Source: a virus (taxonomy: Duplodnaviria; Caudoviricetes). Taken from it: a DNA stretch of 64,000 bases. This document shows positions 1 through 64,000 of the stretch, in pieces. The notes below the pieces were generated by a model. The model was not told the DNA's origin and ran no database searches. It worked only from the letters and a program-made list of their open reading frames with translations. The translations under genes and the position numbers were made by a program. The DNA lies in the IMG/VR virus record IMGVR_UViG_3300025267_000006, positions 32,001 to 96,000 of that record; one strand, written 5' to 3'. Numbering within the stretch: the first letter of the stretch is position 1; every line of letters begins with the position of its first letter.

Positions 1-22
1 ATCAAATAGAGAAGGAGAGTCA

Positions 23-480
23 ATGAGTACAGACACAAAGACGCTACAAGAGAGGTTGGACACCGGAGAGAAGATTTCCATCCCAATACATCCCGATGTA
101 CGATTCGCCATGCTGGCAGCACGAGCAAGCGGTATGTTGGGGGACAGAGCCTACAAGCGAGTTTTTGACTTGGAGCCTACTGACATAGGGATGCTGATAG
201 CGTTCTGCGAGGACTTGAAATCATGCAAAGAGCGTGAGACTCCAGAGCAGAAAAAAGCAAGGGGAGCCTAATGTGGATACAAATGGTAACTGATGCGGTA
301 AGGGAACAATACGAAGTGAGGGAGTGCGTAGTCTGCACCTACCTGATTGCTAATGACCTAAATTATGGGCGCAGGGCTAATGCTTATGACTCAAACATTT
401 GCGAGGTTTGTGAAGTAAGACCATATGACCTTGATGCAGATGAAGTAGAAGCCTATCCAACTAATGTGCTTGTCAAATAA
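23..480 (+). CDS. two small hypothetical early proteins (23-271, 271-480)
   Basis: ORFs coupled by a TAATG overlap, GGAG RBS before 23; no recognised motif. Confidence 0.55.
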
Positions 481-498
481 TCTAACTGGTGGTATAAT
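466..498 (+). promoter_or_regulatory. sigma70-type promoter GTGC-TTGTCA-N17-TATAAT
   Basis: -35 at 470-475, -10 at 493-498, AAAGGAG RBS downstream. Confidence 0.75.
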
Positions 499-523
499 AC
501 TAACAAATAGAAAAGGAGTGGTT

Positions 524-739
524 ATGGCAATTGAAACCGAAGACGCTGTAAGGTTCTTATCGAGTACACGAGGGAAGCTGATGATGGCCCGTGCCTTGCA
601 CTACGGCATCAAAGAGTTGAGCAAGGTGGAAGGTGTCCACAGAGAGAGTGGCGACATAGCAGATATGCAGTACCTAAAGGATGAACTCTTTAACTTCCCT
701 GTGGAGATTCTAGAGCCGTCCAAGATAGAGGTGAACTAA
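524..739 (+). CDS. hypothetical protein (likely start MAIETED at 524, not 464)
   Basis: ATG 524 follows AAAAGGAG and the promoter. Confidence 0.6.
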   Translation: MAIETEDAVRFLSSTRGKLMMARALHYGIKELSKVEGVHRESGDIADMQYLKDELFNFPVEILEPSKIEVN

Positions 740-843
740 TGGCTAATAAAGGAATAGGAATCGGAGAATGCGAAGATCATGGGGAGTATTTTTTAGATAC
801 CACTGATAGTCCGTGTCCCTCATGCGAGGAAGAGGTGAACTAA
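739..843 (+). CDS. 34-aa Cys/His microprotein MANKGIGIGECEDHGEYFLDTTDSPCPSCEEEVN (not in ORF track)
   Basis: translated by hand; fills the gap exactly, GAGGTG RBS, CxxH...CxxC. Confidence 0.6.
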   Translation: MANKGIGIGECEDHGEYFLDTTDSPCPSCEEEVN

Positions 844-2124
844 ATGAGTACAATCGCAATTCAAGTATCTGAGGTCGCAGTCGAGAAGTGGTTAGTTGAC
901 CATGCTAGTGACGGCAATAAATATCCCGATGCCTTGACCAAACTAACTGACCTAATAAATGAAACGTGGTCAGGTGGTGGAGAAGGTATGCCAACAATGC
1001 AAGAGTTACGCAACGACATATTAGAATACAACCGTGAGGTGAACTAATGGCTAAGATCAAAAGTATAGGTAAAGCAGAGTGCAGGATACTCAGTGATGAA
1101 CTAGAAGTAGTGATCCAGCGTACCTTGAACAAGTACGGCTTGACGGCATCATATGCCACTGGCAGGTACGCAGGTCATACCGCTACCCTCTCGTTCAAGG
1201 TAGATGTTCCTGCTATGGCGGAGAAGGTCGCTAACAGGGATGCCGAGTACATAGGGGCAAAGTTCAATGTGGGCCATGTATTCAACTCCAACGGAGAGGA
1301 GTTCAAAGTCACTGGCTTTAACCTGAGAAGGCGGAAGTATCCTGTCAGTGCCGATAACACCCGAACAGGTAAAAGCTACAAGTTTACTGTAGAGAACATC
1401 AACCGCAATATCCAAATTGCCGAGATGTTCGAGAAGAGCCGAGAAAAGGAAAAGGTGACAGCATAATGGACATCACTCTAAAGAACGTCAAGATTTACGC
1501 AGGTCTATCCGAAGAGACTATTGCCTTCAATGCCTCAGTCTACATTGATGGCAAAAAGGTCGGAGAGGCCAAGAACAATGGTCATGGTGGTGCTAATGAT
1601 GTAGATGTTCGAGACAAGGATGGTCGCTGGAACAGGGACTTACTTCAGAAAATGGAAACTGAAGCAGCAACACACACTTGGTCGTATGAAAACAAACAAC
1701 TTAACCATGACTTGGATTCGTACATAGGTGAGCTAGTGGACGATGTCCAAGAGCAGCGTGACCTAAAGCGAAAATGCAAGACTCAGACACTCTTTCGTAT
1801 TCCAGACGAAGTCTATGAGGACGGTGAGTACCACGTAATGAAGCGAAAGTACGACGACACCGTGAAGTCTTACCTACTCAAATCACACGGCGACAAGATC
1901 GACATACTCAACGAAAGGATAAAGTAATGGCTTACACGTACAGAGCAGACGTATCCATGCAAGTAGACCTTGAGATAGAGGCTGAGTCCTATGCTGTAGC
2001 AGAGGAACTGATTCAACAGTACCTTGCTCCAGTTAGCGATGACGGAAGGGTTAGCGTCCATTCAAATGATGGAATCACCCTGGACAACATCTCAAGTGAT
2101 GACGACCCGGCAGATGACGATTAA
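844..2124 (+). CDS. run of four coupled hypothetical early genes (844-1047, 1047-1466, 1466-1927, 1927-2124)
   Basis: TAATG overlaps; 1466-1927 has an SEET.AF.A......K.G...N.G.GG motif I recognise from uncharacterised phage proteins. Confidence 0.65.
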
Positions 2125-2148
2125 CTAGCCCCTAGCCCAGGTCCAATG

Positions 2149-2180
2149 AAACCCGGAATCTTTATGGTTCCGGGTTTTTT
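2149..2180 (+). terminator. intrinsic terminator
   Basis: AAACCCGGAA...TTCCGGGTTT stem followed by a T run, right after the 2124 stop. Confidence 0.8.
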
Positions 2181-2288
2181 ATTGCCCGGGATCCCTCCCA
2201 GGTCCCACAACATCTTTCCCTTACGTGAGCTTCGAGGTCCACGTCCGCCCCGGGACCTCGACCCAGGTGACAGGACCCAGACAAATCC

Positions 2289-2384
2289 TTGACTTGAAAT
2301 ATCCATAGCAGTAAACTTGAGTTAGCTCGTATCACATGTATCGGTGTAGACGTGCTTGACAAGTGTGTCGTCTTCCTATATACT
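2289..2384 (+). promoter_or_regulatory. tandem sigma70 promoters TTGACT-N17-TAAACT (2289-2317) and GTGC-TTGACA-N17-TATACT (2352-2384)
   Basis: direct match to consensus with 17-nt spacers. Confidence 0.75.
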
Positions 2385-2423
2385 GTAGATAGTTCAAATA
2401 GAGATACAGAGAAGGAGTACGAC

Positions 2424-2612
2424 TTGAAGATTACGATACCAGCAGAGAAGAATTCAACATTGATATTTGAGGATAACGAGCAGTACAACATCGCAGTCGG
2501 TGTTAAACAGCATAGTTGGTATGAGGTATCCCTCGTTGATCATAAAGGGGTCGCCTTGTGGACAAGCAAGGTGGACAAGGCGGATATCAAACGCCTAGCC
2601 AAGGCATCGTAA
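2424..2612 (+). CDS. hypothetical protein (TTG start after AAGGAG)
   Basis: the track start at 2352 lies inside the promoter; the RBS supports 2424. Confidence 0.55.
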   Translation: MKITIPAEKNSTLIFEDNEQYNIAVGVKQHSWYEVSLVDHKGVALWTSKVDKADIKRLAKAS

Positions 2613-2715
2613 AAAATAGGCATCTAACCGTCCTTTGCAAGGGTTTGAGTACAGCGGTTAGTGTAAGTCCTATTTTTATGCTTATGGTTATGATTCAAAA
2701 AGGAGTTAATGGTTT

Positions 2716-3150
2716 ATGAATGATATTACCGACATGCCTATGTCCGCTGTGAGGGTGGACGTATATAAGAACCTCCACAAGAACACATGGAGCATACGGA
2801 GCAGGACTACTGGACGAGTGATAACTCACTCGGACAACGTACTGGTGAAGGATGCCACATTCGTAGTTCAGCCTGGTGGTAGGAAGCGAGTCCTGACGGA
2901 GAAGCGAAAAAATGTCCATGCATTCGTCCGAGGCGTTATAGCACCACTGCCAAGCCTCACGACATTCGAGACTCCGTGCGACGTACAGGTCAAGTACAAC
3001 CCTTACCGTGCCGACCACTTCTATGAGGTCGAAACAGAGAAGGTCGTTAAATCGGCTCCAATAGTAGTTTTGGATACCAAGGGTGCTTGGATACAAAAAA
3101 ACGGCTCTACGGAGCAGACAGAGGGCTTAGAAGGGAGGTCAGGAGTATGA
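2716..3150 (+). CDS. conserved phage hypothetical protein
   Basis: VYKNLHK..WS...GRV...V.PGGRKRVL.EKRKNVHAFVRG motif common in phage proteins; AAAGGAG RBS. Confidence 0.7.
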   Translation: MNDITDMPMSAVRVDVYKNLHKNTWSIRSRTTGRVITHSDNVLVKDATFVVQPGGRKRVLTEKRKNVHAFVRGVIAPLPSLTTFETPCDVQVKYNPYRADHFYEVETEKVVKSAPIVVLDTKGAWIQKNGSTEQTEGLEGRSGV

Positions 3151-3303
3151 GCATAGCCGAGGTTCTATTGATTATTGGAACCTTTGGGATTTGTACAGGC
3201 GTATGGACGACCCTGTTTGTCATTCTGAAACAGAACTCGAAGGACAACCAAACGACATGGGTAAATGTAAAACCTAATAAAGTCTAACTAAGGAGAAAAT
3301 AGA

Positions 3304-3759
3304 TTGGTATATAACGCAGTAGTTAAGGTGAACAAAGTGAAGAACCTATCGAGACAAAAGATTTACAATGCCTTCCTCTCTGATGACTATAGGAATATTC
3401 CTCAGTCATTCATAAGCCGATTGGGCAATGCCAGGTGGGCTTCCATGCTGGACACTCCCGGCTTCTTCCATGACACTGATGGATACACTCTGTCTCTAGA
3501 AGTCCCTGGGACTAAGAAAGAGGACATAGAGGTCAGGGTTGACCCCGTGGGCCGTACCCTGGGAGTAGTGGTCAAGGAATACAGTATCGAGGTCGATGAG
3601 AACAAGGAAGTGGTCAAACAGCAATACGCCGTATCTATCCCAGGTGGGGCGGATGTCTCCGAGGACCCGAAGGCGACACTTGAACTTGGAATCCTATCCA
3701 TAACCTTCCCAGAGGATGTGGCTACCAAGCCTCGGATCATAGAGGTGACAGTAGAGTAA
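3304..3759 (+). CDS. small heat-shock protein (Hsp20/alpha-crystallin domain)
   Basis: YTLSLEVPGTKKEDIEV...ATLELGILSITFP and C-terminal IEV (IxI/V) motif. Confidence 0.8.
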   Translation: MVYNAVVKVNKVKNLSRQKIYNAFLSDDYRNIPQSFISRLGNARWASMLDTPGFFHDTDGYTLSLEVPGTKKEDIEVRVDPVGRTLGVVVKEYSIEVDENKEVVKQQYAVSIPGGADVSEDPKATLELGILSITFPEDVATKPRIIEVTVE

Positions 3760-3777
3760 ACCCCCTACGGGGGTTTA
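3757..3777 (+). terminator. hairpin/terminator after hsp20
   Basis: TAAACCCCC-TAC-GGGGGTTTA. Confidence 0.6.
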
Positions 3778-3780
3778 TCC

Positions 3781-3878
3781 CGGAGCAGGGCGTAGAGGTG
3801 TATATACGAAAGGGTGCGACGGTGTGCACTGTGAAACTCTCACCAGGGACTCACAATATTATCCCGTTCCCTGCTCCG
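3781..3878 (+). ncRNA. candidate structured RNA element A
   Basis: 10-bp perfect closing stem CGGAGCAGGG/CCCTGCTCCG with internal hairpins; family not recognised. Confidence 0.35.
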
Positions 3879-3896
3879 TAATTGATTCATAAACTT

Positions 3897-3922
3897 GAAA
3901 AGCCCCCTTTAGGGGGCTTTTC
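3897..3922. terminator. intrinsic (possibly bidirectional) terminator
   Basis: GAAAAGCCCCCT-TT-AGGGGGCTTTTC. Confidence 0.8.
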
Positions 3923-4065
3923 CTATTCCCGTACCTGGCCGCCCGGGATCTACATCTTTCCCTTACGGGTTCAGGGTCCTGCTCATGGGTCCAGGACCTT
4001 CATCCCCAGCCGGGGGCCATTCTAGTGGCTCTAACGATATGGTAACCCAGGCCGAAACCCAGGGT

Positions 4066-4290
4066 GTCTTTATGAATGATATACGGAGCAAGAGATTTGC
4101 ACAGAATATCATTCATAAAGACTTTACTAGCACTATACCAATCCTGCTCACTGTCAAATTTAGCCCTGATTTACTAGCACTATAACTCCACCCCTCTTAT
4201 GTATACATAAGAGGGAATAGAGTAACGACCAATTGCAAGTGGAATACTTAGCACTATACCAAAACCCCTACTCTGTCAAAGAGGCTCCTG
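4066..4290. repeat. cluster of inverted and direct repeats (origin-like)
   Basis: 17-bp perfect IR (4066-4082/4106-4122), 24-bp palindrome 4192-4215, three TAGCACTATA copies. Confidence 0.7.
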
Positions 4291-4836
4291 TCGATTTCAG
4301 ATTAGGTAGGCAACGAACACACAAATCGACAATACCATATAGGGATTGCACTTAGTAGAGTGTGACGTAGAAAACAATTAACGAGATGATAGGATTATAC
4401 TGTAAAGGATAGTGGAGTTGCATCTTATGGTTATGGTTTATGATTAAAGATGCACTTTATGGTTATGATGTTTATGACTAGAGGGTTATGTCTATGTTTA
4501 CTGATGAGTCCAGGCTCATAGGGATAGCGTTCTTAACTGTCTGTATACTTATACTTCTGTACTACATATGATCCTTTATCGATGGCCCCGGTTTATGTGT
4601 GGAGTGATGTCTTACTTGTAGTGGTATATCTCTTATGATTTATAGACTATAAATATCCTATGGCCCGCCACGGATACAAAATACGGATACTAATTCAGGG
4701 GACCGGAAATTCGTAGCTAAATATTCCTGAATGTTCCCGAAAAACGCCCGAAACTCCCCCGAACTTCCCCCTATTCTCTCCCTATTCTCTACGCTATATT
4801 TAATTATTTTCACCTGTCCGCCCCCACCTCAATATC

Positions 4837-4869
4837 GTGCTTGACACATGTAAAGAATAATAGTATAAT
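4837..4869 (+). promoter_or_regulatory. promoter GTGC-TTGACA-N17-TATAAT
   Basis: perfect consensus. Confidence 0.85.
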
Positions 4870-4906
4870 CTTATTAGTTGGATAATACATTTGAGGAGAT
4901 AGCTAG

Positions 4907-5413
4907 ATGGTCACCTACAACAAGTTCTATCATTACGTTCCCAAAGACCCCCAGGACATGACCCTCGATGAACTCAATGATGAGATGGAGTCATGCAAGC
5001 ATTGGGAGCAAGAGTGCATCAAGATTGGTCAGGGTATCAATAGTAAGGAGAATCTCCGAGAACGTAGAATCGGGGCCGAACTCAATCGTAGATCAGAGAT
5101 GAATAACAATACCTATAACCAGAAAATAGAGGATGGAGTCTGCATCAAGTGCAATGGTGACGATGTGGAATGCCTGGAAAATTGCACCAAGCATGTGTGC
5201 ATCAATTGCAAATTCACCATGTGGGACATCACAGAAGATTCCTACAGGGCTGAATACGATAATATGCCCTGCCTAGAATGTGGTGAGCCTGTAAATGGTG
5301 AAGGTGTCTTCTCTACTGGTACTCCATTGGAATACCACAATCCAGCCCCCGGCGAACTTCTCAAGAATCTCTGGATGGAATGTGGAAATTGTGGATGGAA
5401 CCAGTACTCCTGA
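4907..5413 (+). CDS. Cys-rich hypothetical protein with two Zn-ribbon-like CxxC pairs
   Basis: CIKC, CINC, CLEC, CGNC; GAGGAG RBS. Confidence 0.65.
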   Translation: MVTYNKFYHYVPKDPQDMTLDELNDEMESCKHWEQECIKIGQGINSKENLRERRIGAELNRRSEMNNNTYNQKIEDGVCIKCNGDDVECLENCTKHVCINCKFTMWDITEDSYRAEYDNMPCLECGEPVNGEGVFSTGTPLEYHNPAPGELLKNLWMECGNCGWNQYS

Positions 5414-5414
5414 T

Positions 5415-5447
5415 GTGCTTGACACATTACACAATATCCTATATAAT
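5415..5447 (+). promoter_or_regulatory. promoter GTGC-TTGACA-N17-TATAAT
   Basis: perfect consensus. Confidence 0.85.
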
Positions 5448-5453
5448 GGAATA

Positions 5454-5574
5454 GATGAGGTTGGGTGGCACTCCGATATAAGCCATAGGACAGTTAGGGC
5501 AAAGCCAACCCTGCAAGTTATAGGAAATCGGTGAAGCGACTCGCTTTAGTCCAGTATCCGTTCCCAGCCTCATC
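5454..5574 (+). ncRNA. candidate structured RNA element B (5' leader of the methyltransferase gene)
   Basis: starts at the predicted TSS; 12-bp closing stem GATGAGGTTGGG/CCCAGCCTCATC with one G-U. Confidence 0.4.
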
Positions 5575-5601
5575 ACAACAATAACAAAGGAGTCAGACTG
5601 A

Positions 5602-6657
5602 ATGACAATCAAGAACAACTATCCAAATGGTGAATGTCCTGACTGCTACGAGAACATTCCTGACAATGCATCGCATGGAGATGGATGCAGTAACTGTGGT
5701 CACGTTTTCTACTCTTCTGGCAGCAAATTCACTTTCATAGACCTATGTGCTGGGATCGGCGGATTCCGCATTGGCCTACAGGCTCTTGGTGGAGAGTGTG
5801 TCTACACTGCTGAGTGGAACAAGTTCGCTAGATACACCTACGAGACTAATTTCGGTGGCACTGTCGAGGGCCACGATATTAACGAGATCATCCCCAGTGA
5901 AGTCCCAGACCACGATATCCTGACATGTGGATTCCCATGTGTCTCGTTCTCTAATGCTGGGGCCAAGAAGGGATTTGAAGACCCTAGAACAGAGGTATTC
6001 TGGTCAACTATGGACATCGTAGCTGAGAAGCGTCCAAAGATAGTCATCTTTGAGAACGTGCGAGGTGTCCTCAAGTACAGAGACATCATCGAACAATCGT
6101 TCAATGAACGTGGCTATGACCTGCATACAGAACTTCTTGTCAGTAAAGACTTTGGAGTGCCTCAAAATCGAGTACGGGCCTTTCTGGTAGGCATTGATAG
6201 AAGTCTGAATATCAGCGAACAATTCCAATTTCCAGGCACTGGCTTATTTGGCAATAGCTACCCTAGCAGAACTCTGGGAGACATACTTCAAGGCACTCTC
6301 GGCAATGGAATTGAGGACAAGTATGAAGTCTCCGATAAGCGTTGGGGAACCATGCAGGAACACAAGGCGAGACATGCCAACAAAGGCAATGGTTATGGTT
6401 TCCAACTCAAAACTGCAACTGAAGTTGCACCCACGATTCAACATAGGTATTACAAGGATGGTTCCGATTGCCTAATTGATGATGGCGTAGGTAGGAATCC
6501 AAGACGATTGACTCCCAGAGAGGTCGCAAGAGTCATGGGATTCTCAGATGAATATGCAATCCCTGTTAGCGACACCCAAGCGTACATGCAGTTTGGAAAT
6601 GCAGTATGCCCCCCTGTAGTCGAGTCACTTGGAAGGCAAATAGTTCCACTGATTTGA
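5602..6657 (+). CDS. DNA (cytosine-5) methyltransferase with N-terminal Zn ribbon
   Basis: motifs FIDLCAGIGG, GFPC, ENV, QNRVR, RRLTPRE, GNAV. Confidence 0.95.
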   Translation: MTIKNNYPNGECPDCYENIPDNASHGDGCSNCGHVFYSSGSKFTFIDLCAGIGGFRIGLQALGGECVYTAEWNKFARYTYETNFGGTVEGHDINEIIPSEVPDHDILTCGFPCVSFSNAGAKKGFEDPRTEVFWSTMDIVAEKRPKIVIFENVRGVLKYRDIIEQSFNERGYDLHTELLVSKDFGVPQNRVRAFLVGIDRSLNISEQFQFPGTGLFGNSYPSRTLGDILQGTLGNGIEDKYEVSDKRWGTMQEHKARHANKGNGYGFQLKTATEVAPTIQHRYYKDGSDCLIDDGVGRNPRRLTPREVARVMGFSDEYAIPVSDTQAYMQFGNAVCPPVVESLGRQIVPLI

Positions 6658-6704
6658 AACTAAAATGCAACTGAACTGCAACTAAAGAAAAGGAGAAAGA
6701 GTTT

Positions 6705-8911
6705 ATGGATAATTATGAAGTGTCCGTCACAAAGGTATTTGGAGTAGCGGTTACACATACTGCCACCGTCCAAGCAAACGACTTGGCTGAAGCCCAGGAC
6801 AATGCTAAAGATATTGTTGGATGGACCGAAGTTTATAACTCCATAACTCAGAGCAATATGAGCGACTCTTATGAGTTTGCTGAGATTGTAGTAGATGGAA
6901 AGGTTATGGAAGACACGTTCTTCTCCAACCACCTTCTCAGGGAAGCCGTGGAAATCAATAAGGAAAACCAATGCCAGCCCCCTCTATTAGAGCCACGATA
7001 GACGTGAATAGCTACGGTGCTTGACACGTATAGATTTATATGATAAATTAAAATATGAGGTTGAGGAGAACGTGATGACAGTGATTCATAAGGGGGGGCC
7101 ACATGAAGCGTGGAAATACCCCGACACCAAGCTCCGATGGGCCTTGTGTGCCGAGGGCGCAAACTTTGACAAAGTTCTCGTTACAGACGGTACGAAATGG
7201 GTGACATCGTATGCTCACAATGAAGTGACATGTAAGCGATGTGTACGGATTCTCACTTCAAGAGGCACCTACTAGCCTCAGAGGCCGAAAAAGGAACCAC
7301 AACATGAGTATCTCAATCGAACACAATAGACAGACTGACAACGTAAACATGAAGATGACGACTGAAGAATTCTTGGGAATGTTTTGGGTCATTATGGGTA
7401 AGGTACGTCCAGATGAATTAAACAGTCTAGATATTGGCGCAAGGTCGTTAAGAGAAGCCATTGGACAATCCATGGACTTACTTGATGGTTTTGAAGATGA
7501 GGCCCACCAAGCCTACATTAAAGAAGCTATCGCAGAAGTTGAAAATATCATCAATCAAAATTTGGATGGTTAGCATACTGATAATGAACAAACCCGAACA
7601 TATAGCAGAGGTAGAAAAAACAGCCGTTAAAGTTCGCAGAACTCATCGAACTTGGCTTGCCTCTGAGACTGCCCTACAACGAACCATAGCTAAATTTGTA
7701 ACTGTAATGAAGAGAGCGAGATCATAGAAAAATATGGAATACCTCGGTATAGCAGTAATAATTGTTGGCCTCATGATTTTCGGTACTGGATGGCTACAGT
7801 ACAACCTAAAGTTACATGCAATTTTTCTTTTTGTGTATTGGTTATGGGCAATGGGATCAAGCGCATCTAACGGAACCTCTTATGATTTAGCCTATTTGTT
7901 ACCCCTGATAATAACTGCTCACTACACCCTGCATTGGGTACTAAAACAAGGAAAGAATTATGGAAAAAACATACCGTATCCAACTACGCACAGAGATTTA
8001 CGGGACATACATTCTCCAGATGAAAAATCTCTCTGAAACTAATGACGATGAAGTAATGGATGCAGTCATCGATAAGCTAGATAAAGAATTAAAAAAGAAA
8101 GAACCCGGAGAGGATTTCCACTTAGAAGATTCATTCACTGAATTCGGTGGCTTTATGAGTATTGAAGAAGAGACTCCTTCTGGAAATTACATTCAATTAT
8201 TGGGGCAAAAACATGAGTAAAAGAAATAACAAACGTAGAGCAGGGTACTTTACGGGGGTACGGACGGGAATCAATCAGAAGCCCCTGGTGGGTGCAAGAG
8301 CAGATCGAAAGCCCCCCATAGATTCCAGGGTTGAGTGGAACGACGCTGCTCTGTTGGACGGCGACATAGCAGCAGCCAATGAAAAAATGGAAGAACTTAA
8401 AAATCAGTTTGCTGAATTGAGTACACAAGCAAAAAAAGAATTAAGGGGAACGACGCTGGATCAACAACTGAATACCTTACGGGATCGGGCGACAGAGTTT
8501 GAATCCGAAAGTAAGAGTTGGATACTAAGAGAGGGGGAGGAAACTCTCGCAGAGTTTTTTGAGGCATCGAGCGATGGGGACGACAATCAAAAACGGTTAG
8601 CTACACTTTATAGTGGCTTAATTGATTTCTACGGCAGAGAAGAAGCTGCCACTTTAATGGAACAATGGGTTAGTGAACATAGAAACTATTTCGATTTCCA
8701 AATACATAGACCAAAAGAACAGCCAGGTACAGATAACGACAATTTAGCCCCGTCTATGCAGTCGATAGATAACGTAGCTTTAGCAATAAAAGCATTCATA
8801 CTTTCTCGTATCGCATACCGAATGAAGTCTGGTGGGGATCATCAAACCATAAATATACGAGTCACTATGGACGATGGAATTGAGCGTAAAAATAGAACAT
8901 CATATGAATAA
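6705..8911 (+). CDS. cluster of hypothetical early genes (6705-7001, ~7072-7275, 7303-7573, 7583-7727, 7734-8036 membrane protein, 8020-8220, 8213-8911)
   Basis: closely packed ORFs; 7734-8036 has hydrophobic helices; starts adjusted by RBS or overlap. Confidence 0.5.
7017..7049 (+). promoter_or_regulatory. promoter GTGC-TTGACA-N17-TAAATT
   Basis: family match. Confidence 0.7.
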
Positions 8912-10022
8912 ACATATATCACTATTCTCAGGAGCCGGGGGACTGGACATTGGCCTAGCTAAAGCTGGCCTTGGAACCACATTCCGTATAGAAAAAGACA
9001 GGGATTGTTACAACACTCTTGAAGCCAACTCCTCTATTAATATCCTTATAGGCAGTGATGCCCAATGGGGTACTAAGAATATCCTGGGAGAAGTAAAAGA
9101 AAATCTACCATACATTCATCGAATTTCGAAAAGACGTAAGTTAGATTTTGACCTGATAAGTGGTGGCCCACCGTGCCAATCATTCTCTACGGCTGGCAAA
9201 CGTCAGGCTATGGAAGATGACCGTGGAAAGCTCATCATGGACTTCTTAGAGTACGTGAGAGTTCTCCAGCCTAGGTTCTTTGTCATGGAAAATGTCAGAG
9301 GACTTACATCAGCCTCTATAAAGCATCGACCTCTGAATAAACGTGGTAATGGTTACCCACCACTATCTATTGATGAAAAACCGGGAAGTCTGTTGAACAC
9401 TCGTATACTTCCAGCTATGGAACCATACCAAGTTATGTATGGAGTGTTGAATGCTCTGGACTATGGAAGTCCCCAGCATCGAGAACGTCTGATCTTTATA
9501 GGCAGCAGAGATGGGGAACTTCCCAATGTGCCGATAAAAGAATTTATAGTTCCTACCCACAGTGAACCTGTAACCCTAATGGATGCCATAGGTGATATTC
9601 AAAAAGATCCCGGGGAATACCAAGAGTACAGCCTAGCTAGGAAAGCTGTTTATGAATGCATCCCTGCTGGTAAGAACTGGAGATTTGTTCGTGATAGCGA
9701 TCAGTTCGATAAAGACGAAGTAAAGAAAATCATGGGCGGAGCATATAACTCTTCTGGAGGACGAGTAGGATTTTGGAGAAGGCTGTCTTTCGATAAGTGG
9801 TCACCAACCCTGACTACAAGCCCTATCCAAAAGGCGACAGGACTCTGTCATCCAGTACAGACCAGGCCACTCAGCATCAAAGAGTATGCTCGGATTCAAG
9901 GATTCCCAGACTCTTGGGAATTCAAGGGATCATTGAACTCTCGATACAAACAAATTGGAAATGCAGTGCCAATCCCCTTGGGTGAAGCCATAGGTAAATC
10001 TATAAAAGGACTAACAGGATAG
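8904..10022 (+). CDS. second DNA (cytosine-5) methyltransferase, Sau96I/SinI-like (GGNCC/GGWCC-type) target-recognition region
   Basis: SLFSGAGG, GGPPCQSFS, ENV, QHRER, GNAV; specificity inferred from the GKNWR...GGR.GFWRRL...SPTLTTSP.QK.T..CHP segment. Confidence 0.9.
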   Translation: MNKHISLFSGAGGLDIGLAKAGLGTTFRIEKDRDCYNTLEANSSINILIGSDAQWGTKNILGEVKENLPYIHRISKRRKLDFDLISGGPPCQSFSTAGKRQAMEDDRGKLIMDFLEYVRVLQPRFFVMENVRGLTSASIKHRPLNKRGNGYPPLSIDEKPGSLLNTRILPAMEPYQVMYGVLNALDYGSPQHRERLIFIGSRDGELPNVPIKEFIVPTHSEPVTLMDAIGDIQKDPGEYQEYSLARKAVYECIPAGKNWRFVRDSDQFDKDEVKKIMGGAYNSSGGRVGFWRRLSFDKWSPTLTTSPIQKATGLCHPVQTRPLSIKEYARIQGFPDSWEFKGSLNSRYKQIGNAVPIPLGEAIGKSIKGLTG

Positions 10023-10024
10023 CA

Positions 10025-11119
10025 ATGGGCAGAAACGTCAACGCTCCATGGGCAGATGCTCGACTCACATTCATTAAAAATGAAATTGAGAGAAATCCCC
10101 GTATTTCCCTGAACACATTAGGAGAAATGTGTGGGATATCAAGAGAACGTATACGTCAACTTCTCAAGAAAGCTGGCATTAAAAAGACCCATGCACGTAC
10201 CCTTCCTTACGGCTACTGCGCTGAAGGTCATCAGATACTAGAAATTCGATTGAAACTTACAGGTAACAATCGTAGTTCCAATCGATGTTTCACCTGCAAA
10301 CCATTGAAACCTCATCAATGGGTTGATAAAGATACAGGGCACATAAAAAGCAAGAAAAATGTATTAGAAGTTACCTGTTATGTGTGCGGTAAAACAGAAA
10401 CTTATGAAGATGAAAAAGCTATTCAGCGTAAACGGTACGATTCTTATCGCAAACATCCAGACATGAAATTCTGTAGCAAAGAATGTCTAGGAAGTGTTAC
10501 AGGAAAGGTATGGGGTTGGGGCAATAGAACCGCTCCAGGAAAAAAAGACCCAACGTCAAAAAGCGAAATTATCTCCGGTCCTTGCGATTCATGTGGAAAA
10601 CCTACATCACAATCAAGGGCGAAAAAACAATATATGAACGATCCTTCCATAGGCCCGTCATATAAAAATAAGCACATGTTCTGCTCTAGAACCTGTATGG
10701 CAATTTTTAGGCGTAAAGAAGCAATTAAAGTATTGGAAAATTATATAGAAACCAACACTACCCCGGTGATTAAGAGACAACCTAATGGAAATTGGGCTGG
10801 GAACTTACGAATACGTTCAATTCCCCTCTATCAAAAAGATAAGTCAGGGGGAAGAACCATCTCTTTTGTTGGTAAAACTCGTATGGAAGTCCATGAGAAG
10901 TTGATGGCAAGGATGCGTAAAGACCTTAAATACAGAATCAAAGAATTAAAAACCTCTGCCGAGAAAGAAACCAAAGCAACCAAAGAGAAGGAGGATAAAA
11001 AAATACATGAGCAAAGTCCTGATTGGGTTAATAGTGGGTATGTCGAGCTTAACAGTCTTGGTGTTCTTTCTTCTCTATATGGATATATCAACAAACGGTT
11101 ACCGATCAGACGGAGGTAG
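10025..11119 (+). CDS. HTH (sigma70 region-4-like) plus multiple Zn-ribbon protein
   Basis: LGEMCGISRERIRQL; CYVC..FCSKEC, CDSC..FCSRTC. Confidence 0.7.
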   Translation: MGRNVNAPWADARLTFIKNEIERNPRISLNTLGEMCGISRERIRQLLKKAGIKKTHARTLPYGYCAEGHQILEIRLKLTGNNRSSNRCFTCKPLKPHQWVDKDTGHIKSKKNVLEVTCYVCGKTETYEDEKAIQRKRYDSYRKHPDMKFCSKECLGSVTGKVWGWGNRTAPGKKDPTSKSEIISGPCDSCGKPTSQSRAKKQYMNDPSIGPSYKNKHMFCSRTCMAIFRRKEAIKVLENYIETNTTPVIKRQPNGNWAGNLRIRSIPLYQKDKSGGRTISFVGKTRMEVHEKLMARMRKDLKYRIKELKTSAEKETKATKEKEDKKIHEQSPDWVNSGYVELNSLGVLSSLYGYINKRLPIRRR

Positions 11120-11328
11120 AACATTGAATCTGTCTATCTCCCTTGGAGAAAAACAAATTGAGGATGGAGATGTGGTAACCGCTAAAGATGAGAACAATGA
11201 TGGTAACCCCATACAGTTAGTTGCTGTATGTGAGGGCGAAAACACGAAACTTATTTCATGTACTTGGATTCCATTGGACGAGTCCAAACGTACACCAGAA
11301 GAAAAGGCACTAGCAGAAAGGGCTAACC

Positions 11329-11950
11329 ATGAGTAATGAATATGTATCATGCGATACCTGTGAGAAAGGTCATTCTTTTGAGGTTGTCATAACGTCTGAG
11401 GACAAGGAAGAAATTAAAGGTTTAATAAATTATGTGTACAGCATAGCCCCATGCATGAATGCAGGACCAGATAATGTTCGTGGGGGCATCACATTCGGAA
11501 AAATCAAAGAACGATGTAATCATGGATACGCTGAAGACTGCACACTATGCGTGGGTATCACTCACTTTAGCCGTGGATGCACTCTGGAGGTTTGTTACTG
11601 CCTACGTACACAAAAAGAACAAACATTAGCGGCTAGTGTTTGGAAACAAAATCCCTTATGGACATAAAGAGCAGAATGATGTCCGCACCTTACATGTGTC
11701 CAAAATGCGCTCGACCTTTCTATGATCCAACACGACGCTGCTGTGATGTTGAAGTTGTAAAAGCGTAATGATTACTCAAACAATTCCAGGTACATGGTCT
11801 GTTCATGAACCAGATCAGCCCCCAGTAGAGGGTATAGCTGTATGGAAATATAAATGGGGATGGAAGTGTGAGAGGTGTGGCCCCAGTCCAGCTACAACCA
11901 CCAAACCAGAATGTGAACACATAACAAAGGTAAAACAATTAGGTGCTTGA
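11329..11950 (+). CDS. small Cys-rich hypothetical proteins (11329-11667, 11768-11950)
   Basis: coupled ORFs with CxxC/CxH motifs. Confidence 0.5.
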
Positions 11951-11975
11951 CAGATGTATATTATTGTGATAATAT
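11943..11975 (+). promoter_or_regulatory. promoter GTGC-TTGACA-N17-TAATAT
   Basis: family match. Confidence 0.7.
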
Positions 11976-12028
11976 TAATTATGTGGAACTAGGTCAAGGA
12001 AGAAAAGGCGAAGGAGAAGAAAAGGCTA

Positions 12029-13480
12029 ATGAAGAATAGATTTGAAGTAAGCACCGAGGGAATGAGGGACTTGCATGCTGGGAGACCTCTATGGTCTCTA
12101 GTCAAAGAACTCGTAGCCAACTCCTGGGACGAGGACGTTACTCTCTGTACGGTAACCCTGAGAAAAACCAGTACCCCGGATCACGATGAAGCCATAGAGA
12201 TCATGGTCGAAGACGATGGGGCTGGCTTCAGAGATATCGATGATGCGTTCACCATCATGGCTCCCACCATCAAACGACTCAATGCAGTCGTTCGTGGGCG
12301 TTTTAACATTGGAGAGAAAGAAATTCTTTCGGTAGCGGAAGAAGGTACGGTTGAGACTGTCGGAACCACCATCCACTTTCCCAAAGAAGGTGGCAGAGAA
12401 GTCACTCCCAACAATCGAACAAAGGGAACAATAGTCTCAGCTACCATTGAACGCCCCTGGTCTGAGTATGACGAGACTATTGAAGCTCTACGTACATTCC
12501 TACCACCGAACAACATTACGTACACCGTGAATGGCATAAAGGCGGAGTCCAGAGTATCTATAGGAACTACCGCTGGATCGCTTCAGACGGTGCTTGCCTC
12601 TGGAATAGGGCAACCTATCAGGTATACCACCAGAAAGACCCCTATAGACATCTACGAGCCTCTAAACGGCACTGGTCATATCTATGAGATGGGCATCACC
12701 ATTCAGCCGATTGACATGCCCTACGATGTAGATATCCAGCAAAAAGTCCCTATGCCCCCGAACAGAGACACGGTCACGAATGCATATCTCCAAGATGTCT
12801 ATGCAGAGGTATTGGCTGTTGTGGCAAAAGACCTTGAGAAATCAGAAGCGTCAGAAGCCTGGGTTCAGATGGGAGTAGAGGATCAACGCACCCCGGACGA
12901 TACAGTCGAATTGGTAATGAATGCCAAGATCGGACCCAATGCGGTCTTACATTCGACTGACACGTTTGCTAATGAGAAAGCACATGATGCCGGAAAAGAC
13001 ATCATTCACCCACGCACCCTATCCAAGAAGGAAAGGCAACGATTCCAGGATGTGGGGCTGGTTTCATCCATAGTAAATTATGGATTGAAAGAGAAGGGTG
13101 GTGGCTTGGAAGAAGTTCCAGAACCCCGAAGAACTGATGACATGGAAGCAGTAGCCCAATATGCCGAATGGATGGGTAGAAAACTTCTGGGGTTTGATAT
13201 CACCGTTAGATTCGTTCAAATGAAAGCAGTGGCTGACAATCGTATTGCTCAGTACGGTGCTCGAACACTAGATTTCGTATCGAATCGTTTAGGAAATAAA
13301 TGGTTTGAAATGGATAATGGAATTCCAACCCAAGAACAAACTTCTTTGATACTCCATGAATTGGCTCATGAGGGCCATAGCAAGACTCCCCATACTGGTC
13401 AATACAATCACAATCTGGCTGACTTGGGGGCCAAAGCTACACACATGGCTATTACTGGAGAATGGTGGGCTAAGGGCTAA
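12029..13480 (+). CDS. GHKL (Hsp90/MORC-like) ATPase fused to a C-terminal HExxH zincin-like domain
   Basis: ELVANSWD (N box), EDDGAG (G1), GRFNIGEK (G2); C-terminal LILHELAH...H. Confidence 0.8.
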   Translation: MKNRFEVSTEGMRDLHAGRPLWSLVKELVANSWDEDVTLCTVTLRKTSTPDHDEAIEIMVEDDGAGFRDIDDAFTIMAPTIKRLNAVVRGRFNIGEKEILSVAEEGTVETVGTTIHFPKEGGREVTPNNRTKGTIVSATIERPWSEYDETIEALRTFLPPNNITYTVNGIKAESRVSIGTTAGSLQTVLASGIGQPIRYTTRKTPIDIYEPLNGTGHIYEMGITIQPIDMPYDVDIQQKVPMPPNRDTVTNAYLQDVYAEVLAVVAKDLEKSEASEAWVQMGVEDQRTPDDTVELVMNAKIGPNAVLHSTDTFANEKAHDAGKDIIHPRTLSKKERQRFQDVGLVSSIVNYGLKEKGGGLEEVPEPRRTDDMEAVAQYAEWMGRKLLGFDITVRFVQMKAVADNRIAQYGARTLDFVSNRLGNKWFEMDNGIPTQEQTSLILHELAHEGHSKTPHTGQYNHNLADLGAKATHMAITGEWWAKG

Positions 13481-13483
13481 CCA

Positions 13484-14176
13484 ATGATTAAAGAATTCAA
13501 CCTAAAGTTTCGCATCGAACTACAGTGGCCCTTCACGTTTAAAAAGACTGATGAAGAGGATCAGCCCCACATCCCCGGGGTGTCGGAGATACAAGTATCT
13601 TCAACACATCATGGAGTGTCCACCACCCAACAAATAAAAATTGACCCTGATGGAGTTAGACTTACTAAACAAAGTGGCTATACCAAGCCCGACAAACGAT
13701 ACAGGGGATATTGGGAGAACAAAGAAGCAACTGAATCAGGCAATCGTCCTGTTAGCAAGAGACCCCACGAGCACAGGGTCTACCGAAAAGGTACTAATTA
13801 CTACAAGACCATAGAGCTAACCCATGAAGGGCTAACTGAGGCACAAATAGCCCAGAAATTAAATATATCCCGTTCACGAGTTAGCCAATTATGGTCCGAC
13901 TACACAAAAATCTCATCAACACCCAAAACTCGGAGGCCATCTTCGCTACCGAAAAGTACCTCTCAACCAAAACAAAAACGATACACTAAAACTCGTTACG
14001 ATAAAAAGTTCAGGATTGAGGCGGTTTCACAAGCCTTAGATACCTCTAGGACGGAGGTATGTAAGCTCTATAACTTGCCCGAATCCACTCTGCGACATTG
14101 GATTGCGGGAACCCGTAGTCGTATCTACGAATCGAGTGAGCCATCACGTCGTTCTCAACCTCCCGGAACAGAATAA
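13484..14176 (+). CDS. double-HTH DNA-binding protein
   Basis: IAQKLNISRSRVSQL and VCKLYNLPESTLRHW. Confidence 0.65.
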   Translation: MIKEFNLKFRIELQWPFTFKKTDEEDQPHIPGVSEIQVSSTHHGVSTTQQIKIDPDGVRLTKQSGYTKPDKRYRGYWENKEATESGNRPVSKRPHEHRVYRKGTNYYKTIELTHEGLTEAQIAQKLNISRSRVSQLWSDYTKISSTPKTRRPSSLPKSTSQPKQKRYTKTRYDKKFRIEAVSQALDTSRTEVCKLYNLPESTLRHWIAGTRSRIYESSEPSRRSQPPGTE

Positions 14177-14349
14177 AGAATAGGCTTATGAAACTAATAG
14201 GTAAATACAAAATAGGTAAGCTGCGACTCAGATGGCACTTTGATTTCCAGGCTAGTACCAGTAGACGAGACATCCTTATGAACAGTGAATGTGGATGTGG
14301 AAGATGCAATAGAAAAAATGAAGAACCTAGACACAGCAATACACATGCA

Positions 14350-14382
14350 GTGCTTGACACATTTAGAATAATAGTAAATAAT
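14350..14382 (+). promoter_or_regulatory. promoter GTGC-TTGACA-N17-AATAAT
   Basis: family match. Confidence 0.7.
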
Positions 14383-14416
14383 GTAAATAAGAAAAGGTTA
14401 GAGAGGTATAAAAACA

Positions 14417-14985
14417 ATGTTCGCAGCTATATTTTGGATAGGTATAGTAGTCTTCCTGATAGGAAGATGGATAAAAAGCAACTACGACGAAAGTCCCGGT
14501 AGTAAGAACTGGTTATATGGTATAGACGGTAAAGTCTCTGGAATCGAAGAGGAGATGTCGGCTATGCAGTATATGCATAACCTCTCAAGTGACTCTAAAG
14601 ATCGCATCGAACGTGTGGAGCGAGACTTAGAGAGGATGAACGCAATCATCAACATGTACAAAGAATGGGCAAACATTCACAAAGAGGAGCATAAGAATTT
14701 CGAATGGACAAAAGCAATAAGATAATTCAATTGAACCTCCCAAGTATTCCGGGGGACACACATGAAAATCAAATAAAAGAGGTTGTTGATTACATTATCG
14801 ACAATGCTCCACCAGAAGCACTAGTTAACTTCTCAAAACAATTTCTAGCAGAAACATTTAGGCAGGATCCAGATAAATTTCAAGAACACTACAAAGTATA
14901 TCGTGAATATATAGATAGTAATAAACAAGGCTATGGGCAGTTAATAGATTTTGCTATGAATAAAGGAGCCGATAAATGTCCGTAA
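14417..14985 (+). CDS. two hypothetical proteins (14417-14725 with N-terminal TM plus coiled coil; 14704-14985)
   Basis: GAGG RBS, overlapping genes. Confidence 0.55.
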
Positions 14986-15177
14986 GAGTAAGAACTAAAC
15001 AGGTAAGGGATGCGGTAAAAGATTTAACTTACGTCGTTGGGTACATAGAAGAGTGGAAAGGGGAGGAACATATAAGACCTATTGGTACACACCAACAGAG
15101 GTATCAACTTATAGAGCTATTAACGAAGTTTGCATTGGACAAACTTGAAGGTGAATTAATCAGGCAAGGAGAAAATA

Positions 15178-15660
15178 ATGCAGCAATCAGTGAAGACGAT
15201 GAACAGCGTGTCGGACAAACTCAAAGTATCGATAATAACTCGGAAGAAGACCCACCCCAAGAAAACTCTTGAATCCATAGGGGAAGAAACTGGAGTTAGT
15301 CGAGAGTATGTTCGCCAGGTTTTACAAGAAGCGGGGGTAGAGTCAGGTAAGGTACAGCCTTCATGCCATGAATGCGGTACATTTCTCTATCCCAGTAAGG
15401 TTAGACCTTACGTTGATTTAAAAACTGGTCATAGATACTGCCGAACATGCAGGTACGGCATGGTATGGGGAACCTACTCATGCAAGAACTGTAAGAAAGA
15501 CGTTATCAGGCGGAAGAGAGATATCCTCCGGGCCAATCCTAAATACGTCTTCTGCGATAAAACTTGCCAGGGTCAGTACATAGGAAAGAATTACGGTAAA
15601 GGGTCTACTAGAAAAGCCTATAGAACTGCTCTGAAAGACCACAAAGATAATAAGAATTGA
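15178..15660 (+). CDS. HTH plus Zn-ribbon protein
   Basis: IGEETGVSREYVRQV; CHEC, CRTC, CKNC, FCDKTC. Confidence 0.65.
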   Translation: MQQSVKTMNSVSDKLKVSIITRKKTHPKKTLESIGEETGVSREYVRQVLQEAGVESGKVQPSCHECGTFLYPSKVRPYVDLKTGHRYCRTCRYGMVWGTYSCKNCKKDVIRRKRDILRANPKYVFCDKTCQGQYIGKNYGKGSTRKAYRTALKDHKDNKN

Positions 15661-16397
15661 CTACTAGAGAATATCCCAAAGGTCCGACTGCGGATGATTT
15701 CACATCGGATCATTCTGATGTCAAGTTGGTAAAAGAACTAGAAGACAGTCTCATCAACAGTGAAGATATGGAATTCGGGCCAATGGTGGATCATCCATTG
15801 GTTCGCCATATGGTCTACACCCCAGCCCAAAACCTATATCTAAATAAATTGTTCAAAAGTAAACAGGAAAAACTCAAAGAACTCATACAGAATAAGAAAT
15901 GGGATGGAGTTGTATGGCTTCATGAACGATCTTGGAGAGCGTGGGCCTTTGCTCAATTTGCTCCATATATGAAACCAGTTGAATACTGGAAGAACCTGTC
16001 TGGTATCTGGATAGATACAGAATTTCCCCATGTACACAAAGACATGTGGTTAGATTTGTTCAGTGCCAACGTCAAACAAAAACGTAAATTGATGTCTTCT
16101 AAAGAAAGACAGGTGATTCAAGACTTACCCAAAAAGGCAACTATCTATAGAGGCTACGACGACGATATTAAAAATAACTTGATGGGTATTAGCTGGACTC
16201 TCTCAGAAGAAAAAGCAGACTGGTTTGCTACTAGGTTCAAAATTGAGACGGCCCCAAGAGTAGCAGAGGGTCAATGCGAAAAATCCTCTATCCTGGCCTA
16301 TTTCGATGATCGTGGAGAGCAAGAGATTGTCATCAATCCAATAGACATAAACATCACAGACAACAGACCAGCACGAGGAGTGCTTGACACGAATTAA
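15657..16397 (+). CDS. ADP-ribosyltransferase-like protein (R-S-E pattern)
   Basis: TIYRG...GISWTLS...WFA...GEQEIV. Confidence 0.55.
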   Translation: MTTREYPKGPTADDFTSDHSDVKLVKELEDSLINSEDMEFGPMVDHPLVRHMVYTPAQNLYLNKLFKSKQEKLKELIQNKKWDGVVWLHERSWRAWAFAQFAPYMKPVEYWKNLSGIWIDTEFPHVHKDMWLDLFSANVKQKRKLMSSKERQVIQDLPKKATIYRGYDDDIKNNLMGISWTLSEEKADWFATRFKIETAPRVAEGQCEKSSILAYFDDRGEQEIVINPIDINITDNRPARGVLDTN

Positions 16398-16412
16398 GAA
16401 TTCCTATATGAT
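16380..16412 (+). promoter_or_regulatory. promoter GTGC-TTGACA-N17-TATGAT
   Basis: family match. Confidence 0.8.
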
Positions 16413-16441
16413 AAAAATATCAAAGAGAAAGGGAAGCCCTC

Positions 16442-16789
16442 ATGGTCGATACGTTGGATGCAATCGAAGAGGAGTTGCTCGTAGACCAGATCTATGAACA
16501 ACTAGGCTGCAAGGAGCCTCAAACTAAAGAAATAATAAAACAGTTCCTGTCAGATATTCAGCTATTCGATAAGAAGCAGAGAGACTACGGCCCTCATAAC
16601 ATCAACAAATTCGGCACTTTGGGAGTCCTTATCCGTTCCAGTGACAAGATAGAGAGGTTGATAAACCTCCAAGGAAAGTCCACTTCTATTCCTAGCAACA
16701 CCGATGAGAGTGTGATTGATAGTTGGGCCGACCTGTCAGTCTATGGAGCTATAGCCAGAACAATAGATGAAGGAAAATGGGATGTCTAG
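16442..16789 (+). CDS. DUF1599-like (nucleotide-modification-associated, all-alpha NTP pyrophosphatase-like) protein
   Basis: KKQRDYG..N...R..DK..RL.NL...ES..D...DL..Y signature. Confidence 0.7.
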   Translation: MVDTLDAIEEELLVDQIYEQLGCKEPQTKEIIKQFLSDIQLFDKKQRDYGPHNINKFGTLGVLIRSSDKIERLINLQGKSTSIPSNTDESVIDSWADLSVYGAIARTIDEGKWDV

Positions 16790-18737
16790 AAAAGAAAAAT
16801 TCCTTGCCAAGAACGCAAGACGTATAAAAGAGATGGAACGTCAGACTCTGGCATTGGAAAAAAGAGCATTACAGAATCAAGGGCTGAAATCCGAAGGTGA
16901 TGTCAACGAGAGCAGTCTAGAGGAACTAGGAATAACAGACGTAGAGCAAGGCTCCCTAGAAATTTCCCCTGGCAATAAGATAGTTAAATATATAAATAAA
17001 GAAGGCGTGTCTGAAACTTTAGACATAGAACAAGTTAACGTGATGCATCCCGATTCCGATGAGTGGAAAGCATATGTAGCTGCAGGGGGAAACCCAGATA
17101 TTCCAAAAGGCCAAGTGCCAATACAAATAGTTACTAAGGACACTAATCTCAGACACACCATAAACCCGTCAGATTTCGGTTTCACTGCTAAAGATATAGA
17201 AGCTCTTGAGAAGGCTGGAGCACAGCTTGAGGCTGCTCAGAACAACAACGTAAAGACTAGGGATATCCCACACAATGAAATGCACGATAAAATGCTGCCT
17301 ATCATTATAAATGATATCCATCCAGACTCACGGAAAGTTATGTCTGCTGAGGAAGCTCTAACCCATTTAGATGTACAAGAAACAGACTCTTTTAGGGATT
17401 CCCCAGAAGTGCAATCTACACTTATGAGCGAGAAACTATTCAATCAGGCAAAAGATAGAATCAAACACGCTGCCTCTATCGATCCGAATGAAGAAATCTT
17501 AATAAAATATGGATCGTCCAAATATTCCAGTCTGGCAGAATATTCCGGTCTGACAGCATCTGATATCTCGCCAGGTATAGACAACAAAGAATTAAACTTT
17601 GTATACGACCTGATTGCAGATACAACTACTCGAAGAATACGATTTGATCAGCTTAATTACCCAGTGTGGGAAGGACATGACACCCATCCCACACGAAATG
17701 AGGGGTTCATAACCAAACCTCCATTTCCTAACATGTACATCCAATTCGACGGTTTCGTAAACTTGCCCCCTATGGCAAGTGAGCATTTCTTACTTGGATC
17801 AGAGTTGTATAGACCTGATATGTTCCACGAGTTAATTGAACAGAGACAAAAATTAGATGGAGTACCTATAACCAGAGAAATTTCTATATCCATTGGGGCA
17901 ATGGCCTTCAGAGATGAGATACAGCATCTTCTGATAAGTAAGAATTCCAATGGAACTGCACGAACCGTTCTTCCTCAAGAGGGAAAGACATGGAAGATAA
18001 CACCCCCTCAAGGGACAACTCCCAATTACGATGGGTACTCCTCAGGAACAAACGATTCAATCATGTTGGGATACCTGCAATGGTTTGGACTTCTAATGGA
18101 TTCAAACCATCAAGGACTGGCAAAGATTAATCAAGGGGCATACTTCGATATAAATACAGGAGCTATCTGGCTCCCCCTCACTAAAATCACTGGGGGACAA
18201 TCTGAAGAAGTGATCCACGCCTCAAACGTATTTCAAGTAGAAAAAAACAGGATGTCTACCCATCTAATTCCTGCCGGGAGTGGAATAGAGTCCTCTGTCC
18301 TGTCTGAAGGTTGGGGTTCTGATAGAAAGCTGAACATTCTTGAAGATACCACAATGAGGGTTGGAGACATATTCATGTTCATGATGAACTACATGACCTC
18401 CCCTCGCATGCAGACAGAGGAAGTTCAAGTCAACCGGGGCGAACGTCGCAGGGCACAGAAGCAGGGATTACCACCCCCACCCCCCTGGACTACTATCTCG
18501 TACAAGCCCCCGTCCAGCATAAAACGAAATTCAGTGGCTACTGGAACTGGCTCCAAGCACAGCTACATGTACGACGTGCGAGGTCACTGGAAGAATCAAC
18601 CGCATGGTCCAGGAAGGGAACAGCGAAAACTTATCTGGGTTCATCCCCACTATAGTGGGCTAGCCAACGAAAAATACGTACCTAGACATAGACTAGTGCA
18701 GGAAAAAGCTGAGTATGAAGACATTAAAATTTCTTGA
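16767..18737 (+). CDS. large hypothetical protein with C-terminal VRGHW...IW..P motif
   Basis: YDVRGHWKNQPHGPGREQRKLIWVHPHY motif seen in uncharacterised phage proteins. Confidence 0.65.
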   Translation: MKENGMSRKEKFLAKNARRIKEMERQTLALEKRALQNQGLKSEGDVNESSLEELGITDVEQGSLEISPGNKIVKYINKEGVSETLDIEQVNVMHPDSDEWKAYVAAGGNPDIPKGQVPIQIVTKDTNLRHTINPSDFGFTAKDIEALEKAGAQLEAAQNNNVKTRDIPHNEMHDKMLPIIINDIHPDSRKVMSAEEALTHLDVQETDSFRDSPEVQSTLMSEKLFNQAKDRIKHAASIDPNEEILIKYGSSKYSSLAEYSGLTASDISPGIDNKELNFVYDLIADTTTRRIRFDQLNYPVWEGHDTHPTRNEGFITKPPFPNMYIQFDGFVNLPPMASEHFLLGSELYRPDMFHELIEQRQKLDGVPITREISISIGAMAFRDEIQHLLISKNSNGTARTVLPQEGKTWKITPPQGTTPNYDGYSSGTNDSIMLGYLQWFGLLMDSNHQGLAKINQGAYFDINTGAIWLPLTKITGGQSEEVIHASNVFQVEKNRMSTHLIPAGSGIESSVLSEGWGSDRKLNILEDTTMRVGDIFMFMMNYMTSPRMQTEEVQVNRGERRRAQKQGLPPPPPWTTISYKPPSSIKRNSVATGTGSKHSYMYDVRGHWKNQPHGPGREQRKLIWVHPHYSGLANEKYVPRHRLVQEKAEYEDIKIS

Positions 18738-19991
18738 AAAAATTGACCTTGTATCTCCAGTAAAGATACGGATAGGAGTAGAAATGAACCCCGAAGACAA
18801 AATCACATTTAGACCTAGAAACACGGGGATCCCTCACCCGATTGACTGTCCTGCGGACCAACATCAAGTCGCTGGTATAGAAGCTCCCCCTGAGCCTGAC
18901 GTTCGTAAAGAACTACCCTCCAAGGAAGACCAGGGTATGTTCGAAGAACTCTTAGTGCAGCAAAGGGATGCGTTGAAAAGAACCGTAGAAGATCTAGGGG
19001 CGGTCATAACCGTATACAAAGCAAGAATAACCGAACATGAAGAGATGATCCAAGAAGCTAAGCGAAAATTGGAACACATTGATGGACTTATTGAATAGCG
19101 GACACAAAATAGAAACCACAGAAATCAGGGTATGCAACCCCTGCTGGAATGATCGAAACGGAGATCTAAATTTCCACAAATGTGGAGCTAATCCGAATTC
19201 ATGCAGGTTGGAGTATCTATGTTCAGATTTTGTTGTGAAATGCCACTGCCCATGTGGAGATGAAAAATGAGAATTTTAACTTCCCTAGGAGCGGCAGTAC
19301 TAATAGCTGGAGCAGCATCATTACTAATTGTTCAACCCACCTATGCTGATGTGGGAGGCGATTCCATTGTTACAGGCACCCACAAAGTCTGGCTGAACAG
19401 CCAGGGTATGTTCAAACTAAAACGTTTTGGTGAGTTCTGCATGCCTGGGACATTAATCAAAGCTCCTATACCACTAGGTTCACAGGTAGTGGGGCTTGAA
19501 ACTAAAGAATGCCCGGGGATCCCCCACAGATTCAGAAAAGTAGTATACGAAGATTACTTTGGATGGATGTGGGACTATGCCCTAGAAGTAATTGACCCGC
19601 TTGAAGGTCACCTGCCCTCAACGAACCAGGAAATTCCCATAATAATCAAAGATGAAGACGACTTTGAACTAGGAAGCACCCTTCCCGACATCGACCCAGA
19701 TGAACCCCCAGAACCAGAAAATGATTTGGGAGGTACTCTTCCTGCAATGGGTGGCACTCTTCCTAGTATTCAGGAATAAAAATATCCAATAAGGAGCAAA
19801 CAATGAAATTAGGGAAAGACGATGAGTCCTACGGTCTTTACAAGGAATACATTCGGATGCTGCTGGAGGACTCAGGAGACATGTCTGAGTTACCCCAGAT
19901 AAAACAACTCGCAACTAAGTTGACTCTAGCGAATAAAATGAGTGATCTGGAACGAGCTTTTATTCACTCTAGAAAATGTAATTGTAGATGA
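18715..19991 (+). CDS. hypothetical genes (18715-19098, 19079-19270, 19267-19779 with signal peptide, 19803-19991)
   Basis: coupled ORFs; 19267 begins with a Sec-pathway signal peptide ending in TYA-D. Confidence 0.55.
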
Positions 19992-21637
19992 TTGTAAAAT
20001 TTCCATACAACAAGGAAATCATAAGCAGGATAAGAGAGATACCTGGACGCAAATGGATGCCAGAGGAAAAGGGCTGGGAGATACCTAATCGCTATCTCTA
20101 CAGGGCTGCAGAGGCCGTAGACAGCCATTATCCAAACGTTGCAGAGTCTATACGCATCTACGCAAATAGATTGGCTCCTAAGCAAGCAGCAGTAGAAGAA
20201 TTATCTTCTGTCCTAACTCCAGATAATTTATCCACAGAGGCAGGAATAAAGGCTCTACAAAGAATCAAAAAAGAATTGAATCTAAGCCACCTCCTATTTC
20301 CATATCAGGAACTAGGGGTGGCTTTTCTTGATACAGTCCCAACACGAGGAGCCATTATTGCAGATGCACCTGGCCTAGGAAAAACCATACAAACTCTTGC
20401 ATGGCTATCCCTGCACCCCAAATTTTCTACTATCGTAGTAACTCCCGCATCTGTTAAACGCCATTGGATCAGAGAAGCACAAAAATGGATTCCAGACAGA
20501 TCAGTTCAAGTGATAATGTCTGGCAAAGATAAAATAGATACATCAATAGACCTAACTGTAGTTAACTACGATCTTCTCTGGAAGCTCAAAGATGAGCTAG
20601 TGGAAATTAAATCCGATGTAGTTGTATTCGATGAGTGTACATACCTTAAAGAAGCCAAAGCAAAACGTACAAAGGCCGCTATTCTTCTAGGAAAGACTTC
20701 TAAATATGTTATTGGCCTGTCAGGAACTCCTATAATCAATCGTCCAATAGAATTCTTTAACATACTCAACCTAATTGAACCTAAACAGTTCCCCAGTTGG
20801 TTTAAATTTGGACTTCGATATTGTAATGGAGAGCATAACGGTTACGGTTGGCAATTCAATGGAACCTCAAATACAAAAGAACTACAAAGTTTAATCCAAC
20901 CCTTCATCATAAGAAGACGCAAAGAGGAGGTATTAACAGAGTTACCCCCTAAGCGTAGAGAAGTTATTTACATAGAGATGCCAGGTAATATACGTGCTGA
21001 TTACGTTGCCGCTGAAACAGATTTAATGACCACAGTAAGAATAATTCAGGATAATCAGCAAAATGCAAATGATGTACACAACAATGCATTAGCTAAACTT
21101 GGGCTACTCAGACATCTTGTTGGATTAGCCAAAGCGGAAATGGCAAACGATTACATCAAAAATTTCACTCAAGACGGAGAAAAGTTACTCGTCTTTGGGC
21201 ATCATCACGATGTGTTGGACATGCTAGAAGATTTCGTAAAGAAGGAACAAATAAGTTACGTCAGAGTCGATGGTCAAACACCTACAGTCAAACGTCAACC
21301 TGCTGTAGATAAATTCCAAACAGATGACTCCTGCCTAGTATTCTTAGCTTCTACTGCAATGGGAATGGGGGTGACCCTCACTGCTGCCAGCAATGCTTTA
21401 TTTGTAGAAAGGCAATGGTCCCCGGCAACAGAAGAGCAGATGGAAGATAGATTACATAGAATAGGACAAAAGAAAGGCGTAACTATCTGGTACATGGAAC
21501 TTGAAAGTACTATAGACGAAAAAATGTCTAATCTGGTGGAAAATAAAAGAGAACTACTGAGTACTCTCCTCGATAAGAATATAAAAACAGAAAATCGGAG
21601 TATAATGCAAGAATTACTAGCAGATTTAAGTCGTTAA
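19988..21637 (+). CDS. SNF2-family (HARP/SMARCAL1-like) helicase/annealing ATPase
   Basis: ADAPGLGKT, DEC, SGTP, RRRKEEVL.ELPPK, QMEDRLHRIGQ; N-terminal HARP-like FPYN...IPGRKW. Confidence 0.9.
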   Translation: MIVKFPYNKEIISRIREIPGRKWMPEEKGWEIPNRYLYRAAEAVDSHYPNVAESIRIYANRLAPKQAAVEELSSVLTPDNLSTEAGIKALQRIKKELNLSHLLFPYQELGVAFLDTVPTRGAIIADAPGLGKTIQTLAWLSLHPKFSTIVVTPASVKRHWIREAQKWIPDRSVQVIMSGKDKIDTSIDLTVVNYDLLWKLKDELVEIKSDVVVFDECTYLKEAKAKRTKAAILLGKTSKYVIGLSGTPIINRPIEFFNILNLIEPKQFPSWFKFGLRYCNGEHNGYGWQFNGTSNTKELQSLIQPFIIRRRKEEVLTELPPKRREVIYIEMPGNIRADYVAAETDLMTTVRIIQDNQQNANDVHNNALAKLGLLRHLVGLAKAEMANDYIKNFTQDGEKLLVFGHHHDVLDMLEDFVKKEQISYVRVDGQTPTVKRQPAVDKFQTDDSCLVFLASTAMGMGVTLTAASNALFVERQWSPATEEQMEDRLHRIGQKKGVTIWYMELESTIDEKMSNLVENKRELLSTLLDKNIKTENRSIMQELLADLSR

Positions 21638-21770
21638 CGGTGAATAATGAAATCAAATAATCCTGCTCTCAAAACAGAGAAACTTATTCTGAAGCGTAAA
21701 TTTTGGATTTTGTCCGCTGTATCCCTGGTAACTACTTTCTTAGGAATATGGAGATGGAAAAGGAGGTAAC

Positions 21771-22280
21771 ATGGATTTAAAAAATATGAAAGTTTCTATC
21801 GGTATAGTTGGGGTAATCGTTGCCCAGGCATTTGGGATTATCTGGTACGTAGCTCAACTGGATTCCACGGTTAAGACCCTAGATTCATCAGTAACAACAA
21901 TGCAAGCACAGGCAACCACAGTTGATGTAGCTGTTTTGAAAACGGATTTAGATAATCTCAAGACACAACTTATAGCACTATCCTTGGTCGAAGTAGAGAA
22001 TTTTGACCCCACTGATATTTTGAATGCCATCACAGAACTGGAAACTAAAGTCACCTGGATGATGGATGACTGGGGTCCGAAAATGAATAGGGTAGGAGAC
22101 GATCTAGACGATTTTGATGATCGCCTATCAGACATAGAAACTGTTCAAGCTGTAATAGATAATGAAATGCGAACCATCATGACAGATCACGGTGGATTTG
22201 CTGATGTACTCGCAGAATTACAAAAATCGGGCGTACTGCCCACAGGAGAAAAAAGGCAATATGGAAGTTATGGAGATTAA
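21771..22280 (+). CDS. membrane-anchored coiled-coil protein
   Basis: N-terminal TM helix, heptad pattern, AGGAGG RBS. Confidence 0.65.
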   Translation: MDLKNMKVSIGIVGVIVAQAFGIIWYVAQLDSTVKTLDSSVTTMQAQATTVDVAVLKTDLDNLKTQLIALSLVEVENFDPTDILNAITELETKVTWMMDDWGPKMNRVGDDLDDFDDRLSDIETVQAVIDNEMRTIMTDHGGFADVLAELQKSGVLPTGEKRQYGSYGD

Positions 22281-22293
22281 GTTGCATTAAACT

Positions 22294-22869
22294 ATGAGTA
22301 CCAGGGGGCCGAACTACCACAGAGTGGTCAATATGAAACTTTCGGGGATCCGAAGTAATCGTATAGCAAAAAACTTAAATATTTCACGAGAACGAGTACG
22401 TCAACTTTGGGTAAGTTATCAAATAAAAGACCATAAAGATGATCTAAGAACTTGTTCTAAGTGTAACAAAAAGTTCCTGCCCACATATAAATTTCAATCT
22501 ACATGTGGGTGCTCCGTTAGTATCTTTGCTAAGTGCTTTATTTGTGCAGCACCAACACAATTCTTAAAGAGACAAAAAATATTTCCATTATGTACAGACA
22601 TGGAATGTGCCGAAGACCTCAAAGTTTTAAAATCTCGATCTAAAAAATTATCTCTAGAGAGACGAGATCTAGAAAAAACAGAGCTTACCTGTCCAATTTG
22701 CAGTGTTAAGTATCTTGCTCCATTGTGGCAAGCACGAGCACGTAATTTTAAAATACGCTGCAAATCTTGTAGAGATGGTCAAAAAAAGGGTATCTGTACA
22801 GTTTGTAAGATACCCATCACTATAACAAATGGAAGATGTAAGCCCCACTACCGATCCAAGATAAACTAA
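22294..22869 (+). CDS. HTH plus Zn-ribbon protein
   Basis: IAKNLNISRERVRQL, many CxxC. Confidence 0.65.
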   Translation: MSTRGPNYHRVVNMKLSGIRSNRIAKNLNISRERVRQLWVSYQIKDHKDDLRTCSKCNKKFLPTYKFQSTCGCSVSIFAKCFICAAPTQFLKRQKIFPLCTDMECAEDLKVLKSRSKKLSLERRDLEKTELTCPICSVKYLAPLWQARARNFKIRCKSCRDGQKKGICTVCKIPITITNGRCKPHYRSKIN

Positions 22870-22875
22870 ACGTTA

Positions 22876-23902
22876 CTACTCATCGGACTCCAATATCTGT
22901 AATGCGTCTAGCTTATCTCTATCGTAAGTCACATCATTTGACGATACTTTAATATTTCCAATAACCTCATCCCTACGGATCTGCCTTAAAGCCTGATGAA
23001 CCTTAATTTTAATATTGTACCCAACAGGTTCTTTTCCAAACATGATGTTGGTGTTTGCAATCTCTCGTATCAACCATAAATACTCTTCGGATAAATCAAG
23101 AGAAACCCCAGCATCCTCCTCCGTTTCGACTTTTTCGTGAGCCTCTAAAAGAGCAGCACCTATGCTATCCAGTAGTTCTATTGGGGCTGCGGTTGAAGCA
23201 CTGGGGAGAAGCATTCTATAAATTATCTTAGGAGGATACTCTTCAGTCTCCCCACTCTTTGGGTGTAATAGCGTGAGAGAATCATCAATCAAACAAAGTT
23301 CTCCCTTCGTGAGATGTACAATCAATTTAAACTCCTTACTGATACGATACACATTGCCACGTATTCTTGAGTAGTCATATCATGTTCCATACTGGATTTA
23401 GATATAAAATCAAACCCCAGCACAGAAATTATTTCTAAGGCCAACTGGTGGTCAGATAGATGAGATTTTTTACTAAGCTGACTCACTGAGTTGTTGCCTA
23501 TGAACTGCTCTGATGTGAGGGATCTACTCAATGTATAAGGAGAACTGTGAGACAGATTGCCTCTGCGTACCTGTTGACGAAGAGCATCTTCTACAAAAAC
23601 AGACCATATCAAAGTAAGTCTAGTTTCTATACTGGACAACTTATATCCCAACATATATATAATTCCCACCAAAGAGAGAACCCCGGTGGAGGCACCGACT
23701 ATCGCTGAGGCGGCTGTCCAGTCCAATTGTCGAACCTTTTCTTTAGTTTCTGCATGGTGTGGGCCAACAATCCAAGCTCATCTGGAAAATCCCTAGATCC
23801 ACATTGAATGCAGTAAATCTCGTAGGTATTGTCCTCTAATCTATCCCCTTGAACATACACATCACCATCACACTTTGGGCATCCTTTTGACGAAACTCTC
23901 AT
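22876..23902 (-). CDS. three hypothetical genes (22876-23352; 23322-23726 with N-terminal TM; 23699-23902 Zn ribbon)
   Basis: overlapping ORFs at the end of the - strand arm, converging on the + arm at ~22870. Confidence 0.55.
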
Positions 23903-24360
23903 CTTTCTAAATCTGGCAATGCCTCAAAATCCAACAGTCTCTTGTAAAGTTTTTTCCTACTAACAGGATTAGGTTTTATTTCTCTCTGCCAGACAACCAA
24001 GACTTGATAATCAGCCCTAGCAAAAAGGTCTATCCTTTCCTGCTCCTCTGGGGGCTTGTGCCATCTCTCCCCGTAGAATTCAACTATCTTCCTATTCTTC
24101 AAATGAACAAAATCTGGAGCGTGCCCCATCAGTATAAACTGACCATTGCCAGTATATTTGTACGGCAACCCCAGATAAAACATTATACCGAACAATGTCA
24201 TCTCAGCATTGTTCGGTTCCTGTTTAGCTAACCTACCCCAAAATGCGGCAGATTTATTAAACCCGTTACTCTTCTTTTTTGGTCTGCCCCCTGGAATACT
24301 CGCCCGACGAGCCTTACCTGGTTTACCAGCAGACTTGGTTCTTGTCCTTTTTACGGGCAC
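23899..24360 (-). CDS. Vsr/DUF559-like PD-(D/E)xK endonuclease
   Basis: PDFVH...IVEFYGERWH...VLVVW. Confidence 0.7.
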   Translation of the reverse strand: MPVKRTRTKSAGKPGKARRASIPGGRPKKKSNGFNKSAAFWGRLAKQEPNNAEMTLFGIMFYLGLPYKYTGNGQFILMGHAPDFVHLKNRKIVEFYGERWHKPPEEQERIDLFARADYQVLVVWQREIKPNPVSRKKLYKRLLDFEALPDLER

Positions 24361-25009
24361 TATGTGGCTGGATACGTATCCATGACCTCAGTCAACCCTT
24401 CCTCAGCGGTTCTGTCTATTGTGTTAGAGATCATGCTCTGATTGAGGAAAGTATTAAATGTTTTCATATACTGAGCCAGGACTTCTACCTTTGACTCCAA
24501 AACTTTAATCTTGTCCCCACAATCACACGATGCCACTGCATCAACAGTCGATACTTTAGCTTTTCTAGTGGTCGTTTTCTTCGCCTTACCCGTCTCCGTT
24601 GTCATACCTTACTCCTTATCCATTACGGTAAACCATAAGTATTTGGTTCCCGCTCTTCTTCCGAACTCTCCTTACCTATACTCTCTTGCTCTACTTTTCG
24701 TGAAGGATCTATCCTAGGCTTCTTTTTTCTTTTATTACGTTCGATAAGAGTTTCAATTGATTTTTGTAATTCAGTGATAAGTATACGTCCAGTCTGCATT
24801 TTTTCAAGTTCTTCTACTAATTCAAAAATTTCGTAAGCCGCACTATCTTTCTTCTGTGTATCCTCACGTGAAGATTTAGAAGAAAATTCTTTGTGTAAAA
24901 CTTCAGTCCTTATGCCATGGGGCTGCTCTACAGGATGCCATCTACCATAACCATCATGATGATGATGACCCTCTTTACTTATAAGCTTAGGACGACCCAT
25001 TTGAGACAT
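24360..25009 (-). CDS. two hypothetical proteins (24360-24605; 24623-25009 with His-rich N-terminus)
   Basis: ORFs in operon order; AAGGAG RBS before 24605. Confidence 0.55.
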
Positions 25010-25012
25010 TAG

Positions 25013-26620
25013 TTACTTCTTTCCAACAAGTTTAATTAAATCTTCCACCTCGGCGGCAACTGGATAATCTTCAGACAATAAAAACATGGATTCATCTATC
25101 TCATTCAACACCTTGGATTCGATGCTGGGAGTTGGGTCGCCGCTCTTCTCCAAAAGAACCCCATCTTTACGCTCTGGACGGGGTACTTCATCTAATTTTT
25201 GAATTTCTGTCTCATCTTCTTCCCCAGTCTCATCTGGAAGGGAGGATTTAACTGAACGAATAAAAGTTTCTAATTTCTTAGCATCTTCGCTGAGGTCTCC
25301 AGCCCCCTTAGAATCAGCTTTCATTAATTCAAAGAATCTATTCAAATCTCCCCTTAACTCCAAAACCAATTTCTTTATTTCATCTACATCTGGATCCTGC
25401 TTCATTTCATCAAGAAACTTATGATTGGCTATTAGATTGGAAACCCTAGAAATAGTATTTTTATTGAATCCAAGCCTAGCAAGAGTCTTTTCTGTTAACT
25501 TTGATCCAGGATCGGCATGCCCGGGGAAGTTACCATTAACCTTCTCAATTGCACCCTTGCCAACATCGTGGAACAATAAAGCTAGGTTTAATATCAAATC
25601 AGTAGATTTAGCTGCTTTGAGGGAACGTAGAGTGTGGTCCCATACATCTTTACGCCTACCCTTTTGCTTCAGCCCCCTCAACTTATTCAAATCAGAGCAT
25701 ATATATTGAATAATATCGTAGGTGGATAAAAATCTAAGCCCTATCCAAGGCTTCTCGGTCTTGAGTATCTTTTTTAACTCCCACCCAATTCTGTCTGGTT
25801 TTAAATTACCCACTAATTCTGATGCATCCGGCATAGCCGCAAGTAAGGAACCGTGGGGCTTAACAGGAAAATCAGATAGGAACCTAGCTGCCCTAAGAAT
25901 TCGAGAGGAATCTTCAGTAAAGGATTCTAAGCTACGATCTGCGGGAGTGCGAAGTACCTTAGCTTTAATGTCATCCAAACCGTGGTAAGGATCATAAAAT
26001 TGACCAGTTACAGATTGAGCAATGGCATTGATTGTAAAATCTCTTTGCCTGAGATTGTCCAACAAACCATCTGCAGTAGTAGAGATCATATCTACTTTTA
26101 AATCACCGACGTGGAATTTCAAACGAGCAAATGCATTCGAATGCTCGGAATACTTGATACCCAAATTATCGAAAATCTGTTTTACATTGGCAAGGGGAGT
26201 AAGAGATATAATGTCTACATCTTTAGATACTTTTTTAAAATACTTATCTCGAATATAGCCACCAACAAAATAAATAGGAAGGTAGTTACCTAAAGTACGG
26301 ATCCAGTCAGTAGCTACCTTACGTTGGTTTAATCTTTGTGCTACCTCCGGGTTGACCCAGGCAGTTCGTGCCCTCTCAAAAGTCCTGCCACCTCGATGCA
26401 CTAGCTCATATATTTTAGTCTGAACTTTTCCAGACTCTCCTGGGTGCGTTAACCGCTGAGTCTCTGCGGGTGCTCTTTCCTCAACCCTAAAAGATTCAGC
26501 ACGAGGATCCTCACCCGCCTCTACTCGCTCTATAGAACGAACAGGATCAGCCTCTTGCTTAGCAAGCCAATAATCCAGTTTTAACAACATCTCCTGCTCA
26601 GGGAGAAATTTGTTAGACAT
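25013..26620 (-). CDS. cca: class II tRNA nucleotidyltransferase (CCA family) with HD domain and ~100-aa N-terminal extension
   Basis: VGGYIRD, DVD, RDFTINA, EDSSRILRAARF, HDVGK. Confidence 0.9.
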   Translation of the reverse strand: MSNKFLPEQEMLLKLDYWLAKQEADPVRSIERVEAGEDPRAESFRVEERAPAETQRLTHPGESGKVQTKIYELVHRGGRTFERARTAWVNPEVAQRLNQRKVATDWIRTLGNYLPIYFVGGYIRDKYFKKVSKDVDIISLTPLANVKQIFDNLGIKYSEHSNAFARLKFHVGDLKVDMISTTADGLLDNLRQRDFTINAIAQSVTGQFYDPYHGLDDIKAKVLRTPADRSLESFTEDSSRILRAARFLSDFPVKPHGSLLAAMPDASELVGNLKPDRIGWELKKILKTEKPWIGLRFLSTYDIIQYICSDLNKLRGLKQKGRRKDVWDHTLRSLKAAKSTDLILNLALLFHDVGKGAIEKVNGNFPGHADPGSKLTEKTLARLGFNKNTISRVSNLIANHKFLDEMKQDPDVDEIKKLVLELRGDLNRFFELMKADSKGAGDLSEDAKKLETFIRSVKSSLPDETGEEDETEIQKLDEVPRPERKDGVLLEKSGDPTPSIESKVLNEIDESMFLLSEDYPVAAEVEDLIKLVGKK

Positions 26621-26624
26621 GAGA

Positions 26625-26792
26625 CTATTTTTTAAGAGAACGACTTTTAGCTATACGAACCATATCTTCAAGTTGAGTAACGACGTTGTCGTACTCATTG
26701 CTGGTCCGTTTTTGCTTCTTAAGATACTCAATCTCTAGAACACCCGTTAGGGTATCTAATATAGATCCAATCGTATCCAGACGCTTAGACAT
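26625..26792 (-). CDS. 55-aa microprotein MSKRLDTIGSILDTLTGVLEIEYLKKQKRTSNEYDNVVTQLEDMVRIAKSRSLKK (not in ORF track)
   Basis: translated by hand; abuts the upstream stop, GGGGGG/AAGG RBS-like sequence; carries the EYLxKQ helix. Confidence 0.65.
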   Translation of the reverse strand: MSKRLDTIGSILDTLTGVLEIEYLKKQKRTSNEYDNVVTQLEDMVRIAKSRSLKK

Positions 26793-27600
26793 TTATTTCC
26801 CCCCCTTACCTTTGTATTTCTTACTTTCTCCGCCCTTAATAGTGGAGAGTTTGTCCAACTCACGTATCAATTCATCGGCATCCTGATCGGTAGCCCTCTT
26901 GGCAACGAATCCCAAATCATTGAAGGTCTCTAGAACATCTTGTTTGTCTTCAGGATCGATAGGAGCAACAATAATATTGCCATGCGCTGTCTCTGTAGCA
27001 ACCTTCTTACCAAAATCTCTTACATTGTCATAGATTACGGGCCAGTACTCTGAAGATCCCTGATCCGTCTCAATCTGCAATACGAAACCGTATCCCTCTT
27101 CCTCGTCGTCTTTGTCCCCATACACATGAAACCCCGCTACCAGGGTGTTCACAGCATCGAACATGTACCAGAGTTCCGGGTGCTCAGATTTTTTGGGTCT
27201 ACTCTTGGTCGCCATCGGATTGCTCCCTAGCGGTGAAATAATTTTCCGGTAGCTTCAAACTTCTATATTCTGCACGTTCTCTTGGCGTTAACGTTGCAGT
27301 TAATCCCGCTTCTTTGATTATCTTTCTAGCTTCTCTAGGATCCTCTACTAAAAAGAACTTTGTAGACATACTCGTATATTCAAGATATATACGATCAAAC
27401 ATCTCAGCTTCACTGTAACCCGCAAGTTGGTATTCTTTTACGGCCCCCTCTAATGATACACGATCAGTCCCAAAAGGAGCTTCATCGTCATCTTTTGTTA
27501 AAACTTTTCCACTGGGAAGAATAGCTGCAGCAATACGAACCTCTTCTTCAGACTCTGGATGACCATAACTGATCCAAGTCTTCTCTATTAACACTGCCAT
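26793..27600 (-). CDS. two small acidic hypothetical proteins (26793-27215, 27199-27600)
   Basis: GAGGTGG and GGGAG RBS; own promoter upstream. Confidence 0.65.
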
Positions 27601-27637
27601 ATCAAACCACCTCGTATACTAAAGTTTCTCACTGTTC

Positions 27638-27670
27638 AGTATACTCTATTTAAGCACATCTGTCAAGCTC
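27638..27670 (-). promoter_or_regulatory. promoter GAGC-TTGACA-N17-TATACT
   Basis: reverse-strand consensus match. Confidence 0.8.
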
Positions 27671-30600
27671 ATTCATATCTCTGTTTGATTAGTTTATACT
27701 CTGGCCTAGAATCCTTTGAGGACTGAATTTGAGGAGTTGTATATAGCCCTGAGGGAGGTGTCCTCTGAGATTGTCCTTGTCGAAGACCTGTTTGTCCCGG
27801 AGGTCTACCTCCAGAAATGGGTCTACCGCCTTCAAGTTCCTCTGTCTGTCCAGCCAGTCTTCTACGTTCCCCTGGTGATAGGGCTGCTCCCGGCATCAGA
27901 TTAATTAAATCCCCCACAGATACATTGCTAGGTAAATCTCCAGCATCGATTCGAGCTTGTGCTGCCCTTTCAGGATTACTTGCGGAACCAATAGATAATG
28001 CCGCATCTACAATAGCTTCCTGATCGCCTGTATCCCAATTCTTACTGTATGCCTCTTCGGGACTTATTGGTGTACCACCACCTGCCGTTTCATATTTCCT
28101 AGCATCGGGTGCTCTCTGTTGATCCAATTCAGAACTAGGCTGCAACAAACCCTGAGAACCGACCCCCACTTCCTCCCTGAGAGCCTCTTCTTCCGATTCA
28201 GGTATGTTGTAGGAGGATCCTCGTTGAGATGGAGATTCCGGGCGTAGGGGTGAACCTGTCTCATCGGGTGAAGCACCAATTCCAAGTCGTTCTGGACTAT
28301 CATCTAATATGGCTTGCCAACCAGCAGCAGCATCAACATTTTTAAGAGCGATTTCATTTATAGCTACTTGTAGATTTTCTCTTTTTTTCTCATCGTTGAT
28401 TCCCAATCTAAGAGCCTGATTAATCAAGTTCTGATTTGAAGGAGACATAGCCTCATCAATCATAGACTGTGGAGCACCTTGCCCAGCTAAGAACGCAGAT
28501 ACCCCACCCATAAATGCTTGCTGTGGATCTGGAGCAGACGGCGCAGACGGCGCAGACGGCGCAGAAACTGGAGTTCCTGGTTCTGGAGCCGATGCGTCTT
28601 CAACTCGTTCAGGCGACGGTGACTTATCTTTTACTTTCGCATTCTGACCTGGATCGAACCAACTAGGTACAAGTCTACCTCTAACTGTTTTTTCTGTAAA
28701 ATTACCCAGATCATAGGACGCTAAAGCAAATTCACGCATACGTTTCTTAATTACTTCTGTAGTAACTTTCGTACCATCCATAAGTTCGCCAACAACATGC
28801 ATATTACAAGCTTCGGCTACATCTAGAATTTTATTCATATCAAAATGATCATCAAACCAAGCATCAAAGTGACCTATGAATTTCTTTTCCGACATTCCAG
28901 TAGGAAGTCCAGCCGCAAGTCTAGGAACATTGGCTGTCGTTGCACCAAATAGTGGATTGGGATCATGATCTCTCCAAAATTCCCACTTAACTAGCCCCTT
29001 ACCCCTTTGATTATCGGCCTTAATCTCTGCAAATCTACCATTTGCACCATTGTCAAAAGCCACTATTTTTTTGGTGTCTCTGCCTATTCCAAAGTTGAGG
29101 TTATGGCGATCCGATTGACCCAATATAAGATCCATAGCTATCATTCCAAATCCGCTATGGAGACCTTGAATATCCCTTGAATGGCCCGCACTCCCTGCCT
29201 TCCCATACCCAGAATGCCATTCTTGTAAGAACCCGCCACCTCGCTCACCCATCTCTACCCATTCTGCTATGTCTTCATCCTTTAGACCAGCATCTCTCAT
29301 CCACTCCACACCAAGATTAGTTACTTCTATATATGGCATTACTCCTAGACCTAAAGCTTTGTCTAGGGCAAAAGAAGCTCGTTCTGCATACTGTTCACCC
29401 GGTATAATTTTATACATATAGTCCTTGCCCTTAATTTTTACATGCATGCCATGGGCAAAGCCAGATGAGACTTTTTTCCCAGCATCCGCTGCCTCCTCCC
29501 TAGCTAAAATACCACCAGCGTAACTACCTGCAAAATCCTGAAACTCTATGTCGCTAGGATCTATATTAGATAGGTCCTGCTCACCATACATGAACTGGTC
29601 TTCTCTCTTGATACCCATCCCTTCCAACAATGCAGCCGATTTTTCCATCATGGCTTTATTATTCTCAACAGGATTGAATTCATCTCCGTTGATTGCTGTA
29701 ATTATCTGGTCTATAGGCTTCCCTAAGTTCGGATCTACGGGACCTGTCCTGGCTGCTTGAGCACGAATACGTGCTTCCCTCTCTGCAGCTTCTTTAGCGG
29801 CCTGTTGCTGCGCTCCACCCATCCCAGCTAGTGCAGGTTGGAAGGGTACTATGGGTGGTCTTATAATTACATCTTCGTGCGCCTCAGGATCTCCACCTAA
29901 GTCAGCAGCGGCCTCTTCAGACCCCACTTCACCGGGTACACCGCCAGCATGAGGTTGTCTACCCCAACGCCCCTCTACCTTCTCAGCTTCCCGTTGCTGG
30001 CCCTTAGCGGCACGTTCTCGTGCCCACTTACCCGGATCCCTCAATGGATCCATATGGGAAGCTCTTCCCTCTCTACGAGCTTTTACTCCAGCATCTATTG
30101 CATCTGAATCTAACCGCATATTGCGGATTCGTACTTTTCTCTCACCCGGAAGTTCTGTCTGGAACTGCCCCTCATTTTCAAGGAAATTACGGGCATTTGA
30201 GAAATGATGGTCAACAAGAGCAGTCGGAATAGCTATCGGAATAGCTCCCGCTTCTTCTGCCTCTCCAGCCATTAAAATCTTCTGGGGAATCCAAATGTCT
30301 TCACCCTCTCTTACCTCGTCAGGGTGAACATCAATAAAATCTCTAACGAAGACATCTATAGGTGCTCTGTTGCCTTGTCTATCGAGCAATCGCATTGGAG
30401 CTTTCTTTTCTTTGCCCCGTTTAGGATCAAAGAAAGGAGGAACTCCATCTACCCATAACTCAGGTACATCATCAAACTTCTCATCGTGCTTACCCATTTC
30501 CTCTCGGAACTCAACCGCCTTCACGTCAAGTTCCTGCTCCCAATCCACCGCACCTACCTTCAAACGTTCAGCCCTCTCCAAATACTGATCCATGGACTGA

Positions 30601-31022
30601 ACCTTAACCCCAGCAAATTTAATATAATAAGGAAGCTTTCCTTCGTGAATGAGAGAAATCATCTCGTTATACCTATTACGTATGAGATGAGCTTCCCTAC
30701 GATAATCAGCAACCTGAACTAGAGCTTCAGCCCTTTCCTCTTTAGACATAGAAGCTATCTGCTCACGGGTCAACATCGCCATCGGATACATTCGAGCGGG
30801 ATTAACCCACCTAATAGCCCTAAAAACTAACCTTCTGGGGATGCGTCTATGCACTGTCCTGTACATAGGTCGCAAATGAGGATAAAGAGCATGCTGCTTT
30901 ATAAGCAGAGTATGGGCAAAATCAGCAAGCTGAATGAGATTGGTATCCCAAGCCAAACTCTCCTCCCTCGCTTTGAGAAAAGAGCTTACTGTCGCTGCTA
31001 TCTTATCTTTAGTTAGAACCAT
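27669..31022 (-). CDS. large putative virion protein with a central HipA/PI3-PI4-kinase-like domain
   Basis: YMYK, ERASFALDKALGL..MP, D.ILGQSDRHNLN, IVAFDNG. Confidence 0.7.
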   Translation of the reverse strand: MVLTKDKIAATVSSFLKAREESLAWDTNLIQLADFAHTLLIKQHALYPHLRPMYRTVHRRIPRRLVFRAIRWVNPARMYPMAMLTREQIASMSKEERAEALVQVADYRREAHLIRNRYNEMISLIHEGKLPYYIKFAGVKVQSMDQYLERAERLKVGAVDWEQELDVKAVEFREEMGKHDEKFDDVPELWVDGVPPFFDPKRGKEKKAPMRLLDRQGNRAPIDVFVRDFIDVHPDEVREGEDIWIPQKILMAGEAEEAGAIPIAIPTALVDHHFSNARNFLENEGQFQTELPGERKVRIRNMRLDSDAIDAGVKARREGRASHMDPLRDPGKWARERAAKGQQREAEKVEGRWGRQPHAGGVPGEVGSEEAAADLGGDPEAHEDVIIRPPIVPFQPALAGMGGAQQQAAKEAAEREARIRAQAARTGPVDPNLGKPIDQIITAINGDEFNPVENNKAMMEKSAALLEGMGIKREDQFMYGEQDLSNIDPSDIEFQDFAGSYAGGILAREEAADAGKKVSSGFAHGMHVKIKGKDYMYKIIPGEQYAERASFALDKALGLGVMPYIEVTNLGVEWMRDAGLKDEDIAEWVEMGERGGGFLQEWHSGYGKAGSAGHSRDIQGLHSGFGMIAMDLILGQSDRHNLNFGIGRDTKKIVAFDNGANGRFAEIKADNQRGKGLVKWEFWRDHDPNPLFGATTANVPRLAAGLPTGMSEKKFIGHFDAWFDDHFDMNKILDVAEACNMHVVGELMDGTKVTTEVIKKRMREFALASYDLGNFTEKTVRGRLVPSWFDPGQNAKVKDKSPSPERVEDASAPEPGTPVSAPSAPSAPSAPDPQQAFMGGVSAFLAGQGAPQSMIDEAMSPSNQNLINQALRLGINDEKKRENLQVAINEIALKNVDAAAGWQAILDDSPERLGIGASPDETGSPLRPESPSQRGSSYNIPESEEEALREEVGVGSQGLLQPSSELDQQRAPDARKYETAGGGTPISPEEAYSKNWDTGDQEAIVDAALSIGSASNPERAAQARIDAGDLPSNVSVGDLINLMPGAALSPGERRRLAGQTEELEGGRPISGGRPPGQTGLRQGQSQRTPPSGLYTTPQIQSSKDSRPEYKLIKQRYE

Positions 31023-31057
31023 AATGTCCCCACTGGTATCAAGTATATTAGAAAAAA

Positions 31058-34000
31058 CTAATTATAGGAATAAGATTCCAAGTAGGAATCTATGGAATAT
31101 ATTATTGGAGAATAATTCCCATAGCTAATCAACTGCTTATCTATAAGATCATCAGCCATGTCCAGCATTTCCCAAAGATACTGAGTATCCTTACTCAGCT
31201 TAATAGCTCCTCCAGCTATAGCTGCAGTTAGAATTGGATCAGTAGACATCTTCTGAGCGGCTTTGATCGCCCTAGGAACATACTTACTGCCCATCTCGCT
31301 CTCTGCGTTGGCTGGGTGCTGATAGTCTCCTATAGCTGGATCCACAGTCCTCAGCATCTCATGGTCTACGTACTCTTTTACCTCTTTTTCTCCCCAACCT
31401 TCATCCGCTAACATTTTTTCGGCTGCGCCCACATCAATAAGAGGCAATTCATGTATTTCTGCTTCTATCCTCTCCTCAGACCCTTCTGCAAATTGAGGAA
31501 GTTCAGGACTTGGTACAGGTGCTCCTTCTGGTTGCCTATTAACCAATCGTCGCCATCCTTGATTCCTAGAAGGTGCATCAGGAGCCGGATTGTCTTTTAT
31601 GTCTTGAATATTCTTACGCACACCCTTCATGCTGGCACTTAGTGCACGTTTACTCTCGGATGCCTGACCCATAGCCCTTTTAGCATCTGATACCTGCTTC
31701 GTTCTTTTTACCTTTAACTTACTTTGCTCAGATTTTAGAGTTTCCAACTCTTTTTTATCTATGTCGTCACCCGCATTCACGGCATCTTCTAGAGTCTTTA
31801 TTTCACCCGTGACAGACTCAAAATCACTCTGAGTTCTTGTGAGATTACTCATCTTACGTCGTGCAGTCCTATTGGCTGCTCTAGATGCATTAGCTGTTTC
31901 AGTAAGATCCTCAGCAATATCTAAGAATCCCTTAACCTGATCGTCACTCATCCTGACATCGCCATTCGCTGCTTGAGTAGCAAATTTATCTACATTACCA
32001 ACTAACCTACTGTACTGAGCAGCTACTTTGCCCCCTTGATCAGCTAGACGTTCAGCCCTATCTATAGCACTTTGAACATTCTTAGGTACACCAGAGGGAG
32101 CTTCGGGCGTTGGAGTAGGCTCATCAGATGGAGGTGCCTCTGGAGTAGGCGTAGGCTCCTCAGAAGGCTCTGTCTCAGGAGATGCTGGACCACCCTCTCT
32201 TCTTTTGTCTCTCTCTGCTACTATTTCATCTTCCCGTTTCTGTTGTTCGTCCTCTCCATCAAACCCAGGCAATCTAGCCTGTACAGCTTCACCTTCAGCG
32301 GGACTGGGAGCAGGTTCTTCAGCAGCCTCTCCATTAAATCCAGGCAATCTAGGCTGTTCACCTTCCTTAGCCTCAGCTACACCCTCTTCAATTACCTTAC
32401 GAGCTTCATCTTCGGATCCAGTATCTCCAGGTTTGAGGACCCCCTGATCTTTTAAGTCCTGAATAAAATCATCAATGTCGGATTCTGAGATTTTACCCAG
32501 TCCGCCAGCCAAAGGATCTGGAGCAGCCTCTACTCCCGCCTTTACTTGCTCAGCCCTTGCTTTTCTAGCTTCTGGAGACTTTTCACCCTCTGGGCCAAGC
32601 TGATCTGCTTGCCCCTGAGCTTTCTGACGACGAGCCATGCGCCTGATGTTGGCTTCGGTCTTGGAATAGAACCGTGATCGCTGACCCTGGGCACCCGGCT
32701 CCCCGAAATGAACTTGAACTCCTTCAGGAGGTTGCTGACCGGGCTTGGTTAAGTATTCTCTGTCCCCAGAATCTATATTAGAACCTTTTGGAAGATTCGT
32801 TATAGCTTTATCGGGGTCTTTTAGAGCTTCTCTGAGGCCAGCCTCTTCTCCTGCGGCTCCACCAGCCTCTTTATATGCCTCTGCAGCCGCCGCACCCTCT
32901 TCACCTGGCCCCTTAAACCTAGACTCTTCAGCCCCTTTACCTTGGGACCAAGCTTCACCCCGTTGTTCAACTTTCTGGCTCCACAGTCCGCCCTTCAAAT
33001 TTTTAGAAGTCTGCTCAAACATAGACTTCCCACTGCCCTTTTCACCAGACTTAGTGGCAGCATCAGGGAAATCTTTTGACGGGGGCATAACTCCTCTGGT
33101 TCGCCCCTGTCCTAAAGCTTCCACATGATCAGTAACAGCCTCAAATGAAGATCCAATTTCTTTAGCTTTACGATCTACTTCAGCTATTGAAGCCCCGTAA
33201 TCAGCGGTAGCTTTTTCAAAAGCTGCCTCATCTCCATCAGCTTCATAGGCTGTAGCAGCTTTATTGAAATTAACGTCAGCATTAGCTTTATCTGTGGCTA
33301 AATCACCCCTCTTTTTCCAGTACTCCTGAGGAGATCTTTTATAAATATCACTTGTGGGAGCTTTTTGAGAGTCTAATCCTGCCTTAAACCCTGAGCTTAA
33401 TGCCTCTCCAGTAACTTTTAGACCAGTAGCCGCACTGGTCATCTTAGCTTTTATGTCTCGTGCTTTATTGCCTATTTTGCCCGCAAATACCCCAGCCGCC
33501 TGACCAACGGTTTCAGCAACCTCCTCTTTTCCTGGGATTGCCTCTTTTATTTCCTTCGCTTTTGCTTTTACCCCCTCAACAGCTTCTCCGGCCTTTTCCC
33601 TGCCTGTAGCAACTGCGCCCCCGACTACATCAGCTTTCCTACCTATGGCTTCTTTCGCTTCTCCTACCTTTTCCCCAGCCTCTCGCTTCAACCCCCTTCT
33701 GATGGATTCCGGCCCTTGTCCCTTTCTTCCGATAAGTCCTTGGGCTATGTCGCCAAAGGCACCGACGAGAACTCTCTGAGCAAGAGAAGGATCACCGCCC
33801 TCATCCCAATCCGGCTTCCCTATGCCCTCTTCAGGCGCAGAGAACTTATGAGTCTTCTCTTTAGGAGATTTCTTGGGTTTATCGGGTTTTTTTGCATCTG
33901 GGCCAAAGCCCCATTTACGTCCGAACTCTTTTTGCTTAAATATAAAACCACTGGGAATTTCCTTGAATATAAGCTCATCTTCTTCAGCTAGAAGCCCGCA

Positions 34001-34162
34001 CTGTATAAGTTCTAGCTGAAACAATTCCTGATAGCTCTCGTATACACGACCTCCCTCAGTAACAAAAGGAAGATCGTATTTTTGGACGAGAGATAGCTGA
34101 ATTCCTTCAATATCTTGAAGGAAATCTAAATCATAAGGTTTATTTTGTATGTCCAGTACCAT
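31058..34162 (-). CDS. large low-complexity Ala/Gly/Glu/Lys-rich putative internal head protein
   Basis: directly downstream of the portal; coiled-coil and disordered composition. Confidence 0.6.
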   Translation of the reverse strand: MVLDIQNKPYDLDFLQDIEGIQLSLVQKYDLPFVTEGGRVYESYQELFQLELIQCGLLAEEDELIFKEIPSGFIFKQKEFGRKWGFGPDAKKPDKPKKSPKEKTHKFSAPEEGIGKPDWDEGGDPSLAQRVLVGAFGDIAQGLIGRKGQGPESIRRGLKREAGEKVGEAKEAIGRKADVVGGAVATGREKAGEAVEGVKAKAKEIKEAIPGKEEVAETVGQAAGVFAGKIGNKARDIKAKMTSAATGLKVTGEALSSGFKAGLDSQKAPTSDIYKRSPQEYWKKRGDLATDKANADVNFNKAATAYEADGDEAAFEKATADYGASIAEVDRKAKEIGSSFEAVTDHVEALGQGRTRGVMPPSKDFPDAATKSGEKGSGKSMFEQTSKNLKGGLWSQKVEQRGEAWSQGKGAEESRFKGPGEEGAAAAEAYKEAGGAAGEEAGLREALKDPDKAITNLPKGSNIDSGDREYLTKPGQQPPEGVQVHFGEPGAQGQRSRFYSKTEANIRRMARRQKAQGQADQLGPEGEKSPEARKARAEQVKAGVEAAPDPLAGGLGKISESDIDDFIQDLKDQGVLKPGDTGSEDEARKVIEEGVAEAKEGEQPRLPGFNGEAAEEPAPSPAEGEAVQARLPGFDGEDEQQKREDEIVAERDKRREGGPASPETEPSEEPTPTPEAPPSDEPTPTPEAPSGVPKNVQSAIDRAERLADQGGKVAAQYSRLVGNVDKFATQAANGDVRMSDDQVKGFLDIAEDLTETANASRAANRTARRKMSNLTRTQSDFESVTGEIKTLEDAVNAGDDIDKKELETLKSEQSKLKVKRTKQVSDAKRAMGQASESKRALSASMKGVRKNIQDIKDNPAPDAPSRNQGWRRLVNRQPEGAPVPSPELPQFAEGSEERIEAEIHELPLIDVGAAEKMLADEGWGEKEVKEYVDHEMLRTVDPAIGDYQHPANAESEMGSKYVPRAIKAAQKMSTDPILTAAIAGGAIKLSKDTQYLWEMLDMADDLIDKQLISYGNYSPIIYSIDSYLESYSYN

Positions 34163-35998
34163 TTACTCTTCTTCCGCCTCTTCCTCTTCATCTGACCACT
34201 TTTCAGTAGCAGACTCATCAAGAAGACCACCTTCCAAAGGACCCGGAGGTGGTGGAGGGGGAGGACCAAGTGGAGGGGCCGCTCCTCCAGCTTCCATACC
34301 AGGCATGGGCGGTGCTCCAGCCATAGCCGCCATTGGATCTCCACCTGGCGGAGCCGCCGCCTTCTTATATGTAAATCGTATGTCCTTGCCAGTATCCTTC
34401 TGAGGCTCAAATCCAAGTTGCTGCATCTGAGTAGCAATCTCTATGCGCTGCTTCTCCATAGCAAGGTTAATATCTTCAGTCTCTTCTCTTGGAGGTGCCA
34501 ATCCTATAGTCCAATCGTCAACACCTAATTGTTTTAACAAGTTAGGCATTATCGTATCGTTGAATATACTCTGATACGACTCAATCAAAGCATCATGCAT
34601 AGAAGTTTGAGCCGATTCTTTTGCTAAACCTCCACCAGCACTCTGAGCATCTCCAGTGAATAGAGGTGTTACCCCCCACAGCATAGCTATACGCTCTCGT
34701 ATTTCCTGACGAACTGGAAGATAGTCCAATTCCTGGAACGTATACGCCAACTTAACAAAGTCAGTCTTACCACGGTTATTCCGTGCTGAAGCCGCAACCC
34801 ATGGGAATGTGTTGGGATCGTTCAACATTTGAGTTTTGATTCTCTCTATTTCAACTTCGAGAGAATCTGGATCATCCGTATACGTAATTATCAATCCCGG
34901 TGGGATACGCCTTTCATACCAATACCTATATAGAGTCCTGTCGGCCCCAACCAGAGACAAAACTTTTTCAAATACTGTTAATACTGGGGAATATCCATAA
35001 GTTTTAGAGGGGCTGAAGAATGAAGCATGTAATATCTCATCCTTGGTGTAATACCTATACCTGCCTCTCCAATAGTATCTATACATAGCTGGCAACAATA
35101 TGCCATTGCAGAGGAATCCCTCATCGTTAATAGCTACGCATTGACCGGGACTGGTATGTGTTTGCTGCTCACGGTGTATTGGACAGATAAAATGAGATCT
35201 TTCAGGAAGCCCATCTTTTCTATCTATGTCATATTCAGTCAGAGCAGGATGCAATCGAGTAATCTCAAATATTCTCTGACTCTCTACCTCCCCAGTCGCC
35301 CTATCTAGAATGTATTCCTTGTTAAGAAGTAAGAATCCGTCATCCGCTATCAAGACATCCTGTATAAATTCTATGAACACCGACTGCATTGTTTGATGGA
35401 AACTATTTGCATCTGTTTTCAGATCATCAAAAATCTTCTGCTGTGCCATATCGGGCACTCTCATTGGAGCCGTAACTCTCTTACCGTTCTCATCTCTCTT
35501 ATATTTTTTATAATTCTTAGTGGTATAACTACCAGTTTTTTCGTCTATAACAACTTGCTCTTGTATTTCATACAAGAAGCACTTATCACAATTTTCTTGG
35601 TCTTCGTCGGTAGATTCATTGCCACATTGAACACATTTACGTGCAAATTTCTGTACCCAGTTACTAAATCCCCGCCTAAACACTTCTCTTTGAATACTAA
35701 GTACAACAGAACGTATCTCAGTAACCTGGAAAGCAAGAACGAACAGGTCCTGAAGAATAGATCTGCGATAAATAAACTGTTGGCGTACCCAATCTTGGAT
35801 TATTGCGTCTAATCCAAGAGGAGACATACGCCCAGAAGACGCTGATCCTTGAGCGGCCTCTGCAGACTTAGTTAGCGCATCTAGTGTGCCTAACACGCCC
35901 TGCATTTTGTTGTAATTCTCGACCCCAGGAACGGGTTCAGAACCGTTTCTGCCGTTCTGGTTAGAGAATATATTTGCCAGATTGTCTATTATGCCCAT
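34163..35998 (-). CDS. portal protein
   Basis: follows terL; D.L..DDGF, EILH, YGYSP, PPGLI, IA..WGVTP pattern; Pro/Gly-rich acidic tail. Confidence 0.85.
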   Translation of the reverse strand: MGIIDNLANIFSNQNGRNGSEPVPGVENYNKMQGVLGTLDALTKSAEAAQGSASSGRMSPLGLDAIIQDWVRQQFIYRRSILQDLFVLAFQVTEIRSVVLSIQREVFRRGFSNWVQKFARKCVQCGNESTDEDQENCDKCFLYEIQEQVVIDEKTGSYTTKNYKKYKRDENGKRVTAPMRVPDMAQQKIFDDLKTDANSFHQTMQSVFIEFIQDVLIADDGFLLLNKEYILDRATGEVESQRIFEITRLHPALTEYDIDRKDGLPERSHFICPIHREQQTHTSPGQCVAINDEGFLCNGILLPAMYRYYWRGRYRYYTKDEILHASFFSPSKTYGYSPVLTVFEKVLSLVGADRTLYRYWYERRIPPGLIITYTDDPDSLEVEIERIKTQMLNDPNTFPWVAASARNNRGKTDFVKLAYTFQELDYLPVRQEIRERIAMLWGVTPLFTGDAQSAGGGLAKESAQTSMHDALIESYQSIFNDTIMPNLLKQLGVDDWTIGLAPPREETEDINLAMEKQRIEIATQMQQLGFEPQKDTGKDIRFTYKKAAAPPGGDPMAAMAGAPPMPGMEAGGAAPPLGPPPPPPPGPLEGGLLDESATEKWSDEEEEAEEE

Positions 35999-37998
35999 TA
36001 ACCACTATACCCGGCTAATTGCTGCATCAAAAATTCGTCCGATTCCCGCACCGTAACCCATTTTGACTTTGAATTGGAAGAATGCTTCATACGCTTCTTT
36101 TTAACTCCACATATTATACATGCCATGTATACGGCTTGAGTAGCCTCAAAGCATCTAGATCCAAACCCATCTTCAAACTCTATGCCCCCCACACGTTGGC
36201 AGCTATCACATATATCCTTGCTACTACTGACTATACGAGAAGCTATCTCATCCCTCTTGAATCCATTTTGGGGATTATTTAGATTCTCCAACACAGGATT
36301 CTTTTTGGCGTTTGAAGCAGGATCCGCATCTACTACAGTATGAGGGGAACTAAACAAGGTGTTTAAGTTACCCACGCTGCCCATACGTGTGAGTACTCCC
36401 TTCTCCTTCAGTACCCCGTGTACTGCACCTGCCACAGCATCAGCCCTATCTTTCTTCATTCCGGGTCTGGCATCAACCCGCTCACCATACACTATATCCA
36501 GACCTAGAAGCTCTTCTATTGCCTCTGGATGAAAATATGCGTCCAGTTTCTCCTGATAAATTAGATCTTTTAGGGTATCGTAAGCTTCTTTTGTTCTAGT
36601 TACAGACTTATATTTGGCTGGAACCCCCCTATTTTGAAGAGTTTGAAGCGAATTTATAGATTGATACTTATCATAGGTGACACTTGCAAGCTTAATTCCA
36701 TTATCACGTAGATTTAAAAGAAAATTCTCTATGCTTCTAAAATCTACATCTTTATCTGGTTGCGGTTCCCATGTCTTAATTAAATCAAGAAATACCGAAT
36801 CTTCATTTTTATCTTTATGGGCTATAGCTAATGCAGCATTAGAATGTCTTAGTCCAAGATCCACATGGACATAATAATAAACACCTTCTTTTAGATCAGT
36901 CTCATCTCTGATATTTTTCATACCAGAATGAAATAGATCTCCCTTCTCGTCTATATCTGCATCAAAACATCTAAGGACCGGTATGGGATCACGTATGAAA
37001 GCATCACGAGCATAAGGGGGATCACATTCGAATCTAGCTTTGGCTAGAATAGGATCAGTATCATAAAAATCTTTGAAATCCTCTTTTTTCTTAGATGGAT
37101 TGAAATCCCAGGTGGAGAAAGCACTCCCATCGGGGTTACATGCAACATAAGTACGTTCTTCTAATTTGCCCGCCTCAAATCGTCGTTGAATAAAAGATCC
37201 CTTAAAACGGGGCCATGAGAGGGATACAACCCTTCCAACCCCAGGGAAACGTGACTGTATAAGTGATTTAGCGGTTTTATATATTCCTTCAGCACCCTCA
37301 CTTCTTAAACCACTACTCTTACGTAACTCCTGTTCAGATTTGAAAGCATCTATCTCGTCTAGGAGGATCAGTATGGGTGTATATCCCTGCCAAGATTCAT
37401 TTTCAGAGTTACCGCTTATAAGACGTATATTTTTTGGGAAATTGATTAACGTCTGAGTCGCACTGTAAGAAATACGATTTGGATTATCAGCACCGAATAA
37501 TGGAGAATTTTTAAGCACATTAATCAATGTTTGAAAGTAAATATTTCTAGCTAAGTCTGCATTAGGAGCAACATTTATAGCATCAATGAAGCTATTACGC
37601 TCCATATTGAAATATTTTTGAGGGCTTTTAAGACAATTTAAAAGATAAACAATTCTCAATCCCACAAAAATAGAGCAGGTGTCTTTTCCAGACCCCTGCC
37701 CCGCCATGAGGACTCCCTCTGTGACAGGAGTCTCTGAGAAAATATTGGAAAGAGTATCAACGAATTTAAGTTGTGGAGGAGATAATCTAATAGAGAGATT
37801 TAAATTATCTTCACCATATAAAAATTCTTTTATGTCTACTGGGGATCTCTCCCAAACACCAAAAGTATCCTCAGTTACGTCTTCATTAGGATCTTTAGAC
37901 GTTAACTCGGATATATAATCAGCTAGGAACTGCCCGCTGGTTGTAAAGTTTACCGAGGGCGACGAGCTTTTCCCCGATCCGTTGGAGGGTGATAACAT
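35998..37998 (-). CDS. terL: terminase large subunit
   Basis: Walker A GQGSGKD, Walker B ILLDE, RNase-H-like HVDLG, YDKYQS, D.ADAVAG. Confidence 0.9.
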   Translation of the reverse strand: MLSPSNGSGKSSSPSVNFTTSGQFLADYISELTSKDPNEDVTEDTFGVWERSPVDIKEFLYGEDNLNLSIRLSPPQLKFVDTLSNIFSETPVTEGVLMAGQGSGKDTCSIFVGLRIVYLLNCLKSPQKYFNMERNSFIDAINVAPNADLARNIYFQTLINVLKNSPLFGADNPNRISYSATQTLINFPKNIRLISGNSENESWQGYTPILILLDEIDAFKSEQELRKSSGLRSEGAEGIYKTAKSLIQSRFPGVGRVVSLSWPRFKGSFIQRRFEAGKLEERTYVACNPDGSAFSTWDFNPSKKKEDFKDFYDTDPILAKARFECDPPYARDAFIRDPIPVLRCFDADIDEKGDLFHSGMKNIRDETDLKEGVYYYVHVDLGLRHSNAALAIAHKDKNEDSVFLDLIKTWEPQPDKDVDFRSIENFLLNLRDNGIKLASVTYDKYQSINSLQTLQNRGVPAKYKSVTRTKEAYDTLKDLIYQEKLDAYFHPEAIEELLGLDIVYGERVDARPGMKKDRADAVAGAVHGVLKEKGVLTRMGSVGNLNTLFSSPHTVVDADPASNAKKNPVLENLNNPQNGFKRDEIASRIVSSSKDICDSCQRVGGIEFEDGFGSRCFEATQAVYMACIICGVKKKRMKHSSNSKSKWVTVRESDEFLMQQLAGYSG

Positions 37999-38458
37999 CA
38001 GTTACCTCATCCCTAATTATCTTGGCTACATCTACTAAAAATTCATTAGTTAATTCGGAACCTCTTAATTCAACCTGTCCTTTTAACCCAGCAACAAGCG
38101 AATCTACTGCTTGTTTTTTATCCCTAAATCTTAATTCATCATTCAACACACCATCTTCGCCAGCCAGAGCTATCAATTTATAGCCCTGCATCAACTGACG
38201 TTTAGATTCTGTCAGAGTGGAGATAGAATCTTCAAAAACCTCCAACTCTGCACTTGTGTTGATCTGCTTTTTAAAGTCAGCCCAACTGTACCGATACCTC
38301 CAAGATTTCAGAGTATCTATCGGTACGTCTAATTGCTTATTAATAACGTCTATTGAGGTTCCTTGTCCAAAGAGGTCTTTGGCTTGTTGACGGATTTCTT
38401 TGGGCCACGCTGAGGAGCCTCTTGTTTTACTTTTATCTTCTTTATCTCTTTTTCCCAT
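37919..38458 (-). CDS. putative terminase small subunit
   Basis: N-terminal HTH (INKQLDVPIDTLKSWR..YSW), directly upstream of terL. Confidence 0.65.
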   Translation of the reverse strand: MGKRDKEDKSKTRGSSAWPKEIRQQAKDLFGQGTSIDVINKQLDVPIDTLKSWRYRYSWADFKKQINTSAELEVFEDSISTLTESKRQLMQGYKLIALAGEDGVLNDELRFRDKKQAVDSLVAGLKGQVELRGSELTNEFLVDVAKIIRDEVTDVITLQRIGEKLVALGKLYNQRAVPS

Positions 38459-39478
38459 TGGCCTAAAACCTTCTGTGCGTACTTAGCATCTATTGTTGGT
38501 TCCTTACCCACATATTTACCTTCTAGAGCAGGTATCCAACTCTGCAACATAGCAACGAATTCTCTAAAATCATGAATATCATTAAATCCTATTACGGGAG
38601 CAGGACAAAGCAAAGAAACTTTACCCCTAATAGGATCTATCATCACACTAAAGTCTTCGAAATCTGATTCATTATGTAGTGACATTAGAACTTCCTTGGA
38701 CCACTAGTTACCCCACTGGAAGAAGGAACGTCTGGAGCATTTGATTGATACCCATACCCACCTTCAGCTATACGTCTCCAATCAAAATGACCAATATGCC
38801 TTCTATCAGAAAAGGTCAGGCACATAGGAACTAAATTATTTCCATTATATCCATTAAATATTTTTTTATCTTCTATATAAATATCCTTCTTATCGCACCC
38901 ATCCGACAAAGTGTTATATAAGCAACCACTTTCTGTGCAAACTATACCTGATGATTCTTCATTTGTGGAATTGTAGCTAGCACACTTATGAACTTTTTGC
39001 TTTATACCAGAAGATGAATTAGCTTTAGAAGATATAATTTCTATTCCAGAACGAGAGCAACTCCCCCTAAATTCTTCCTCAGAGGGAACTAAAGGCGTAT
39101 ATCCAATCGGTCTCTCACGCTGAACTGGCGTATCCAATGCTTTCCAATTGGAACATTCCAGAACTTTACAATAAATCAACCTGTACGTACCCTTCTTTCC
39201 TTAGCAGTTTTGATCATCTTAAAGGCCCATTGATCAAACCATTTATATTGTTCATCTTTAGTAGCGTATTCACTTAGCTGTCTAAAGATGTCTACAGCTA
39301 CAGGCTCAATATGAATATCATCAATATAACCACGACCCCTCAAAAAACTAATTATTGAAAGTCGGGTAATAGAAGAGAAAACTATGGGCGTAGGATATTC
39401 CATCACGTCAAAAGTCTCTTTGACGTGATCCAAAATAACTTCTTTCTCAGAGGCTTCGAGTGCAAACAAAATAGGCAT
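38350..39478 (-). CDS. three hypothetical genes (38350-38685; 38685-39179 Cys-rich; 39176-39478)
   Basis: coupled ORFs; AGGAGG RBS before 39478. Confidence 0.55.
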
Positions 39479-39509
39479 AGCTCCTCCTATCTACCGGAAC
39501 TATGCCTAC

Positions 39510-39538
39510 ACTATAACGCAGAGATTTGTATGTAGCAA
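39510..39538 (-). promoter_or_regulatory. promoter TTGCTA-N17-TATAGT
   Basis: intergenic, upstream of the run leading to terminase. Confidence 0.55.
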
Positions 39539-39546
39539 GTTTTTTA

Positions 39547-39789
39547 CTACTTATCAGATTCCCTTTCACTCTTTCTCTCAGCTAGAAGCCTCTCAGTTTG
39601 TAATTTCATCCACTCTTCATCATCCATCATAAGCTCTTTTATCCAATCTGAGACTGGCTCATCTTCATCATCCATCTCATATGGATCCTCAATATCAAAC
39701 TGATTCTCCAACATCTGATCAGTCTTGAATTCAGAATACTCACGAGTACTTAGGAATTCTTCATATGCACTGAAATCTGATTTATTCAT
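39547..39789 (-). CDS. very acidic 80-aa protein
   Basis: D/E-rich; GGAG RBS; own promoter. Confidence 0.65.
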   Translation of the reverse strand: MNKSDFSAYEEFLSTREYSEFKTDQMLENQFDIEDPYEMDDEDEPVSDWIKELMMDDEEWMKLQTERLLAERKSERESDK

Positions 39790-39805
39790 TTAATATCTCC
39801 ACAGT

Positions 39806-39834
39806 AGTATACCAAAATTAAGGAAAAAAAGCAA
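39806..39834 (-). promoter_or_regulatory. promoter TTGCTT-N17-TATACT (extended TGG -10)
   Basis: intergenic, immediately after the 1367-aa gene stop. Confidence 0.6.
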
Positions 39835-39836
39835 AT

Positions 39837-42800
39837 TTATTTCTTTTTCTTCTTCCTAGCTGCAGTCCGTTTCGGTTTTTTATAGGTAACTTCACCACCA
39901 GTTGTAAGACTCCACCCCTTCTTCTTCAATTCTTTTAGCTTCTCAGCAATAGCATTAAACTTCTTAGGGGAAATAGAAGTTATATTCTTCTCAAGCTCTT
40001 CTGTTTCTAATTCATTGTACTGATCCCACTCATCGAACAGGTCAGGGTCTATATAATTACCCAAACAAGTTCCGGGATCATTACCTAAAATATCAGATGG
40101 ATCCTCAGCCAATTCCATCTTAGCTCTATCCTGCCTACGCTGAATCCATAATCTAGTTATGTTCTGAATATTCGCAGCAGTGAGGGGAGATTCACCTGCG
40201 TCTTTCAAAGTAATGGTATCAGCAATGACTTGTTTAACTATGACTGCTTCTACAGACTCCATAAATTCTTGTGGTTTGAGAGACGAGACAGTTCTATCCC
40301 CTATACTATAAGTAGTAGGGATATCAGCCTCTCCTATTAACTTAGCAGCCGCCTCATTAGCATGAAGTGTACGGAAATTCCTGGCAGTTAGCCTTACATT
40401 CGGAAGAGCATCAACCGTAACCCCTCTAATATAAGGATTTACATCCCCCAGAGGAGGGGTGCCAGTACCTCCCCATGCTCCAGCAGAGAATATGTAATCC
40501 TCATCTCCCAACTTCTTATCCCCACTCATTTCCGTAAGTTTCTTAGCCAGCACAGGATCTGTAACTGGGGCATGGTTAACTTTACCCGATTTACCCACGA
40601 AAGAAAGCATCACAGAGCCATCTGATTGTGGAACTATATGCCGTTTCTGTAGAGTCGATATGCCAAAAGTTTTAACAGAGAATTGAGATACTGCAGCATC
40701 CTTCCCTTCTCCACGTATCTTAGAGGCCAAAAGATCACTCTTTACAATAGAAACATCTGGCTTTACTTTCCTAACAGCAGCCAAACCTTTAGCCGTAGAA
40801 ACCTTTCCCCCACCCGTCATCAATTTATCGCCATCTGGAACACTTATATCAGACTTAGAACCTACACTACCGGGACGACGAGCCGTATGAAAAATCAGAG
40901 CAGCTACCATAGCTGATCTCTGTATGGTATTCAGCCCCATAGCCCTATGCTTTGAAAAATCCTCGTTGGAAGTATCTTCTAGTGTAAATCTCTGGGGGCT
41001 GGATATATCTGAAGCTGCTCTCTGAGCAAGTTTATCTATGATCCCAGACTTAATTAATTTATTTACCTTGGCAAACTTGGATCTACTACTACTAGCAGAC
41101 CATGACCAACTATACTTAGTAACTGGTTTTCCTTTAGGACTTACAAGAGTTGCCTGTACCTTACCGTTCATATTTGTATTGATTAGAACATCAGTATTAG
41201 TACCTATATTAACCCAATGCCCATCCCCTGTAGTAACACCAACAAGACTCTTCTCAACCTCACCAGTTTCTTCATTCTCTACTTCTTTATAGACAGCTAC
41301 ATTAGGTTGAAGGGGAGTATCATTTGGATCATTAGCTCCTAAACCAGATACATAAGCTTGTCTGGTCTGTGCCGTAATCTGTGCACCAGAGATTTCCTCC
41401 AAACCCTTCGCATATTCTTCTATAGGCACCATCTGAAGTCCGCTAGGAAGCTCAGGATCAGGATCGACGGGTTTTCTAGCTCCCCTAGGAGCACCAGCCC
41501 CGGTAACCATTCCAGGCCCTATAGGGGCACCATCGGCAGTAATCTCATATCCAATAACATCATATTTACCGCCATGAGGGCCAACATGTTTTCCCCTATC
41601 ATGCCGATACTTTTGAGTTTCAGGAAGCTTCCAAGTCCAATCCTCAAATCGTGCCCATTCGGATTCTTCCTGTTTAGCCAGATACTCTACAGCAGTGAGA
41701 AGAGTCATAAGTTCAGGGAAATCGTCTGACTTCTGAACCTTACTCGACCCTTCTAAGACTTGAGCCAGTTTAGGATTTATAGACTTACCGCTCGGACTAG
41801 ACTTCGCTGATAGATACAGCGTTCTCATCCACTTACGGAACGGAGATTTCCAGTCTTCTCCATTTAATTTCTCAGTACCAGTACCAAAACGTACTGCTTT
41901 TTGGATATCTTCATGTCCCTTATGAAGTTCTTCCTCCAATGCCTCAGTGAACGCCTCTTCATTCTCAGCCTTCCAATGACCATTTGCGACACCAGATTCC
42001 TCCGCAGCAGCTTGCCGCTGTCTTGGAGAGAGATCCCTTCTATAGATATTACCCACACCACGAATCATGTCTTTAACTTTATCTACAGACAAGAACTGTT
42101 GAAAAGTATTGGAATCCTCTTGCAATACGGTTAGTGCTGTAAGATCTTCATTACTCATTGATTCTAAAGCTGCAGGAGTTTCTGAAATCTTAAATGTCTC
42201 ATAATCAGTAGTCTGACCGTTATAGCATCCAAGACCAGCCTTGTCCCCACCCATATCGCAGTTAGCACAGGTCCAATTATCCAAAGTGGGCTTAACTTCA
42301 AACTTTTCTGCTGTCTTTTTTCTGCCATCATCGATGGGACACATGTTCACACCGAGATGCTTTCTATTGTCGCTAGGCTGAATAGCCCGAACCTGTTTTA
42401 TATCTTCAGCCGTAGCCCCATTGTCCTTCTTCTTTAGATCCCTAACAGGAAGAACTACCTGAATACGATCTTTGTATTTCTCAGCAAACGAAAGATTCCT
42501 ATCGAGTTCGGCTTGCCTCTCTTCTGGTGTTCGAACCTTGCCCGTCCTTCTATCTTTTATCGGACCTTTACCAGTGAATACAAATGCTATTGGAAGATCA
42601 TTGCCTTCAGCTATTTCTGGATTATCCTGATCAACACTCAACAACCTGATATTTTCTTTAGCCACCATATTTAAAAATGCTGGACGCTTAGAAAATACAT
42701 GGACTCTGATGCCCGTACCCTTTGGTGTCTCCGCTCTATTTACGTGATAGATTACTTTGGCCCAAGCCTCAGACCCTTCTCCCCTATCAAAGAACCTTAA

Positions 42801-43940
42801 GGCACGATTATTATCAAAAAGAACTTTTCCTTTGCCGTATACAAAATCTTTAGCAACTTGTGCTGCAAATCTCTTAGGGTCATTATTCACAGCCCACTCT
42901 AGAAACTCCGATTTCATAATAATATTGGGCCATCGCCCCCTAGCGTTATAAGCGTAACAAAAATCCTTACAATCACCAGAAGGATTACAATTCAAAGGAC
43001 TTGCCGCTACGGCCCCCACAGGTTTAGCTGGACTACCCATGGCTTGAGATTTTTCAATATAATCCCATATGGCTTCACCGCCATCACTTTTAATAGCTTC
43101 ACCAAGCTCGTGTCTGGCAACAGAACTTTCACTTTCTCTTTCATCAATGGCAAAAAATGGATGATCCTCACCATTCAATAGGGCTGCTATTCCCTGCCTA
43201 CATTCAGCAGATCTCTTAACAGCTAACCCCCAGGGACTCTTCCTCCACTCATCCCTGTCTTCTTCCTCAACTCCCATCTCCTCTAGCACATCATCTAAAG
43301 TTTTTCCTAACGCTTCAGCCTGTTCCTCTAAGCTATCGGCAGACCATACGTCTAATCTATCTTCTATCGCTCCAAGACCTACATTCTGTCCATCCACAAA
43401 TCCTTCATGATCTATCTCGTCTAACCACGAACCAGCTATTTCTTCAACTCTATTTTCAGGAGTGTTTCCTAATAGTCCAAGTCCTTTAACAAAAGCAGCT
43501 ACACTTTTGATTTGATCTTCATTCAAATCGGGACGAACTGCACGTAACTTCTCTAGATGAGCGGCCTCAGCAGGATTAGCTTCAGTAGGAGCTTGAGGTT
43601 GAGGTTGAGGCACACCAGCAGGAGCTAAGGGATTTCCCTCTTGATCCACTTCCGTTCCTATTATTGAAAAACGTCCCTCTCTTGGCCCCTTATGTTGGCC
43701 CTCAGGATGGTAGTGACGCTTCTCTGGGGGAACAAACCCCGTAACCCACTCCTCAGAGATTTCACCCTGCTTAAATAAATATTCAGCAGCGGCAAGAAGA
43801 GTCATAAGTTCAGGAAGGTCGTTAGATTTCTTCAACTTCTTATTCTTCTTTTTATATTTATCTGCTTTATTGGAATCTCGAACAGATTTAATCCAATTAG
43901 CACTTTCATACGATCTATCTACATTTATTCGTATTACCAT
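39837..43940 (-). CDS. 1367-aa modular protein: leader + GP88-like Cys domain + leader + DNA topoisomerase IB
   Basis: NCNPSGDCKDFCYA...RFFDRG...FSKR; topo IB RPG, FVGKSG, NFRT, LGN, NYIDP. Confidence 0.85.
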   Translation of the reverse strand: MVIRINVDRSYESANWIKSVRDSNKADKYKKKNKKLKKSNDLPELMTLLAAAEYLFKQGEISEEWVTGFVPPEKRHYHPEGQHKGPREGRFSIIGTEVDQEGNPLAPAGVPQPQPQAPTEANPAEAAHLEKLRAVRPDLNEDQIKSVAAFVKGLGLLGNTPENRVEEIAGSWLDEIDHEGFVDGQNVGLGAIEDRLDVWSADSLEEQAEALGKTLDDVLEEMGVEEEDRDEWRKSPWGLAVKRSAECRQGIAALLNGEDHPFFAIDERESESSVARHELGEAIKSDGGEAIWDYIEKSQAMGSPAKPVGAVAASPLNCNPSGDCKDFCYAYNARGRWPNIIMKSEFLEWAVNNDPKRFAAQVAKDFVYGKGKVLFDNNRALRFFDRGEGSEAWAKVIYHVNRAETPKGTGIRVHVFSKRPAFLNMVAKENIRLLSVDQDNPEIAEGNDLPIAFVFTGKGPIKDRRTGKVRTPEERQAELDRNLSFAEKYKDRIQVVLPVRDLKKKDNGATAEDIKQVRAIQPSDNRKHLGVNMCPIDDGRKKTAEKFEVKPTLDNWTCANCDMGGDKAGLGCYNGQTTDYETFKISETPAALESMSNEDLTALTVLQEDSNTFQQFLSVDKVKDMIRGVGNIYRRDLSPRQRQAAAEESGVANGHWKAENEEAFTEALEEELHKGHEDIQKAVRFGTGTEKLNGEDWKSPFRKWMRTLYLSAKSSPSGKSINPKLAQVLEGSSKVQKSDDFPELMTLLTAVEYLAKQEESEWARFEDWTWKLPETQKYRHDRGKHVGPHGGKYDVIGYEITADGAPIGPGMVTGAGAPRGARKPVDPDPELPSGLQMVPIEEYAKGLEEISGAQITAQTRQAYVSGLGANDPNDTPLQPNVAVYKEVENEETGEVEKSLVGVTTGDGHWVNIGTNTDVLINTNMNGKVQATLVSPKGKPVTKYSWSWSASSSRSKFAKVNKLIKSGIIDKLAQRAASDISSPQRFTLEDTSNEDFSKHRAMGLNTIQRSAMVAALIFHTARRPGSVGSKSDISVPDGDKLMTGGGKVSTAKGLAAVRKVKPDVSIVKSDLLASKIRGEGKDAAVSQFSVKTFGISTLQKRHIVPQSDGSVMLSFVGKSGKVNHAPVTDPVLAKKLTEMSGDKKLGDEDYIFSAGAWGGTGTPPLGDVNPYIRGVTVDALPNVRLTARNFRTLHANEAAAKLIGEADIPTTYSIGDRTVSSLKPQEFMESVEAVIVKQVIADTITLKDAGESPLTAANIQNITRLWIQRRQDRAKMELAEDPSDILGNDPGTCLGNYIDPDLFDEWDQYNELETEELEKNITSISPKKFNAIAEKLKELKKKGWSLTTGGEVTYKKPKRTAARKKKKK

Positions 43941-46900
43941 AATAATTCCCTACGCTGGTCGAGGTTCCCCAACTGTACCCTTCACGGGTTTCTCATCCTC
44001 ATCGCTACTTGGAGCCGCAGCTAGTAATTCTGCTATACGTTCTGGGGAAGGAGTTCCCACTACGGATTGTTTTAAACTCTCTGCCAACTGTTTATCTCCT
44101 TGCTTCCTTCTCTCCACTAACTGATGCTCTGTAAGTTTGGGTGCTTTAGTAGGAAAGGTAGAACTTTCCTCTGTATCAGCATAAGGATCAATAGACAATT
44201 TATCATCTGATGACAACTCTGCCCAGAGCCTAGGATGAACACTTCCCGACTCAGGTTCCCATCTTCTAGCTAAGCTCATAGCGGTCAATATTGATTCACG
44301 TTTCGAAGGATTCATTCTATGAATACCCTCAGCGTCAAAGTGTCCATATTGATGATCAATCTTATCAACGTCACTCATAGTCTCCTGATTATATTCCTCT
44401 ATCATCTGAGCTACAGAATCTCTATAATCCCATACCTGTGTCTTCCTATTAGGAGAATTAATTCCAAGAACCTCATTCTCATTACCAAGAAAGGCATAAG
44501 ATCCAAAATGAGTGAAAATATCATCTTTAGATATCTCAGATTTAAGAACTACAATTTCATCCGCCTTATCGCCAACCCATCTGTCAAAAGTCGATGATGG
44601 CTCAGCCTTCGGATTCATCTCATCTTGATACTTCTCATAAGAGGTAGACTCAAGCAACCAATCATTATCAGAAGCCTTGGCTGAAAATTTAAAAGCTACA
44701 TAAGGTTTAATTGTCCAACTCGTAAGGGGATTGGATTGAAGCTCCACTTCCTCACCCAAATAAGATTTTTCTCTCACTTCGTCTTTTAATCTAGCTCTCC
44801 GATATAATTTATCCCTCCCCTTCTCACCCACCGCTGTTATCTCACCATATTTACCCTCACGGGTAAATTTTCTAGATGGATCCGCTATCTCTCCTACAGT
44901 AGTACCCCTGTAAACAGTCAAAGTGTCCGTATCAGGAAAAGCCAAGTCCAGCATCCACCTACTCAAAGCTTTATGAACTCTTACATACTCATCAATATCC
45001 TCTTGAGTAGGTTTTGCCCCAAGTTCCTCTTCCTCCCACTTAGATTCCAACAGTTGTTCAGCATTATCTTTCGCCAGAGACAGACCTCTATCATCTTTGG
45101 CTCCCTGAAAAAATTGAACATCCCCATCAAACTGACGACCCACAGATTCCTGAATAGCCCAGGAGAAATAACCGCCAGTAGAATCAGCTTCCCAATCATC
45201 CTTAGCCAACCTATGAATGGTTGAGAATTTAGTATTTGAATATAACTCATCCACCACACGAACCAATCTTGAGGTTGGGTCTGAACTCTCTAAATTCTGT
45301 AACCCACTTAAAACTTGACCATCAAATGTAGAATTTGGGAATGCTTTCCTGAATCCATCTTTACCCCCCTCTGGCATGGAAAGATTCTCAGAAAAATAAT
45401 TTATTAAATCATTCCCCAGATAACTAGCAGCTTTATATCTCAGGAAAGCTTGCTGAGCTATCGTAGGATTTGAATGCTCCATAAGAGGTAAAGCTTCTTG
45501 GCTGTTATATCCATTAACCCACTTATTCCTACGAGTAAAAGAAGGAAAAAGCCTTTCTTCATATAACTTTTCCAAAAAGAAATCCCTTTGTTCCTCCCTT
45601 CCCTTATCCCCAAACAGATCTTGTGCAGTTCTAAGTACGGTTCCTATTTCCCCTTCATGCAAAACAGGTTCAGGTTTCGTCCATTTACCTCTTCTTGCCG
45701 CAGTTGGATCTAATTTTATATCCCTTTCAATCATCTGCTTGTCAACGGTATCCCAATCCACCTCGTACTGGCCCGGAGTATATGAAGTTGGGATTTCTAT
45801 AGGAGTTTGTCTAACCTGAGTCGGTACAGCCTCACCTAAATCATTCCCGTCCTGATCCACTTCAGTCCCGATAATATCAAAACGACCTTTCCTTGGTCCT
45901 TTATGTCTACCTGTAGGACTATATTTACGTTTCTCTGGTGGGACATACCCTGTTGTCCACCCCTCAGACCCTTCTCCCTGCTTAGCCAAATACTCTGTGG
46001 CAGCGAGAAGTGTCATAAGTTCTGGAAGATCGTTAGATTTCTTAATTTCCTTCTTTATAGATAAGTCTGCATGTATCGCTACTTCACGAGTTCCAAGAAA
46101 ATCCCCTGCCGTATCAACACGAACCAAAGCATTATCTGGAACTGATTCCCTCGATACCTCACTTATACCCACTGTATCTGGAGTTGCATCACGGAAATTA
46201 ACTAGAGGATCACCCACAAATAAAGGGTTTTGTACTAGAGGAAACCACTGTTTAGTATCCTCCTCGGTCATTTCAACTGCTATATCGAAGTAGTCATCGA
46301 GGAAATCCGCAATGTCCGCTCTATTCCTCTGATACAAAGTTACGAAATGCCTAGTCTCTCTTCCTGCAGGAGGATCACTTTCGATATCTATTAGAGGCTC
46401 CAATGCTTGCTCATACAAAGCGGTATGAATGTCGTCAGAATCAATCTCTTCATCTATTTCCGCTAAACCCTTATCTGCCGCCGCTTGTAATCTACTATGA
46501 ATGTATTGAGCATCCTCATCAACATACTTATTCAATAACTCTTTTATCTTCACCCAATCACTATCTGTATAGTCCGTAAGCTCAGTAGGCACACCTAAAC
46601 GTGCTATCTCACCCGCACGGAGCATTTCTTTTTGCATAAATTTGGCATGTTCTGGGTCAGTAGTAAAATAGGCTGCATTGTTTAGTTCTTTTGTTTGTGG
46701 GCCACCTAGCCCATGTACCTGCTCCTCATCCCCCCTTAATGCCAAAATCGTCCCAGATGATTGTATTTTTTGGTGATGGGGAGAAACATGATACAAAACA
46801 TCGGGTAATTCAGCCTTAGCGATCTTCCTACCGTTCCCAGGGGATAAAGAATAGTCATTTGTTACGTGAACTTTAGGTTCAACAGAAGGAGCTTCTTCAG

Positions 46901-49220
46901 CCTGTTGAGGCTTAGGCTCAAAACTCTCCCCCTCAAACACCCAATCTTTACCGTACTCTAGCTGAGTACGTTTTGTGACTAATACGTTTGCCTCTCCAGC
47001 CTCTCCAACTTCGGGAGGTATGTTATATTGCTGATCAGGTAAATACGCATCTCCCTCCTCAGTACGTATTTTTATGGTCTGTGCGTCAGCAGCATCTAAT
47101 CCATAATCATCTTGTAACTGCTGTCTCCAAAAATCTGGATCACCTACATGTATGCCTCTAAGCCCGGATGGCCCATCTGCATATCCCACACTGTCTAAAT
47201 CATATACTTCTAAAGTATCTCCAGCCTTTGACCCCCATATAACACGAGCAACTTCCTCTCCCTCATCAGCCATACTCCAATCATACTCAATATTATCTTC
47301 AATCCACTCTCGTTCTTCTGCTTCTGAAGAAATAACAGCATCTTCCGGCTGTGGAAGGATGTTACCCTGCTGAGGGGGCATCGGAAGTTCGCTTATATCA
47401 TGAGGGCCAGGAGGTTGTGCCTGTGAAAGTTGACCTAAGGAATCACCATGTTCATTTACTTCTGTACCTATGATAGAAAATCTGCCGCCTCTAGGACCCG
47501 TATGGGTGCCTTCCATATGGTAGAAACGTTTTTCAGGTGGAACAAATCCTGAAGTCCACTCTTGGGACGGAGTTATTCCCTGTTTAGATAAATGCTCTGT
47601 AGCAAATTGATACTTATTTCTAACGTAATCCAAAGCTTCATCAGCAGAAGCTATCTCTCCCTCTTCCTGCTGCCCTTGAACATCACGAAGGATGTCTCCA
47701 AGCTCACGCCCTTCTTTAAAGCCAAGACCCTTCAGATCATTGCCTGTTAGAAGGGGAGCTATCTTCCCCTCTTTTAATCCACCAGCCTCAGAAACCTGCT
47801 TAATTCGATCCCGGAACCAAACATTCTCCTCATTTCCATGCTCAGTCATCGAACCATCAGGATTTTTAACTAATCTTCCACTTGCATCGGCCTCAGACAC
47901 AGCAGAAAGAAGATTTAGGTACTCAGTCCCATGCTTATTGATTAATCGCCTGAAAGCGGCATCTGAAGCCCCGTCTCGATGATATTGAAGAGGCTTGAGG
48001 TGATTCTCAACTAGAGAGGGAACTGTGGCTAAGATGTCCCTGTCATTAGTTAACTTGCCCAGGAATTCCTCTGTTATGGGAACACCCGCTGCCTCATGAC
48101 CGATAGCCCTACCATCTGAGGTAGTGGTCTCAGGCTTACCCAGGTCATGACATAACGCAGCCAGCATGATAATGGTTTTATCTTTTTCATCTGGAAAACG
48201 TTGGATAATCTCTGCTGCTTTATCCAGAGTCATCTTAGTGTGAATAAATACATCACCTTCAGCGTGGTAATCACTACGTTGGTGAGTATCCTTCAGTGCA
48301 GAGATTTCTGAGAACTGGGTATCCAGCACTCCCATATCATCCAGTGCCTGTATACCTGTAGATGGGGTAGGGGACTTCAATAATAACTTTTCGAATTCCC
48401 CAAAAACCCGCTCATTAGATATCTCAGACAAATCCATCGAACGAGCCAGTTCCTGGGTAGATGGATCTATAGAAAAATCAAACCGAGAAGCAAACTGTGC
48501 AGCCCTGTAAACACGGAGTGGATCCTCAACAAAGGTTTCCGGGCTTACATGTTTGATACGTTTCGCTTCTAAATCCTGTATGCCCCCAAAAAAATCCAAC
48601 ACTTTGTCATTTTTATAATCGTACATCAACGCATTGATCGTAAAATCTCTACGTCTAGCCGCTAATTCTGGAGATAAATTAGGGTTAGGCTCCACATCAA
48701 AATCGGTATGCTTATCTCCAACCTTAGTCTCAGTCCTAGGTAGGGAGATATCAAAATCCCCAACTTTGAATACACCGTAGATCTTGCCTACCTGATTCTG
48801 CTTGCCCCCCAAATCCTTTTGGACAATGTCTGATAGCTCATCGATGGTCAAACCATAAACTTCAATATCTACGTCTTTACTTGGTACTCCGAGTAATGCA
48901 TCTCTAACGCCCCCACCGACCACATAGGGATCGCCGTACTGAGATAGGGTGTTTAGAACATGCTGAGCTTCGGAATCCCTCTCTATCCAGGCCCGTACAC
49001 TTTCATTCTCCATGCCCGGAGCCAGAGTGGGAACGGGCTGACCAAGTGGATTTCCATGAGGATCTGTCTCTACCCCAATAATAGAAAAACGACCACCCCT
49101 GGGTCCTGTATGTTTCCCTTCAGGGTGGTAGTAGCGTTTTTCTGGGGGGACGTGAGAAGTTATCCCCTGCTTATATAGATACTCTGTAGAGGCAAGAAGG
49201 GTCAGAATCTCAGATAGTCT
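41518..49220 (-). repeat. five dispersed in-frame copies of a ~60-70-codon leader module (approx. 49035-49220, 47431-47603, 45832-46044, 43626-43832, 41518-41735)
   Basis: protein alignment by eye: (SNDLPELMTLLA)xEYLxKQ...VPPEKR..H.GP.xGRF.IIG.E.D..G..LG; copy 2 lacks the first helix, copy 5 is the most diverged. Confidence 0.95.
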
Positions 49221-49238
49221 ATATTTTTCTTGAGTCAT
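43950..49238 (-). CDS. ~1762-aa modular protein: leader + CCA-adding/HD + leader + ART-like + leader + ART-like
   Basis: VGGGVRD, DVD, RRDFTINA, EDPLR, ERVFGE, HDLGK; LYHVS..YFTTD..E; VYRG..SWT..ENE; start MTQEK in an ATGA overlap with the upstream stop. Confidence 0.85.
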   Translation of the reverse strand: MTQEKYRLSEILTLLASTEYLYKQGITSHVPPEKRYYHPEGKHTGPRGGRFSIIGVETDPHGNPLGQPVPTLAPGMENESVRAWIERDSEAQHVLNTLSQYGDPYVVGGGVRDALLGVPSKDVDIEVYGLTIDELSDIVQKDLGGKQNQVGKIYGVFKVGDFDISLPRTETKVGDKHTDFDVEPNPNLSPELAARRRDFTINALMYDYKNDKVLDFFGGIQDLEAKRIKHVSPETFVEDPLRVYRAAQFASRFDFSIDPSTQELARSMDLSEISNERVFGEFEKLLLKSPTPSTGIQALDDMGVLDTQFSEISALKDTHQRSDYHAEGDVFIHTKMTLDKAAEIIQRFPDEKDKTIIMLAALCHDLGKPETTTSDGRAIGHEAAGVPITEEFLGKLTNDRDILATVPSLVENHLKPLQYHRDGASDAAFRRLINKHGTEYLNLLSAVSEADASGRLVKNPDGSMTEHGNEENVWFRDRIKQVSEAGGLKEGKIAPLLTGNDLKGLGFKEGRELGDILRDVQGQQEEGEIASADEALDYVRNKYQFATEHLSKQGITPSQEWTSGFVPPEKRFYHMEGTHTGPRGGRFSIIGTEVNEHGDSLGQLSQAQPPGPHDISELPMPPQQGNILPQPEDAVISSEAEEREWIEDNIEYDWSMADEGEEVARVIWGSKAGDTLEVYDLDSVGYADGPSGLRGIHVGDPDFWRQQLQDDYGLDAADAQTIKIRTEEGDAYLPDQQYNIPPEVGEAGEANVLVTKRTQLEYGKDWVFEGESFEPKPQQAEEAPSVEPKVHVTNDYSLSPGNGRKIAKAELPDVLYHVSPHHQKIQSSGTILALRGDEEQVHGLGGPQTKELNNAAYFTTDPEHAKFMQKEMLRAGEIARLGVPTELTDYTDSDWVKIKELLNKYVDEDAQYIHSRLQAAADKGLAEIDEEIDSDDIHTALYEQALEPLIDIESDPPAGRETRHFVTLYQRNRADIADFLDDYFDIAVEMTEEDTKQWFPLVQNPLFVGDPLVNFRDATPDTVGISEVSRESVPDNALVRVDTAGDFLGTREVAIHADLSIKKEIKKSNDLPELMTLLAATEYLAKQGEGSEGWTTGYVPPEKRKYSPTGRHKGPRKGRFDIIGTEVDQDGNDLGEAVPTQVRQTPIEIPTSYTPGQYEVDWDTVDKQMIERDIKLDPTAARRGKWTKPEPVLHEGEIGTVLRTAQDLFGDKGREEQRDFFLEKLYEERLFPSFTRRNKWVNGYNSQEALPLMEHSNPTIAQQAFLRYKAASYLGNDLINYFSENLSMPEGGKDGFRKAFPNSTFDGQVLSGLQNLESSDPTSRLVRVVDELYSNTKFSTIHRLAKDDWEADSTGGYFSWAIQESVGRQFDGDVQFFQGAKDDRGLSLAKDNAEQLLESKWEEEELGAKPTQEDIDEYVRVHKALSRWMLDLAFPDTDTLTVYRGTTVGEIADPSRKFTREGKYGEITAVGEKGRDKLYRRARLKDEVREKSYLGEEVELQSNPLTSWTIKPYVAFKFSAKASDNDWLLESTSYEKYQDEMNPKAEPSSTFDRWVGDKADEIVVLKSEISKDDIFTHFGSYAFLGNENEVLGINSPNRKTQVWDYRDSVAQMIEEYNQETMSDVDKIDHQYGHFDAEGIHRMNPSKRESILTAMSLARRWEPESGSVHPRLWAELSSDDKLSIDPYADTEESSTFPTKAPKLTEHQLVERRKQGDKQLAESLKQSVVGTPSPERIAELLAAAPSSDEDEKPVKGTVGEPRPA

Positions 49239-49468
49239 AGCCCATATGTATTGCAAGCAGCCTCAAGTTTTTGGGGACTGTAGCCAACAATAAACTCATT
49301 TCCTATGCGAACTACTGGTGTTGACCTGTACCCCAAATCTCGCAGACGTGCACCAGCATCCATATCCACAGAAATGTTAAATTCAGTAAAAGAGATTCCC
49401 TTGCCCGAAAGCCACGCTTTCGTCATGTGGCAGGGACCTCAACCCATACTTGTATATATCTCTACCAT
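49235..49468 (-). CDS. nrdH: NrdH/glutaredoxin-like redoxin with in-frame TGA in a UxxC motif (probable selenoprotein, 77 aa)
   Basis: MVEIYTSMG-TGA-GPCHMTKAWL...STPVV.IG...IVGY; start ATG overlaps the upstream TGA. Confidence 0.85.
49395..49438 (-). promoter_or_regulatory. bacterial SECIS-like hairpin immediately 3' of the UGA
   Basis: UCCCU-GCCAC...C-GAAA-G...GUGGC...AGGGA; apical loop begins 17 nt after UGA. Confidence 0.6.
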
Positions 49469-50134
49469 CAACTCTTCTTCTTTCTAGTAGTTGATTTACG
49501 ATTCAATTTTGAACTGGCTTTTTTAGCATTAGCTCTCTTCTTCTTTGGTGGAGCAGCAGGTGGAGGAGTTGGAGTATAATTCTCTGCTGCTTCCCTATCG
49601 GCCTCAGCAGCCGTCTCCAGTGCTATGTTTATTTCATCAGCAGAAGCAACAGATTGGGGCGTAAACTCTACAGTACTGGGCGTAGATGATGTGGAAGTAG
49701 GAACATCAGTATCTGTAGAAATCGTAACAACACCCGCCGAGGTAGCAGTGGTGGTAGCTACAGTAACATCTGAAACCAGATCATCTCCATCAGACGAACA
49801 GACGCATACCCCATCCACACAACACTCACTTACCGGGGGATCTTTCTGAAAAAGTTTAGTTATAGAACTGAGTAATCCCATTGTCTAACCCCTTAAAATA
49901 GATGCTTTAGATCTGCCCTGTTTTTGGATTCCTAAAAAAAGTTTTCCAAGACGTGTACTCTTTTGGCACATCCCACGGTATAGCTCCTAATTCATCTTTA
50001 GACTTATTCCAACCATCTAACCTTTTAGCAATGCAATATCCCGCTGCCGCAACCATAACTACTACTATAGCACTACTAACGGCAACTGAAGCTTTTTTAT
50101 TTCTTAACATATCAATTACAAGCAGAATATCCAC
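49468..50134 (-). CDS. two hypothetical proteins (49468-49881 Thr/Ser-rich with basic tail; 49907-~50110 TM protein)
   Basis: ORFs between nrdJ and nrdH. Confidence 0.55.
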
Positions 50135-52421
50135 ATGAATAGCATTTCATGCAACCTTCTTCCTGCACCATAGAATCGCTATCGCAATCTGGACACTCCA
50201 CCCTATCCTCCGACATAAAAATAGGCTCTACACTCTCTTGGAAACTATGTTGAACATCAGTGCTGCTTTGAACCTTATCAGACACCTGATCAAGTACCCA
50301 AGCAATTGCGTCAGGCGTGGATCGTATCAATCTGCCTTTATGATATACAGGTTTATCTGAATTAATTCCTCTCAACTGCTTAGCTAAATCAGGGGCAGGT
50401 ACACCATGCTGTAACGCCGTAGAGATTACTCTACCCAAAGCCTCTATCTGTGCATTTGTGCTGGCCCCACTCTTCCCTACATTAGCGAATAACTCCACAA
50501 GTCTATTCTCATGGAAACTTAAATTGACGTACATATTTCCATGCCCTGTAGGTACTTTCCAAGTCTGACCATCCAAAACCTCAGGTCTATCAAAATTAAC
50601 CGATACTTGAATAGGCAAAAGCCCATCTGTATCCGACGCACCTATATTAAGCTCTGTAGATACAAGTACCTCTTTCTGTCTAGATCCATTTCGGTAGACA
50701 GTGATGCCCTTACACCCAGAAGACCAAGCTAATCTATACGCCTTGTCTACGTCCTCCTCAGAGGACTCAAAAGGCATATTTATAGTCTTGGAGATCCCAC
50801 TATCAACATGATGCTGCCAAATTGACTGCATTTTTACATGCCATTCAGGAGTAATATCATTAGAAGTGCGAAAATGATTTTTTCTATCATTTGGAACAAA
50901 ATCAATCAATGCCTTACCCGATCCAAGATATTTATCTACATCCAACCCGTCAGGTACATAATCTAATAAATATTTATTTATATAATATAACTCTGTATTT
51001 TCAAGCTGAGAAGACATATTGTGCTTCTTATAGGAAAGAGAAAAATGAGGCTCTATACCTGATGAAGCATCAGCAATCATACTTATGGTTCCAGTAGGGG
51101 CAATGGAAAGCCTCCAGGCATTTCTCATATAATCCCATTTGCCCCCATTCTTCTTATTCAGTGTAGATTCATCAAAAGCGGGGAAATTGCCCTTTAATTT
51201 ACCCAAACGAGAACTTTCCTTGTCAGCAGTATCTTTAAGATTGCTAGCAATCAAATTTCCGAGTTCAAGAGCCTCTTCTGAATCATATGGAATTCCCAAC
51301 TTAGTAAGTAAATCAGCCCACCCCATAACTCCCAGACCTATCTTTCGAGTAAGCTTGTTCATCTCACGAGTCTTATCGGTGGGATGATTATTAGCATCAA
51401 CCACATTATCTAGTAGACGAACACTGAGCTTTACAGTTTCATCGAATCTACTACTATCAAAACCATAAGAACCTCCCTCATTTTCTAAATAGAAATTTCC
51501 TAAATTAATACTCCCTAAGTTGCAAGATTCCCCAGATAAAAGAGGCTGCTCCCCACAAGGATTAGTGGCATTTATTCTGCCAATCTGTGGAGTAGTATTG
51601 TCTTCGTTAATCCTATCTAACCAGACCATGCCCGGTTCTCCATTTTTCCAGGCACCAGAAACAATCTTGTTGAATAAATCACGAGCCTTCATAGATTTTC
51701 CCGGTTGTTTACGATCAGCATCAAGCTGATCCTCATAATATCTATTCTTATCTAGAGGCCAGGTAAAGTTTATATATTGATCATTCTTCACTGCTTCCAT
51801 GAAATTCGAATCAGCCCCAACGGATATGTTGAAATTATCTATACGGCCTTCAACATTCTTACAAGTTATAAACTCTTCTATATCTGGATGGTAAACACTC
51901 ATGATAGCCATATGGGCACCAGCACGTTTACCGCCCTGGGTGATAAGATTGCCTACTTCAGAAAGAACACGAAGAACGGCTATGGGTCCACAAGCAGCCC
52001 CCTGGGTGGTAGTAATTGGTCTACCTTTAGGCCGAATGCCGCTCAAAGCAAACCCAACTCCACCACCAAACTTTTCAATAAAAGCCTGATCCTTGATAGT
52101 AGTAGTGATGCCCTCCATGGAATCATCTATGTCCAAAACATAGCAAGCACTCAAAGTACCTTGGCCTGTACCAGCGTTCATCAACGTAGGGGAGTTCGGC
52201 ACAAAATCCAAACTCCACATTAATTCGAAGAATGACTTCTCTAATTCACGTATCTCCTTGCCTGATACACGATAATTACTCTCTACCTCAGATAGACATT
52301 TTGATACACGTGAAAACATTTTCTCTGGAGACTCCGTCTCCTCACCGTCTTTAAGAAGATATCTTTTCTCCAATACCGAAACCGCATTCTCCGTAAAATT
52401 GCCAGTAGTACCAACAGTCAT
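50112..52421 (-). CDS. nrdJ: class II (adenosylcobalamin-dependent) ribonucleotide reductase with C-terminal TSCPD-like and Zn-ribbon region
   Basis: PNSPTLMNAG, SAC, TNPCGEQPL, CNLGS, APTGTIS, KGITVYR, C-terminal CPDC..EGC.KC.SCGYS.C. Confidence 0.92.
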   Translation of the reverse strand: MTVGTTGNFTENAVSVLEKRYLLKDGEETESPEKMFSRVSKCLSEVESNYRVSGKEIRELEKSFFELMWSLDFVPNSPTLMNAGTGQGTLSACYVLDIDDSMEGITTTIKDQAFIEKFGGGVGFALSGIRPKGRPITTTQGAACGPIAVLRVLSEVGNLITQGGKRAGAHMAIMSVYHPDIEEFITCKNVEGRIDNFNISVGADSNFMEAVKNDQYINFTWPLDKNRYYEDQLDADRKQPGKSMKARDLFNKIVSGAWKNGEPGMVWLDRINEDNTTPQIGRINATNPCGEQPLLSGESCNLGSINLGNFYLENEGGSYGFDSSRFDETVKLSVRLLDNVVDANNHPTDKTREMNKLTRKIGLGVMGWADLLTKLGIPYDSEEALELGNLIASNLKDTADKESSRLGKLKGNFPAFDESTLNKKNGGKWDYMRNAWRLSIAPTGTISMIADASSGIEPHFSLSYKKHNMSSQLENTELYYINKYLLDYVPDGLDVDKYLGSGKALIDFVPNDRKNHFRTSNDITPEWHVKMQSIWQHHVDSGISKTINMPFESSEEDVDKAYRLAWSSGCKGITVYRNGSRQKEVLVSTELNIGASDTDGLLPIQVSVNFDRPEVLDGQTWKVPTGHGNMYVNLSFHENRLVELFANVGKSGASTNAQIEALGRVISTALQHGVPAPDLAKQLRGINSDKPVYHKGRLIRSTPDAIAWVLDQVSDKVQSSTDVQHSFQESVEPIFMSEDRVECPDCDSDSMVQEEGCMKCYSCGYSACN

Positions 52422-52442
52422 TTCACCCTCTCCTTTAAAATT

Positions 52443-52913
52443 TTACCCTATCGAGTTAAAACGCAATTGGCCCCACTTAGCAATCATAAGAGCATCAATA
52501 GAATCTTGAGAATACTTTCCAATGCTCTTACCAAAAATCTGCAACGCCATCATTTTAATCTTGTCTTTATCTGCCCTACCATCTCCCACGACATCCTTTT
52601 TCCACGTGCTCACATTAACCGGGAAACAATCTATGTCGTGATGAAAGAAAACAACACGACACATAGCCAAAACATGGACTAACTTAATCAAACCTTTTCT
52701 ATTCTGAACCATCGGTATATCTTCAACACACACGAAGTCATCCGAGGTTATTTCCTTCTCTACGTAAGAGAAGAACTCTTTATATAATTGAGCTAGTCTT
52801 GTTTCCCAAGACCGTGATCGTGCTCGGAATTCTATCACATCAAAATCACTATCGACTAGACGTGCAACGGCTATTTTTGAGGTGGAAATATCTATACCGT
52901 AAACTCTCTTCAT
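52443..52913 (-). CDS. ruvC: RuvC-like Holliday junction resolvase
   Basis: YGID, VED, WKK.V.GDGRADK, D.IDA..IA. Confidence 0.8.
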   Translation of the reverse strand: MKRVYGIDISTSKIAVARLVDSDFDVIEFRARSRSWETRLAQLYKEFFSYVEKEITSDDFVCVEDIPMVQNRKGLIKLVHVLAMCRVVFFHHDIDCFPVNVSTWKKDVVGDGRADKDKIKMMALQIFGKSIGKYSQDSIDALMIAKWGQLRFNSIG

Positions 52914-53386
52914 GCCCTTTGACGTTCCTGCCCACGACGAGTAATGACCCTAGAAATAGCTTCAAATTGAACATCATACAAGCTCAAACGACCCTTTAAA
53001 ACCTTTAATTCGGCCTTGAGAACCATTATCTTTTTACTCAAATTCAATAAGTCTGAATTCTCATTGAGTATAGTTCCTCGTAAGGATTCTTTAAGAAGTC
53101 GTTTAGTAGCTACAGCCTCAAGATCAGCAGACTTAGAAGACATCATCAAATCAAATCCCTCCCCCAATAAACTGACCTCACCGTCCCTCTGAGCAATTTG
53201 ATTGATGACATATCCACGCCAAGCTCCAAAAAACATCAACCATGAATCAAGTTGTTCATCACTCAAATTATCGGCATTATTAGGGAACTCATACGAATCC
53301 CCGTCTAGGGGAATACTAGGTTCTGGAAAATTCTCCAGCCCCTGTCCTATTTCCTTTGCCTTTACCTGCAAAGTATCCAGATTCAT
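52910..53386 (-). CDS. helical hypothetical protein (possibly a UvsY-like recombination mediator)
   Basis: coiled-coil protein within the recombination operon; function inferred from context only. Confidence 0.45.
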   Translation of the reverse strand: MNLDTLQVKAKEIGQGLENFPEPSIPLDGDSYEFPNNADNLSDEQLDSWLMFFGAWRGYVINQIAQRDGEVSLLGEGFDLMMSSKSADLEAVATKRLLKESLRGTILNENSDLLNLSKKIMVLKAELKVLKGRLSLYDVQFEAISRVITRRGQERQRA

Positions 53387-54070
53387 CTACTTCCCCTTTA
53401 TAAAAAAATCTCTTTCACATGTAGTTTTAAAATTGCACCAATCGTGATTTTCCTTGGGCTGGTAAGGTACTATTTCACCACGACTCACATAGTCTCGTAT
53501 TTTCCTCAACTTCTTAAACACCTTACTTATGATTTGATCGTTCCTTTGAGTCTCATAGATATTATATTCCTGAGTATTTTTATTGATGTAGAAAATGATC
53601 CCCTTAACAACTTTAGTCATGGCAGAATACAGATTCCACTGAAGAATATGTTCTGCACGAGGTAAGTAATTCACCGCTCTTTTATTATCCGATCTACTCT
53701 TTATCTCCAACAGAAAATCTTCATCAGTCTCAGGATTTTTTATAATCCCATCATAGTGACCAACGATCTTAGGATCATCCCAGGTGACCTCTTCCTCCAT
53801 ACTCACAAGTACTCCAGCTTTTTTTAGCTTCTCCTGGAGGAACTCATGATAAACAGTTCCAACTCCCATACGTCTCAGAGAATTGGCCTCAATAGGATCT
53901 TGTTCATACCCCATAGAGTGATACCAAATAGCTCTGGGACACCAATGGGCATTCGACGGAGTAAAATAATCTCTCTTCTTCGGCTCTCTTTGAGTTGTCT
54001 GATCATACTCATCAAAAGTTCGCTCTAACCAATGTTTTTGAAAATTTGAAACACTATCTATTAAAGGCAT
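53387..54070 (-). CDS. Cas4-like PD-(D/E)xK exonuclease
   Basis: CPR, GT.YHE, GHYDG, EIKS, QWNLY, WCNF...C. Confidence 0.8.
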   Translation of the reverse strand: MPLIDSVSNFQKHWLERTFDEYDQTTQREPKKRDYFTPSNAHWCPRAIWYHSMGYEQDPIEANSLRRMGVGTVYHEFLQEKLKKAGVLVSMEEEVTWDDPKIVGHYDGIIKNPETDEDFLLEIKSRSDNKRAVNYLPRAEHILQWNLYSAMTKVVKGIIFYINKNTQEYNIYETQRNDQIISKVFKKLRKIRDYVSRGEIVPYQPKENHDWCNFKTTCERDFFIKGK

Positions 54071-54388
54071 TTAGCTATCCAACTCCTCTACTCTAATCAT
54101 TAGTCTAGATAAAAATTTATCTTTATACCCCGCCCCCATCTTTTTGATGGGGATTCTCCAGATATCAACACCATGTGCCTGTTTTAGATATTCATCCCGT
54201 TTTAAATCACGTTTCTTCAGGTGATAAGGACCATCCACTTCTATCCCTAGATTTAAATCTGGAATAAATATGTCCACAGAATAAGCACCAAACGGCTGCT
54301 CAATGACTGTTCCTATACCAAGCTCTTCTATCCACTTATTTATGAGTAGCTGATGCTTAGTATCAGTCTTAAAAGCATCATCTCTCAC
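54071..54388 (-). CDS. DUF559/Vsr-like endonuclease
   Basis: YSVDIF.P...IEVDGPYH...D.KRD.YL. Confidence 0.75.
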   Translation of the reverse strand: MRDDAFKTDTKHQLLINKWIEELGIGTVIEQPFGAYSVDIFIPDLNLGIEVDGPYHLKKRDLKRDEYLKQAHGVDIWRIPIKKMGAGYKDKFLSRLMIRVEELDS

Positions 54389-54854
54389 TGTTAGGTATAC
54401 GTTTCATAGTTGGATTATTACGATTGAAAGTACTAGGAGGTTCCCTGCCCTCGGATCGCTCAGTTATAGTCTGCTCCCGCATAGACCTATCTAGAGCTAA
54501 ATCAACTTGATCGGGATCCTGTATCTGGGAAAGCAAAGAACCTGGGTTCTCTGGCAATTCCTCAGCCCCCATAGGGACTGCATTGGAAGTATCGACTGGA
54601 GCTACCTCAGAGACTTTTGATGCCTTCTTCCTACGCTTCTTCTTGGCTGGCTTCCTAAGACCCTCACTAGCTTCCGATGCAAGATCAGCAAAAGCCTCCC
54701 GTGTCATGTCTCTCAATCTATCGGCATACTTCTCGGCTAATTCCCAGGCTAGTTCTGAATCCTGTAATGCGATACCCTCCATGAAAGAGGTATAGGATCC
54801 CACCATGGTCTGAATATCCTCAGCTAAACTCGCAACATCCCTCTCAGTAGTCAT
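54378..54854 (-). CDS. hypothetical protein
   Basis: coupled ORF, AGGAG RBS. Confidence 0.6.
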   Translation of the reverse strand: MTTERDVASLAEDIQTMVGSYTSFMEGIALQDSELAWELAEKYADRLRDMTREAFADLASEASEGLRKPAKKKRRKKASKVSEVAPVDTSNAVPMGAEELPENPGSLLSQIQDPDQVDLALDRSMREQTITERSEGREPPSTFNRNNPTMKRIPNSER

Positions 54855-55807
54855 ACCTTACTCCTTACCAGTGTTTTAATTTCTTCATACAAATCTTTGT
54901 TATCTTTCATAGAGGAAACAAAGTTATCCTTACCTATAGCCTTAATCCCATTAAAAGTATACGTGGCCCCTCTACGCTCTATAACCCCCAAATCAAGAGC
55001 CGTAGAGAATAACTCGTATGTGGGATTTTGTTGACCATCATAATAAAAAGGAACCAAACATTCCTGCAGGGGCTTAAAAGTTTTATTCTTGGGAGTTCTC
55101 ATCTTAATGTAGAATCCCCTGTCTCCTATAGACTCACCCTTCGCCATACGTACCATAATTCTACTAAAGAACTCTTGCCCTTTGCCCCCCGGCAATGATT
55201 CTTTAGTTATGTATCCTCCCAATCCCGCCCTAATCTGATTGATCATGATTACGGCAGTGCCTGGAGTTGTAGCACTCATAGCTATAGGAAGTTTTCGAAA
55301 TATCTTATTCATCAAACGTGCATGAAGACCCATCTGCATATCTTCCATACTCCCCTCAGCCTCAGCCGTAGGGAGAAGAGCAGCGATGGAATCTAAAACT
55401 ACCAAATCCAATCCACTCTCACAAAGAGCCAGCAAGATATCTAAAGCAGATTCTCCTGTGTGAGGTCTGGAAACAATTAATTCTTCGGTTTTTAGACCTA
55501 TTGTCTCAGCCCATATAGGCTCAAAAGCCCATTCTGCATCAACAAAACCACACCGAAGCCCCTGAGACTGTGCATAGGCCATTATTCGTTGAGCTATGTA
55601 TGTCTTGCCACTACCATGATACCCAAAAAATTCAGTTACCGATTGTCGAGGAATTCCCCCACCCAACATTTGATCAAAGGGAGGGATACCAGTCTCTATA
55701 CGCTTAATCTCTAGGGATTCAGAGTCCCCTATAGATATATTTGTCTTCAGCTTTTTATTGATTACTTTAACTATATCCTGAATACCTGTTTTATTCTTAG
55801 TTGTCAT
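54851..55807 (-). CDS. recA: RecA-family recombinase
   Basis: GGGIP, GYHGSGKT, FVDAE, VVLDSIAAL, INQIR, PGG, KNK. Confidence 0.93.
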   Translation of the reverse strand: MTTKNKTGIQDIVKVINKKLKTNISIGDSESLEIKRIETGIPPFDQMLGGGIPRQSVTEFFGYHGSGKTYIAQRIMAYAQSQGLRCGFVDAEWAFEPIWAETIGLKTEELIVSRPHTGESALDILLALCESGLDLVVLDSIAALLPTAEAEGSMEDMQMGLHARLMNKIFRKLPIAMSATTPGTAVIMINQIRAGLGGYITKESLPGGKGQEFFSRIMVRMAKGESIGDRGFYIKMRTPKNKTFKPLQECLVPFYYDGQQNPTYELFSTALDLGVIERRGATYTFNGIKAIGKDNFVSSMKDNKDLYEEIKTLVRSKV

Positions 55808-57575
55808 ATAAATCTCCCCAGCTTTTCTTGGAAGTCTGAACGTCTACTGTTATAGGCATCGAAAAACTATAATCCTGCATTATCTCTCGAAGAGGCTCCA
55901 CATGCTTGATATCCATCCCATCATATAAAATTTGATCGTGGATAGTGTTCCGTATAGACCCACCAACACTCTTCACGTAAAGCCAAGCCTTATAGAGGCT
56001 CAACTTCATCATATCTCCCCCAGTCCCCTGGATGACATAATTCGGAGCAGCGTGGAATCTGTCGGTCACTGAAATCCTACGACCAAATAATGTGTGGACA
56101 TACCCATTCTTTTCGGCAGATGCCTTTTGCTCATCAAAATATGATCTTATACTCGGATAACTATCCCAATAAACATTCAAATACCTTTTGGCTGAACTCA
56201 TTGGTATTTCCGCAAGATCGGCTAAACCCTTCGTTCCAATGCCATAAATAACCCCAAAATTAATGGCCTTGGCTACTTTCCTCTCATTGCTATCTTTGTC
56301 TATCTGGTCTATGGGCTTGTTCAGTATCTGAGCCGCAGTATAAGAATGCATATCATGTCCAGCAACAAAAGCATCAATCATACTGCCTTGCTTGGAAACA
56401 TGGGCCATCAATTTCAATTCAATCTGGCTGAAGTCCATGTCTATAAACAATTCATCTGGAATGAATATTCTACGAATCTTGGGATCCTTAGGAACCTGCA
56501 TAAGATTTGGATTAGATCCAGAAAATCGCCCCGTAATAGTGCCGCATGCATTCCATCGAGCATGGATTCTACCGTTATGGACAAGCCTAAGATAAGAACG
56601 TAAATAAGTATTATTTACCTTTTCAAGCTCTCTCCATTTCAACAAATACTGAGCTACCACGGACCCCTCAGTATGCCTGATAGCCTTTAAAGCCTTCTCA
56701 CCTGTAGACCAATTCCCTTTTTCTGTGATAAAGACACTTTTATTATTCTTTTTATCGATTGATTTACCTATATTCAAACGATCATAGAAATAATTCCCTA
56801 GCTGCTTGCTAGACCCTATATCTATAGGTTTTCCAATTACCTTATATATTTGATCGGTCAGACCTCTCTGACGGTCTACAACCCGTTGTTGTAGCTCCTG
56901 TATGTACTCCTGGTCAATCAGGATACCCTCTCGTTCCATATCCATTACCACAGGGATCAACTTCATTTCCAGATCAAATAATCTTCCAGCTTGTTTCTTC
57001 ACTACAGGTACATATTTATAGGCAAGAGCTTTCGTTAAAACAGTGTCATTCGCTGCATATGGATCCATCACCTCCGCAGGAACATGCTCATAACTCTTTA
57101 ATTTGTACTGCTTCAAATACTCAGATACCAAATCTTCGTGATATGTAGCTGCAATGCCGTAGTTCTCCTCTCCCCACGTCTTCAAGGCATTGCTGGTAGA
57201 AGAGTTGAGCAAATGGGAAACACGTAGCGTATCAATAACATTCTTGGAGGGAGCAACACCGTAAGTTTCCCGTATCATATGCAAATCGAATTCTGCATTG
57301 TGATAGACGAAAGTCTTGCCATCACAGGCAAAAAGATCCCTGAGGAGAATGCCTATCTTCTCTACGCCAAACGTAGAGTTTCTAATAAAGGTAGATCGGT
57401 CATCCCAGGCAAATGCTACCCCGAACGCCCTGTCTACTGTCCAATTTAATCCCGAAGTCTCAGTGTCCACCGCCACATAATCATCATGGCTGTTTAAAAT
57501 CTCAGTCTTTAAAAGATCAAGATTCTCAACTTGATAGGGCTTGGACGAGACAATAGGATTCTTGTCTTTCGTCAT
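55797..57575 (-). CDS. polA: family A DNA polymerase (3'-5' exonuclease + polymerase)
   Basis: DTET, HNAEFD, YAAND, TGRFS..NPNL, DFSQIEL, AKAINFGVIYG, NYVIQG, IHD. Confidence 0.93.
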   Translation of the reverse strand: MTKDKNPIVSSKPYQVENLDLLKTEILNSHDDYVAVDTETSGLNWTVDRAFGVAFAWDDRSTFIRNSTFGVEKIGILLRDLFACDGKTFVYHNAEFDLHMIRETYGVAPSKNVIDTLRVSHLLNSSTSNALKTWGEENYGIAATYHEDLVSEYLKQYKLKSYEHVPAEVMDPYAANDTVLTKALAYKYVPVVKKQAGRLFDLEMKLIPVVMDMEREGILIDQEYIQELQQRVVDRQRGLTDQIYKVIGKPIDIGSSKQLGNYFYDRLNIGKSIDKKNNKSVFITEKGNWSTGEKALKAIRHTEGSVVAQYLLKWRELEKVNNTYLRSYLRLVHNGRIHARWNACGTITGRFSGSNPNLMQVPKDPKIRRIFIPDELFIDMDFSQIELKLMAHVSKQGSMIDAFVAGHDMHSYTAAQILNKPIDQIDKDSNERKVAKAINFGVIYGIGTKGLADLAEIPMSSAKRYLNVYWDSYPSIRSYFDEQKASAEKNGYVHTLFGRRISVTDRFHAAPNYVIQGTGGDMMKLSLYKAWLYVKSVGGSIRNTIHDQILYDGMDIKHVEPLREIMQDYSFSMPITVDVQTSKKSWGDLYDN

Positions 57576-58605
57576 TGTCAATCCTGTATGCTTTCATTCG
57601 TTCATTGGCGTTGCTAATAATTACATCATCTCCATCCACCGCAGCTACACACGCACCAAAAAACTCGGCATTGAAGTTCATGTCGTCAAATTCCTTGAAA
57701 ATCTCCACATTGTTCAGCACCAAATCAGTCTCAATCTGAGACTTAGTAGCATACAGTTCCAAACTACTATTCACCTGACTAAATCTGACCTGCTTCATAT
57801 CTGATGTAATATTGACAAGCTGAAGCATGTTCTGAAGCTCTTTCTTATTGGCCTTAAAAAGTTTATCAGACGATTCATCTATCAATCTGGACATATCTGG
57901 ATATTTCCCACTGTAAGGGGGAGAAACTACGACTCTCTCACTCCCCACCTCGGACAAAACTAATATTCCCCTCTCCGTAAGACCTATAGATATCTCTTTA
58001 GACCTAGAAAATATCTTGGTCATGAGGAGTCCACACTCCCTAGGGAGCAAAAAGGACTCAAACGTTTGAGCATCATCATACTCAAGGTCTGATATATACA
58101 ATTTCATCGCATCGCTCGCAGTTATCCTCAACAATCCAGAGGATAAAGGAGAAACGTAATAACAGGTAAGAGCCGGAGCATGCTCAGTTCTAGCCAAGAA
58201 ATTCAGACCCTGGCTAAGAGAGTGTATAAAATCGTTCCCAACCACAATCTGACTTACAGTGTCGGGAGGAGGATCAACTCCAGTTTCCACGCTCTCAAGA
58301 AACGGTAATCGTACTCTCGATTTACCGAAGGAAATATTTAATTTCTTATCCTTGACAGACATCGAAATAACACTACTGGTACAGGCATTCACAATCTTAG
58401 TGAGCTTGTCACATTCAACTGTGAAAAACATAGGCTCCGACTCTTCCACAGGTATGGCATCCCATACTCGGACGAATCCGGGTTGCCAAAGCCGTAAAAT
58501 TCCATCAGAAACCTGGCCCACCAATGCCTCATTTTTTTGCTTTTTGGAATTGGTGTTGATGTAGCTCAGGCTACTATGTAAAAGAGTTCTATCTATTTTT
58601 ACCAA
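57526..58605 (-). CDS. DNA sliding clamp (beta-clamp-like)
   Basis: 359 aa; ITASDAMKL, GKYPDMSRLI, FNAEFF equivalents of DnaN motifs; adjacent to polA. Confidence 0.65.
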   Translation of the reverse strand: MVKIDRTLLHSSLSYINTNSKKQKNEALVGQVSDGILRLWQPGFVRVWDAIPVEESEPMFFTVECDKLTKIVNACTSSVISMSVKDKKLNISFGKSRVRLPFLESVETGVDPPPDTVSQIVVGNDFIHSLSQGLNFLARTEHAPALTCYYVSPLSSGLLRITASDAMKLYISDLEYDDAQTFESFLLPRECGLLMTKIFSRSKEISIGLTERGILVLSEVGSERVVVSPPYSGKYPDMSRLIDESSDKLFKANKKELQNMLQLVNITSDMKQVRFSQVNSSLELYATKSQIETDLVLNNVEIFKEFDDMNFNAEFFGACVAAVDGDDVIISNANERMKAYRIDNDERQESYCLVQALSS

Positions 58606-58949
58606 TCTGTATCCTTATCACTGTCAGATACGCTCATGACTGCTCCATCACCAGCAGCAAGTCGAGTCTTCAACTCGCTCACATCTGCTTCAAATTCGGC
58701 TATACGTCGATGAATCTCTGTCAAGGCCGAAGGCTTCTCAGCCAATTCAGAAGAATCCACAATCGTATCCATGTTCTCTTCAATAGCTGCCCACACCTCC
58801 TTGATAGCAGCCAAACTCCTCTCAATCTGAGGAGCGATATCCGTCTCAGTTTCAATATCTGAGATAGTTATCTCCGGGCGGAAGAAGTTGTAACCCCCGC
58901 CGCTGTTCATCTTTAGCGTCAAACCTAACGTCACACTCACTTTAGACAT
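58599..58949 (-). CDS. hypothetical protein
   Basis: GAGG RBS; within the replication operon. Confidence 0.6.
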   Translation of the reverse strand: MSKVSVTLGLTLKMNSGGGYNFFRPEITISDIETETDIAPQIERSLAAIKEVWAAIEENMDTIVDSSELAEKPSALTEIHRRIAEFEADVSELKTRLAAGDGAVMSVSDSDKDTDW

Positions 58950-58973
58950 AGTATTTTTACCTCATTTCCCTTT

Positions 58974-60002
58974 TTAAAAATCTTCAAGGACTTCAGTATC
59001 AGTATTGCCCATTGTTGAGAACGGATCGGTCCCCGTATCAGATTCCTCCGACTCATCTGGCTGTTTAATTTCCTCTGAAACATCAGGCAGAGAGTCTGAA
59101 ATCTTATCCATCGCTTCCTGGTGTGCCTCTTTGTCTTCCACCGTAAAGGCTACTAAATCTAGCCCCTGGATCTGACCAGAGGCTATCCTGTCTAAACGAG
59201 GCAGATCTTTGATAGCCTCTTGTACACGTTCCTTGCCGAGTTTAGGAACCTCAATATCGCTTGGGAACACAGGATAGTTAATAAACCCCCGCCCACTTGA
59301 ATCCTGTTGCTTGTGGAACTCGTAGACTTTGGTAGTTATATCTCCATACCTCTCGGCATGAGTACGTAGACTCTCCCTTGTAGGACGGGCGATTTTCAAC
59401 AATTGCGGCTTCATGACAGTCTCTCTGTAATATGTTTTACTGCCCACCTGCATCTCGTCCCAAACATCCACTTCCCCCGATTCTCTGCGAGAGACTGCCC
59501 ATGGAGCGTTATAATCTGAACTATTCTCATCTACGGCTGGATTCTGAGAGAGATGGAAGGAATAGTAGTGCAGAACCCAATAGTGATACCGCTGTTTCAC
59601 CGCAGAGTTAAATCCGTCAGGAGTACCATTACTATTCCTAGATGGTTTTCCATCCACATAACAAGGCGGCTCATCATACCCAAGTAGCTGGCAGCGACAT
59701 TTACTGGGTTCAATCACATGACCCGTGGAGTCCTGGTTCAGATCCCCGCAGTACAGATAATCCGTGAACCGCTTACCTGCAGCACTCTGACCAGCGTGGT
59801 ACATATAAAATGATTCATCTGCCAGTATATTTTTAGGTGTATCGCCCCCCTTTGGGTTTCCAAATGGGGAAATAAATCTAATGACCGCAAATTCCCCTAC
59901 ATTTCTGGGGCGCACCTCATGCATCCACATCTGATTAGCACTCGAACCGCCGCCGCCTCTTGAAGTAGATCCTCTTTTTTCAAACTCATCCATCAATGGC
60001 AT
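58974..60002 (-). CDS. putative single-stranded DNA-binding protein (gp32-like)
   Basis: IRF, H...C...C.C metal site, acidic tail ending in EDF, position in the replication operon. Confidence 0.6.
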   Translation of the reverse strand: MPLMDEFEKRGSTSRGGGGSSANQMWMHEVRPRNVGEFAVIRFISPFGNPKGGDTPKNILADESFYMYHAGQSAAGKRFTDYLYCGDLNQDSTGHVIEPSKCRCQLLGYDEPPCYVDGKPSRNSNGTPDGFNSAVKQRYHYWVLHYYSFHLSQNPAVDENSSDYNAPWAVSRRESGEVDVWDEMQVGSKTYYRETVMKPQLLKIARPTRESLRTHAERYGDITTKVYEFHKQQDSSGRGFINYPVFPSDIEVPKLGKERVQEAIKDLPRLDRIASGQIQGLDLVAFTVEDKEAHQEAMDKISDSLPDVSEEIKQPDESEESDTGTDPFSTMGNTDTEVLEDF

Positions 60003-60004
60003 TT

Positions 60005-60925
60005 TTAGCTCCTTATTATGTATTCCAGATCTCTGTTTATTGCTTTTAATTCGTATGGACTTATGATTTTTAAATTACTTAAATCAACCGCATCTCCAAA
60101 ATCTTTTGCCTGTCCCGGAGCGGTTGTGTAGTCAACAGAAAACCCATATTTACCTACTAATTTTTTAGTATTTGTTTCGGTGATACGCACACCCGAATCA
60201 TCCTTGTCCACACATAGGACTATGTGACTCCCTAACTCTCCCAGCAACCTACACTGATTGTCAGAAATCACTCCACCCAGAGTGCAGACCGTATTTCTAA
60301 GCCCTAATTGGTGGGCCTTAATAGCATCAAACGGTCCCTCACAAACGTACACCGTGCTACTGTTAGGTTCAAACAAATCAAACGGATAGATGAGTATGTC
60401 CCTTGGCAGACTATTGGAATTTAGGTATTTGGGATTAGAGCTTATATTGCGACGAATATAACCAATCAACTCTCCTCTCATACAAATCGGTATAACAATA
60501 CAGTCATCATCGGCATGATATCGGAGGTCAAACCTACGAACAGTCTCATCCGTAATTCCTCGTCCCATCAAATACTCGTTTTTCTCTGCTAACGGCAACG
60601 ACATCACATCGTAACCGTCATCGGACTCAATATCAGCATCATGATCAAAATCAATTACTGGCATGAAATTAGATATGTCGGCTGCAAACAGCGTTAGATA
60701 CTTATTCGCCACCACTCCAGTTTCATCCAACTTCTCAAACAGGCTAAGAAGCCCCCCAGACCCCTTCACGCAACCCGAAAAACAGTGGAACATGCCCTTG
60801 ACATGATTTATAGCTAGAGACGCATTCTGATCATCATGCCAGGGGCAATAGGCCAGAACCTCATCTCCAGTTGACTTAGCAACTTTCAATTGAGCTATTT
60901 GTGAGAGAAATTCACGTATTGTCAT
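60005..60925 (-). CDS. DNA primase (CHC2 Zn finger + TOPRIM)
   Basis: CPWHDD...HCFSGC, PKYLNS, CEGPFD, DKD. Confidence 0.88.
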   Translation of the reverse strand: MTIREFLSQIAQLKVAKSTGDEVLAYCPWHDDQNASLAINHVKGMFHCFSGCVKGSGGLLSLFEKLDETGVVANKYLTLFAADISNFMPVIDFDHDADIESDDGYDVMSLPLAEKNEYLMGRGITDETVRRFDLRYHADDDCIVIPICMRGELIGYIRRNISSNPKYLNSNSLPRDILIYPFDLFEPNSSTVYVCEGPFDAIKAHQLGLRNTVCTLGGVISDNQCRLLGELGSHIVLCVDKDDSGVRITETNTKKLVGKYGFSVDYTTAPGQAKDFGDAVDLSNLKIISPYELKAINRDLEYIIRS

Positions 60926-61083
60926 TCTGCACCCGTCCCAAAACTGCCAATATCAAAAGAGACACACTTAGTGTTAACACACTAAAAAAGAATGTCCCTG
61001 CAATTATCCCCAAATAAATATTTTCCTCCCCCGCTATCCAAAATGACCCCCAAACAATAAAACCAACTATAGATAAATAAAGA

Positions 61084-62379
61084 CTACCACTCAGAACTAT
61101 CAATAAGATTCGGAGGAGCACTTGAAACTGTACGCCCAATGTCGCCTTGATCGGGTACAAAGGTGATCTCAAAGCTGTCATTAAAGCTCGGCCCAGACCG
61201 GGCAAGTGGAACATTAATTTTGCGAGTTGTGTCCTCAAGCGATCTAGCCCCAACTCCAAAGAGAATGTCAACAGTCCGGGCAAAATCGAAACCGTATGCG
61301 GTATCTGTAGGCGGGGGCGGTTCTCCATCATTGTCCTGACTTTTTTGAGCACCATGTCTATTAATTTGATTTGTCGCATATACGAGTACATTATGTTTCA
61401 CCGCCAGAGATTTTAAACTTATTGAAATGCTTCTAATTTGTTCCCACGCAGCAGTTAACTTCTCATCAGATCGCAATAGATATATACCGTCTACAATTAC
61501 AACATCAGGCGATTCTTGAGTGATAACCGTGTCCAACTCTGACGGAGATGGCTTCAGGTTGAAAACTTGGTCGTATTGTATCCATCGGTCTTCTTTGTTT
61601 GCCGAAATAGACTCTAGATAAGATTTATACTCATCACCAATCGAAGGATCACCCCTCTGTATAGCTTGATACGACAGTGTATATCCAAATAACGTAGACA
61701 AAATTACATCTGAGCGTATGCCCATTTCCAAAGCCGATAATTCGGGGCTAATAAGTAGAACTTTATGCCCCTCTTCAAATGCTTGGGAAGCACATTTCCA
61801 CGCTATCCAGGATTTACCAATCTTAGTGTCAGCTTGAATGCCAACTAATTGCTGTTTCTGTAGCCAGATGTTGTTCTCATCTAGCGGTTGTATTCCAGTT
61901 TTTATCCGATTCACCGTTTCATCATCCCTTCTAGCCAAGTACGACTGCCATCGACTCTCAGTAGTACGTTCAAGAGAGGATCTATGGGTGGTATCTGGCT
62001 TTGCTATTCGCTCCAAAGTCTTTGAGAGCAGCATCACGCCGTCATTAGGAGACTCTTGGAGCCATTTTTGGGCAGTTGCAATTGCCATGTATGCTTTTTG
62101 ACGAGTATTTATCGTGGCATATTGCTGTGCAATGTAGTCGAAATTATCTATGGGGGCGGGGTCAAACGGCGTAGCCGTATTCGCAAAAGTCGAGGAGATT
62201 AGCGTGGGAGTGGGAGCAGAACCCTGATCAATTATGTAATCAAAAATAAATTTTGCTGGTTCTTGGAAATAGAAAAACGATTCAGACGTAATACCATACT
62301 TTTGCTGAAGAGAGTAGAGGTGGGTAGGGGTCTGAATCGAAGAGAGTAGTATCTTCTCAGCCTGAGATGGCTCTAGCAT
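61084..62379 (-). CDS. DnaB-like (SF4) replicative helicase
   Basis: ADTKIGKS, SPE, IVDG, LKSLA, NQINR. Confidence 0.85.
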   Translation of the reverse strand: MLEPSQAEKILLSSIQTPTHLYSLQQKYGITSESFFYFQEPAKFIFDYIIDQGSAPTPTLISSTFANTATPFDPAPIDNFDYIAQQYATINTRQKAYMAIATAQKWLQESPNDGVMLLSKTLERIAKPDTTHRSSLERTTESRWQSYLARRDDETVNRIKTGIQPLDENNIWLQKQQLVGIQADTKIGKSWIAWKCASQAFEEGHKVLLISPELSALEMGIRSDVILSTLFGYTLSYQAIQRGDPSIGDEYKSYLESISANKEDRWIQYDQVFNLKPSPSELDTVITQESPDVVIVDGIYLLRSDEKLTAAWEQIRSISISLKSLAVKHNVLVYATNQINRHGAQKSQDNDGEPPPPTDTAYGFDFARTVDILFGVGARSLEDTTRKINVPLARSGPSFNDSFEITFVPDQGDIGRTVSSAPPNLIDSSEW

Positions 62380-62464
62380 AGTTGCCTTTTCTTTGATTTA
62401 CGGCATAGAAGCACAATTATGTGTTGTGCTCGAATTTGCCTATTTCTAAAGTTTTGTTACGGGC

Positions 62465-62497
62465 ATCATACCTGAAGCTAGATCACGTGTCAAGCAC
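62465..62497 (-). promoter_or_regulatory. promoter GTGC-TTGACA-N17-TATGAT driving the replication operon
   Basis: same family as the + strand early promoters. Confidence 0.85.
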
Positions 62498-62503
62498 CTT
62501 CTT

Positions 62504-62746
62504 TTATCCATTTAGTCGTATAGAATCTGCGGCATCCTTCATTACTGAGATCTTTTTATCCAGCCTGTACTCCAGAATTTTTGCCTTATACAGGGAGTCC
62601 CATAACTCCGTACCCTTCTCAGCGGACTGTGATGCAGAATTAGCCGCCCTCATCTCAATTGGGTACTCTTTGCGACGTACCCTTCGAACCCCACTGACCC
62701 TTTGAGGAAACGTTCTATGCAAGTCCGCCATCGTAATGCCTACCAC
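62504..62746 (-). CDS. small hypothetical protein (likely start MADLH at 62731)
   Basis: overlaps the upstream stop; GAGG RBS. Confidence 0.5.
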   Translation of the reverse strand: MVGITMADLHRTFPQRVSGVRRVRRKEYPIEMRAANSASQSAEKGTELWDSLYKAKILEYRLDKKISVMKDAADSIRLNG

Positions 62747-63998
62747 CTCTAGAAGAGTTAAATACCACTAGATACATAATATTTAGTCCAGATCCATCAG
62801 TCTCATCATACTCAGTGCCATCGGCAGTCTTAGCGGCTATCCTAAAACCTTGGAATACCACCTTGCTATCTACGGTAGCTGTGACCCAGCTATCTACCTC
62901 TGCATAACAACCAGCTTGGGTCGTATGTCTGCTAGTTTCAACCTGTAAAAAGACCATGGGGCGAGATTTCAAATTAGGAAGTATCTTAGATAGAGAAACT
63001 TTTCCATTATTGCCGTTGGTAACCCTAGCAACCCCGGAAACTCCTACAAATAGTTCATGATGTAGGTCAATTGGGAATCTCGTCCCATCTGCCGAAGTAG
63101 AAGTATTGTCATCATCCCCATAGTCGCTGTAGTTAAAAATTCCCCTGTGAGCTACATAAAGACCGTTTCCAAGCTGAGAACCCGCACTATTTGCGGCTTG
63201 ATCGTGAGTTCTGAGATATATGGTCGCTTCTTTATCCTCTGGGTAAAAATGATCCCTTCTAGTCTGCTCTGCTGCATTAGAAGGAACATTTAGATTCTCA
63301 CCCTCAATGTTATCTCCAGACCCAGATCCCTCCTGTGCAGCATCATTAGCATTGCTGCCCCCCGTTATCTGCTCCCTACCCAATAGAGTAATTCCAGCCC
63401 CATCAACCTGTCTAACATTGGTTCCAGTAGCAACAATATCTGGGCGAACCTGGGTAGTATCAATTCTCAATTGAGTTCGATCCGATTTTCCAGCCGCATA
63501 ATCTGAATAAACATTAAAATTCCAACGGTAGTCGTCGGCCTGTTCTCTGGCACCGCCCCCACTGGTAACAACACTACCAAATGTTCCTACAGGGTCATAT
63601 GAAAAACGTCCAACTATCCTAGACGGCCCCTCTGGGAGGAAATCCATGCCATGTTCCACTACAGTATCTAGTGTAGTGAAAGATGCTCTGGCTAATTCTC
63701 TTGTACGTGATGAGAGATCACGTAAAACCTTCTTATCACTTGCTCCCGCTTCTATGACCCTATCTAAATCCCTATAAAGAACCATCTGACACGCCGAAGC
63801 CAATGGATCATATGCTATAGAAGCAAGCAACCAGGATTCGTTATATATACCTTTTATAGGAATCACTATATTTACAAGGTCCCCAACCTGAACCGCCTGG
63901 GGATGACCATTATAGGAATATACAGGCCAACTTTGTGTTGAAACATGACATTCTCTAATAGACTCAATACTCCCTCCAGGGCGAAGAGCATTTAACAG
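62715..63998 (-). CDS. C-terminal part of a probable minor tail/baseplate protein (5' end beyond the window)
   Basis: frame stays open to the window end; VQVGDLVNIVIP...LASIAYD hub-like strand pattern; Gly/Asn/Ser-rich; C-terminal PMVF...GF.I...Y beta domain. Confidence 0.55.
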   Translation of the reverse strand: MLNALRPGGSIESIRECHVSTQSWPVYSYNGHPQAVQVGDLVNIVIPIKGIYNESWLLASIAYDPLASACQMVLYRDLDRVIEAGASDKKVLRDLSSRTRELARASFTTLDTVVEHGMDFLPEGPSRIVGRFSYDPVGTFGSVVTSGGGAREQADDYRWNFNVYSDYAAGKSDRTQLRIDTTQVRPDIVATGTNVRQVDGAGITLLGREQITGGSNANDAAQEGSGSGDNIEGENLNVPSNAAEQTRRDHFYPEDKEATIYLRTHDQAANSAGSQLGNGLYVAHRGIFNYSDYGDDDNTSTSADGTRFPIDLHHELFVGVSGVARVTNGNNGKVSLSKILPNLKSRPMVFLQVETSRHTTQAGCYAEVDSWVTATVDSKVVFQGFRIAAKTADGTEYDETDGSGLNIMYLVVFNSSRGGRHYDGGLA

Positions 63999-64000
63999 CC

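Follow-up and report, generated by a model that had tools for sequence, protein, structure and literature searches.

Two class II tRNA nucleotidyltransferase-HD enzymes, one loop-less and one inside a polyprotein, in a marine phage: candidates for the repair of tRNA 3' ends

The window analysed here is a stretch of 64,000 nucleotides (positions 32,001 to 96,000) from the record of a marine phage, IMGVR_UViG_3300025267_000006 (G000), which comprises 105,383 bp and is 69% complete. Across the whole 105,383-bp record, matches to the PolyA_pol domain were confined to two proteins, P0001 and P0002, whose genes lie on either side of the portal and large terminase genes. Their features are listed below by position in the window.

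25013..26620, minus strand: P0001 (535 aa), a class II tRNA nucleotidyltransferase without the loop, bearing an HD domain and an N-terminal extension specific to its family (Pfam PolyA_pol, RNAbd and HD; phrog_2244, tRNA nucleotidyltransferase, E 3.4e-48; AF2 model)
25397..25645, minus strand: HD domain of P0001, H..HD intact (Pfam; alignment)
25901..25915, minus strand: motif D of P0001 (EDSSR), the nucleotide template motif; the family conserves D and R and is relaxed at the first position
26042..26092, minus strand: P0001 residues 177-193, where the third-carboxylate strand is followed directly by the motif B helix, with the basic/acidic motif and the loop missing in between (spacing; strand 174-180 and helix 183-191 in the model)
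26348..26431, minus strand: beta-hairpin of P0001, residues 64-91 (alignment A1; DSSP strands 66-76 and 79-89)
26552..26602, minus strand: N-terminal helix of P0001 with L-x-K-Q, residues 7-23 (K21 invariant in 28/28 aligned family members; AF2 model)
34163..35998, minus strand: portal (PHROGs)
35998..37998, minus strand: large terminase (PHROGs)
43950..49256, minus strand: P0002 (1768 aa), a three-module polyprotein (ORF; database twin P0123)
45822..46040, minus strand: leader copy 3 of P0002, residues 1073-1145, at the border of modules 2 and 3 (leader HMM)
47424..47642, minus strand: leader copy 2, residues 539-611, at the border of the CCA/HD module and module 2 (leader HMM)
47961..48926, minus strand: CCA-type head, neck and HD of P0002, residues 111-432 (Pfam; NF008137, 190.9 bits; AF2 pLDDT 85.8)
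48642..48752, minus strand: third-carboxylate strand, PRTE basic/acidic motif, flexible loop and RRRD motif B of P0002, residues 169-205 (alignment A2)
49029..49226, minus strand: leader copy 1, residues 11-76 (leader HMM, 109 bits)

The true start of P0002 is likely to be the ATG at 49238, since its database twin P0123 has 1762 aa. Downstream of P0002 were the gene for a 1367-aa protein and three short ORFs, followed by terminase and portal. The P0001 gene belongs to a conserved block after the portal gene, amid large proteins without assigned function.

The two tRNA nucleotidyltransferase-HD genes predicted by an earlier, sequence-only reading of this DNA were found as described, with the sequences that it quoted. 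The PolyA_pol head scored 54.2 bits in P0001 and 75.9 bits in the N-terminal 552 residues of P0002 (cut-off 23), and PolyA_pol_RNAbd and HD also exceeded their Pfam cut-offs in P0001 and in P0002 residues 1-552. The enzyme parts of the two proteins were 29% identical. Both possessed the superfamily motifs A (GGxVRD..DxD), B (RQRD in P0001, RRRD in P0002), C, D (EDxxR; EDSSR and EDPLR, respectively) and E as well as H..HD, which bears out the EDxxR template and HD domain attributed to each of them. The AF2 models of both matched CC-, CCA- and A-adding structures with Foldseek probability 1.00, consistent with the head-neck-body-tail fold.

The proteins differed between motifs A and B. The distance from DxD to the RD of motif B was 56 residues in P0001 and 72 in P0002, and that from the third-carboxylate strand to RD was 15 and 33 residues, respectively. 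P0001 possessed neither a PRTE-type basic/acidic motif nor a flexible loop, and the loss of the loop from the 535-aa enzyme and its retention in the polyprotein copy, both claimed earlier, were thus confirmed by the motif spacings. Among the top 150 library representatives the A-to-B spacing was bimodal, with 25 motif pairs at 46-60 residues, 100 at 64-98 and none at 61-63.

The family of P0001 comprised 63 hits (P0003-P0065) from marine viral and metagenomic contigs. A single-sequence scan of viral contigs with P0001 gave no relatives, whereas an alignment-based scan did. A metagenome scan with alignment A1, whose patterns were too general, gave four family loci on contigs of 20 kb or less. 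No close DNA relatives were found in cultured phages by blastn; tblastn with P0001 against a collection of 50,697 cultured-phage records gave 446 matching records, all below 60% identity, with 24-29% among the matches listed. The A-to-B spacing was exactly 56 in 58 of the 63 family hits, so the loop deletion in P0001 is attributable neither to chance nor to an assembly artefact; the loop and the basic/acidic motif were absent in all 58 scorable hits, the five outside the count being P0060 and P0062-P0065, at least some of which are short fragments. The loop and the basic/acidic motif were also absent from family members located inside polyproteins (P0184, P0205, P0208 and P0210-P0212).

Over the 28 aligned members (A1), which extended down to 40% identity, GG..RD, DxD, D177, the RD of motif B, R277, G279 and E281 were invariant, and D237 and R240 were conserved at 90% or more. 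Because the catalytic residues are invariant, the family points to an active enzyme under selection, and P0001 is apparently active as judged from its sequence. That P0001 might instead be a catalytically dead structural or cargo protein would suit its place in the portal-proximal block among proteins of no assigned function and the loss of the HD motif in one subclade of the family (it is intact in P0001), but the near-invariance of the metal-binding carboxylates and of motifs A-E in such distant members makes this highly improbable.

The AF2 model of P0001 (pLDDT 73) had its best PDB matches in 3WFO-3WFS, the Aquifex CC-adding enzyme (E 1.7e-18 to 2.7e-17), compared with 3.3e-13 or weaker for CCA- and A-adding structures. 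This is a preference of about five orders of magnitude in E, which may partly stem from shared length and the shared missing loop. Deletion of the loop is the hallmark of the bacterial CC-adding enzymes (PMC7014341), and its removal abolishes A-addition, which is restored when the loop is grafted back (PMC7014341, PMC2532741, PMC3925840). On the strength of this published rule for the class, P0001 would be expected to add C74-C75 and to add A76 poorly or not at all.

Loop loss alone is no proof of CC-only activity on tRNA, as the poly(A) polymerase of E. coli stays active when the corresponding loop is removed (PMC2532741). P0001 could accordingly be a poly(A)- or poly(C)-type RNA-tailing enzyme or act on another phage or host nucleic acid, a reading in keeping with its strongly conserved extra N-terminal hairpin and with the relaxed first template position of its family. 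The first residue of EDxxR was not acidic in seven of the 19 rows of the loop-less family, compared with five of 153 other rows, and P0043 has lost both the template D and R, so nucleotide choice in the family may differ from that of textbook enzymes. The template D and R were nevertheless kept in 18 of the 19 rows, the model of P0001 aligned over about 390-410 columns with tRNA-bound CC-adding chains, and the PcnB models scored far below their cut-offs (TIGR01942, cut-off 305.65, 50.4 for P0001 and 103.7 for P0002; NF008634, cut-off 702, 35.9 and 62.6, respectively). We regard RNA tailing by P0001 as unlikely.

Another element, such as the N-terminal extension, might also take over the lever function of the loop and allow P0001 to complete CCA. 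The hairpin is absent from canonical enzymes and ranks with the best-conserved parts of the family (F81, E82, R83 and R85-P91 invariant), and in a complete relative (G001, below) the loop-less enzyme is the sole such gene. This is quite unlikely, however: deletion of the loop in the E. coli enzyme lowered the kcat of A-addition 1200-fold (PMC2532741), activity was regained only with closely related loops (PMC2532741, PMC7014341), P0001 also lacks the basic/acidic motif, which positions the CC end, and A76 can come from the host.

The first module of P0002 presented a different picture. In its family (A2), P173 and R174 were invariant and E176, G180, H183 and F186 were conserved at 90% or more, and the HD metal-binding residues H339, H370, D371, H387, H419 and D457 were invariant in 26 sequences. 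The best NCBIfam model was NF008137 (E. coli-type CCA addition/repair), at 190.9 bits below the equivalog cut-off of 451; the A-adding model NF041569 scored 59.4 bits against a cut-off of 1440. For P0001 the corresponding scores were 101 and 30.1 bits. The AF2 model of P0002 was undecided between types, with E 8.7e-16 for 3WFR, a CC-adding enzyme (PMC4810234), and 2.1e-15 for the Thermotoga CCA enzyme. By its motifs, the module is best described as a putative full-motif enzyme of the CCA addition/repair type; the loop that it retains is also a feature of A-adding enzymes, but no feature singled it out as A-only. In Pfam, modules 2 and 3 had no match at E <= 0.05, and the Atlas gave only unnamed viral clusters for them.

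In phylogenetic trees, the loop-less phage family formed a clade of its own with branch support of 100/100 (IQ-TREE), which does not extend to the base of the clade. The comparison with cellular enzymes proposed in the earlier reading thus placed the P0001 family and P0002 in separate clades, but descent of P0001 from a cellular CC-adding clade was not borne out: the family was not nested in any cellular loop-less group. Constraining all loop-less rows to one clade was rejected (p-AU 0.0024), a test that says nothing against any one cellular group. This value supersedes the AU p of 0.106 obtained with a quick IQ-TREE run whose log-likelihood lay 60.6 units below that of the careful tree. Constraining the two phage families to group with each other gave a better likelihood than the quick tree and, by subtraction, one about 14 log-likelihood units worse than the careful tree; the two may or may not be sister groups.

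The distribution of the two genes bears on whether they form a split pair. A syntenic relative, G001 (141,341 bp, complete with terminal repeats), possessed the loop-less gene only, in the same place. Conversely, the polyprotein type occurred as one copy each in 21/21 other records, most of which are fragments and uninformative on co-occurrence, but which include G018 at 94% completeness. As G001 carries only the loop-less type and G018 only the polyprotein type, there is probably no obligatory two-part kit, and the suggestion that the phage carries a two-enzyme kit was only partly upheld.

In the stricter form of this idea, P0001 adds CC and the polyprotein enzyme only A, the two cooperating as bacterial CC-adding enzymes do with a separate A-adding enzyme (PMC7014341). 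Part of it survives, in that the short enzyme has the CC-adding hallmark, with the deletion fixed in its family, and a second, loop-bearing enzyme is encoded in the same genome. In addition, P0052 (loop-less) and P0130 (polyprotein type) each have a longest contig of 40,637 nt, which may be a second case of co-occurrence. The part left without support is the A-only role, for which the best family of P0002, full CCA addition/repair, and its low NF041569 score give no support, together with the expected joint inheritance of the genes. A-only specificity is described as residing in the C-terminal structure, without a sequence motif (PMC7014341), and overall we consider an obligate split pair rather improbable.

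The most plausible account, to which we give about even chances, is that two class II tRNA nucleotidyltransferase-HD enzymes, inherited independently of each other, are encoded by this phage without forming a mutually dependent pair: one of the loop-less CC type and one of the full CCA/repair type, both most likely mending tRNA 3' ends that suffer damage in the course of infection. In phages with the polyprotein enzyme, A76 would come from it, and in the others from the host enzyme; the P0002 module, with its intact HD phosphoesterase, would perform full CCA addition and repair. CCA was genome-encoded in the tRNA-Tyr of the phage and in the tRNA-Leu of G001, so repair fits better than maturation of the phage tRNAs. 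No RNA ligase or kinase-phosphatase, as might be expected of a wider repair kit, was found among the 78 ORFs scanned.

In relatives, the P0002-type module was fused with Phage_Mu_F, ART-PolyVal, 2H/Acb1-like, SprT-like, GNAT, ligase and topoisomerase IB domains, and Phage_Mu_F was present in four of nine scanned polyproteins of this class. P0002 itself gave no hit to a MuF or peptidase domain. Virion delivery of the class is plausible because of the fusions to Phage_Mu_F head domains, and the P0002 module, as a member of this class, is probably loaded into the capsid and injected.

The N-terminal LxKQ leader that the sequence-only reading had attributed to both enzymes proved to be shared as a four-residue motif, which occupies residues 18-21 in P0001 and recurs at the start of all three P0002 modules, but homology of the leaders could not be demonstrated. 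An HMM of five polyprotein leader copies did not list P0001 at E <= 10 and matched two members of its family at E > 7. The P0001 N-terminus compared with that of a 1117-aa protein gave E 0.13 in BLASTP, and the P0002 leader had a pLDDT below 50 in the AF2 model. For these reasons a tag common to P0001 and P0002 is not proposed.

A bolder scenario is that the loop-less family represents the first CC-adding enzymes of viruses, which enter the cell with the helix and hairpin as a capsid tag. With the injected CCA/HD module they would form a counter-defence that travels in the virion and restores tRNA 3' tails cut by immune systems such as Cas12a3, a defence that cuts tRNA CCA tails (PMC12851939). 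We rate it as a long shot; nucleotide specificity, tRNA substrate, packaging and a counter-defence role are properties that we infer for these enzymes. The loop-less enzymes would nonetheless be candidates for how phages might withstand defences directed at the universal CCA tail. As the deletion is fixed in 58 or more protein clusters from viral and metagenomic contigs, nature also provides enzymologists with an independent test of the 'loop as lever' model.

Enzymes restricted to CC or A addition occur in bacteria and a few eukaryotes, and no literature was found that links CC-adding enzymes with phages. Like the Aquifex aeolicus enzyme AaS and other bacterial CC-adding enzymes (3WFO-3WFS), its best structural matches, P0001 keeps the class II core motifs and lacks the loop, and its spacing of 15 residues from the third carboxylate to RD recurs in the cellular loop-less proteins P0222, P0223 and P0231. 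It differs in that the cellular loop-less enzymes retain the R of the basic/acidic motif (..TxFRG..), where P0001 has ..ISTT.., and in its extra N-terminal helix and hairpin, its viral gene beside the portal and the relaxed first EDxxR position of its family. Jumbo phages also encode class II CCA-adding enzymes, which are listed among their RNA-repair genes and were suggested to rebuild all or part of the CCA end; the passage on them in PMC7824862 does not tell loop-less and loop-bearing forms apart.

The P0002 module resembles the E. coli-type protein of NF008137 in possessing the complete set of core motifs together with the basic/acidic motif, the loop and an intact HD motif, but it scores below the cut-off of that model and heads a 1768-aa polyprotein, after a leader that is repeated along the chain. 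The main text of the founding survey of polyvalent proteins (PMC5512222) contains no occurrence of 'CCA', so the CCA/HD module, which is a common component of polyvalent proteins linked to MuF, was not described there. As in those polyvalent proteins, several unrelated modules are joined in P0002 in one chain encoded near the packaging genes, and the partner domains are swapped in its relatives.

P0001, the 535-aa class II enzyme, and residues 1–552 of the polyprotein P0002 both exceeded the Pfam cut-offs for a PolyA_pol head, an RNA-binding neck and an HD domain, and these two were the sole genes of this type in the viral record (105,383 bp, 69 % complete), of which the window is G000:C1:32001-96000. 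The enzymes shared 29 % identity over 371 columns. The observation of the sequence-only reading, two tRNA nucleotidyltransferases of which one is loop-less, was confirmed, and the sequences that it quoted were found in both proteins. The distance from the motif A DxD to the motif B RD was 56 residues in P0001 vs 72 in P0002 and, in a joint alignment, the third-carboxylate strand was separated from the RD by 15 and 33 residues, respectively; P0001 possessed neither the basic/acidic motif (PRTE in P0002) nor the loop. P0001 as modelled with AF2 (mean pLDDT 73, from 28 aligned sequences) passed directly from strand 174–180 to helix 183–191.

A word-index search revealed a sharp family of 63 clusters (P0003–P0065; 41–99 % identity), after which identity fell to approximately 30 %. 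The 56-residue spacing was exact in 58 of these clusters, the remaining five, which include short fragments, being unscored by the motif pattern. The loop deletion is fixed in this family. Among 57 more distant matches, the 18 scored by the pattern had spacings of 62–81 residues, and the spacing was bimodal in the 150 best-ranked representatives when 1.84 billion proteins were searched with a profile, with 25 motif pairs at 46–60, 100 at 64–98 and none at 61–63. P0149, from the loop-bearing polyprotein clade, retained PRTE with a partly deleted loop (59 residues from DxD to RD), which suggests that loop loss may recur within phage lineages.

The GG..RD motif, both DxD aspartates, the third carboxylate D177, motif B R193-D194 and residues of motifs C and E were invariant over 28 aligned P0001 family members (down to 40 % identity), and template residues D237 and R240 were retained in at least 90 % of them. 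The first EDxxR position was E or D in 12/19 loop-less family rows vs 148/153 other rows, and the H..HD residues were lost in one loop-less subclade (P0044, P0045, P0048, P0049, P0052, P0055, P0058 and P0061); P0001 itself has the template EDSSR and an intact HD motif.

An IQ-TREE phylogeny was reconstructed from 79 catalytic regions (19 from the loop-less phage family, 13 polyprotein-type, 15 other loop-less and 32 random picks from 80 other loop-bearing sequences), with motifs A and B verified in every row and loop columns retained. The loop-less phage family, polyprotein-embedded copies included, formed one side of a 100/100 branch and 12 of the 13 polyprotein-type rows formed a separate 100/100 clade, support being lacking at the base of the tree. 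The other loop-less rows were scattered (six changes, at least three forced) and a single clade of all loop-less rows was rejected (p-AU 0.0024); the phage deletion therefore need not stem from a bacterial CC-adding lineage. The loop-less family may derive from one particular cellular group, and the two phage families may be sisters.

The original papers on this enzyme class are reportedly those of Neuenfeldt (2008) and Tretbar (2011), and Yakunin (2004) is said to have treated the HD activities. PMC7014341 and PMC3925840 describe the loop as a lever by which the template is switched from CTP to ATP, and the basic/acidic motif as the element that places the CC end. A76 addition is blocked when the loop is deleted and by most of its point mutations, and is restored by grafting of a related loop; absence of the loop is named there as the hallmark of CC-adding enzymes in bacteria. 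Removal of the loop from the E. coli enzyme reduced kcat 1200-fold (PMC2532741). Assignment of the short enzyme to the CC-adding type, as first proposed, is reasonable; E. coli poly(A) polymerase, however, is functional without its loop (PMC2532741, 2008), and loop loss alone is therefore no proof of CC-only tRNA activity.

The best structural matches of the P0001 model were 3WFO–3WFS chains (E 1.7e-18 to 2.7e-17, TM 0.62–0.70 on target), and A-adding, CCA-adding and poly(A) polymerase structures matched at 3.3e-13 or weaker. The whole 3WFO–3WFS series presumably represents the Aquifex enzyme described by Yamashita et al. (2014), with which its release date is consistent. A table in PMC4810234 gives 3WFR as a CC-adding enzyme. 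A control model of P0002 residues 1–552 (pLDDT 85.8) matched 3WFR at 8.7e-16 vs 2.1e-15 for the Thermotoga CCA-adding enzyme and did not discriminate between the two types. The preference of the P0001 model for CC-adding structures is real but modest evidence. We give P0001 an even chance of being a CC-restricted tRNA-end enzyme.

In 26 aligned relatives of P0002, the basic/acidic and loop residues P173, R174, E176, G180, H183 and F186 and the complete HD set H339, H370, D371, H387, H419 and D457 were invariant or nearly so. The top NCBIfam model for P0002 was the multifunctional CCA addition/repair protein (190.9 bits, under the cut-off of 451), and the A-adding model reached 59.4 bits vs a cut-off of 1440. 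[quoted passage not shown]

The minus-strand genes were ordered as follows.

Minus-strand gene order
First in order (−): replication genes (DnaB-like helicase, primase, family A polymerase, RecA/UvsX-like recombinase, Cas4-like nuclease, RuvC, ribonucleotide reductase)
43950–49256 (−): P0002, 1768 aa, after the replication genes
39837–43940 (−): 1367-aa protein, after P0002
Portal at 34163–35998 (−): small and large terminase, then portal, after the 1367-aa protein
After the portal (−): two large proteins, 1034 and 1117 aa
Between these and P0001 (−): three small ORFs
25013–26620 (−): P0001, 535 aa, last in this order

A glutaredoxin-like 63-aa ORF (49235–49426, −) overlaps the TTG start called for P0002, whose database twin P0123 begins six codons later, with ATG at 49238. 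The plus-strand early region holds two DNA methyltransferase genes (phrog_116; 5602–6657 and 8874–10022). The large post-portal protein at 27669–31022 (−) gave a weak PI3/PI4-kinase-like match (E 0.27), and its counterpart (912 aa, L116:7615-10353) in G001, a complete syntenic relative, exceeded the Pfam cut-off (31.1 vs 27.1 bits); it may be a kinase-like cargo protein.

A leader of approximately 70 residues, a helix ending in Y-L-x-K-Q and then a ..PPEKR..GPRGGRF.IIG.. motif, was found at each module border of P0002 and twice more in the 1367-aa protein, heading its two modules (residues 38–109 and 737–809). The five copies (109–136 bits) lay in 45822–49226 and 41500–43830 (−), always at a module start. 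Of the N-terminal leader said to be shared with P0001, the L-x-K-Q helix was common to both enzymes but nothing more, the leader HMM not detecting the P0001 family. The N-terminus of the P0001 model comprised helix 7–23 and hairpin 66–89; the similarity between this hairpin and the N-terminal end of the 1117-aa protein reached no better than E 0.13. Scanned alone, the second module of the 1367-aa protein matched the catalytic core of eukaryotic-type topoisomerase I at 23.7 bits, equal to the cut-off, and the 683-aa equivalent in G001 reached 70.2 bits.

P0002-type modules headed or lay within approximately 39 clusters (P0123–P0161; 981–2528 aa, 36–100 % identity). Phage_Mu_F was present in four of nine scanned P0002-class polyproteins, others carrying ART-PolyVal, 2H/Acb1-like, ADP-ribosyltransferase, SprT-like, GNAT, methyltransferase, metallopeptidase or ATP-dependent ligase domains; P0002 itself had no MuF match. 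The CCA/HD module was joined to an ATP-dependent ligase domain in P0161, and to Phage_Mu_F and a 2H/Acb1-like phosphoesterase in P0154 and P0156. Loop-less modules also occurred within polyproteins (P0184, 2026 aa; P0205, 1729 aa) or fused to topoisomerase IB or DUF192.

G001 (141,341 bp, terminal repeats, rated 100 % complete) was syntenic across the replication genes, terminase (59 % identity), portal (63 %), two large proteins and loop-less enzyme (56 %). It held the loop-less gene only, by Pfam search and by search with whole P0002; at the polyprotein's place, between the reductase and topoisomerase-like genes, stood an ORF of 517 aa whose N-terminus weakly resembled the leader and which matched no nucleotidyltransferase. 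All 21 other viral records with a P0002-type module carried one PolyA_pol gene each, G018 (190 kb, 94 % complete) alone being informative and the others 16–83 % complete. Each enzyme type was thus found alone in a complete or near-complete genome. The longest contig listed is 40,637 nt for both P0052 and P0130, a possible second co-occurrence. The loop-less gene is thus a conserved part of the block near the portal, whereas the polyprotein is a variable accessory. The split CC- plus A-adding pair of the sequence-only reading, taken as obligate and with an A-only P0002, is unsupported and, in our judgement, quite improbable.

A role in tRNA repair would fit better than one in maturation, since the sole tRNA genes of the record under study (tRNA-Tyr(GTA), G000:C1:25886-25973, outside the window) and of G001 (tRNA-Leu(TAA)) encode their own CCA. 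Neither an RNA ligase nor a polynucleotide kinase-phosphatase turned up among the 78 longer ORFs (34 + 44) scanned with PHROGs in the incomplete record, which has approximately 70 shorter ones besides. Cas12a3 is a defence that cuts the tRNA CCA tail; according to its authors, phage tRNAs cannot circumvent tail cutting and viral counter-measures are unknown (PMC12851939).

New here, alongside a polyvalent-protein CCA/HD module, is a large family of viral class II enzymes that lack the loop. MuF-linked polyvalent proteins have been proposed to belong to the head and to be injected together with the DNA (PMC5512222); 'CCA' occurs 0 times in the main text of that paper, and the P0002-class relatives share the polyvalent architecture that it describes.

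Follow-up and report, generated by a model that had tools for sequence, protein, structure and literature searches.

Two giant genes with a repeated leader module

The window analyzed here is a 64,000-nt stretch (positions 32,001–96,000) of the 105,383-bp contig IMGVR_UViG_3300025267_000006 from IMG/VR, which comes from an uncultured marine tailed virus; to our knowledge, no relative of this virus is in culture. Two adjacent giant genes are located on the minus strand. Gene 1 (43950–49238, minus strand; 1762 aa from the ATG at 49238) consists of leader a, a CCA/HD region, leader b, region X1, leader c and region X2; gene 2 (39837–43940, minus strand; 1367 aa) consists of a pre-leader segment, a leader, a GP88-like region, another leader and a topoisomerase IB-like domain. 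The gene 1 reading frame is also open from a TTG at 49256 (43950–49256, minus strand); the most likely start is the ATG at 49238 because the database copy P0003 and the relatives L006–L009 all begin with that methionine, and because this ATG overlaps the stop codon of the upstream gene as ATGA. Gene 2 begins 9 nt past the TAG stop codon of gene 1, in the same frame, with AGGGA just 5' of its ATG.

An HMM search started with the five modules against the six-frame translation of the window identifies exactly five leader domains, with i-E-values from 3e-31 to 8e-44; the next-best match has an E-value of 0.053. The full contig, which was also searched, contains the same five leaders and no further ones. 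The first-pass annotation of five module copies across two adjacent giant ORFs is thereby borne out, with a module length of 68–81 aa (about 75). All leaders are on the minus strand: leader a (49032–49235, i-E-value 3.1e-34) forms the N-terminus of gene 1; leader b (47424–47636, 3.2e-31) lacks the first half of the helix; leader c (45825–46058, 1.2e-42) is followed by X2; leader d (43614–43847, 8.2e-44) is the first leader of gene 2; and leader e (41508–41750, 1.6e-37) is an “ESEWxRFxDWTW” variant that, in the window, P0006 and P0008, always precedes topoisomerase IB. Three of the five copies are located internally. In the 30 residues that follow each leader, P/Q/E/A/G/T/S account for 50–63%, so that the originally described “Pro/Gln-rich linker” is roughly right. 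The pre-leader segment of gene 2 (43839–43940, minus strand) has the pattern hIxIxxxxxxANWIKxVRD followed by a Lys-rich stretch; in relatives, this segment lies inside the polypeptide, after an X2-type domain.

The leader itself combines three elements: a KKSxDL stretch that is rich in Lys, an amphipathic helix with EYLxKQ at its end, and a small beta unit whose motif is YHxxGxHxGPRGGRF. Searches against Pfam, including the polyvalent-associated families, match no family, and searches against solved structures match no fold; the leader is a protein module without an earlier description. In the structure model, the helix spans residues 42–62 and the beta unit block has pLDDT of 83–87. Over 21 sequences, one Glu and two Gly residues never vary, and L, L, K, Q, P, Y, H, P, G, I, G and G hardly do. 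Among the 10 pairs of leader copies, dN is 0.24–0.78; dS could be computed for 8 of the pairs, at 1.4–2.8, and not for the other 2. The copies are old paralogues whose protein sequence is conserved.

Cargo domains

The first cargo (47829–48926, minus strand) is a class II CCA-adding nucleotidyltransferase with an HD domain, in agreement with the initial assignment. The PolyA_pol head (4.8e-21), the RNA-binding leg (PolyA_pol_RNAbd, 2.9e-7) and the HD domain (8e-8) follow in this order, all over their Pfam cut-offs, and PHROG 2244 is matched with an E-value of 3.8e-76; the best NCBIfam match, multifunctional CCA protein (3.1e-56), is under the equivalog cut-off.

The second cargo, X1 (46053–47417, minus strand), had been labelled as a first ADP-ribosyltransferase (ART)-like domain. 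This label has a language-model score of 0.85 to ART-PolyVal clusters in its favor and comes with no Pfam match. The segment can be divided into at least two sub-domains: the first, in the N-terminal ~150 aa, shares 64% identity with part of a ParB-domain (ParBc-bearing) protein, and the C-terminal part is a candidate H-Y-E-type ART, a possible assignment that we offer only as a lead.

The third cargo, X2 (43953–45818, minus strand), labelled as the second ART-like domain, starts with a helical region that is followed by a domain with the Arg, Ser-x-Ser and Glu-x-Glu motifs of the R-S-E ADP-ribosyltransferases, in order. In an alignment of 7 homologues, YRG and NPxSSWS are present in all 7 and GNExE in 6, the seventh being truncated. 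Of the top 30 rows of a structure comparison, 16 are ADP-ribosyltransferases, with Z-scores of only 3.6–5.1, under the chance level of the tool, for a poor model with pLDDT of 47.8; a profile search of PDB sequences found no ADP-ribosyltransferase. Overall, the identification of X2 as an R-S-ExE ADP-ribosyltransferase is moderately supported.

The fourth cargo, X3 (41742–43604, minus strand), is a Cys-rich region for which the “GP88-like” label is weak. The scores for Pfam GP88 (PF17338) are 13.3 bits in the window (E-value 0.075) and, in two homologues, 22.9 bits for P0024 and 18.9 bits for P0023 (E-values 8.5e-5 and 1.4e-3 in the two), all under the cut-off of 24.4, and a GP88 identity may serve only as a lead. 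The fifth cargo (39840–41498, minus strand) is a predicted topoisomerase IB, an assignment that is supported by a catalytic-core profile match: the excised segment matches Pfam Topoisom_I with 2.7e-5 and 24.1 bits (cut-off 23.7) and PDB entry 2f4q with 1.3e-5, and the stand-alone homologue P0008 reaches 4e-9 and 36.6 bits. A Pfam search of the window polyproteins, including excised segments, detects no recognizable peptidase domain, no MPTase and none of the hallmark polyvalent domains (polyvalent-clade ART, DdrB-type ParB and others).

Relatives and cassette shuffling

Leader-related sequences form 12 clusters among 1.84 billion representative proteins; no true leader match comes from GenBank phages or prokaryote genomes, and a tblastn search with gene 1 against GenBank phages matches the CCA region alone. 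On related viral contigs, the leader profile identifies 39 domains in 27 ORFs, and the module precedes varied cargo there, as had been predicted. The 36 inter-leader segments across these 27 ORFs fall into 13 BLAST clusters. The cargo types that can be named are CCA/HD, topoisomerase IB, DUF192 (e-21), a kinase-like domain, the GP88-like region and a Zn-peptidase-like region; the last is exemplified by L008, in which an HExxH region has weak peptidase matches (E-values 3.6e-4 and 1.5e-3, below the cut-offs). The earlier formula of one leader for one domain is too simple: leaders reduced to the helix precede DUF192 and are also found at C-termini (P0012 and P0013), with complete leaders occurring at N-termini; some cassettes contain several domains, and in one relative, cargo lacks a complete leader ahead of it.

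The unit of leader c and X2 is preceded by three different domains in the window, L006 and P0004, and P0008 is a stand-alone leader-topoisomerase IB gene (657 aa). To judge from these sequences, the leader is inherited together with its downstream cargo. Homology junctions between relatives fall in the leader or within about 55 residues of it in all five cases examined, and similarity between copies at the DNA level is highest in the helix-coding part (72–80% over 49–74 nt). Cargo exchange by recombination between leaders, as suggested at first, fits the data because the junctions are at or near leaders and because stand-alone leader-cargo genes such as P0008 exist.

Genomic context

The polyprotein genes lie on the replication side of the packaging module, following the replication/RNR block on the same strand, and appear to be translationally coupled to an RNR-associated redoxin gene. 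A separate observation concerns an NrdH-like gene, which has a conserved in-frame TGA at the catalytic cysteine. Downstream of gene 2 come five small ORFs and then, all on the minus strand, a terS-like gene (37919–38458), TerL (35998–37998), the portal gene (34163–35998) and two large post-portal genes (27669–34162) with products of 1034 aa and 1117 aa. The former product is low-complexity and coiled-coil-like; the latter contains a kinase-like domain homologous to leader-borne cargo of relatives (P0011, E-value 2e-14), and the same cargo/post-portal paralogy is found within L014 and within L016.

The portal has 553 relatives at E <= 1e-20. The order polyprotein, small ORFs, terS, TerL, portal is kept in the window, L013, L014 and L016; among the four leader-bearing portal relatives, three have such ORFs just upstream of terS-TerL-portal, and L015 starts too near the packaging genes for that side to be visible. 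L013–L015 contain further leader-bearing ORFs past the post-portal genes. The proposed proximity of leaders to head-packaging genes holds for these genomes. In L017 and L018, the small ORFs and terS directly follow RNR. The locus is accessory, an island between the replication and packaging genes, and not part of head assembly, because it is missing from these two relatives with 59%-identical portals. A second CCA enzyme, which has no leader, is a conserved core gene of the lineage. Neither a prohead protease nor a scaffold or major capsid gene is recognized on the contig, which may be incomplete, and no MuF domain is recognized in the window.

Possible functions of the leader-cargo genes

The earlier classification of both genes as polyvalent proteins is reasonable. 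Each polypeptide combines at least two disparate activities, namely CCA-nucleotidyltransferase/HD and an R-S-ExE ART-like domain in gene 1, and topoisomerase IB and a Cys-rich region in gene 2. The reading that we tentatively prefer, at a chance slightly short of even, is that both genes encode mosaic polyvalent effectors in which the leader is an address tag that delivers the cargo with the DNA. Under this proposal, each gene would be built from cassettes of leader, flexible linker and enzyme; the leader would take the enzymes into the procapsid, either singly or as one complete chain; and the enzymes would enter the host along with the viral DNA, a delivery likened to that of T4 Alt and internal proteins, P1 Dar proteins and giant-phage ejection proteins. 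Crossovers for cargo exchange may take place in the helix-coding DNA. We give about one chance in three to the chain being cut at the leaders. The full scheme, with the leader acting as a portable tag for capsid loading and ejection, the cargo freed by leader/linker cleavage and injected, and cassettes swapped via the helix-coding DNA, seems unlikely. From the initial interpretation, varied cargo and the link to head genes are supported and swapping fits the data, the one-leader-one-domain rule is too simple, and packaging, cutting at LxK/Q and injection are putative.

The association of leader-bearing genes and of a cargo paralogue with packaging and portal genes would fit delivery with the DNA, and HVTV-2 offers a precedent among portal relatives. 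Packaging and injection are predicted for polyvalent proteins encoded beside virion genes, according to the available text of PMC5512222; giant-phage ejection proteins bear 100–130-aa targeting propeptides (PMC5694885, available part), and a ~9-kDa N-terminal piece of P1 DarA is cut off by the prohead protease (PMC12810830, available part). Several observations count against delivery. The leader has a folded, strongly conserved beta unit, in contrast to the T4 targeting peptides, which are short and loosely conserved; leaders occur both internally and at N-termini, and there are helix-only and helix-less forms; the locus is dispensable, as L017 and L018 do without it; no protease, scaffold or major capsid gene that might be partner or cutter is recognized on the contig; and the replication-side position would suit early or middle intracellular enzymes just as well.

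The last two points also favor an alternative, which we consider doubtful: the polyproteins would not be packaged but would be multi-enzyme proteins that are made during infection and work inside the cell in tRNA repair, DNA relaxation and host modification. The leader would then be a docking or localization module that joins the enzymes of one or several polypeptides in a complex or directs them to a shared site. The genes come after the replication and RNR block on the same strand, with start and stop codons that overlap, the C-terminal helix-only copies and N-terminal complete leaders recall docking elements split between polypeptides, and the leaderless CCA enzyme being a core gene fits as well. 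On the other hand, ARTs, a Zn-peptidase-like region and a ParB-linked sub-domain are cargo types of injected polyvalent proteins in the available text of PMC5512222, the post-portal gene holds a cargo paralogue, and in relatives, leader-bearing genes flank the packaging/portal cluster on both sides.

An improbable reading makes the leader chiefly a processing element, a peptidase site that would free single enzymes without any targeting role; the peptidase might be a capsid protease or the Zn-metallopeptidase-like domain of some relatives. KKSxDL and E-x-L-x-K-Q are located at fixed positions and are invariant or nearly so, L008 has its weakly matched HExxH region, and MPTase-driven processing has been proposed for polyvalent proteins (PMC5512222, available text). 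However, a conserved beta unit of 30 residues is more than a cleavage site requires, leaders at extreme N-termini have nothing upstream to cut off, and the window polyproteins lack a recognizable peptidase domain. Nor is there a conserved nucleophile for self-cleavage, the Ser of GRFSIIG being Asp in two window copies.

A role as a nucleic-acid tether that would hold the enzymes on viral DNA or RNA is more improbable still. The Lys-rich stretch ahead of the helix and the RGG-like GPRGGRF motif in the core are suggestive, and P1 DarA and Hdf contact packaged DNA (PMC12810830, available part), but the five leaders are near-neutral or acidic overall (pI 5.2–8.4; D+E >= K+R in 4 of 5) and match no known nucleic-acid-binding fold. 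Finally, the repeat is very hard to explain as a DNA-level recombination scar or linker without protein function: the similarity of the helix-coding DNA and the junctions at or near leaders are as expected, but the protein is conserved whereas synonymous sites are saturated, the Gly, Pro and His positions show little or no variation over 21 sequences, and the leader core is modelled confidently.

A recurring module before each cargo would be the first sequence-level rule for the loading, order and release of polyvalent domains. Should the leader turn out to act as a loading tag, chosen proteins could be directed into capsids with it, and metagenomes could be searched with leader profiles for new injected effectors; if the portable-tag reading is true, the locus would be a natural plug-and-play effector-delivery system. 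Even without a tag function, it is an example of viral effector genes that evolve by cassettes, in an abundant lineage of marine viruses.

Comparison with known systems

A close parallel comes from phage-type polyvalent proteins. As described in the available text of PMC5512222, these giant polypeptides combine several unrelated enzymatic domains, including ART-type and peptidase-type ones, show extensive mosaicism, are encoded beside portal and terminase genes, and are predicted to be delivered with the DNA. In contrast, the window genes repeat one conserved module before each cargo, this module matches no polyvalent-associated Pfam family, and the window proteins have no recognized MPTase. 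The available text of that paper does not contain “linker” or “CCA”, and “topoisomerase” appears once, in its reference list.

The capsid targeting sequences of T4 (Alt and the internal proteins) are transferable tags before unrelated cargo that includes an ADP-ribosyltransferase, as the leader may be; according to the available part of PMC5694885, they are 10–20 residues long, strictly N-terminal, removed by gp21 and carried by separate genes. The leader, by contrast, is partly folded, chained in polyproteins and found without a recognized T4-type protease; its length and internal copies rule it out as a short, strictly N-terminal propeptide of the T4 type. A further parallel comes from the N-terminal extensions of SPN3US gp50, gp53 and gp54 and phiKZ gp86 (PMC5694885) and from the piece cut by Pro from P1 DarA (PMC12810830). 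These comprise 70–130 residues on packaged, ejected or anti-restriction proteins and are thought to be prohead-targeting; in the available parts of both sources, they are single N-terminal propeptides of separate proteins, likened here to the leader by description only.

In the haloarchaeal virus HVTV-2 (Haloarcula virus), with a related portal (24–27% identity), giant multi-effector genes also adjoin the portal: gp115 (1313 aa), annotated as zeta toxin and ART, is encoded just after the portal and MuF; the window post-portal proteins show no similarity to HVTV-2 gp113, gp114 or MuF. Effector domains of MARTX-type multi-effector toxins are released at inter-domain sites, and the cargo of contractile injection systems carries N-terminal loading signals. 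Although the machinery and sequences are unrelated and the likeness is one of analogy only, these systems have effectors arranged in series or tagged for loading, with exchange at the boundaries, as proposed for the locus described here.

The leader module

The giant genes 1 (43950-49238, minus strand) and 2 (39837-43940, minus strand) contain three (a-c) and two (d-e) leaders, respectively. The five copies noticed on inspection are real: the leader HMM retrieves them in a search of the 64-kb window with i-E-values of 3e-31 to 8e-44, the next best match in the window has an E-value of 0.053, and a search of the single 105,383-bp parent contig finds no leader beyond these five. The DNA identity between copies is 46-70%, and the best-conserved DNA is the helix-coding stretch (72-80% over 49-74 nt). 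Because synonymous sites are saturated (dS 1.4-2.8 in 8 copy pairs, not computable in 2) while dN is 0.24-0.78, the leader copies are old and are maintained by selection at the protein level.

The anatomy of the module, drawn from 21 sequences, comprises a Lys-rich stretch terminating in KKSxDL; an amphipathic helix terminating in EYLxKQ, with an invariant E and nearly invariant L, L, K and Q; a variable spacer; a core with the motif VPPEKRxYHxxGxHxGPRGGRFSIIG; and a Pro/Gln/Glu-rich linker. The leader is near-neutral or acidic. An AlphaFold2 model (overall pLDDT 62) places the helix at residues 42-62 and includes a small beta unit (block pLDDT 83-87). Pfam, searched at E-values up to 10, gives a meaningful match for none of the five leaders, and the CCA part is the only match of the whole polyproteins in PHROGs and NCBIfam. 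A Foldseek search of the PDB yields no match at E <= 0.001 (best 3.7), and a wide VIA search detects only single helices (best Z 2.9). Literature searches and a term search of PMC5512222 turned up no account of a repeated leader of this kind. That the leader is a new module under selection is well supported.

Several further candidates in the window were rejected. Degenerate leaders in the second CCA-adding/HD enzyme (CCA2; 25013-26620, minus strand; 29% identical to the polyprotein copy) and in the two large post-portal proteins are unsupported, with no significant match to a helix-only HMM and a BLASTP E-value of 3.5. CCA2, which belongs to the conserved core of the lineage's genes, encodes a conserved N-terminal extension of ~105 aa with LLxLDYxLxKQ and the invariant HRGGRTFERARTAWVNP that is leader-like by eye; an hhalign comparison assigns this resemblance a probability of 0.4%. 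In the related loci L013 and L014, the CCA2 gene bears a true variant leader and an additional C-terminal domain.

Cargo domains and cassette exchange

Among the cargo assignments of the first-pass annotation, the CCA nucleotidyltransferase/HD domain is solid and topoisomerase IB is supported. Of the two ART-like assignments, the second (X2) is moderately supported and the first (X1) is a lead. X1 consists of at least two sub-domains, one with a lead to ART-PolyVal (at 0.85) and the other related to a ParB-domain protein, with 64% identity to part of it. In X2, the R, S and ExE motifs are conserved, but the structural matches, dominated by ARTs, are weak and come from a poor model, and a profile search against PDB sequences returns no match. 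The GP88-like assignment is weak: the region is under the Pfam cut-off in all three homologues and has no usable match in the protein atlas.

The leader-HMM search of viral contigs proposed at the outset shows the same leader preceding varied cargo: the iterated profile identifies 39 domains, either full or partial leaders, distributed over 27 ORFs, and the 36 inter-leader segments of at least 80 aa fall into 13 BLAST clusters. In locus L006, leader a and the CCA domain are retained at 91% identity, the X1 cassette is swapped for an unrelated sequence, and homology resumes before leader c; the database protein P0004 carries yet another domain ahead of leader c and X2. P0006 joins the gene 2 N-terminus directly to a topoisomerase-type leader, which in P0008 precedes topoisomerase IB in a stand-alone gene. 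Five homology junctions were placed: one is internal to a leader, two are no more than 3 residues away, and the remaining two are 32-54 residues upstream. Partial leaders also occur, namely helix-only forms before DUF192 and at the ends of P0012 and P0013, and, again in P0013, a leader with the helix deleted.

The pre-leader segment at the N-terminus of gene 2 follows an X2-type domain within single polypeptides in P0009 and P0012-P0014. The boundary between genes 1 and 2 (43938-43952) is a cassette boundary. The frame is shared across it, a single TAG plus 9 nt lie in between, and an AGGGA directly precedes the ATG; the arrangement may reflect read-through or a recent split. It is well supported that the giant genes encode cassette-built polyvalent proteins, and likewise that the leader is tied to the cargo downstream of it and marks the points of exchange.

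Genomic context

A minus-strand run of genes encodes DnaB, primase, family-A polymerase, a UvsX/RecA-like protein, a Cas4-like nuclease, RuvC and ribonucleotide reductase (RNR), followed by a 137-aa basic protein, a small redoxin and both giant genes. Downstream are five small ORFs, then the genes for a terS-like protein, TerL, portal and the 1034-aa and 1117-aa post-portal proteins, past which CCA2 is located. Neither post-portal protein (genes at 31058-34162 and 27669-31022, minus strand) matches a known family; the first, of 1034 aa, is low-complexity and coiled-coil-like, and the second, of 1117 aa, contains a PI3/4-kinase-like (DRHxxN) domain. This kinase-like domain has a leader-borne paralog as cargo in P0011 and L014, and the paralog within the second post-portal protein is present in the window, L014 and L016.

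The proximity of leader ORFs to TerL and portal, expected from the first reading, is borne out, as the order is kept in the window, L013, L014 and L016, which share polyprotein(s), small ORFs, terS, TerL, portal, two large genes, o140, CCA2 and o128. In L013-L015, additional leader-bearing ORFs lie beyond the block ending in o128. In L017 and L018, the small ORFs and terS directly follow RNR; the polyprotein locus is therefore an accessory island. In L016, the TerL homolog (6885-9998, 1038 aa) is divided into two well-aligned halves by an insert of ~380 aa, and a neighboring 643-aa ORF (3402-5330) looks interrupted; both might be explained by inteins.

On the whole contig, no gene is recognized for a major capsid protein, a scaffold or a prohead protease. 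In the outer parts of the contig (positions 1-6484 and 102944-105367, loci L003 and L005), a tape-measure-like gene is truncated where the contig stops, within the tail module; the genome is thus probably incomplete. Also outside the window are genes for two dual-specificity phosphatases, a DnaJ-domain protein and an AAA ATPase. A scan for promoters and terminators finds no more sites than in shuffled sequence. Relatives of the portal number 553 at E <= 1e-20, for the most part from marine metagenomes; its matches among GenBank viruses are limited to haloarchaeal Druskaviridae (8 records, 24-27% identity). HVTV-2 encodes, in this order, TerL, portal, an unknown protein of 1048 aa, MuF and a protein of 1313 aa that carries a zeta toxin plus ART annotation; the layouts are alike by position only, and the post-portal proteins show no similarity to HVTV-2 gp113 or MuF.

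The 137-aa protein (49468-49881, minus strand) has Cys residues clustered at its N-terminus, a middle part rich in Ser/Thr and a tail rich in Lys/Arg, and weakly matches Adeno_VII (E 0.026). L006-L008 likewise encode it ahead of the polyprotein. Its stop codon overlaps the start of the redoxin gene.

A putative selenoprotein gene

The redoxin gene (49235-49468, minus strand; 77 codons), NrdH/glutaredoxin-like, lies between the basic-protein gene and gene 1 and has an in-frame TGA (49439-49441) exactly at the first Cys of CxxC. The TGA is kept in three of four related contigs and is replaced by Cys in the fourth. A 7-bp hairpin (about 49406-49424, minus strand; MFE -22 kcal/mol, z -2.6) is located 15 nt downstream, and its 19 bases are identical in all five sequences despite variable neighboring codons. 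Beyond the TGA, the product matches NrdH/YruB families starting at profile position 11-12 and, more weakly, 'UXX-star' selenoprotein families. TGA terminates 6 of 17 long genes on the viral DNA; therefore, the genetic code is not reassigned at this codon. Neither a tRNA-Sec, searched for across the contig, nor an Rfam element was found. The product looks like a putative virus-encoded selenoprotein beside ribonucleotide reductase.

Distribution of the leader

Among 1.84 billion representative proteins, the five-leader profile detects 16 at E <= 0.001: the window's own protein, 12 true relatives and three proteins (P0016-P0018) that were discounted as repeat proteins, their domain matches being scattered and below threshold. 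Four syntenic metagenome contigs have the order RNR, basic protein, redoxin, polyprotein. In a survey of 80 IMG/VR loci with portal relatives, leaders are present in the four loci with portals 67-68% identical, in neither of the two at 59%, and in none of the 74 at 36-40%. An IMG/VR pattern scan matched 126 stretches, none of them confirmed, and IMG/VR queries with P0009 and P0008 found no leader; as diverged leaders are present in the loci reached via the portal, the pattern scan had missed them. GenBank phages yield no true leader match: a tblastn search with gene 1 retrieves 475 records, all via the CCA region, and the two matches extending to residues 28 and 44 lack a leader by HMM. Of 11 pattern matches in prokaryote genomes, two loci were confirmed by tblastn and are attributed to chance, with matches of 21-26 residues, frames overlapping other ORFs and the other leader features absent.

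Possible function and comparison with known systems

The main rival explanation is that the leader is an intracellular docking or localization module. Given the genomic context and the analogy to known packaged proteins, the leader would instead target its cargo to the procapsid, with possible cleavage and injection. We regard packaging and delivery of the polyproteins as a tentative proposal, falling just short of an even chance, and cleavage of the chain at the leaders as doubtful. The functional analogy is to Alt and the internal proteins of T4 and to the ejection proteins of giant phages (PMC5694885), to P1 DarA (PMC12810830) and to polyvalent proteins generally (PMC5512222).

Follow-up and report, generated by a model that had tools for sequence, protein, structure and literature searches.

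An in-frame UGA and a SECIS-type hairpin point to a selenoprotein redoxin gene next to nrdJ in a marine phage

Main finding

We propose that a marine double-stranded DNA phage carries a genuine selenoprotein gene, with a UGA codon that is decoded as selenocysteine (Sec) by the host and a small redoxin as product that likely serves the ribonucleotide reductase (RNR) NrdJ. The probability of this reading is estimated at about 0.8. The UGA takes the position of the active-site cysteine and is conserved together with a hairpin on its 3' side, and from this combination the gene most likely encodes a Sec protein made with host machinery. The window, i.e. the whole stretch of DNA analysed, has 64,000 nucleotides and was taken from an IMG/VR virus record of 105,383 bp with a CheckV completeness of 69%. 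Coordinates of the features are given in Table 1.

Table 1. Features at the redoxin locus, in positions of the window
Feature	Position	Strand	Basis
Redoxin CDS, 77 aa, stop codon included	49235..49468	minus	Pfam PF00462, E 1.5e-14
Redoxin start codon ATG	49468-49466	minus	frame inspection
Redoxin stop codon TGA	49237-49235	minus	frame inspection
In-frame UGA, proposed Sec codon 10, first position of U-G-P-C	49439..49441	minus	conserved TGA
Cys13 codon, proposed resolving cysteine of U-G-P-C	49430..49432	minus	Cys in 18/18 distinct CDSs
Conserved SECIS-type hairpin CGAAAG-CGUGG-CUUUCG	49406..49422	minus	126/126 cells paired, 21 sequences
Hairpin 5' arm CGAAAG	49422-49417	minus	
Hairpin loop CGUGG	49416-49412	minus	
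Hairpin 3' arm CUUUCG	49411-49406	minus	
Upstream 137-aa ORF, function unassigned, TGA stop overlapping the redoxin ATG	49468..49881	minus	ORF
nrdJ, adenosylcobalamin-dependent class II RNR, Cys-rich C-terminal tail	50112..52421	minus	TIGR02504, PHROG 84
Downstream giant gene with tRNA-nucleotidyltransferase domain	43950..49238	minus	PHROG 2244, E 3.8e-76

The redoxin gene and its frame

Under translation table 11 the open reading frame (ORF) at the locus is 49426..49235, only 63 amino acids. The frame continues 5' of this ORF through the TGA at 49441-49439 to the ATG at 49468-49466, and in coordinates and sequence this extension is as the original prediction had described it. With TGA read as U the product has 77 amino acids and starts MVEIYTSMG-U-GPCH. 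The Pfam Glutaredoxin alignment spans the TGA, which stands at the first cysteine of the CxxC motif, the place that had been assigned to it.

Both ends of the gene overlap with a neighbour. The A of the ATG is at the same time the last letter of the TGA that stops the upstream ORF (49470-49468), which gives the predicted TGATG at 49470-49466, and the stop codon at 49237-49235 overlaps the ATG of the downstream giant gene (49238-49236) as ATGA, which suggests translational coupling of the two. A large ORF is also found 3' of the redoxin in the related loci L002, L004, L005 and L008. PHROG and NCBIfam profile searches gave no match for the upstream ORF. A six-frame search of the open frames in the 105-kb record for the motifs UxxC and CxxU gave 14 raw matches, and by eye only the redoxin was protein-like.

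Phage context and nrdJ

The same contig carries a portal gene (PHROG 18178, E 4e-41), a large terminase gene (PHROG 2) and genes for a family A DNA polymerase, a primase, a DnaB-like helicase, a UvsX-like recombinase and a RuvC-like resolvase, in agreement with the claim that the redoxin is phage-encoded. Among 8,000 candidates scored, 553 portal relatives were found at E 1e-20 or better, on contigs of up to about 200 kb.

The redoxin had also been claimed to lie close to nrdJ. The gap is 644 nt, with the redoxin downstream, and the identity of NrdJ follows from a match to TIGR02504 (NrdJ_Z) at 621.7 bits (cut-off 399.95). A NrdJ-type RNR is located upstream of the redoxin in all four phage-clade loci tested (L002, L005, L008, L009), and in a second viral lineage (L036) the RNR ends 9 nt before the redoxin start. 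The redoxin with TGA was found in three viral lineages. Judged by the gene neighbourhood in the viral loci, the redoxin is most likely the reductant of NrdJ.

Conservation of the UGA codon

The original prediction had suggested inspecting homologues for Cys or TGA at codon 10, and had feared that close homologues would all have Cys and no conserved hairpin. Of 21 related loci (L002-L022, protein identity 49-94%), 20 have TGA and one (L006) has TGT, whereas all five more distant loci (33-42% identity) have TGT or TGC; the fear was unfounded, as the hairpin is also paired in 126 of 126 cells. L006 and the protein P0003 both carry CGPC at this position and provide a Sec/Cys pair. Furthermore, a pattern scan of IMG/VR returned TGA in five of five loci, although the pattern permitted TGA, TGC or TGT; four of these are new contigs, and the fifth, L033, lies on the contig already represented by L002. 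Among 13 relatives in the protein database, 12 are truncations that start at codon 15, right after the TGA, and one is full-length with CGPC.

The search methods differed in what they recovered. A single-protein search of viral contigs gave no redoxin relative, whereas an alignment-based search found L002. A scan of genome contigs with patterns specific to the phage clade, and hence uninformative on the cellular clade, gave a single distant relative (32%), from a MAG of an alphaproteobacterium.

Thr6, Ser7 and Gly9 are invariant in the 18 distinct sequences and yet use 3, 6 and 3 codons, respectively. By this comparison of sequences, the nine codons 5' of the TGA evolve under purifying selection at the protein level and show synonymous changes, which indicates that they are translated. 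The Cys13 codon is TGC in 14 of the 18 distinct coding sequences and TGT in 4.

These data bear on whether the gene is a pseudogene or a 63-residue remnant, with a disabling TGA and an incidental hairpin. Gene callers do annotate the 63-residue ORF only, which is what a remnant would give. Such decay is nevertheless very unlikely, given a TGA shared by 20 of 21 loci down to 49% identity, by three viral lineages and by a large cellular family, purifying selection on the codons preceding it, and intact start and stop overlaps with the neighbours.

A misreading of TGT or TGC during sequencing or assembly would take a difference of one base only, and L006 does have TGT. We consider the chance of this negligible, as the TGA occurs in many independent contigs from different data sets. 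At 49439-49441 no other letter was seen in contigs of four sequencing runs, of which X7 and X10 are near-identical and may be where the DNA of the window comes from; this check was made on assembled contigs. Record 7 of run X14 covers the codon and extends more than 31 letters beyond it in both directions. Coverage of the stretch by the contigs of run X15 is incomplete, and the codon is not bridged by record 11 of that run, which stops 3 nt beyond the TGA.

The SECIS-type hairpin

The hairpin starts 16 nt 3' of the UGA, with a gap of 22 nt from UGA to loop (alignment columns 10-31), and its region is without indels across the 21 sequences. One stem pair, columns 26-42, is compensatory, being UA in 13 sequences and CG in 8, probably through a single change. 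The five other stem pairs never vary and are therefore uninformative by themselves. In addition, the DNA pattern used to retrieve 4 of the 21 rows already prescribed most bases of the stem, which means that in those rows pairing is tested only by the free columns (26, 42 and loop positions). The loop has 5 nt and follows the pattern N-G-U-R-N, where G33 and U34 are invariant in all 21 sequences.

Among the 18 distinct sequences, codons 15-18 and 20 show no variation at the third position, while the entropy elsewhere is about 1-2 bits. Leu20 is CTT in 18 of 18, whereas Leu42 uses six codons; likewise Lys17 is always AAA (18/18), whereas Lys23 is AAG in 10 and AAA in 8. As read from the codon alignment, the codons just 3' of the TGA are under RNA-level constraint. 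Since the hairpin lies within conserved coding sequence, part of its conservation is protein-driven.

A 21-nt segment holding the hairpin folds at -8.3 kcal/mol (z -2.75) in the window, at -8.1 kcal/mol in L010, -8.0 kcal/mol in L036 and only -6.7 kcal/mol in L034, and the 66-nt context in the window folds at -23.2. The stem has 6 bp, or 7 bp in the cellular clade. The bacterial SECIS model, as given in the Fig. 2A legend of a review of prokaryotic selenoproteomes (PMC13188914), has an apical loop of 3-9 nt, an upper stem of 4-16 bp, a G within the first two loop positions, the loop pattern N1-G-[G/U]-N-N2, a UGA-to-loop distance of 16-37 nt and an energy of at most -7.5 kcal/mol. The window hairpin, with a loop of 5 nt, a stem of 6-7 bp, a gap of 22 nt and -8.3 kcal/mol, is within all of the ranges so given, and its loop matches the pattern, as position 2 is G, the next is U, and C1 could pair with G5 (PMC13188914). 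No Rfam family matched 49200-49520 in a scan at E up to 10.

A SECIS-like hairpin had been predicted, and an element of this kind is present; the conserved one is at 49422-49406 and is not the GCCAC/GUGGC stem originally named. That stem (49431-49427 with 49415-49411) is what a 42-nt piece, folded in isolation, adopts as its minimum-energy structure. It was rejected as the functional element, with 78.8% of cells pairing, two of the five pairs broken in 9 of 17 sequences and no covariation. An extended lower stem, seen in the 66-nt fold of the window and as outer pairs in RNAalifold, was also rejected, its pairs being mostly G-U, invariant or broken.

Protein family and fold

With C in place of U, residues 2-60 of the redoxin match positions 1-60 of the 60 in Pfam Glutaredoxin (PF00462) at 54.4 bits, against a cut-off of 22.9. 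Scores for the NCBIfam models of NrdH are below their cut-offs (TIGR02194, 60.1 against 85.75 bits; NF007657, 38.2 against 131 bits), as are those for YruB (TIGR02196, the best NCBIfam match, 71.2 against 88.55) and for the Uxx-star model (NF041212, 38.3 against 66). In the Uxx-star family Sec presumably lies three residues before the stop, as we read the family name, while in the redoxin it is residue 10 of 77.

An AlphaFold2 model of the redoxin (C for U) has a pLDDT of 96.1, and its best Foldseek match is NrdH of M. tuberculosis (4hs1, TM 0.89), with further NrdH matches to 4fiw (TM 0.85) and 1h75 (TM 0.84). The Sec10 position is predicted to directly precede a helix of residues 11-22. Aligned with 4hs1, the redoxin has U-G-P-C for C-V-Q-C and V-G-Y-S-P-Q for W-S-G-F-R-P. 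Of the predicted name 'NrdH-redoxin', the fold and the resemblance can thus be kept, but not membership in the NrdH family, for which the scores are under the cut-offs and the motif is U-G-P-C. By sequence the best match in the PDB is 7c10, 'Dithiol cGrx1' (E 9.7e-10, TM 0.88).

Cellular relatives and the reading of the codon

The closest cellular relatives are chromosomal genes labelled Dehalococcoidia/SAR202, most of them annotated as truncated glutaredoxins of 64-65 amino acids. The sister family comprises 219 proteins, and 116 of the 120 listed have 61-70 amino acids; eight entries of this length were fetched, and all eight begin right after the TGA. Contigs of the family reach 3.7 Mb, with the source names Dehalococcoidia, Chloroflexi and SAR202 cluster bacterium. 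A weak lead from an RpoC fragment beside the cellular gene (ESM Atlas, 'commonest Chloroflexota') is matched by these names. A large cellular family with the same TGA and hairpin implies that organisms able to read the element exist.

No RNR was found next to the gene in five cellular loci, where rpoC, transporters and ADH are nearby, and a role with RNR is consequently not a property of the whole family. A protein tree (24 rows, 76 columns) left 12 of 21 inner branches unresolved and gave long-branch warnings, and we therefore state no donor or direction of transfer. Literature searches on SAR202 and selenocysteine found nothing on such a redoxin.

W stands at the position of codon 10 in four full-length database entries that belong to the cellular family, and each of these entries comes from a contig of 530-793 bp. 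P0029, the nearest one, is very similar to L012, where the codon is TGA, and the W thus most likely stems from gene calling with TGA as Trp.

These entries could be taken as a sign that the phage or its host has an alternative code with TGA as a sense codon (Trp in table 4, Gly in table 25), and recoding of stop codons does occur in some phages. Such a code is highly improbable here. TGA terminates 21 of the 77 ORFs in the window, including the upstream ORF, the redoxin itself and nrdJ, the profile match of which reaches the end of the profile. TGA likewise terminates ORFs with Pfam support on the cellular contigs L012, L014 and L022, and a suppressor tRNA was looked for and none was found.

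The W entries would also fit a read-through of the UGA that is independent of SelB, by a near-cognate tRNA inserting Trp or Cys and maybe stimulated by the hairpin, as would a phage record without Sec machinery. Translation could alternatively re-initiate at Met15, the ATG of which is invariant. Neither route involves selenium, and we regard them as unlikely. The spacing of the hairpin and its G-U loop are of the SelB type. A Cys codon, not a Trp codon, replaces TGA in L006 and in all distant loci, a protein with W-G-P-C would be without the attacking residue, and the short contigs behind the W entries point to the gene calling. A product starting at Met15 would, according to the structural model, be without strand 1 and the whole redox motif.

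Sec machinery, host and proposed mechanism

In the 105-kb record (69% complete by CheckV), selA, selB, selD and a tRNA-Sec were not found, and host machinery is therefore required for decoding the UGA as Sec. The only tRNA on the record is a tRNA-Tyr, which also accounts for a match to the tRNA-Sec model at 25.8 bits (cut-off 47). As the trans factors (tRNA-Sec, SelA, SelB, SelD) would all be supplied by the host, the gene should function in Sec-competent hosts only. Portal homologues gave few named matches, with inconsistent MAG labels (Pacearchaeota, Flammeovirgaceae, Nanoarchaeota), and no host signal was obtained from them.

The data show the UGA codon with its conservation, the Sec/Cys pair, the RNA-level constraint, the redoxin fold, the phage setting and nrdJ as a neighbour. 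We infer actual Sec insertion, the identity of the host, NrdJ as the substrate and the partner that recharges the redoxin. In a Sec-competent host, a ribosome translating the operon mRNA would meet the UGA at codon 10 while host SelB, with GTP and Sec-tRNA(Sec), binds the hairpin 16 nt downstream, and Sec would be inserted instead of termination taking place. Sec10, at the N-terminus of helix 1, would then be the attacking residue and Cys13 the resolving one. The redoxin may return electrons to the B12-dependent NrdJ of the phage, the Cys-rich tail of which would be re-reduced at each turnover, sustaining dNTP synthesis during infection. A host reductase would recharge the redoxin.

A wider scenario is possible but doubtful. 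The deep-ocean phages may infect Sec-using Chloroflexota of the SAR202/Dehalococcoidia type, with the redoxin and its hairpin taken from or shared with these hosts, and may depend on cobalt through NrdJ and on selenium through its reductant, the UGA acting as a possible checkpoint. If this is true, the Sec-UGA could couple expression of the downstream giant gene to the selenium status of the host, and as codon 10 it could limit productive infection to Sec-competent hosts.

Significance

Literature searches on phage selenoproteins, and on bacterial SECIS elements with phage, indicated none, judged by titles and the starts of abstracts. The words phage, virus and viral do not occur in a 2026 review of prokaryotic selenoproteomes (PMC13188914). 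The gene would be a new kind of phage auxiliary gene, where the cis signal (UGA and hairpin) is on the virus and the trans factors come from the host. It would provide a built-in marker of host range for an abundant group of uncultured marine phages, and would tie selenium to viral nucleotide synthesis in the deep ocean. The locus also exposes a systematic annotation error, as genes of the phages and of the cellular family (219 proteins) are mostly called as fragments of 61-70 amino acids without the active site.

Comparison with known systems

Bacterial Sec-containing glutaredoxins (PF00462, UxxC) are listed among the prokaryotic selenoproteins in part of the same review (PMC13188914), and as described there they share with the redoxin the Pfam family, the Sec position in UxxC and a SECIS hairpin in the coding region. 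The phage gene differs in its place beside nrdJ in phage genomes, and the known Sec-glutaredoxin is said, in the title of a work cited in PMC13188914, to serve methionine sulfoxide reductase, not RNR. The redoxin has about 37% identity to 7c10, with U-G-P-C, which holds a thioredoxin-type dipeptide, against C-P-H-C in 7c10. We take cGrx1 (7c10) to be the selenoprotein glutaredoxin of Clostridium/Alkaliphilus oremlandii.

NrdH-redoxins (E. coli 1h75, M. tuberculosis 4hs1/4f2i, Corynebacterium 4fiw/1r7h) have the same size and fold, a similar arrangement of conserved positions, among them the C-terminal G-[FY]-x-P segment, and the same likely role as electron donor to RNR. Their motif is C-V-Q-C and their usual partner the class Ib nrdEF, while the phage redoxin has U-G-P-C, with Sec for Cys, and a class II nrdJ as neighbour.

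Small redoxins with this fold occur commonly in cultured phages. They comprise NrdH-like glutaredoxins and thioredoxins, for instance in phages of Arthrobacter, Enterococcus and Mycobacterium, and T4 NrdC is another example. A tblastn search with the redoxin matched 662 of 50,697 GenBank phage records, several annotated 'NrdH-like glutaredoxin'; identity was below 60% in all, and at most 45% among the matches listed. We know of no cultured-phage redoxin reported to contain Sec, and our searches brought up none.

The Dehalococcoidia/SAR202 genes, annotated 'glutaredoxin family protein', share TGA, U-G-P-C-H-M and the hairpin at 49-60% identity. Their hairpin has U:A where the phage has C:G, with the loop UGUAY, and unlike the phage gene they have a cellular gene context, with no RNR nearby in the five loci. 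They look like the cellular counterpart or the source of the phage gene.

Virus-borne selenoproteins that rely on the Sec machinery of the host are also represented by the glutathione peroxidase homologues of poxviruses. These belong to another protein family and use a eukaryotic SECIS in the 3'-UTR, whereas the hairpin of the phage redoxin is bacterial and in-frame.

Redoxin gene and product

The original prediction described a redoxin whose frame extends upstream of the annotated ORF, through a TGA codon at the active-site Cys position. Both points are borne out: the ORF found with translation table 11 reaches back through the TGA to an ATG (see table), and with TGA read as U the product has 77 amino acids, residues 10-13 being U-G-P-C. 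Pfam Glutaredoxin spans residues 2-60, the TGA included (E 1.5e-14, C substituted for U). The ATG has its A in common with the TGA stop of an upstream 137-aa ORF, and the stop codon of the redoxin, TGA 49237-49235, overlaps the ATG of a giant gene downstream. In NCBIfam the top models are glutaredoxin-like, YruB-type (71.2 bits) and NrdH (60.1 bits), both under cut-off. Residue 10 immediately precedes helix 11-22 in an AlphaFold2 model (pLDDT 96.1), and the closest structures are M. tuberculosis NrdH (TM 0.89), clostridial 'cGrx1' and a Bacillus thioredoxin-like protein; a sequence search of known structures also gave NrdH and cGrx1. In a 94%-identical relative (L003:688-759) TTC replaces CCC and the motif reads U-G-F-C, so some variation is allowed in the two residues separating Sec from Cys.

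The best-supported reading is that host machinery would insert selenocysteine at codon 10 in a SelB-dependent manner, the predicted product being a U-G-P-C redoxin.

Features of the redoxin region and other elements of the phage record (window positions unless stated)
Feature	Position	Strand	Basis or remark
nrdJ, adenosylcobalamin-dependent RNR	52421-50112	minus	769 aa; TIGR02504 621.7 bits vs cut-off 399.95
NrdJ C-terminus	50112-50200	minus	Cys-rich tail CPDC … CMKC.SCG.SAC
Redoxin upstream extension, same frame	ATG 49468-49466, across TGA 49441-49439	minus	frame reading
Redoxin ORF, table 11	49426..49235	minus	63 aa
Hairpin 5' arm CGAAAG	49422-49417	minus	pairing alignment
Hairpin loop CGUGG	49416-49412	minus	pairing alignment
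Hairpin 3' arm CUUUCG	49411-49406	minus	pairing alignment
tRNA-nucleotidyltransferase genes (CCA-adding type), n=2	43950-49238 and 25013-26620	minus
Portal	34163-35998	minus
DNA methyltransferase genes (PHROG 116), n=2	5602-6657 and 8874-10022	plus	at most ~3 kb apart
tRNA-Tyr (GTA), long variable arm	G000:C1:25886-25973 (L029 5886-5973), stretches of the phage record		sole tRNA of the record; outside the window

Conservation of the TGA codon

Codon 10 was compared in 21 loci matched at the DNA level (L002-L022, 49-94% identity, 16 distinct sequences over a 72-nt region). TGA is found in 20 and TGT in one (L006), while five distant loci (33-42% identity) carry TGT or TGC; the alternation of Cys and TGA proposed as a check is thus seen. 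A scan of IMG/VR with a DNA pattern permitting TGA, TGC or TGT gave five stretches, all with TGA, one being the L002 contig and the other four representing two further genes. Among 13 database relatives of the protein, 12 are truncated, starting at codon 15 right after the TGA, and one is full length with CGPC.

Contigs of four sequencing runs covering 49100-49600 have no other letter at 49439-49441. X7 and X10 are near-identical and may be the runs from which this DNA came; one short X14 contig spans the codon well. A sequencing error is contradicted by these contigs and by the retention of TGA across the loci, and a pseudogene by the same retention together with the protein-level conservation before the TGA. 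An alternative code, in which TGA would be a sense codon, is contradicted by its use as a stop: TGA ends 21 of the 77 ORFs in the window, nrdJ and the redoxin among them, and Pfam-supported ORFs of cellular contigs also terminate at it. All three are therefore poor explanations of the codon.

In L006 (1449-1520), the sole Cys variant of the phage clade, the hairpin is identical letter for letter, which points to a polymorphism or to a recent replacement of Sec by Cys.

Several other contigs in runs X7, X14 and X15 match the window only over the 40 nt from the UGA to the hairpin end (49405-49444) and diverge on both flanks; some exceed the phage contig in depth, for example at 46.4 and 32.7 in X15. 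The active-site and SECIS segment is a conserved DNA island in otherwise different genes of the same samples.

Hairpin and synonymous sites

A SECIS-like hairpin had been predicted downstream of the TGA. A conserved hairpin exists; the GCCAC/GUGGC stem originally named, although present in the window, is broken in 9 of 17 sequences and was rejected as the conserved element. The stem of the conserved hairpin is paired in 126 of 126 cells across 21 sequences (a 17-sequence version was also made), and loop positions 2 and 3 are invariantly G-U. At the outermost pair, the window's clade (eight sequences) has C:G and the remaining 13 sequences have U:A. Four of the 21 rows came from a pattern query that fixed most stem bases; their free columns 26 and 42 are still U:A, and L034, from the pattern scan, pairs U:A with a window-type loop. 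The covariation is confined to one pair and probably reflects one event.

By the sequences compared, the main weight of the hairpin argument lies on the freeze of synonymous sites. In 18 distinct coding sequences, the amino acids ahead of the TGA are kept although the codons for them vary (three codons for Thr6, six for Ser7, three for Gly9). Third positions are invariant at codons 15-18 and 20, and codon 21 is TCG or TCA only; almost all other degenerate codons have a third-position entropy of about 1-2 bits. Leu20 is CTT in all 18, whereas Leu42 uses six codons. The frozen sites overlie the hairpin.

Every clause of the bacterial SECIS model in the Fig. 2A legend of a 2026 review (PMC13188914) agrees with the hairpin: an apical loop of 5 nt (model 3-9), an upper stem of 6-7 bp (4-16), a UGA-to-loop distance of 22 nt (16-37) and a free energy of -8.3 kcal/mol (at most -7.5). 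The minimal hairpin of L034 reaches only -6.7 kcal/mol. No Rfam family matched the region. SelB-independent read-through of the UGA, or termination followed by re-initiation, is a conceivable alternative to SelB-dependent insertion, but would leave both the Cys alternation at codon 10 and the SECIS-type loop unexplained.

Cellular relatives

The more distant of the TGA-bearing loci, L010-L022, have cellular surroundings, with the rpoC 3' end, ABC and EamA transporters, MOT1, CNNM/CorC and zinc alcohol dehydrogenase as neighbours; no RNR was found near the redoxin in the five loci examined. Along with proteins P0017-P0136 they make up a large family of chromosomal genes from marine bacteria, with the same in-frame TGA and hairpin. 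A protein search with one member gave 219 proteins, and among the 120 listed, 116 have 61-70 aa and four 81-83 aa. All eight short entries fetched start with MVKVYLSRKG right after the TGA, hence without the active site. The long entries (P0018, P0021, P0022, P0029; contigs of 530-793 bp) have W exactly at the Sec position, most likely TGA read as Trp by the gene caller.

Contigs with family members reach 3.7 Mb among the matches listed. Two abundant members have the source names Dehalococcoidia bacterium, Chloroflexi bacterium and SAR202 cluster bacterium, and a weak ESM Atlas lead from the neighbouring RpoC agrees with these Chloroflexi-type names. The GC content of the cellular contigs runs from 34% (L012) to 65% (L022), a spread that may reflect more than one lineage. 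Marine bacteria named Dehalococcoidia or SAR202 evidently retain this UGA along with the hairpin, which implies that cells able to decode the element exist in the ocean. A protein tree of 24 rows and 76 columns fails to resolve 12 of its 21 inner branches.

Phage context and ribonucleotide reductase

The window is phage DNA, from an IMG/VR virus record of 105,383 bp. It encodes portal and large terminase, family A DNA polymerase with a processivity factor, primase, DnaB-like helicase, UvsX-like recombinase, RuvC-like resolvase, a Cas4-like nuclease and two tRNA nucleotidyltransferases. The predicted proximity to nrdJ is confirmed: two small ORFs and 644 nt in all separate the redoxin from this gene, which is upstream of it and identified by TIGR02504. 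The same succession of RNR, small ORFs, redoxin and giant ORF is seen in L002, L005, L008 and L009. A second viral lineage (L035/L036) has only 9 nt between the redoxin start and a preceding RNR with the same type of domain, and in a third (L034/L037) a family A polymerase gene is found upstream of the redoxin.

Judging by this gene order in the viral lineages and by the roles of NrdH-type and phage redoxins, the odds are roughly even that the U-G-P-C redoxin would serve as reductant of the phage NrdJ. The Cys-rich tail of NrdJ resembles a zinc-finger/redox tail, and it is where a small redoxin would naturally dock.

No selA, selB or selD was found on the 105-kb record. The tRNA-Tyr scores 25.8 bits against the tRNA-Sec model, short of that model's cut-off, and was rejected as a tRNA-Sec.

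Cultured phages commonly carry small NrdH-like redoxins: matches occur in 662 GenBank phage records, none of them reaching 60% identity to the redoxin. No phage-encoded selenoprotein was found in a literature search covering titles and the start of abstracts, mostly outside subscription journals, and the words phage, virus and viral are absent from the 2026 review (PMC13188914). A marine trace-element survey reports few or no viral sequences in protein families outside RNR II and two cuproproteins (PMC9402790). The molecular mechanism is ordinary and already known; what is new, an earlier report being possible, is the phage as carrier and its dependence on the Sec machinery of the host.

One tRNA nucleotidyltransferase is embedded in a 1768-aa protein with long stretches without a family match and three copies of a ~50-aa module (…KQG…PPEKR.Y…G.H.GPR.GRF.IIG.E…). 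The portal has 553 homologues at E 1e-20 or better in marine data, among 8,000 candidates scored, on contigs as long as about 200 kb. Those few homologues that have names carry mutually inconsistent MAG labels and are probably mis-binned phage contigs.
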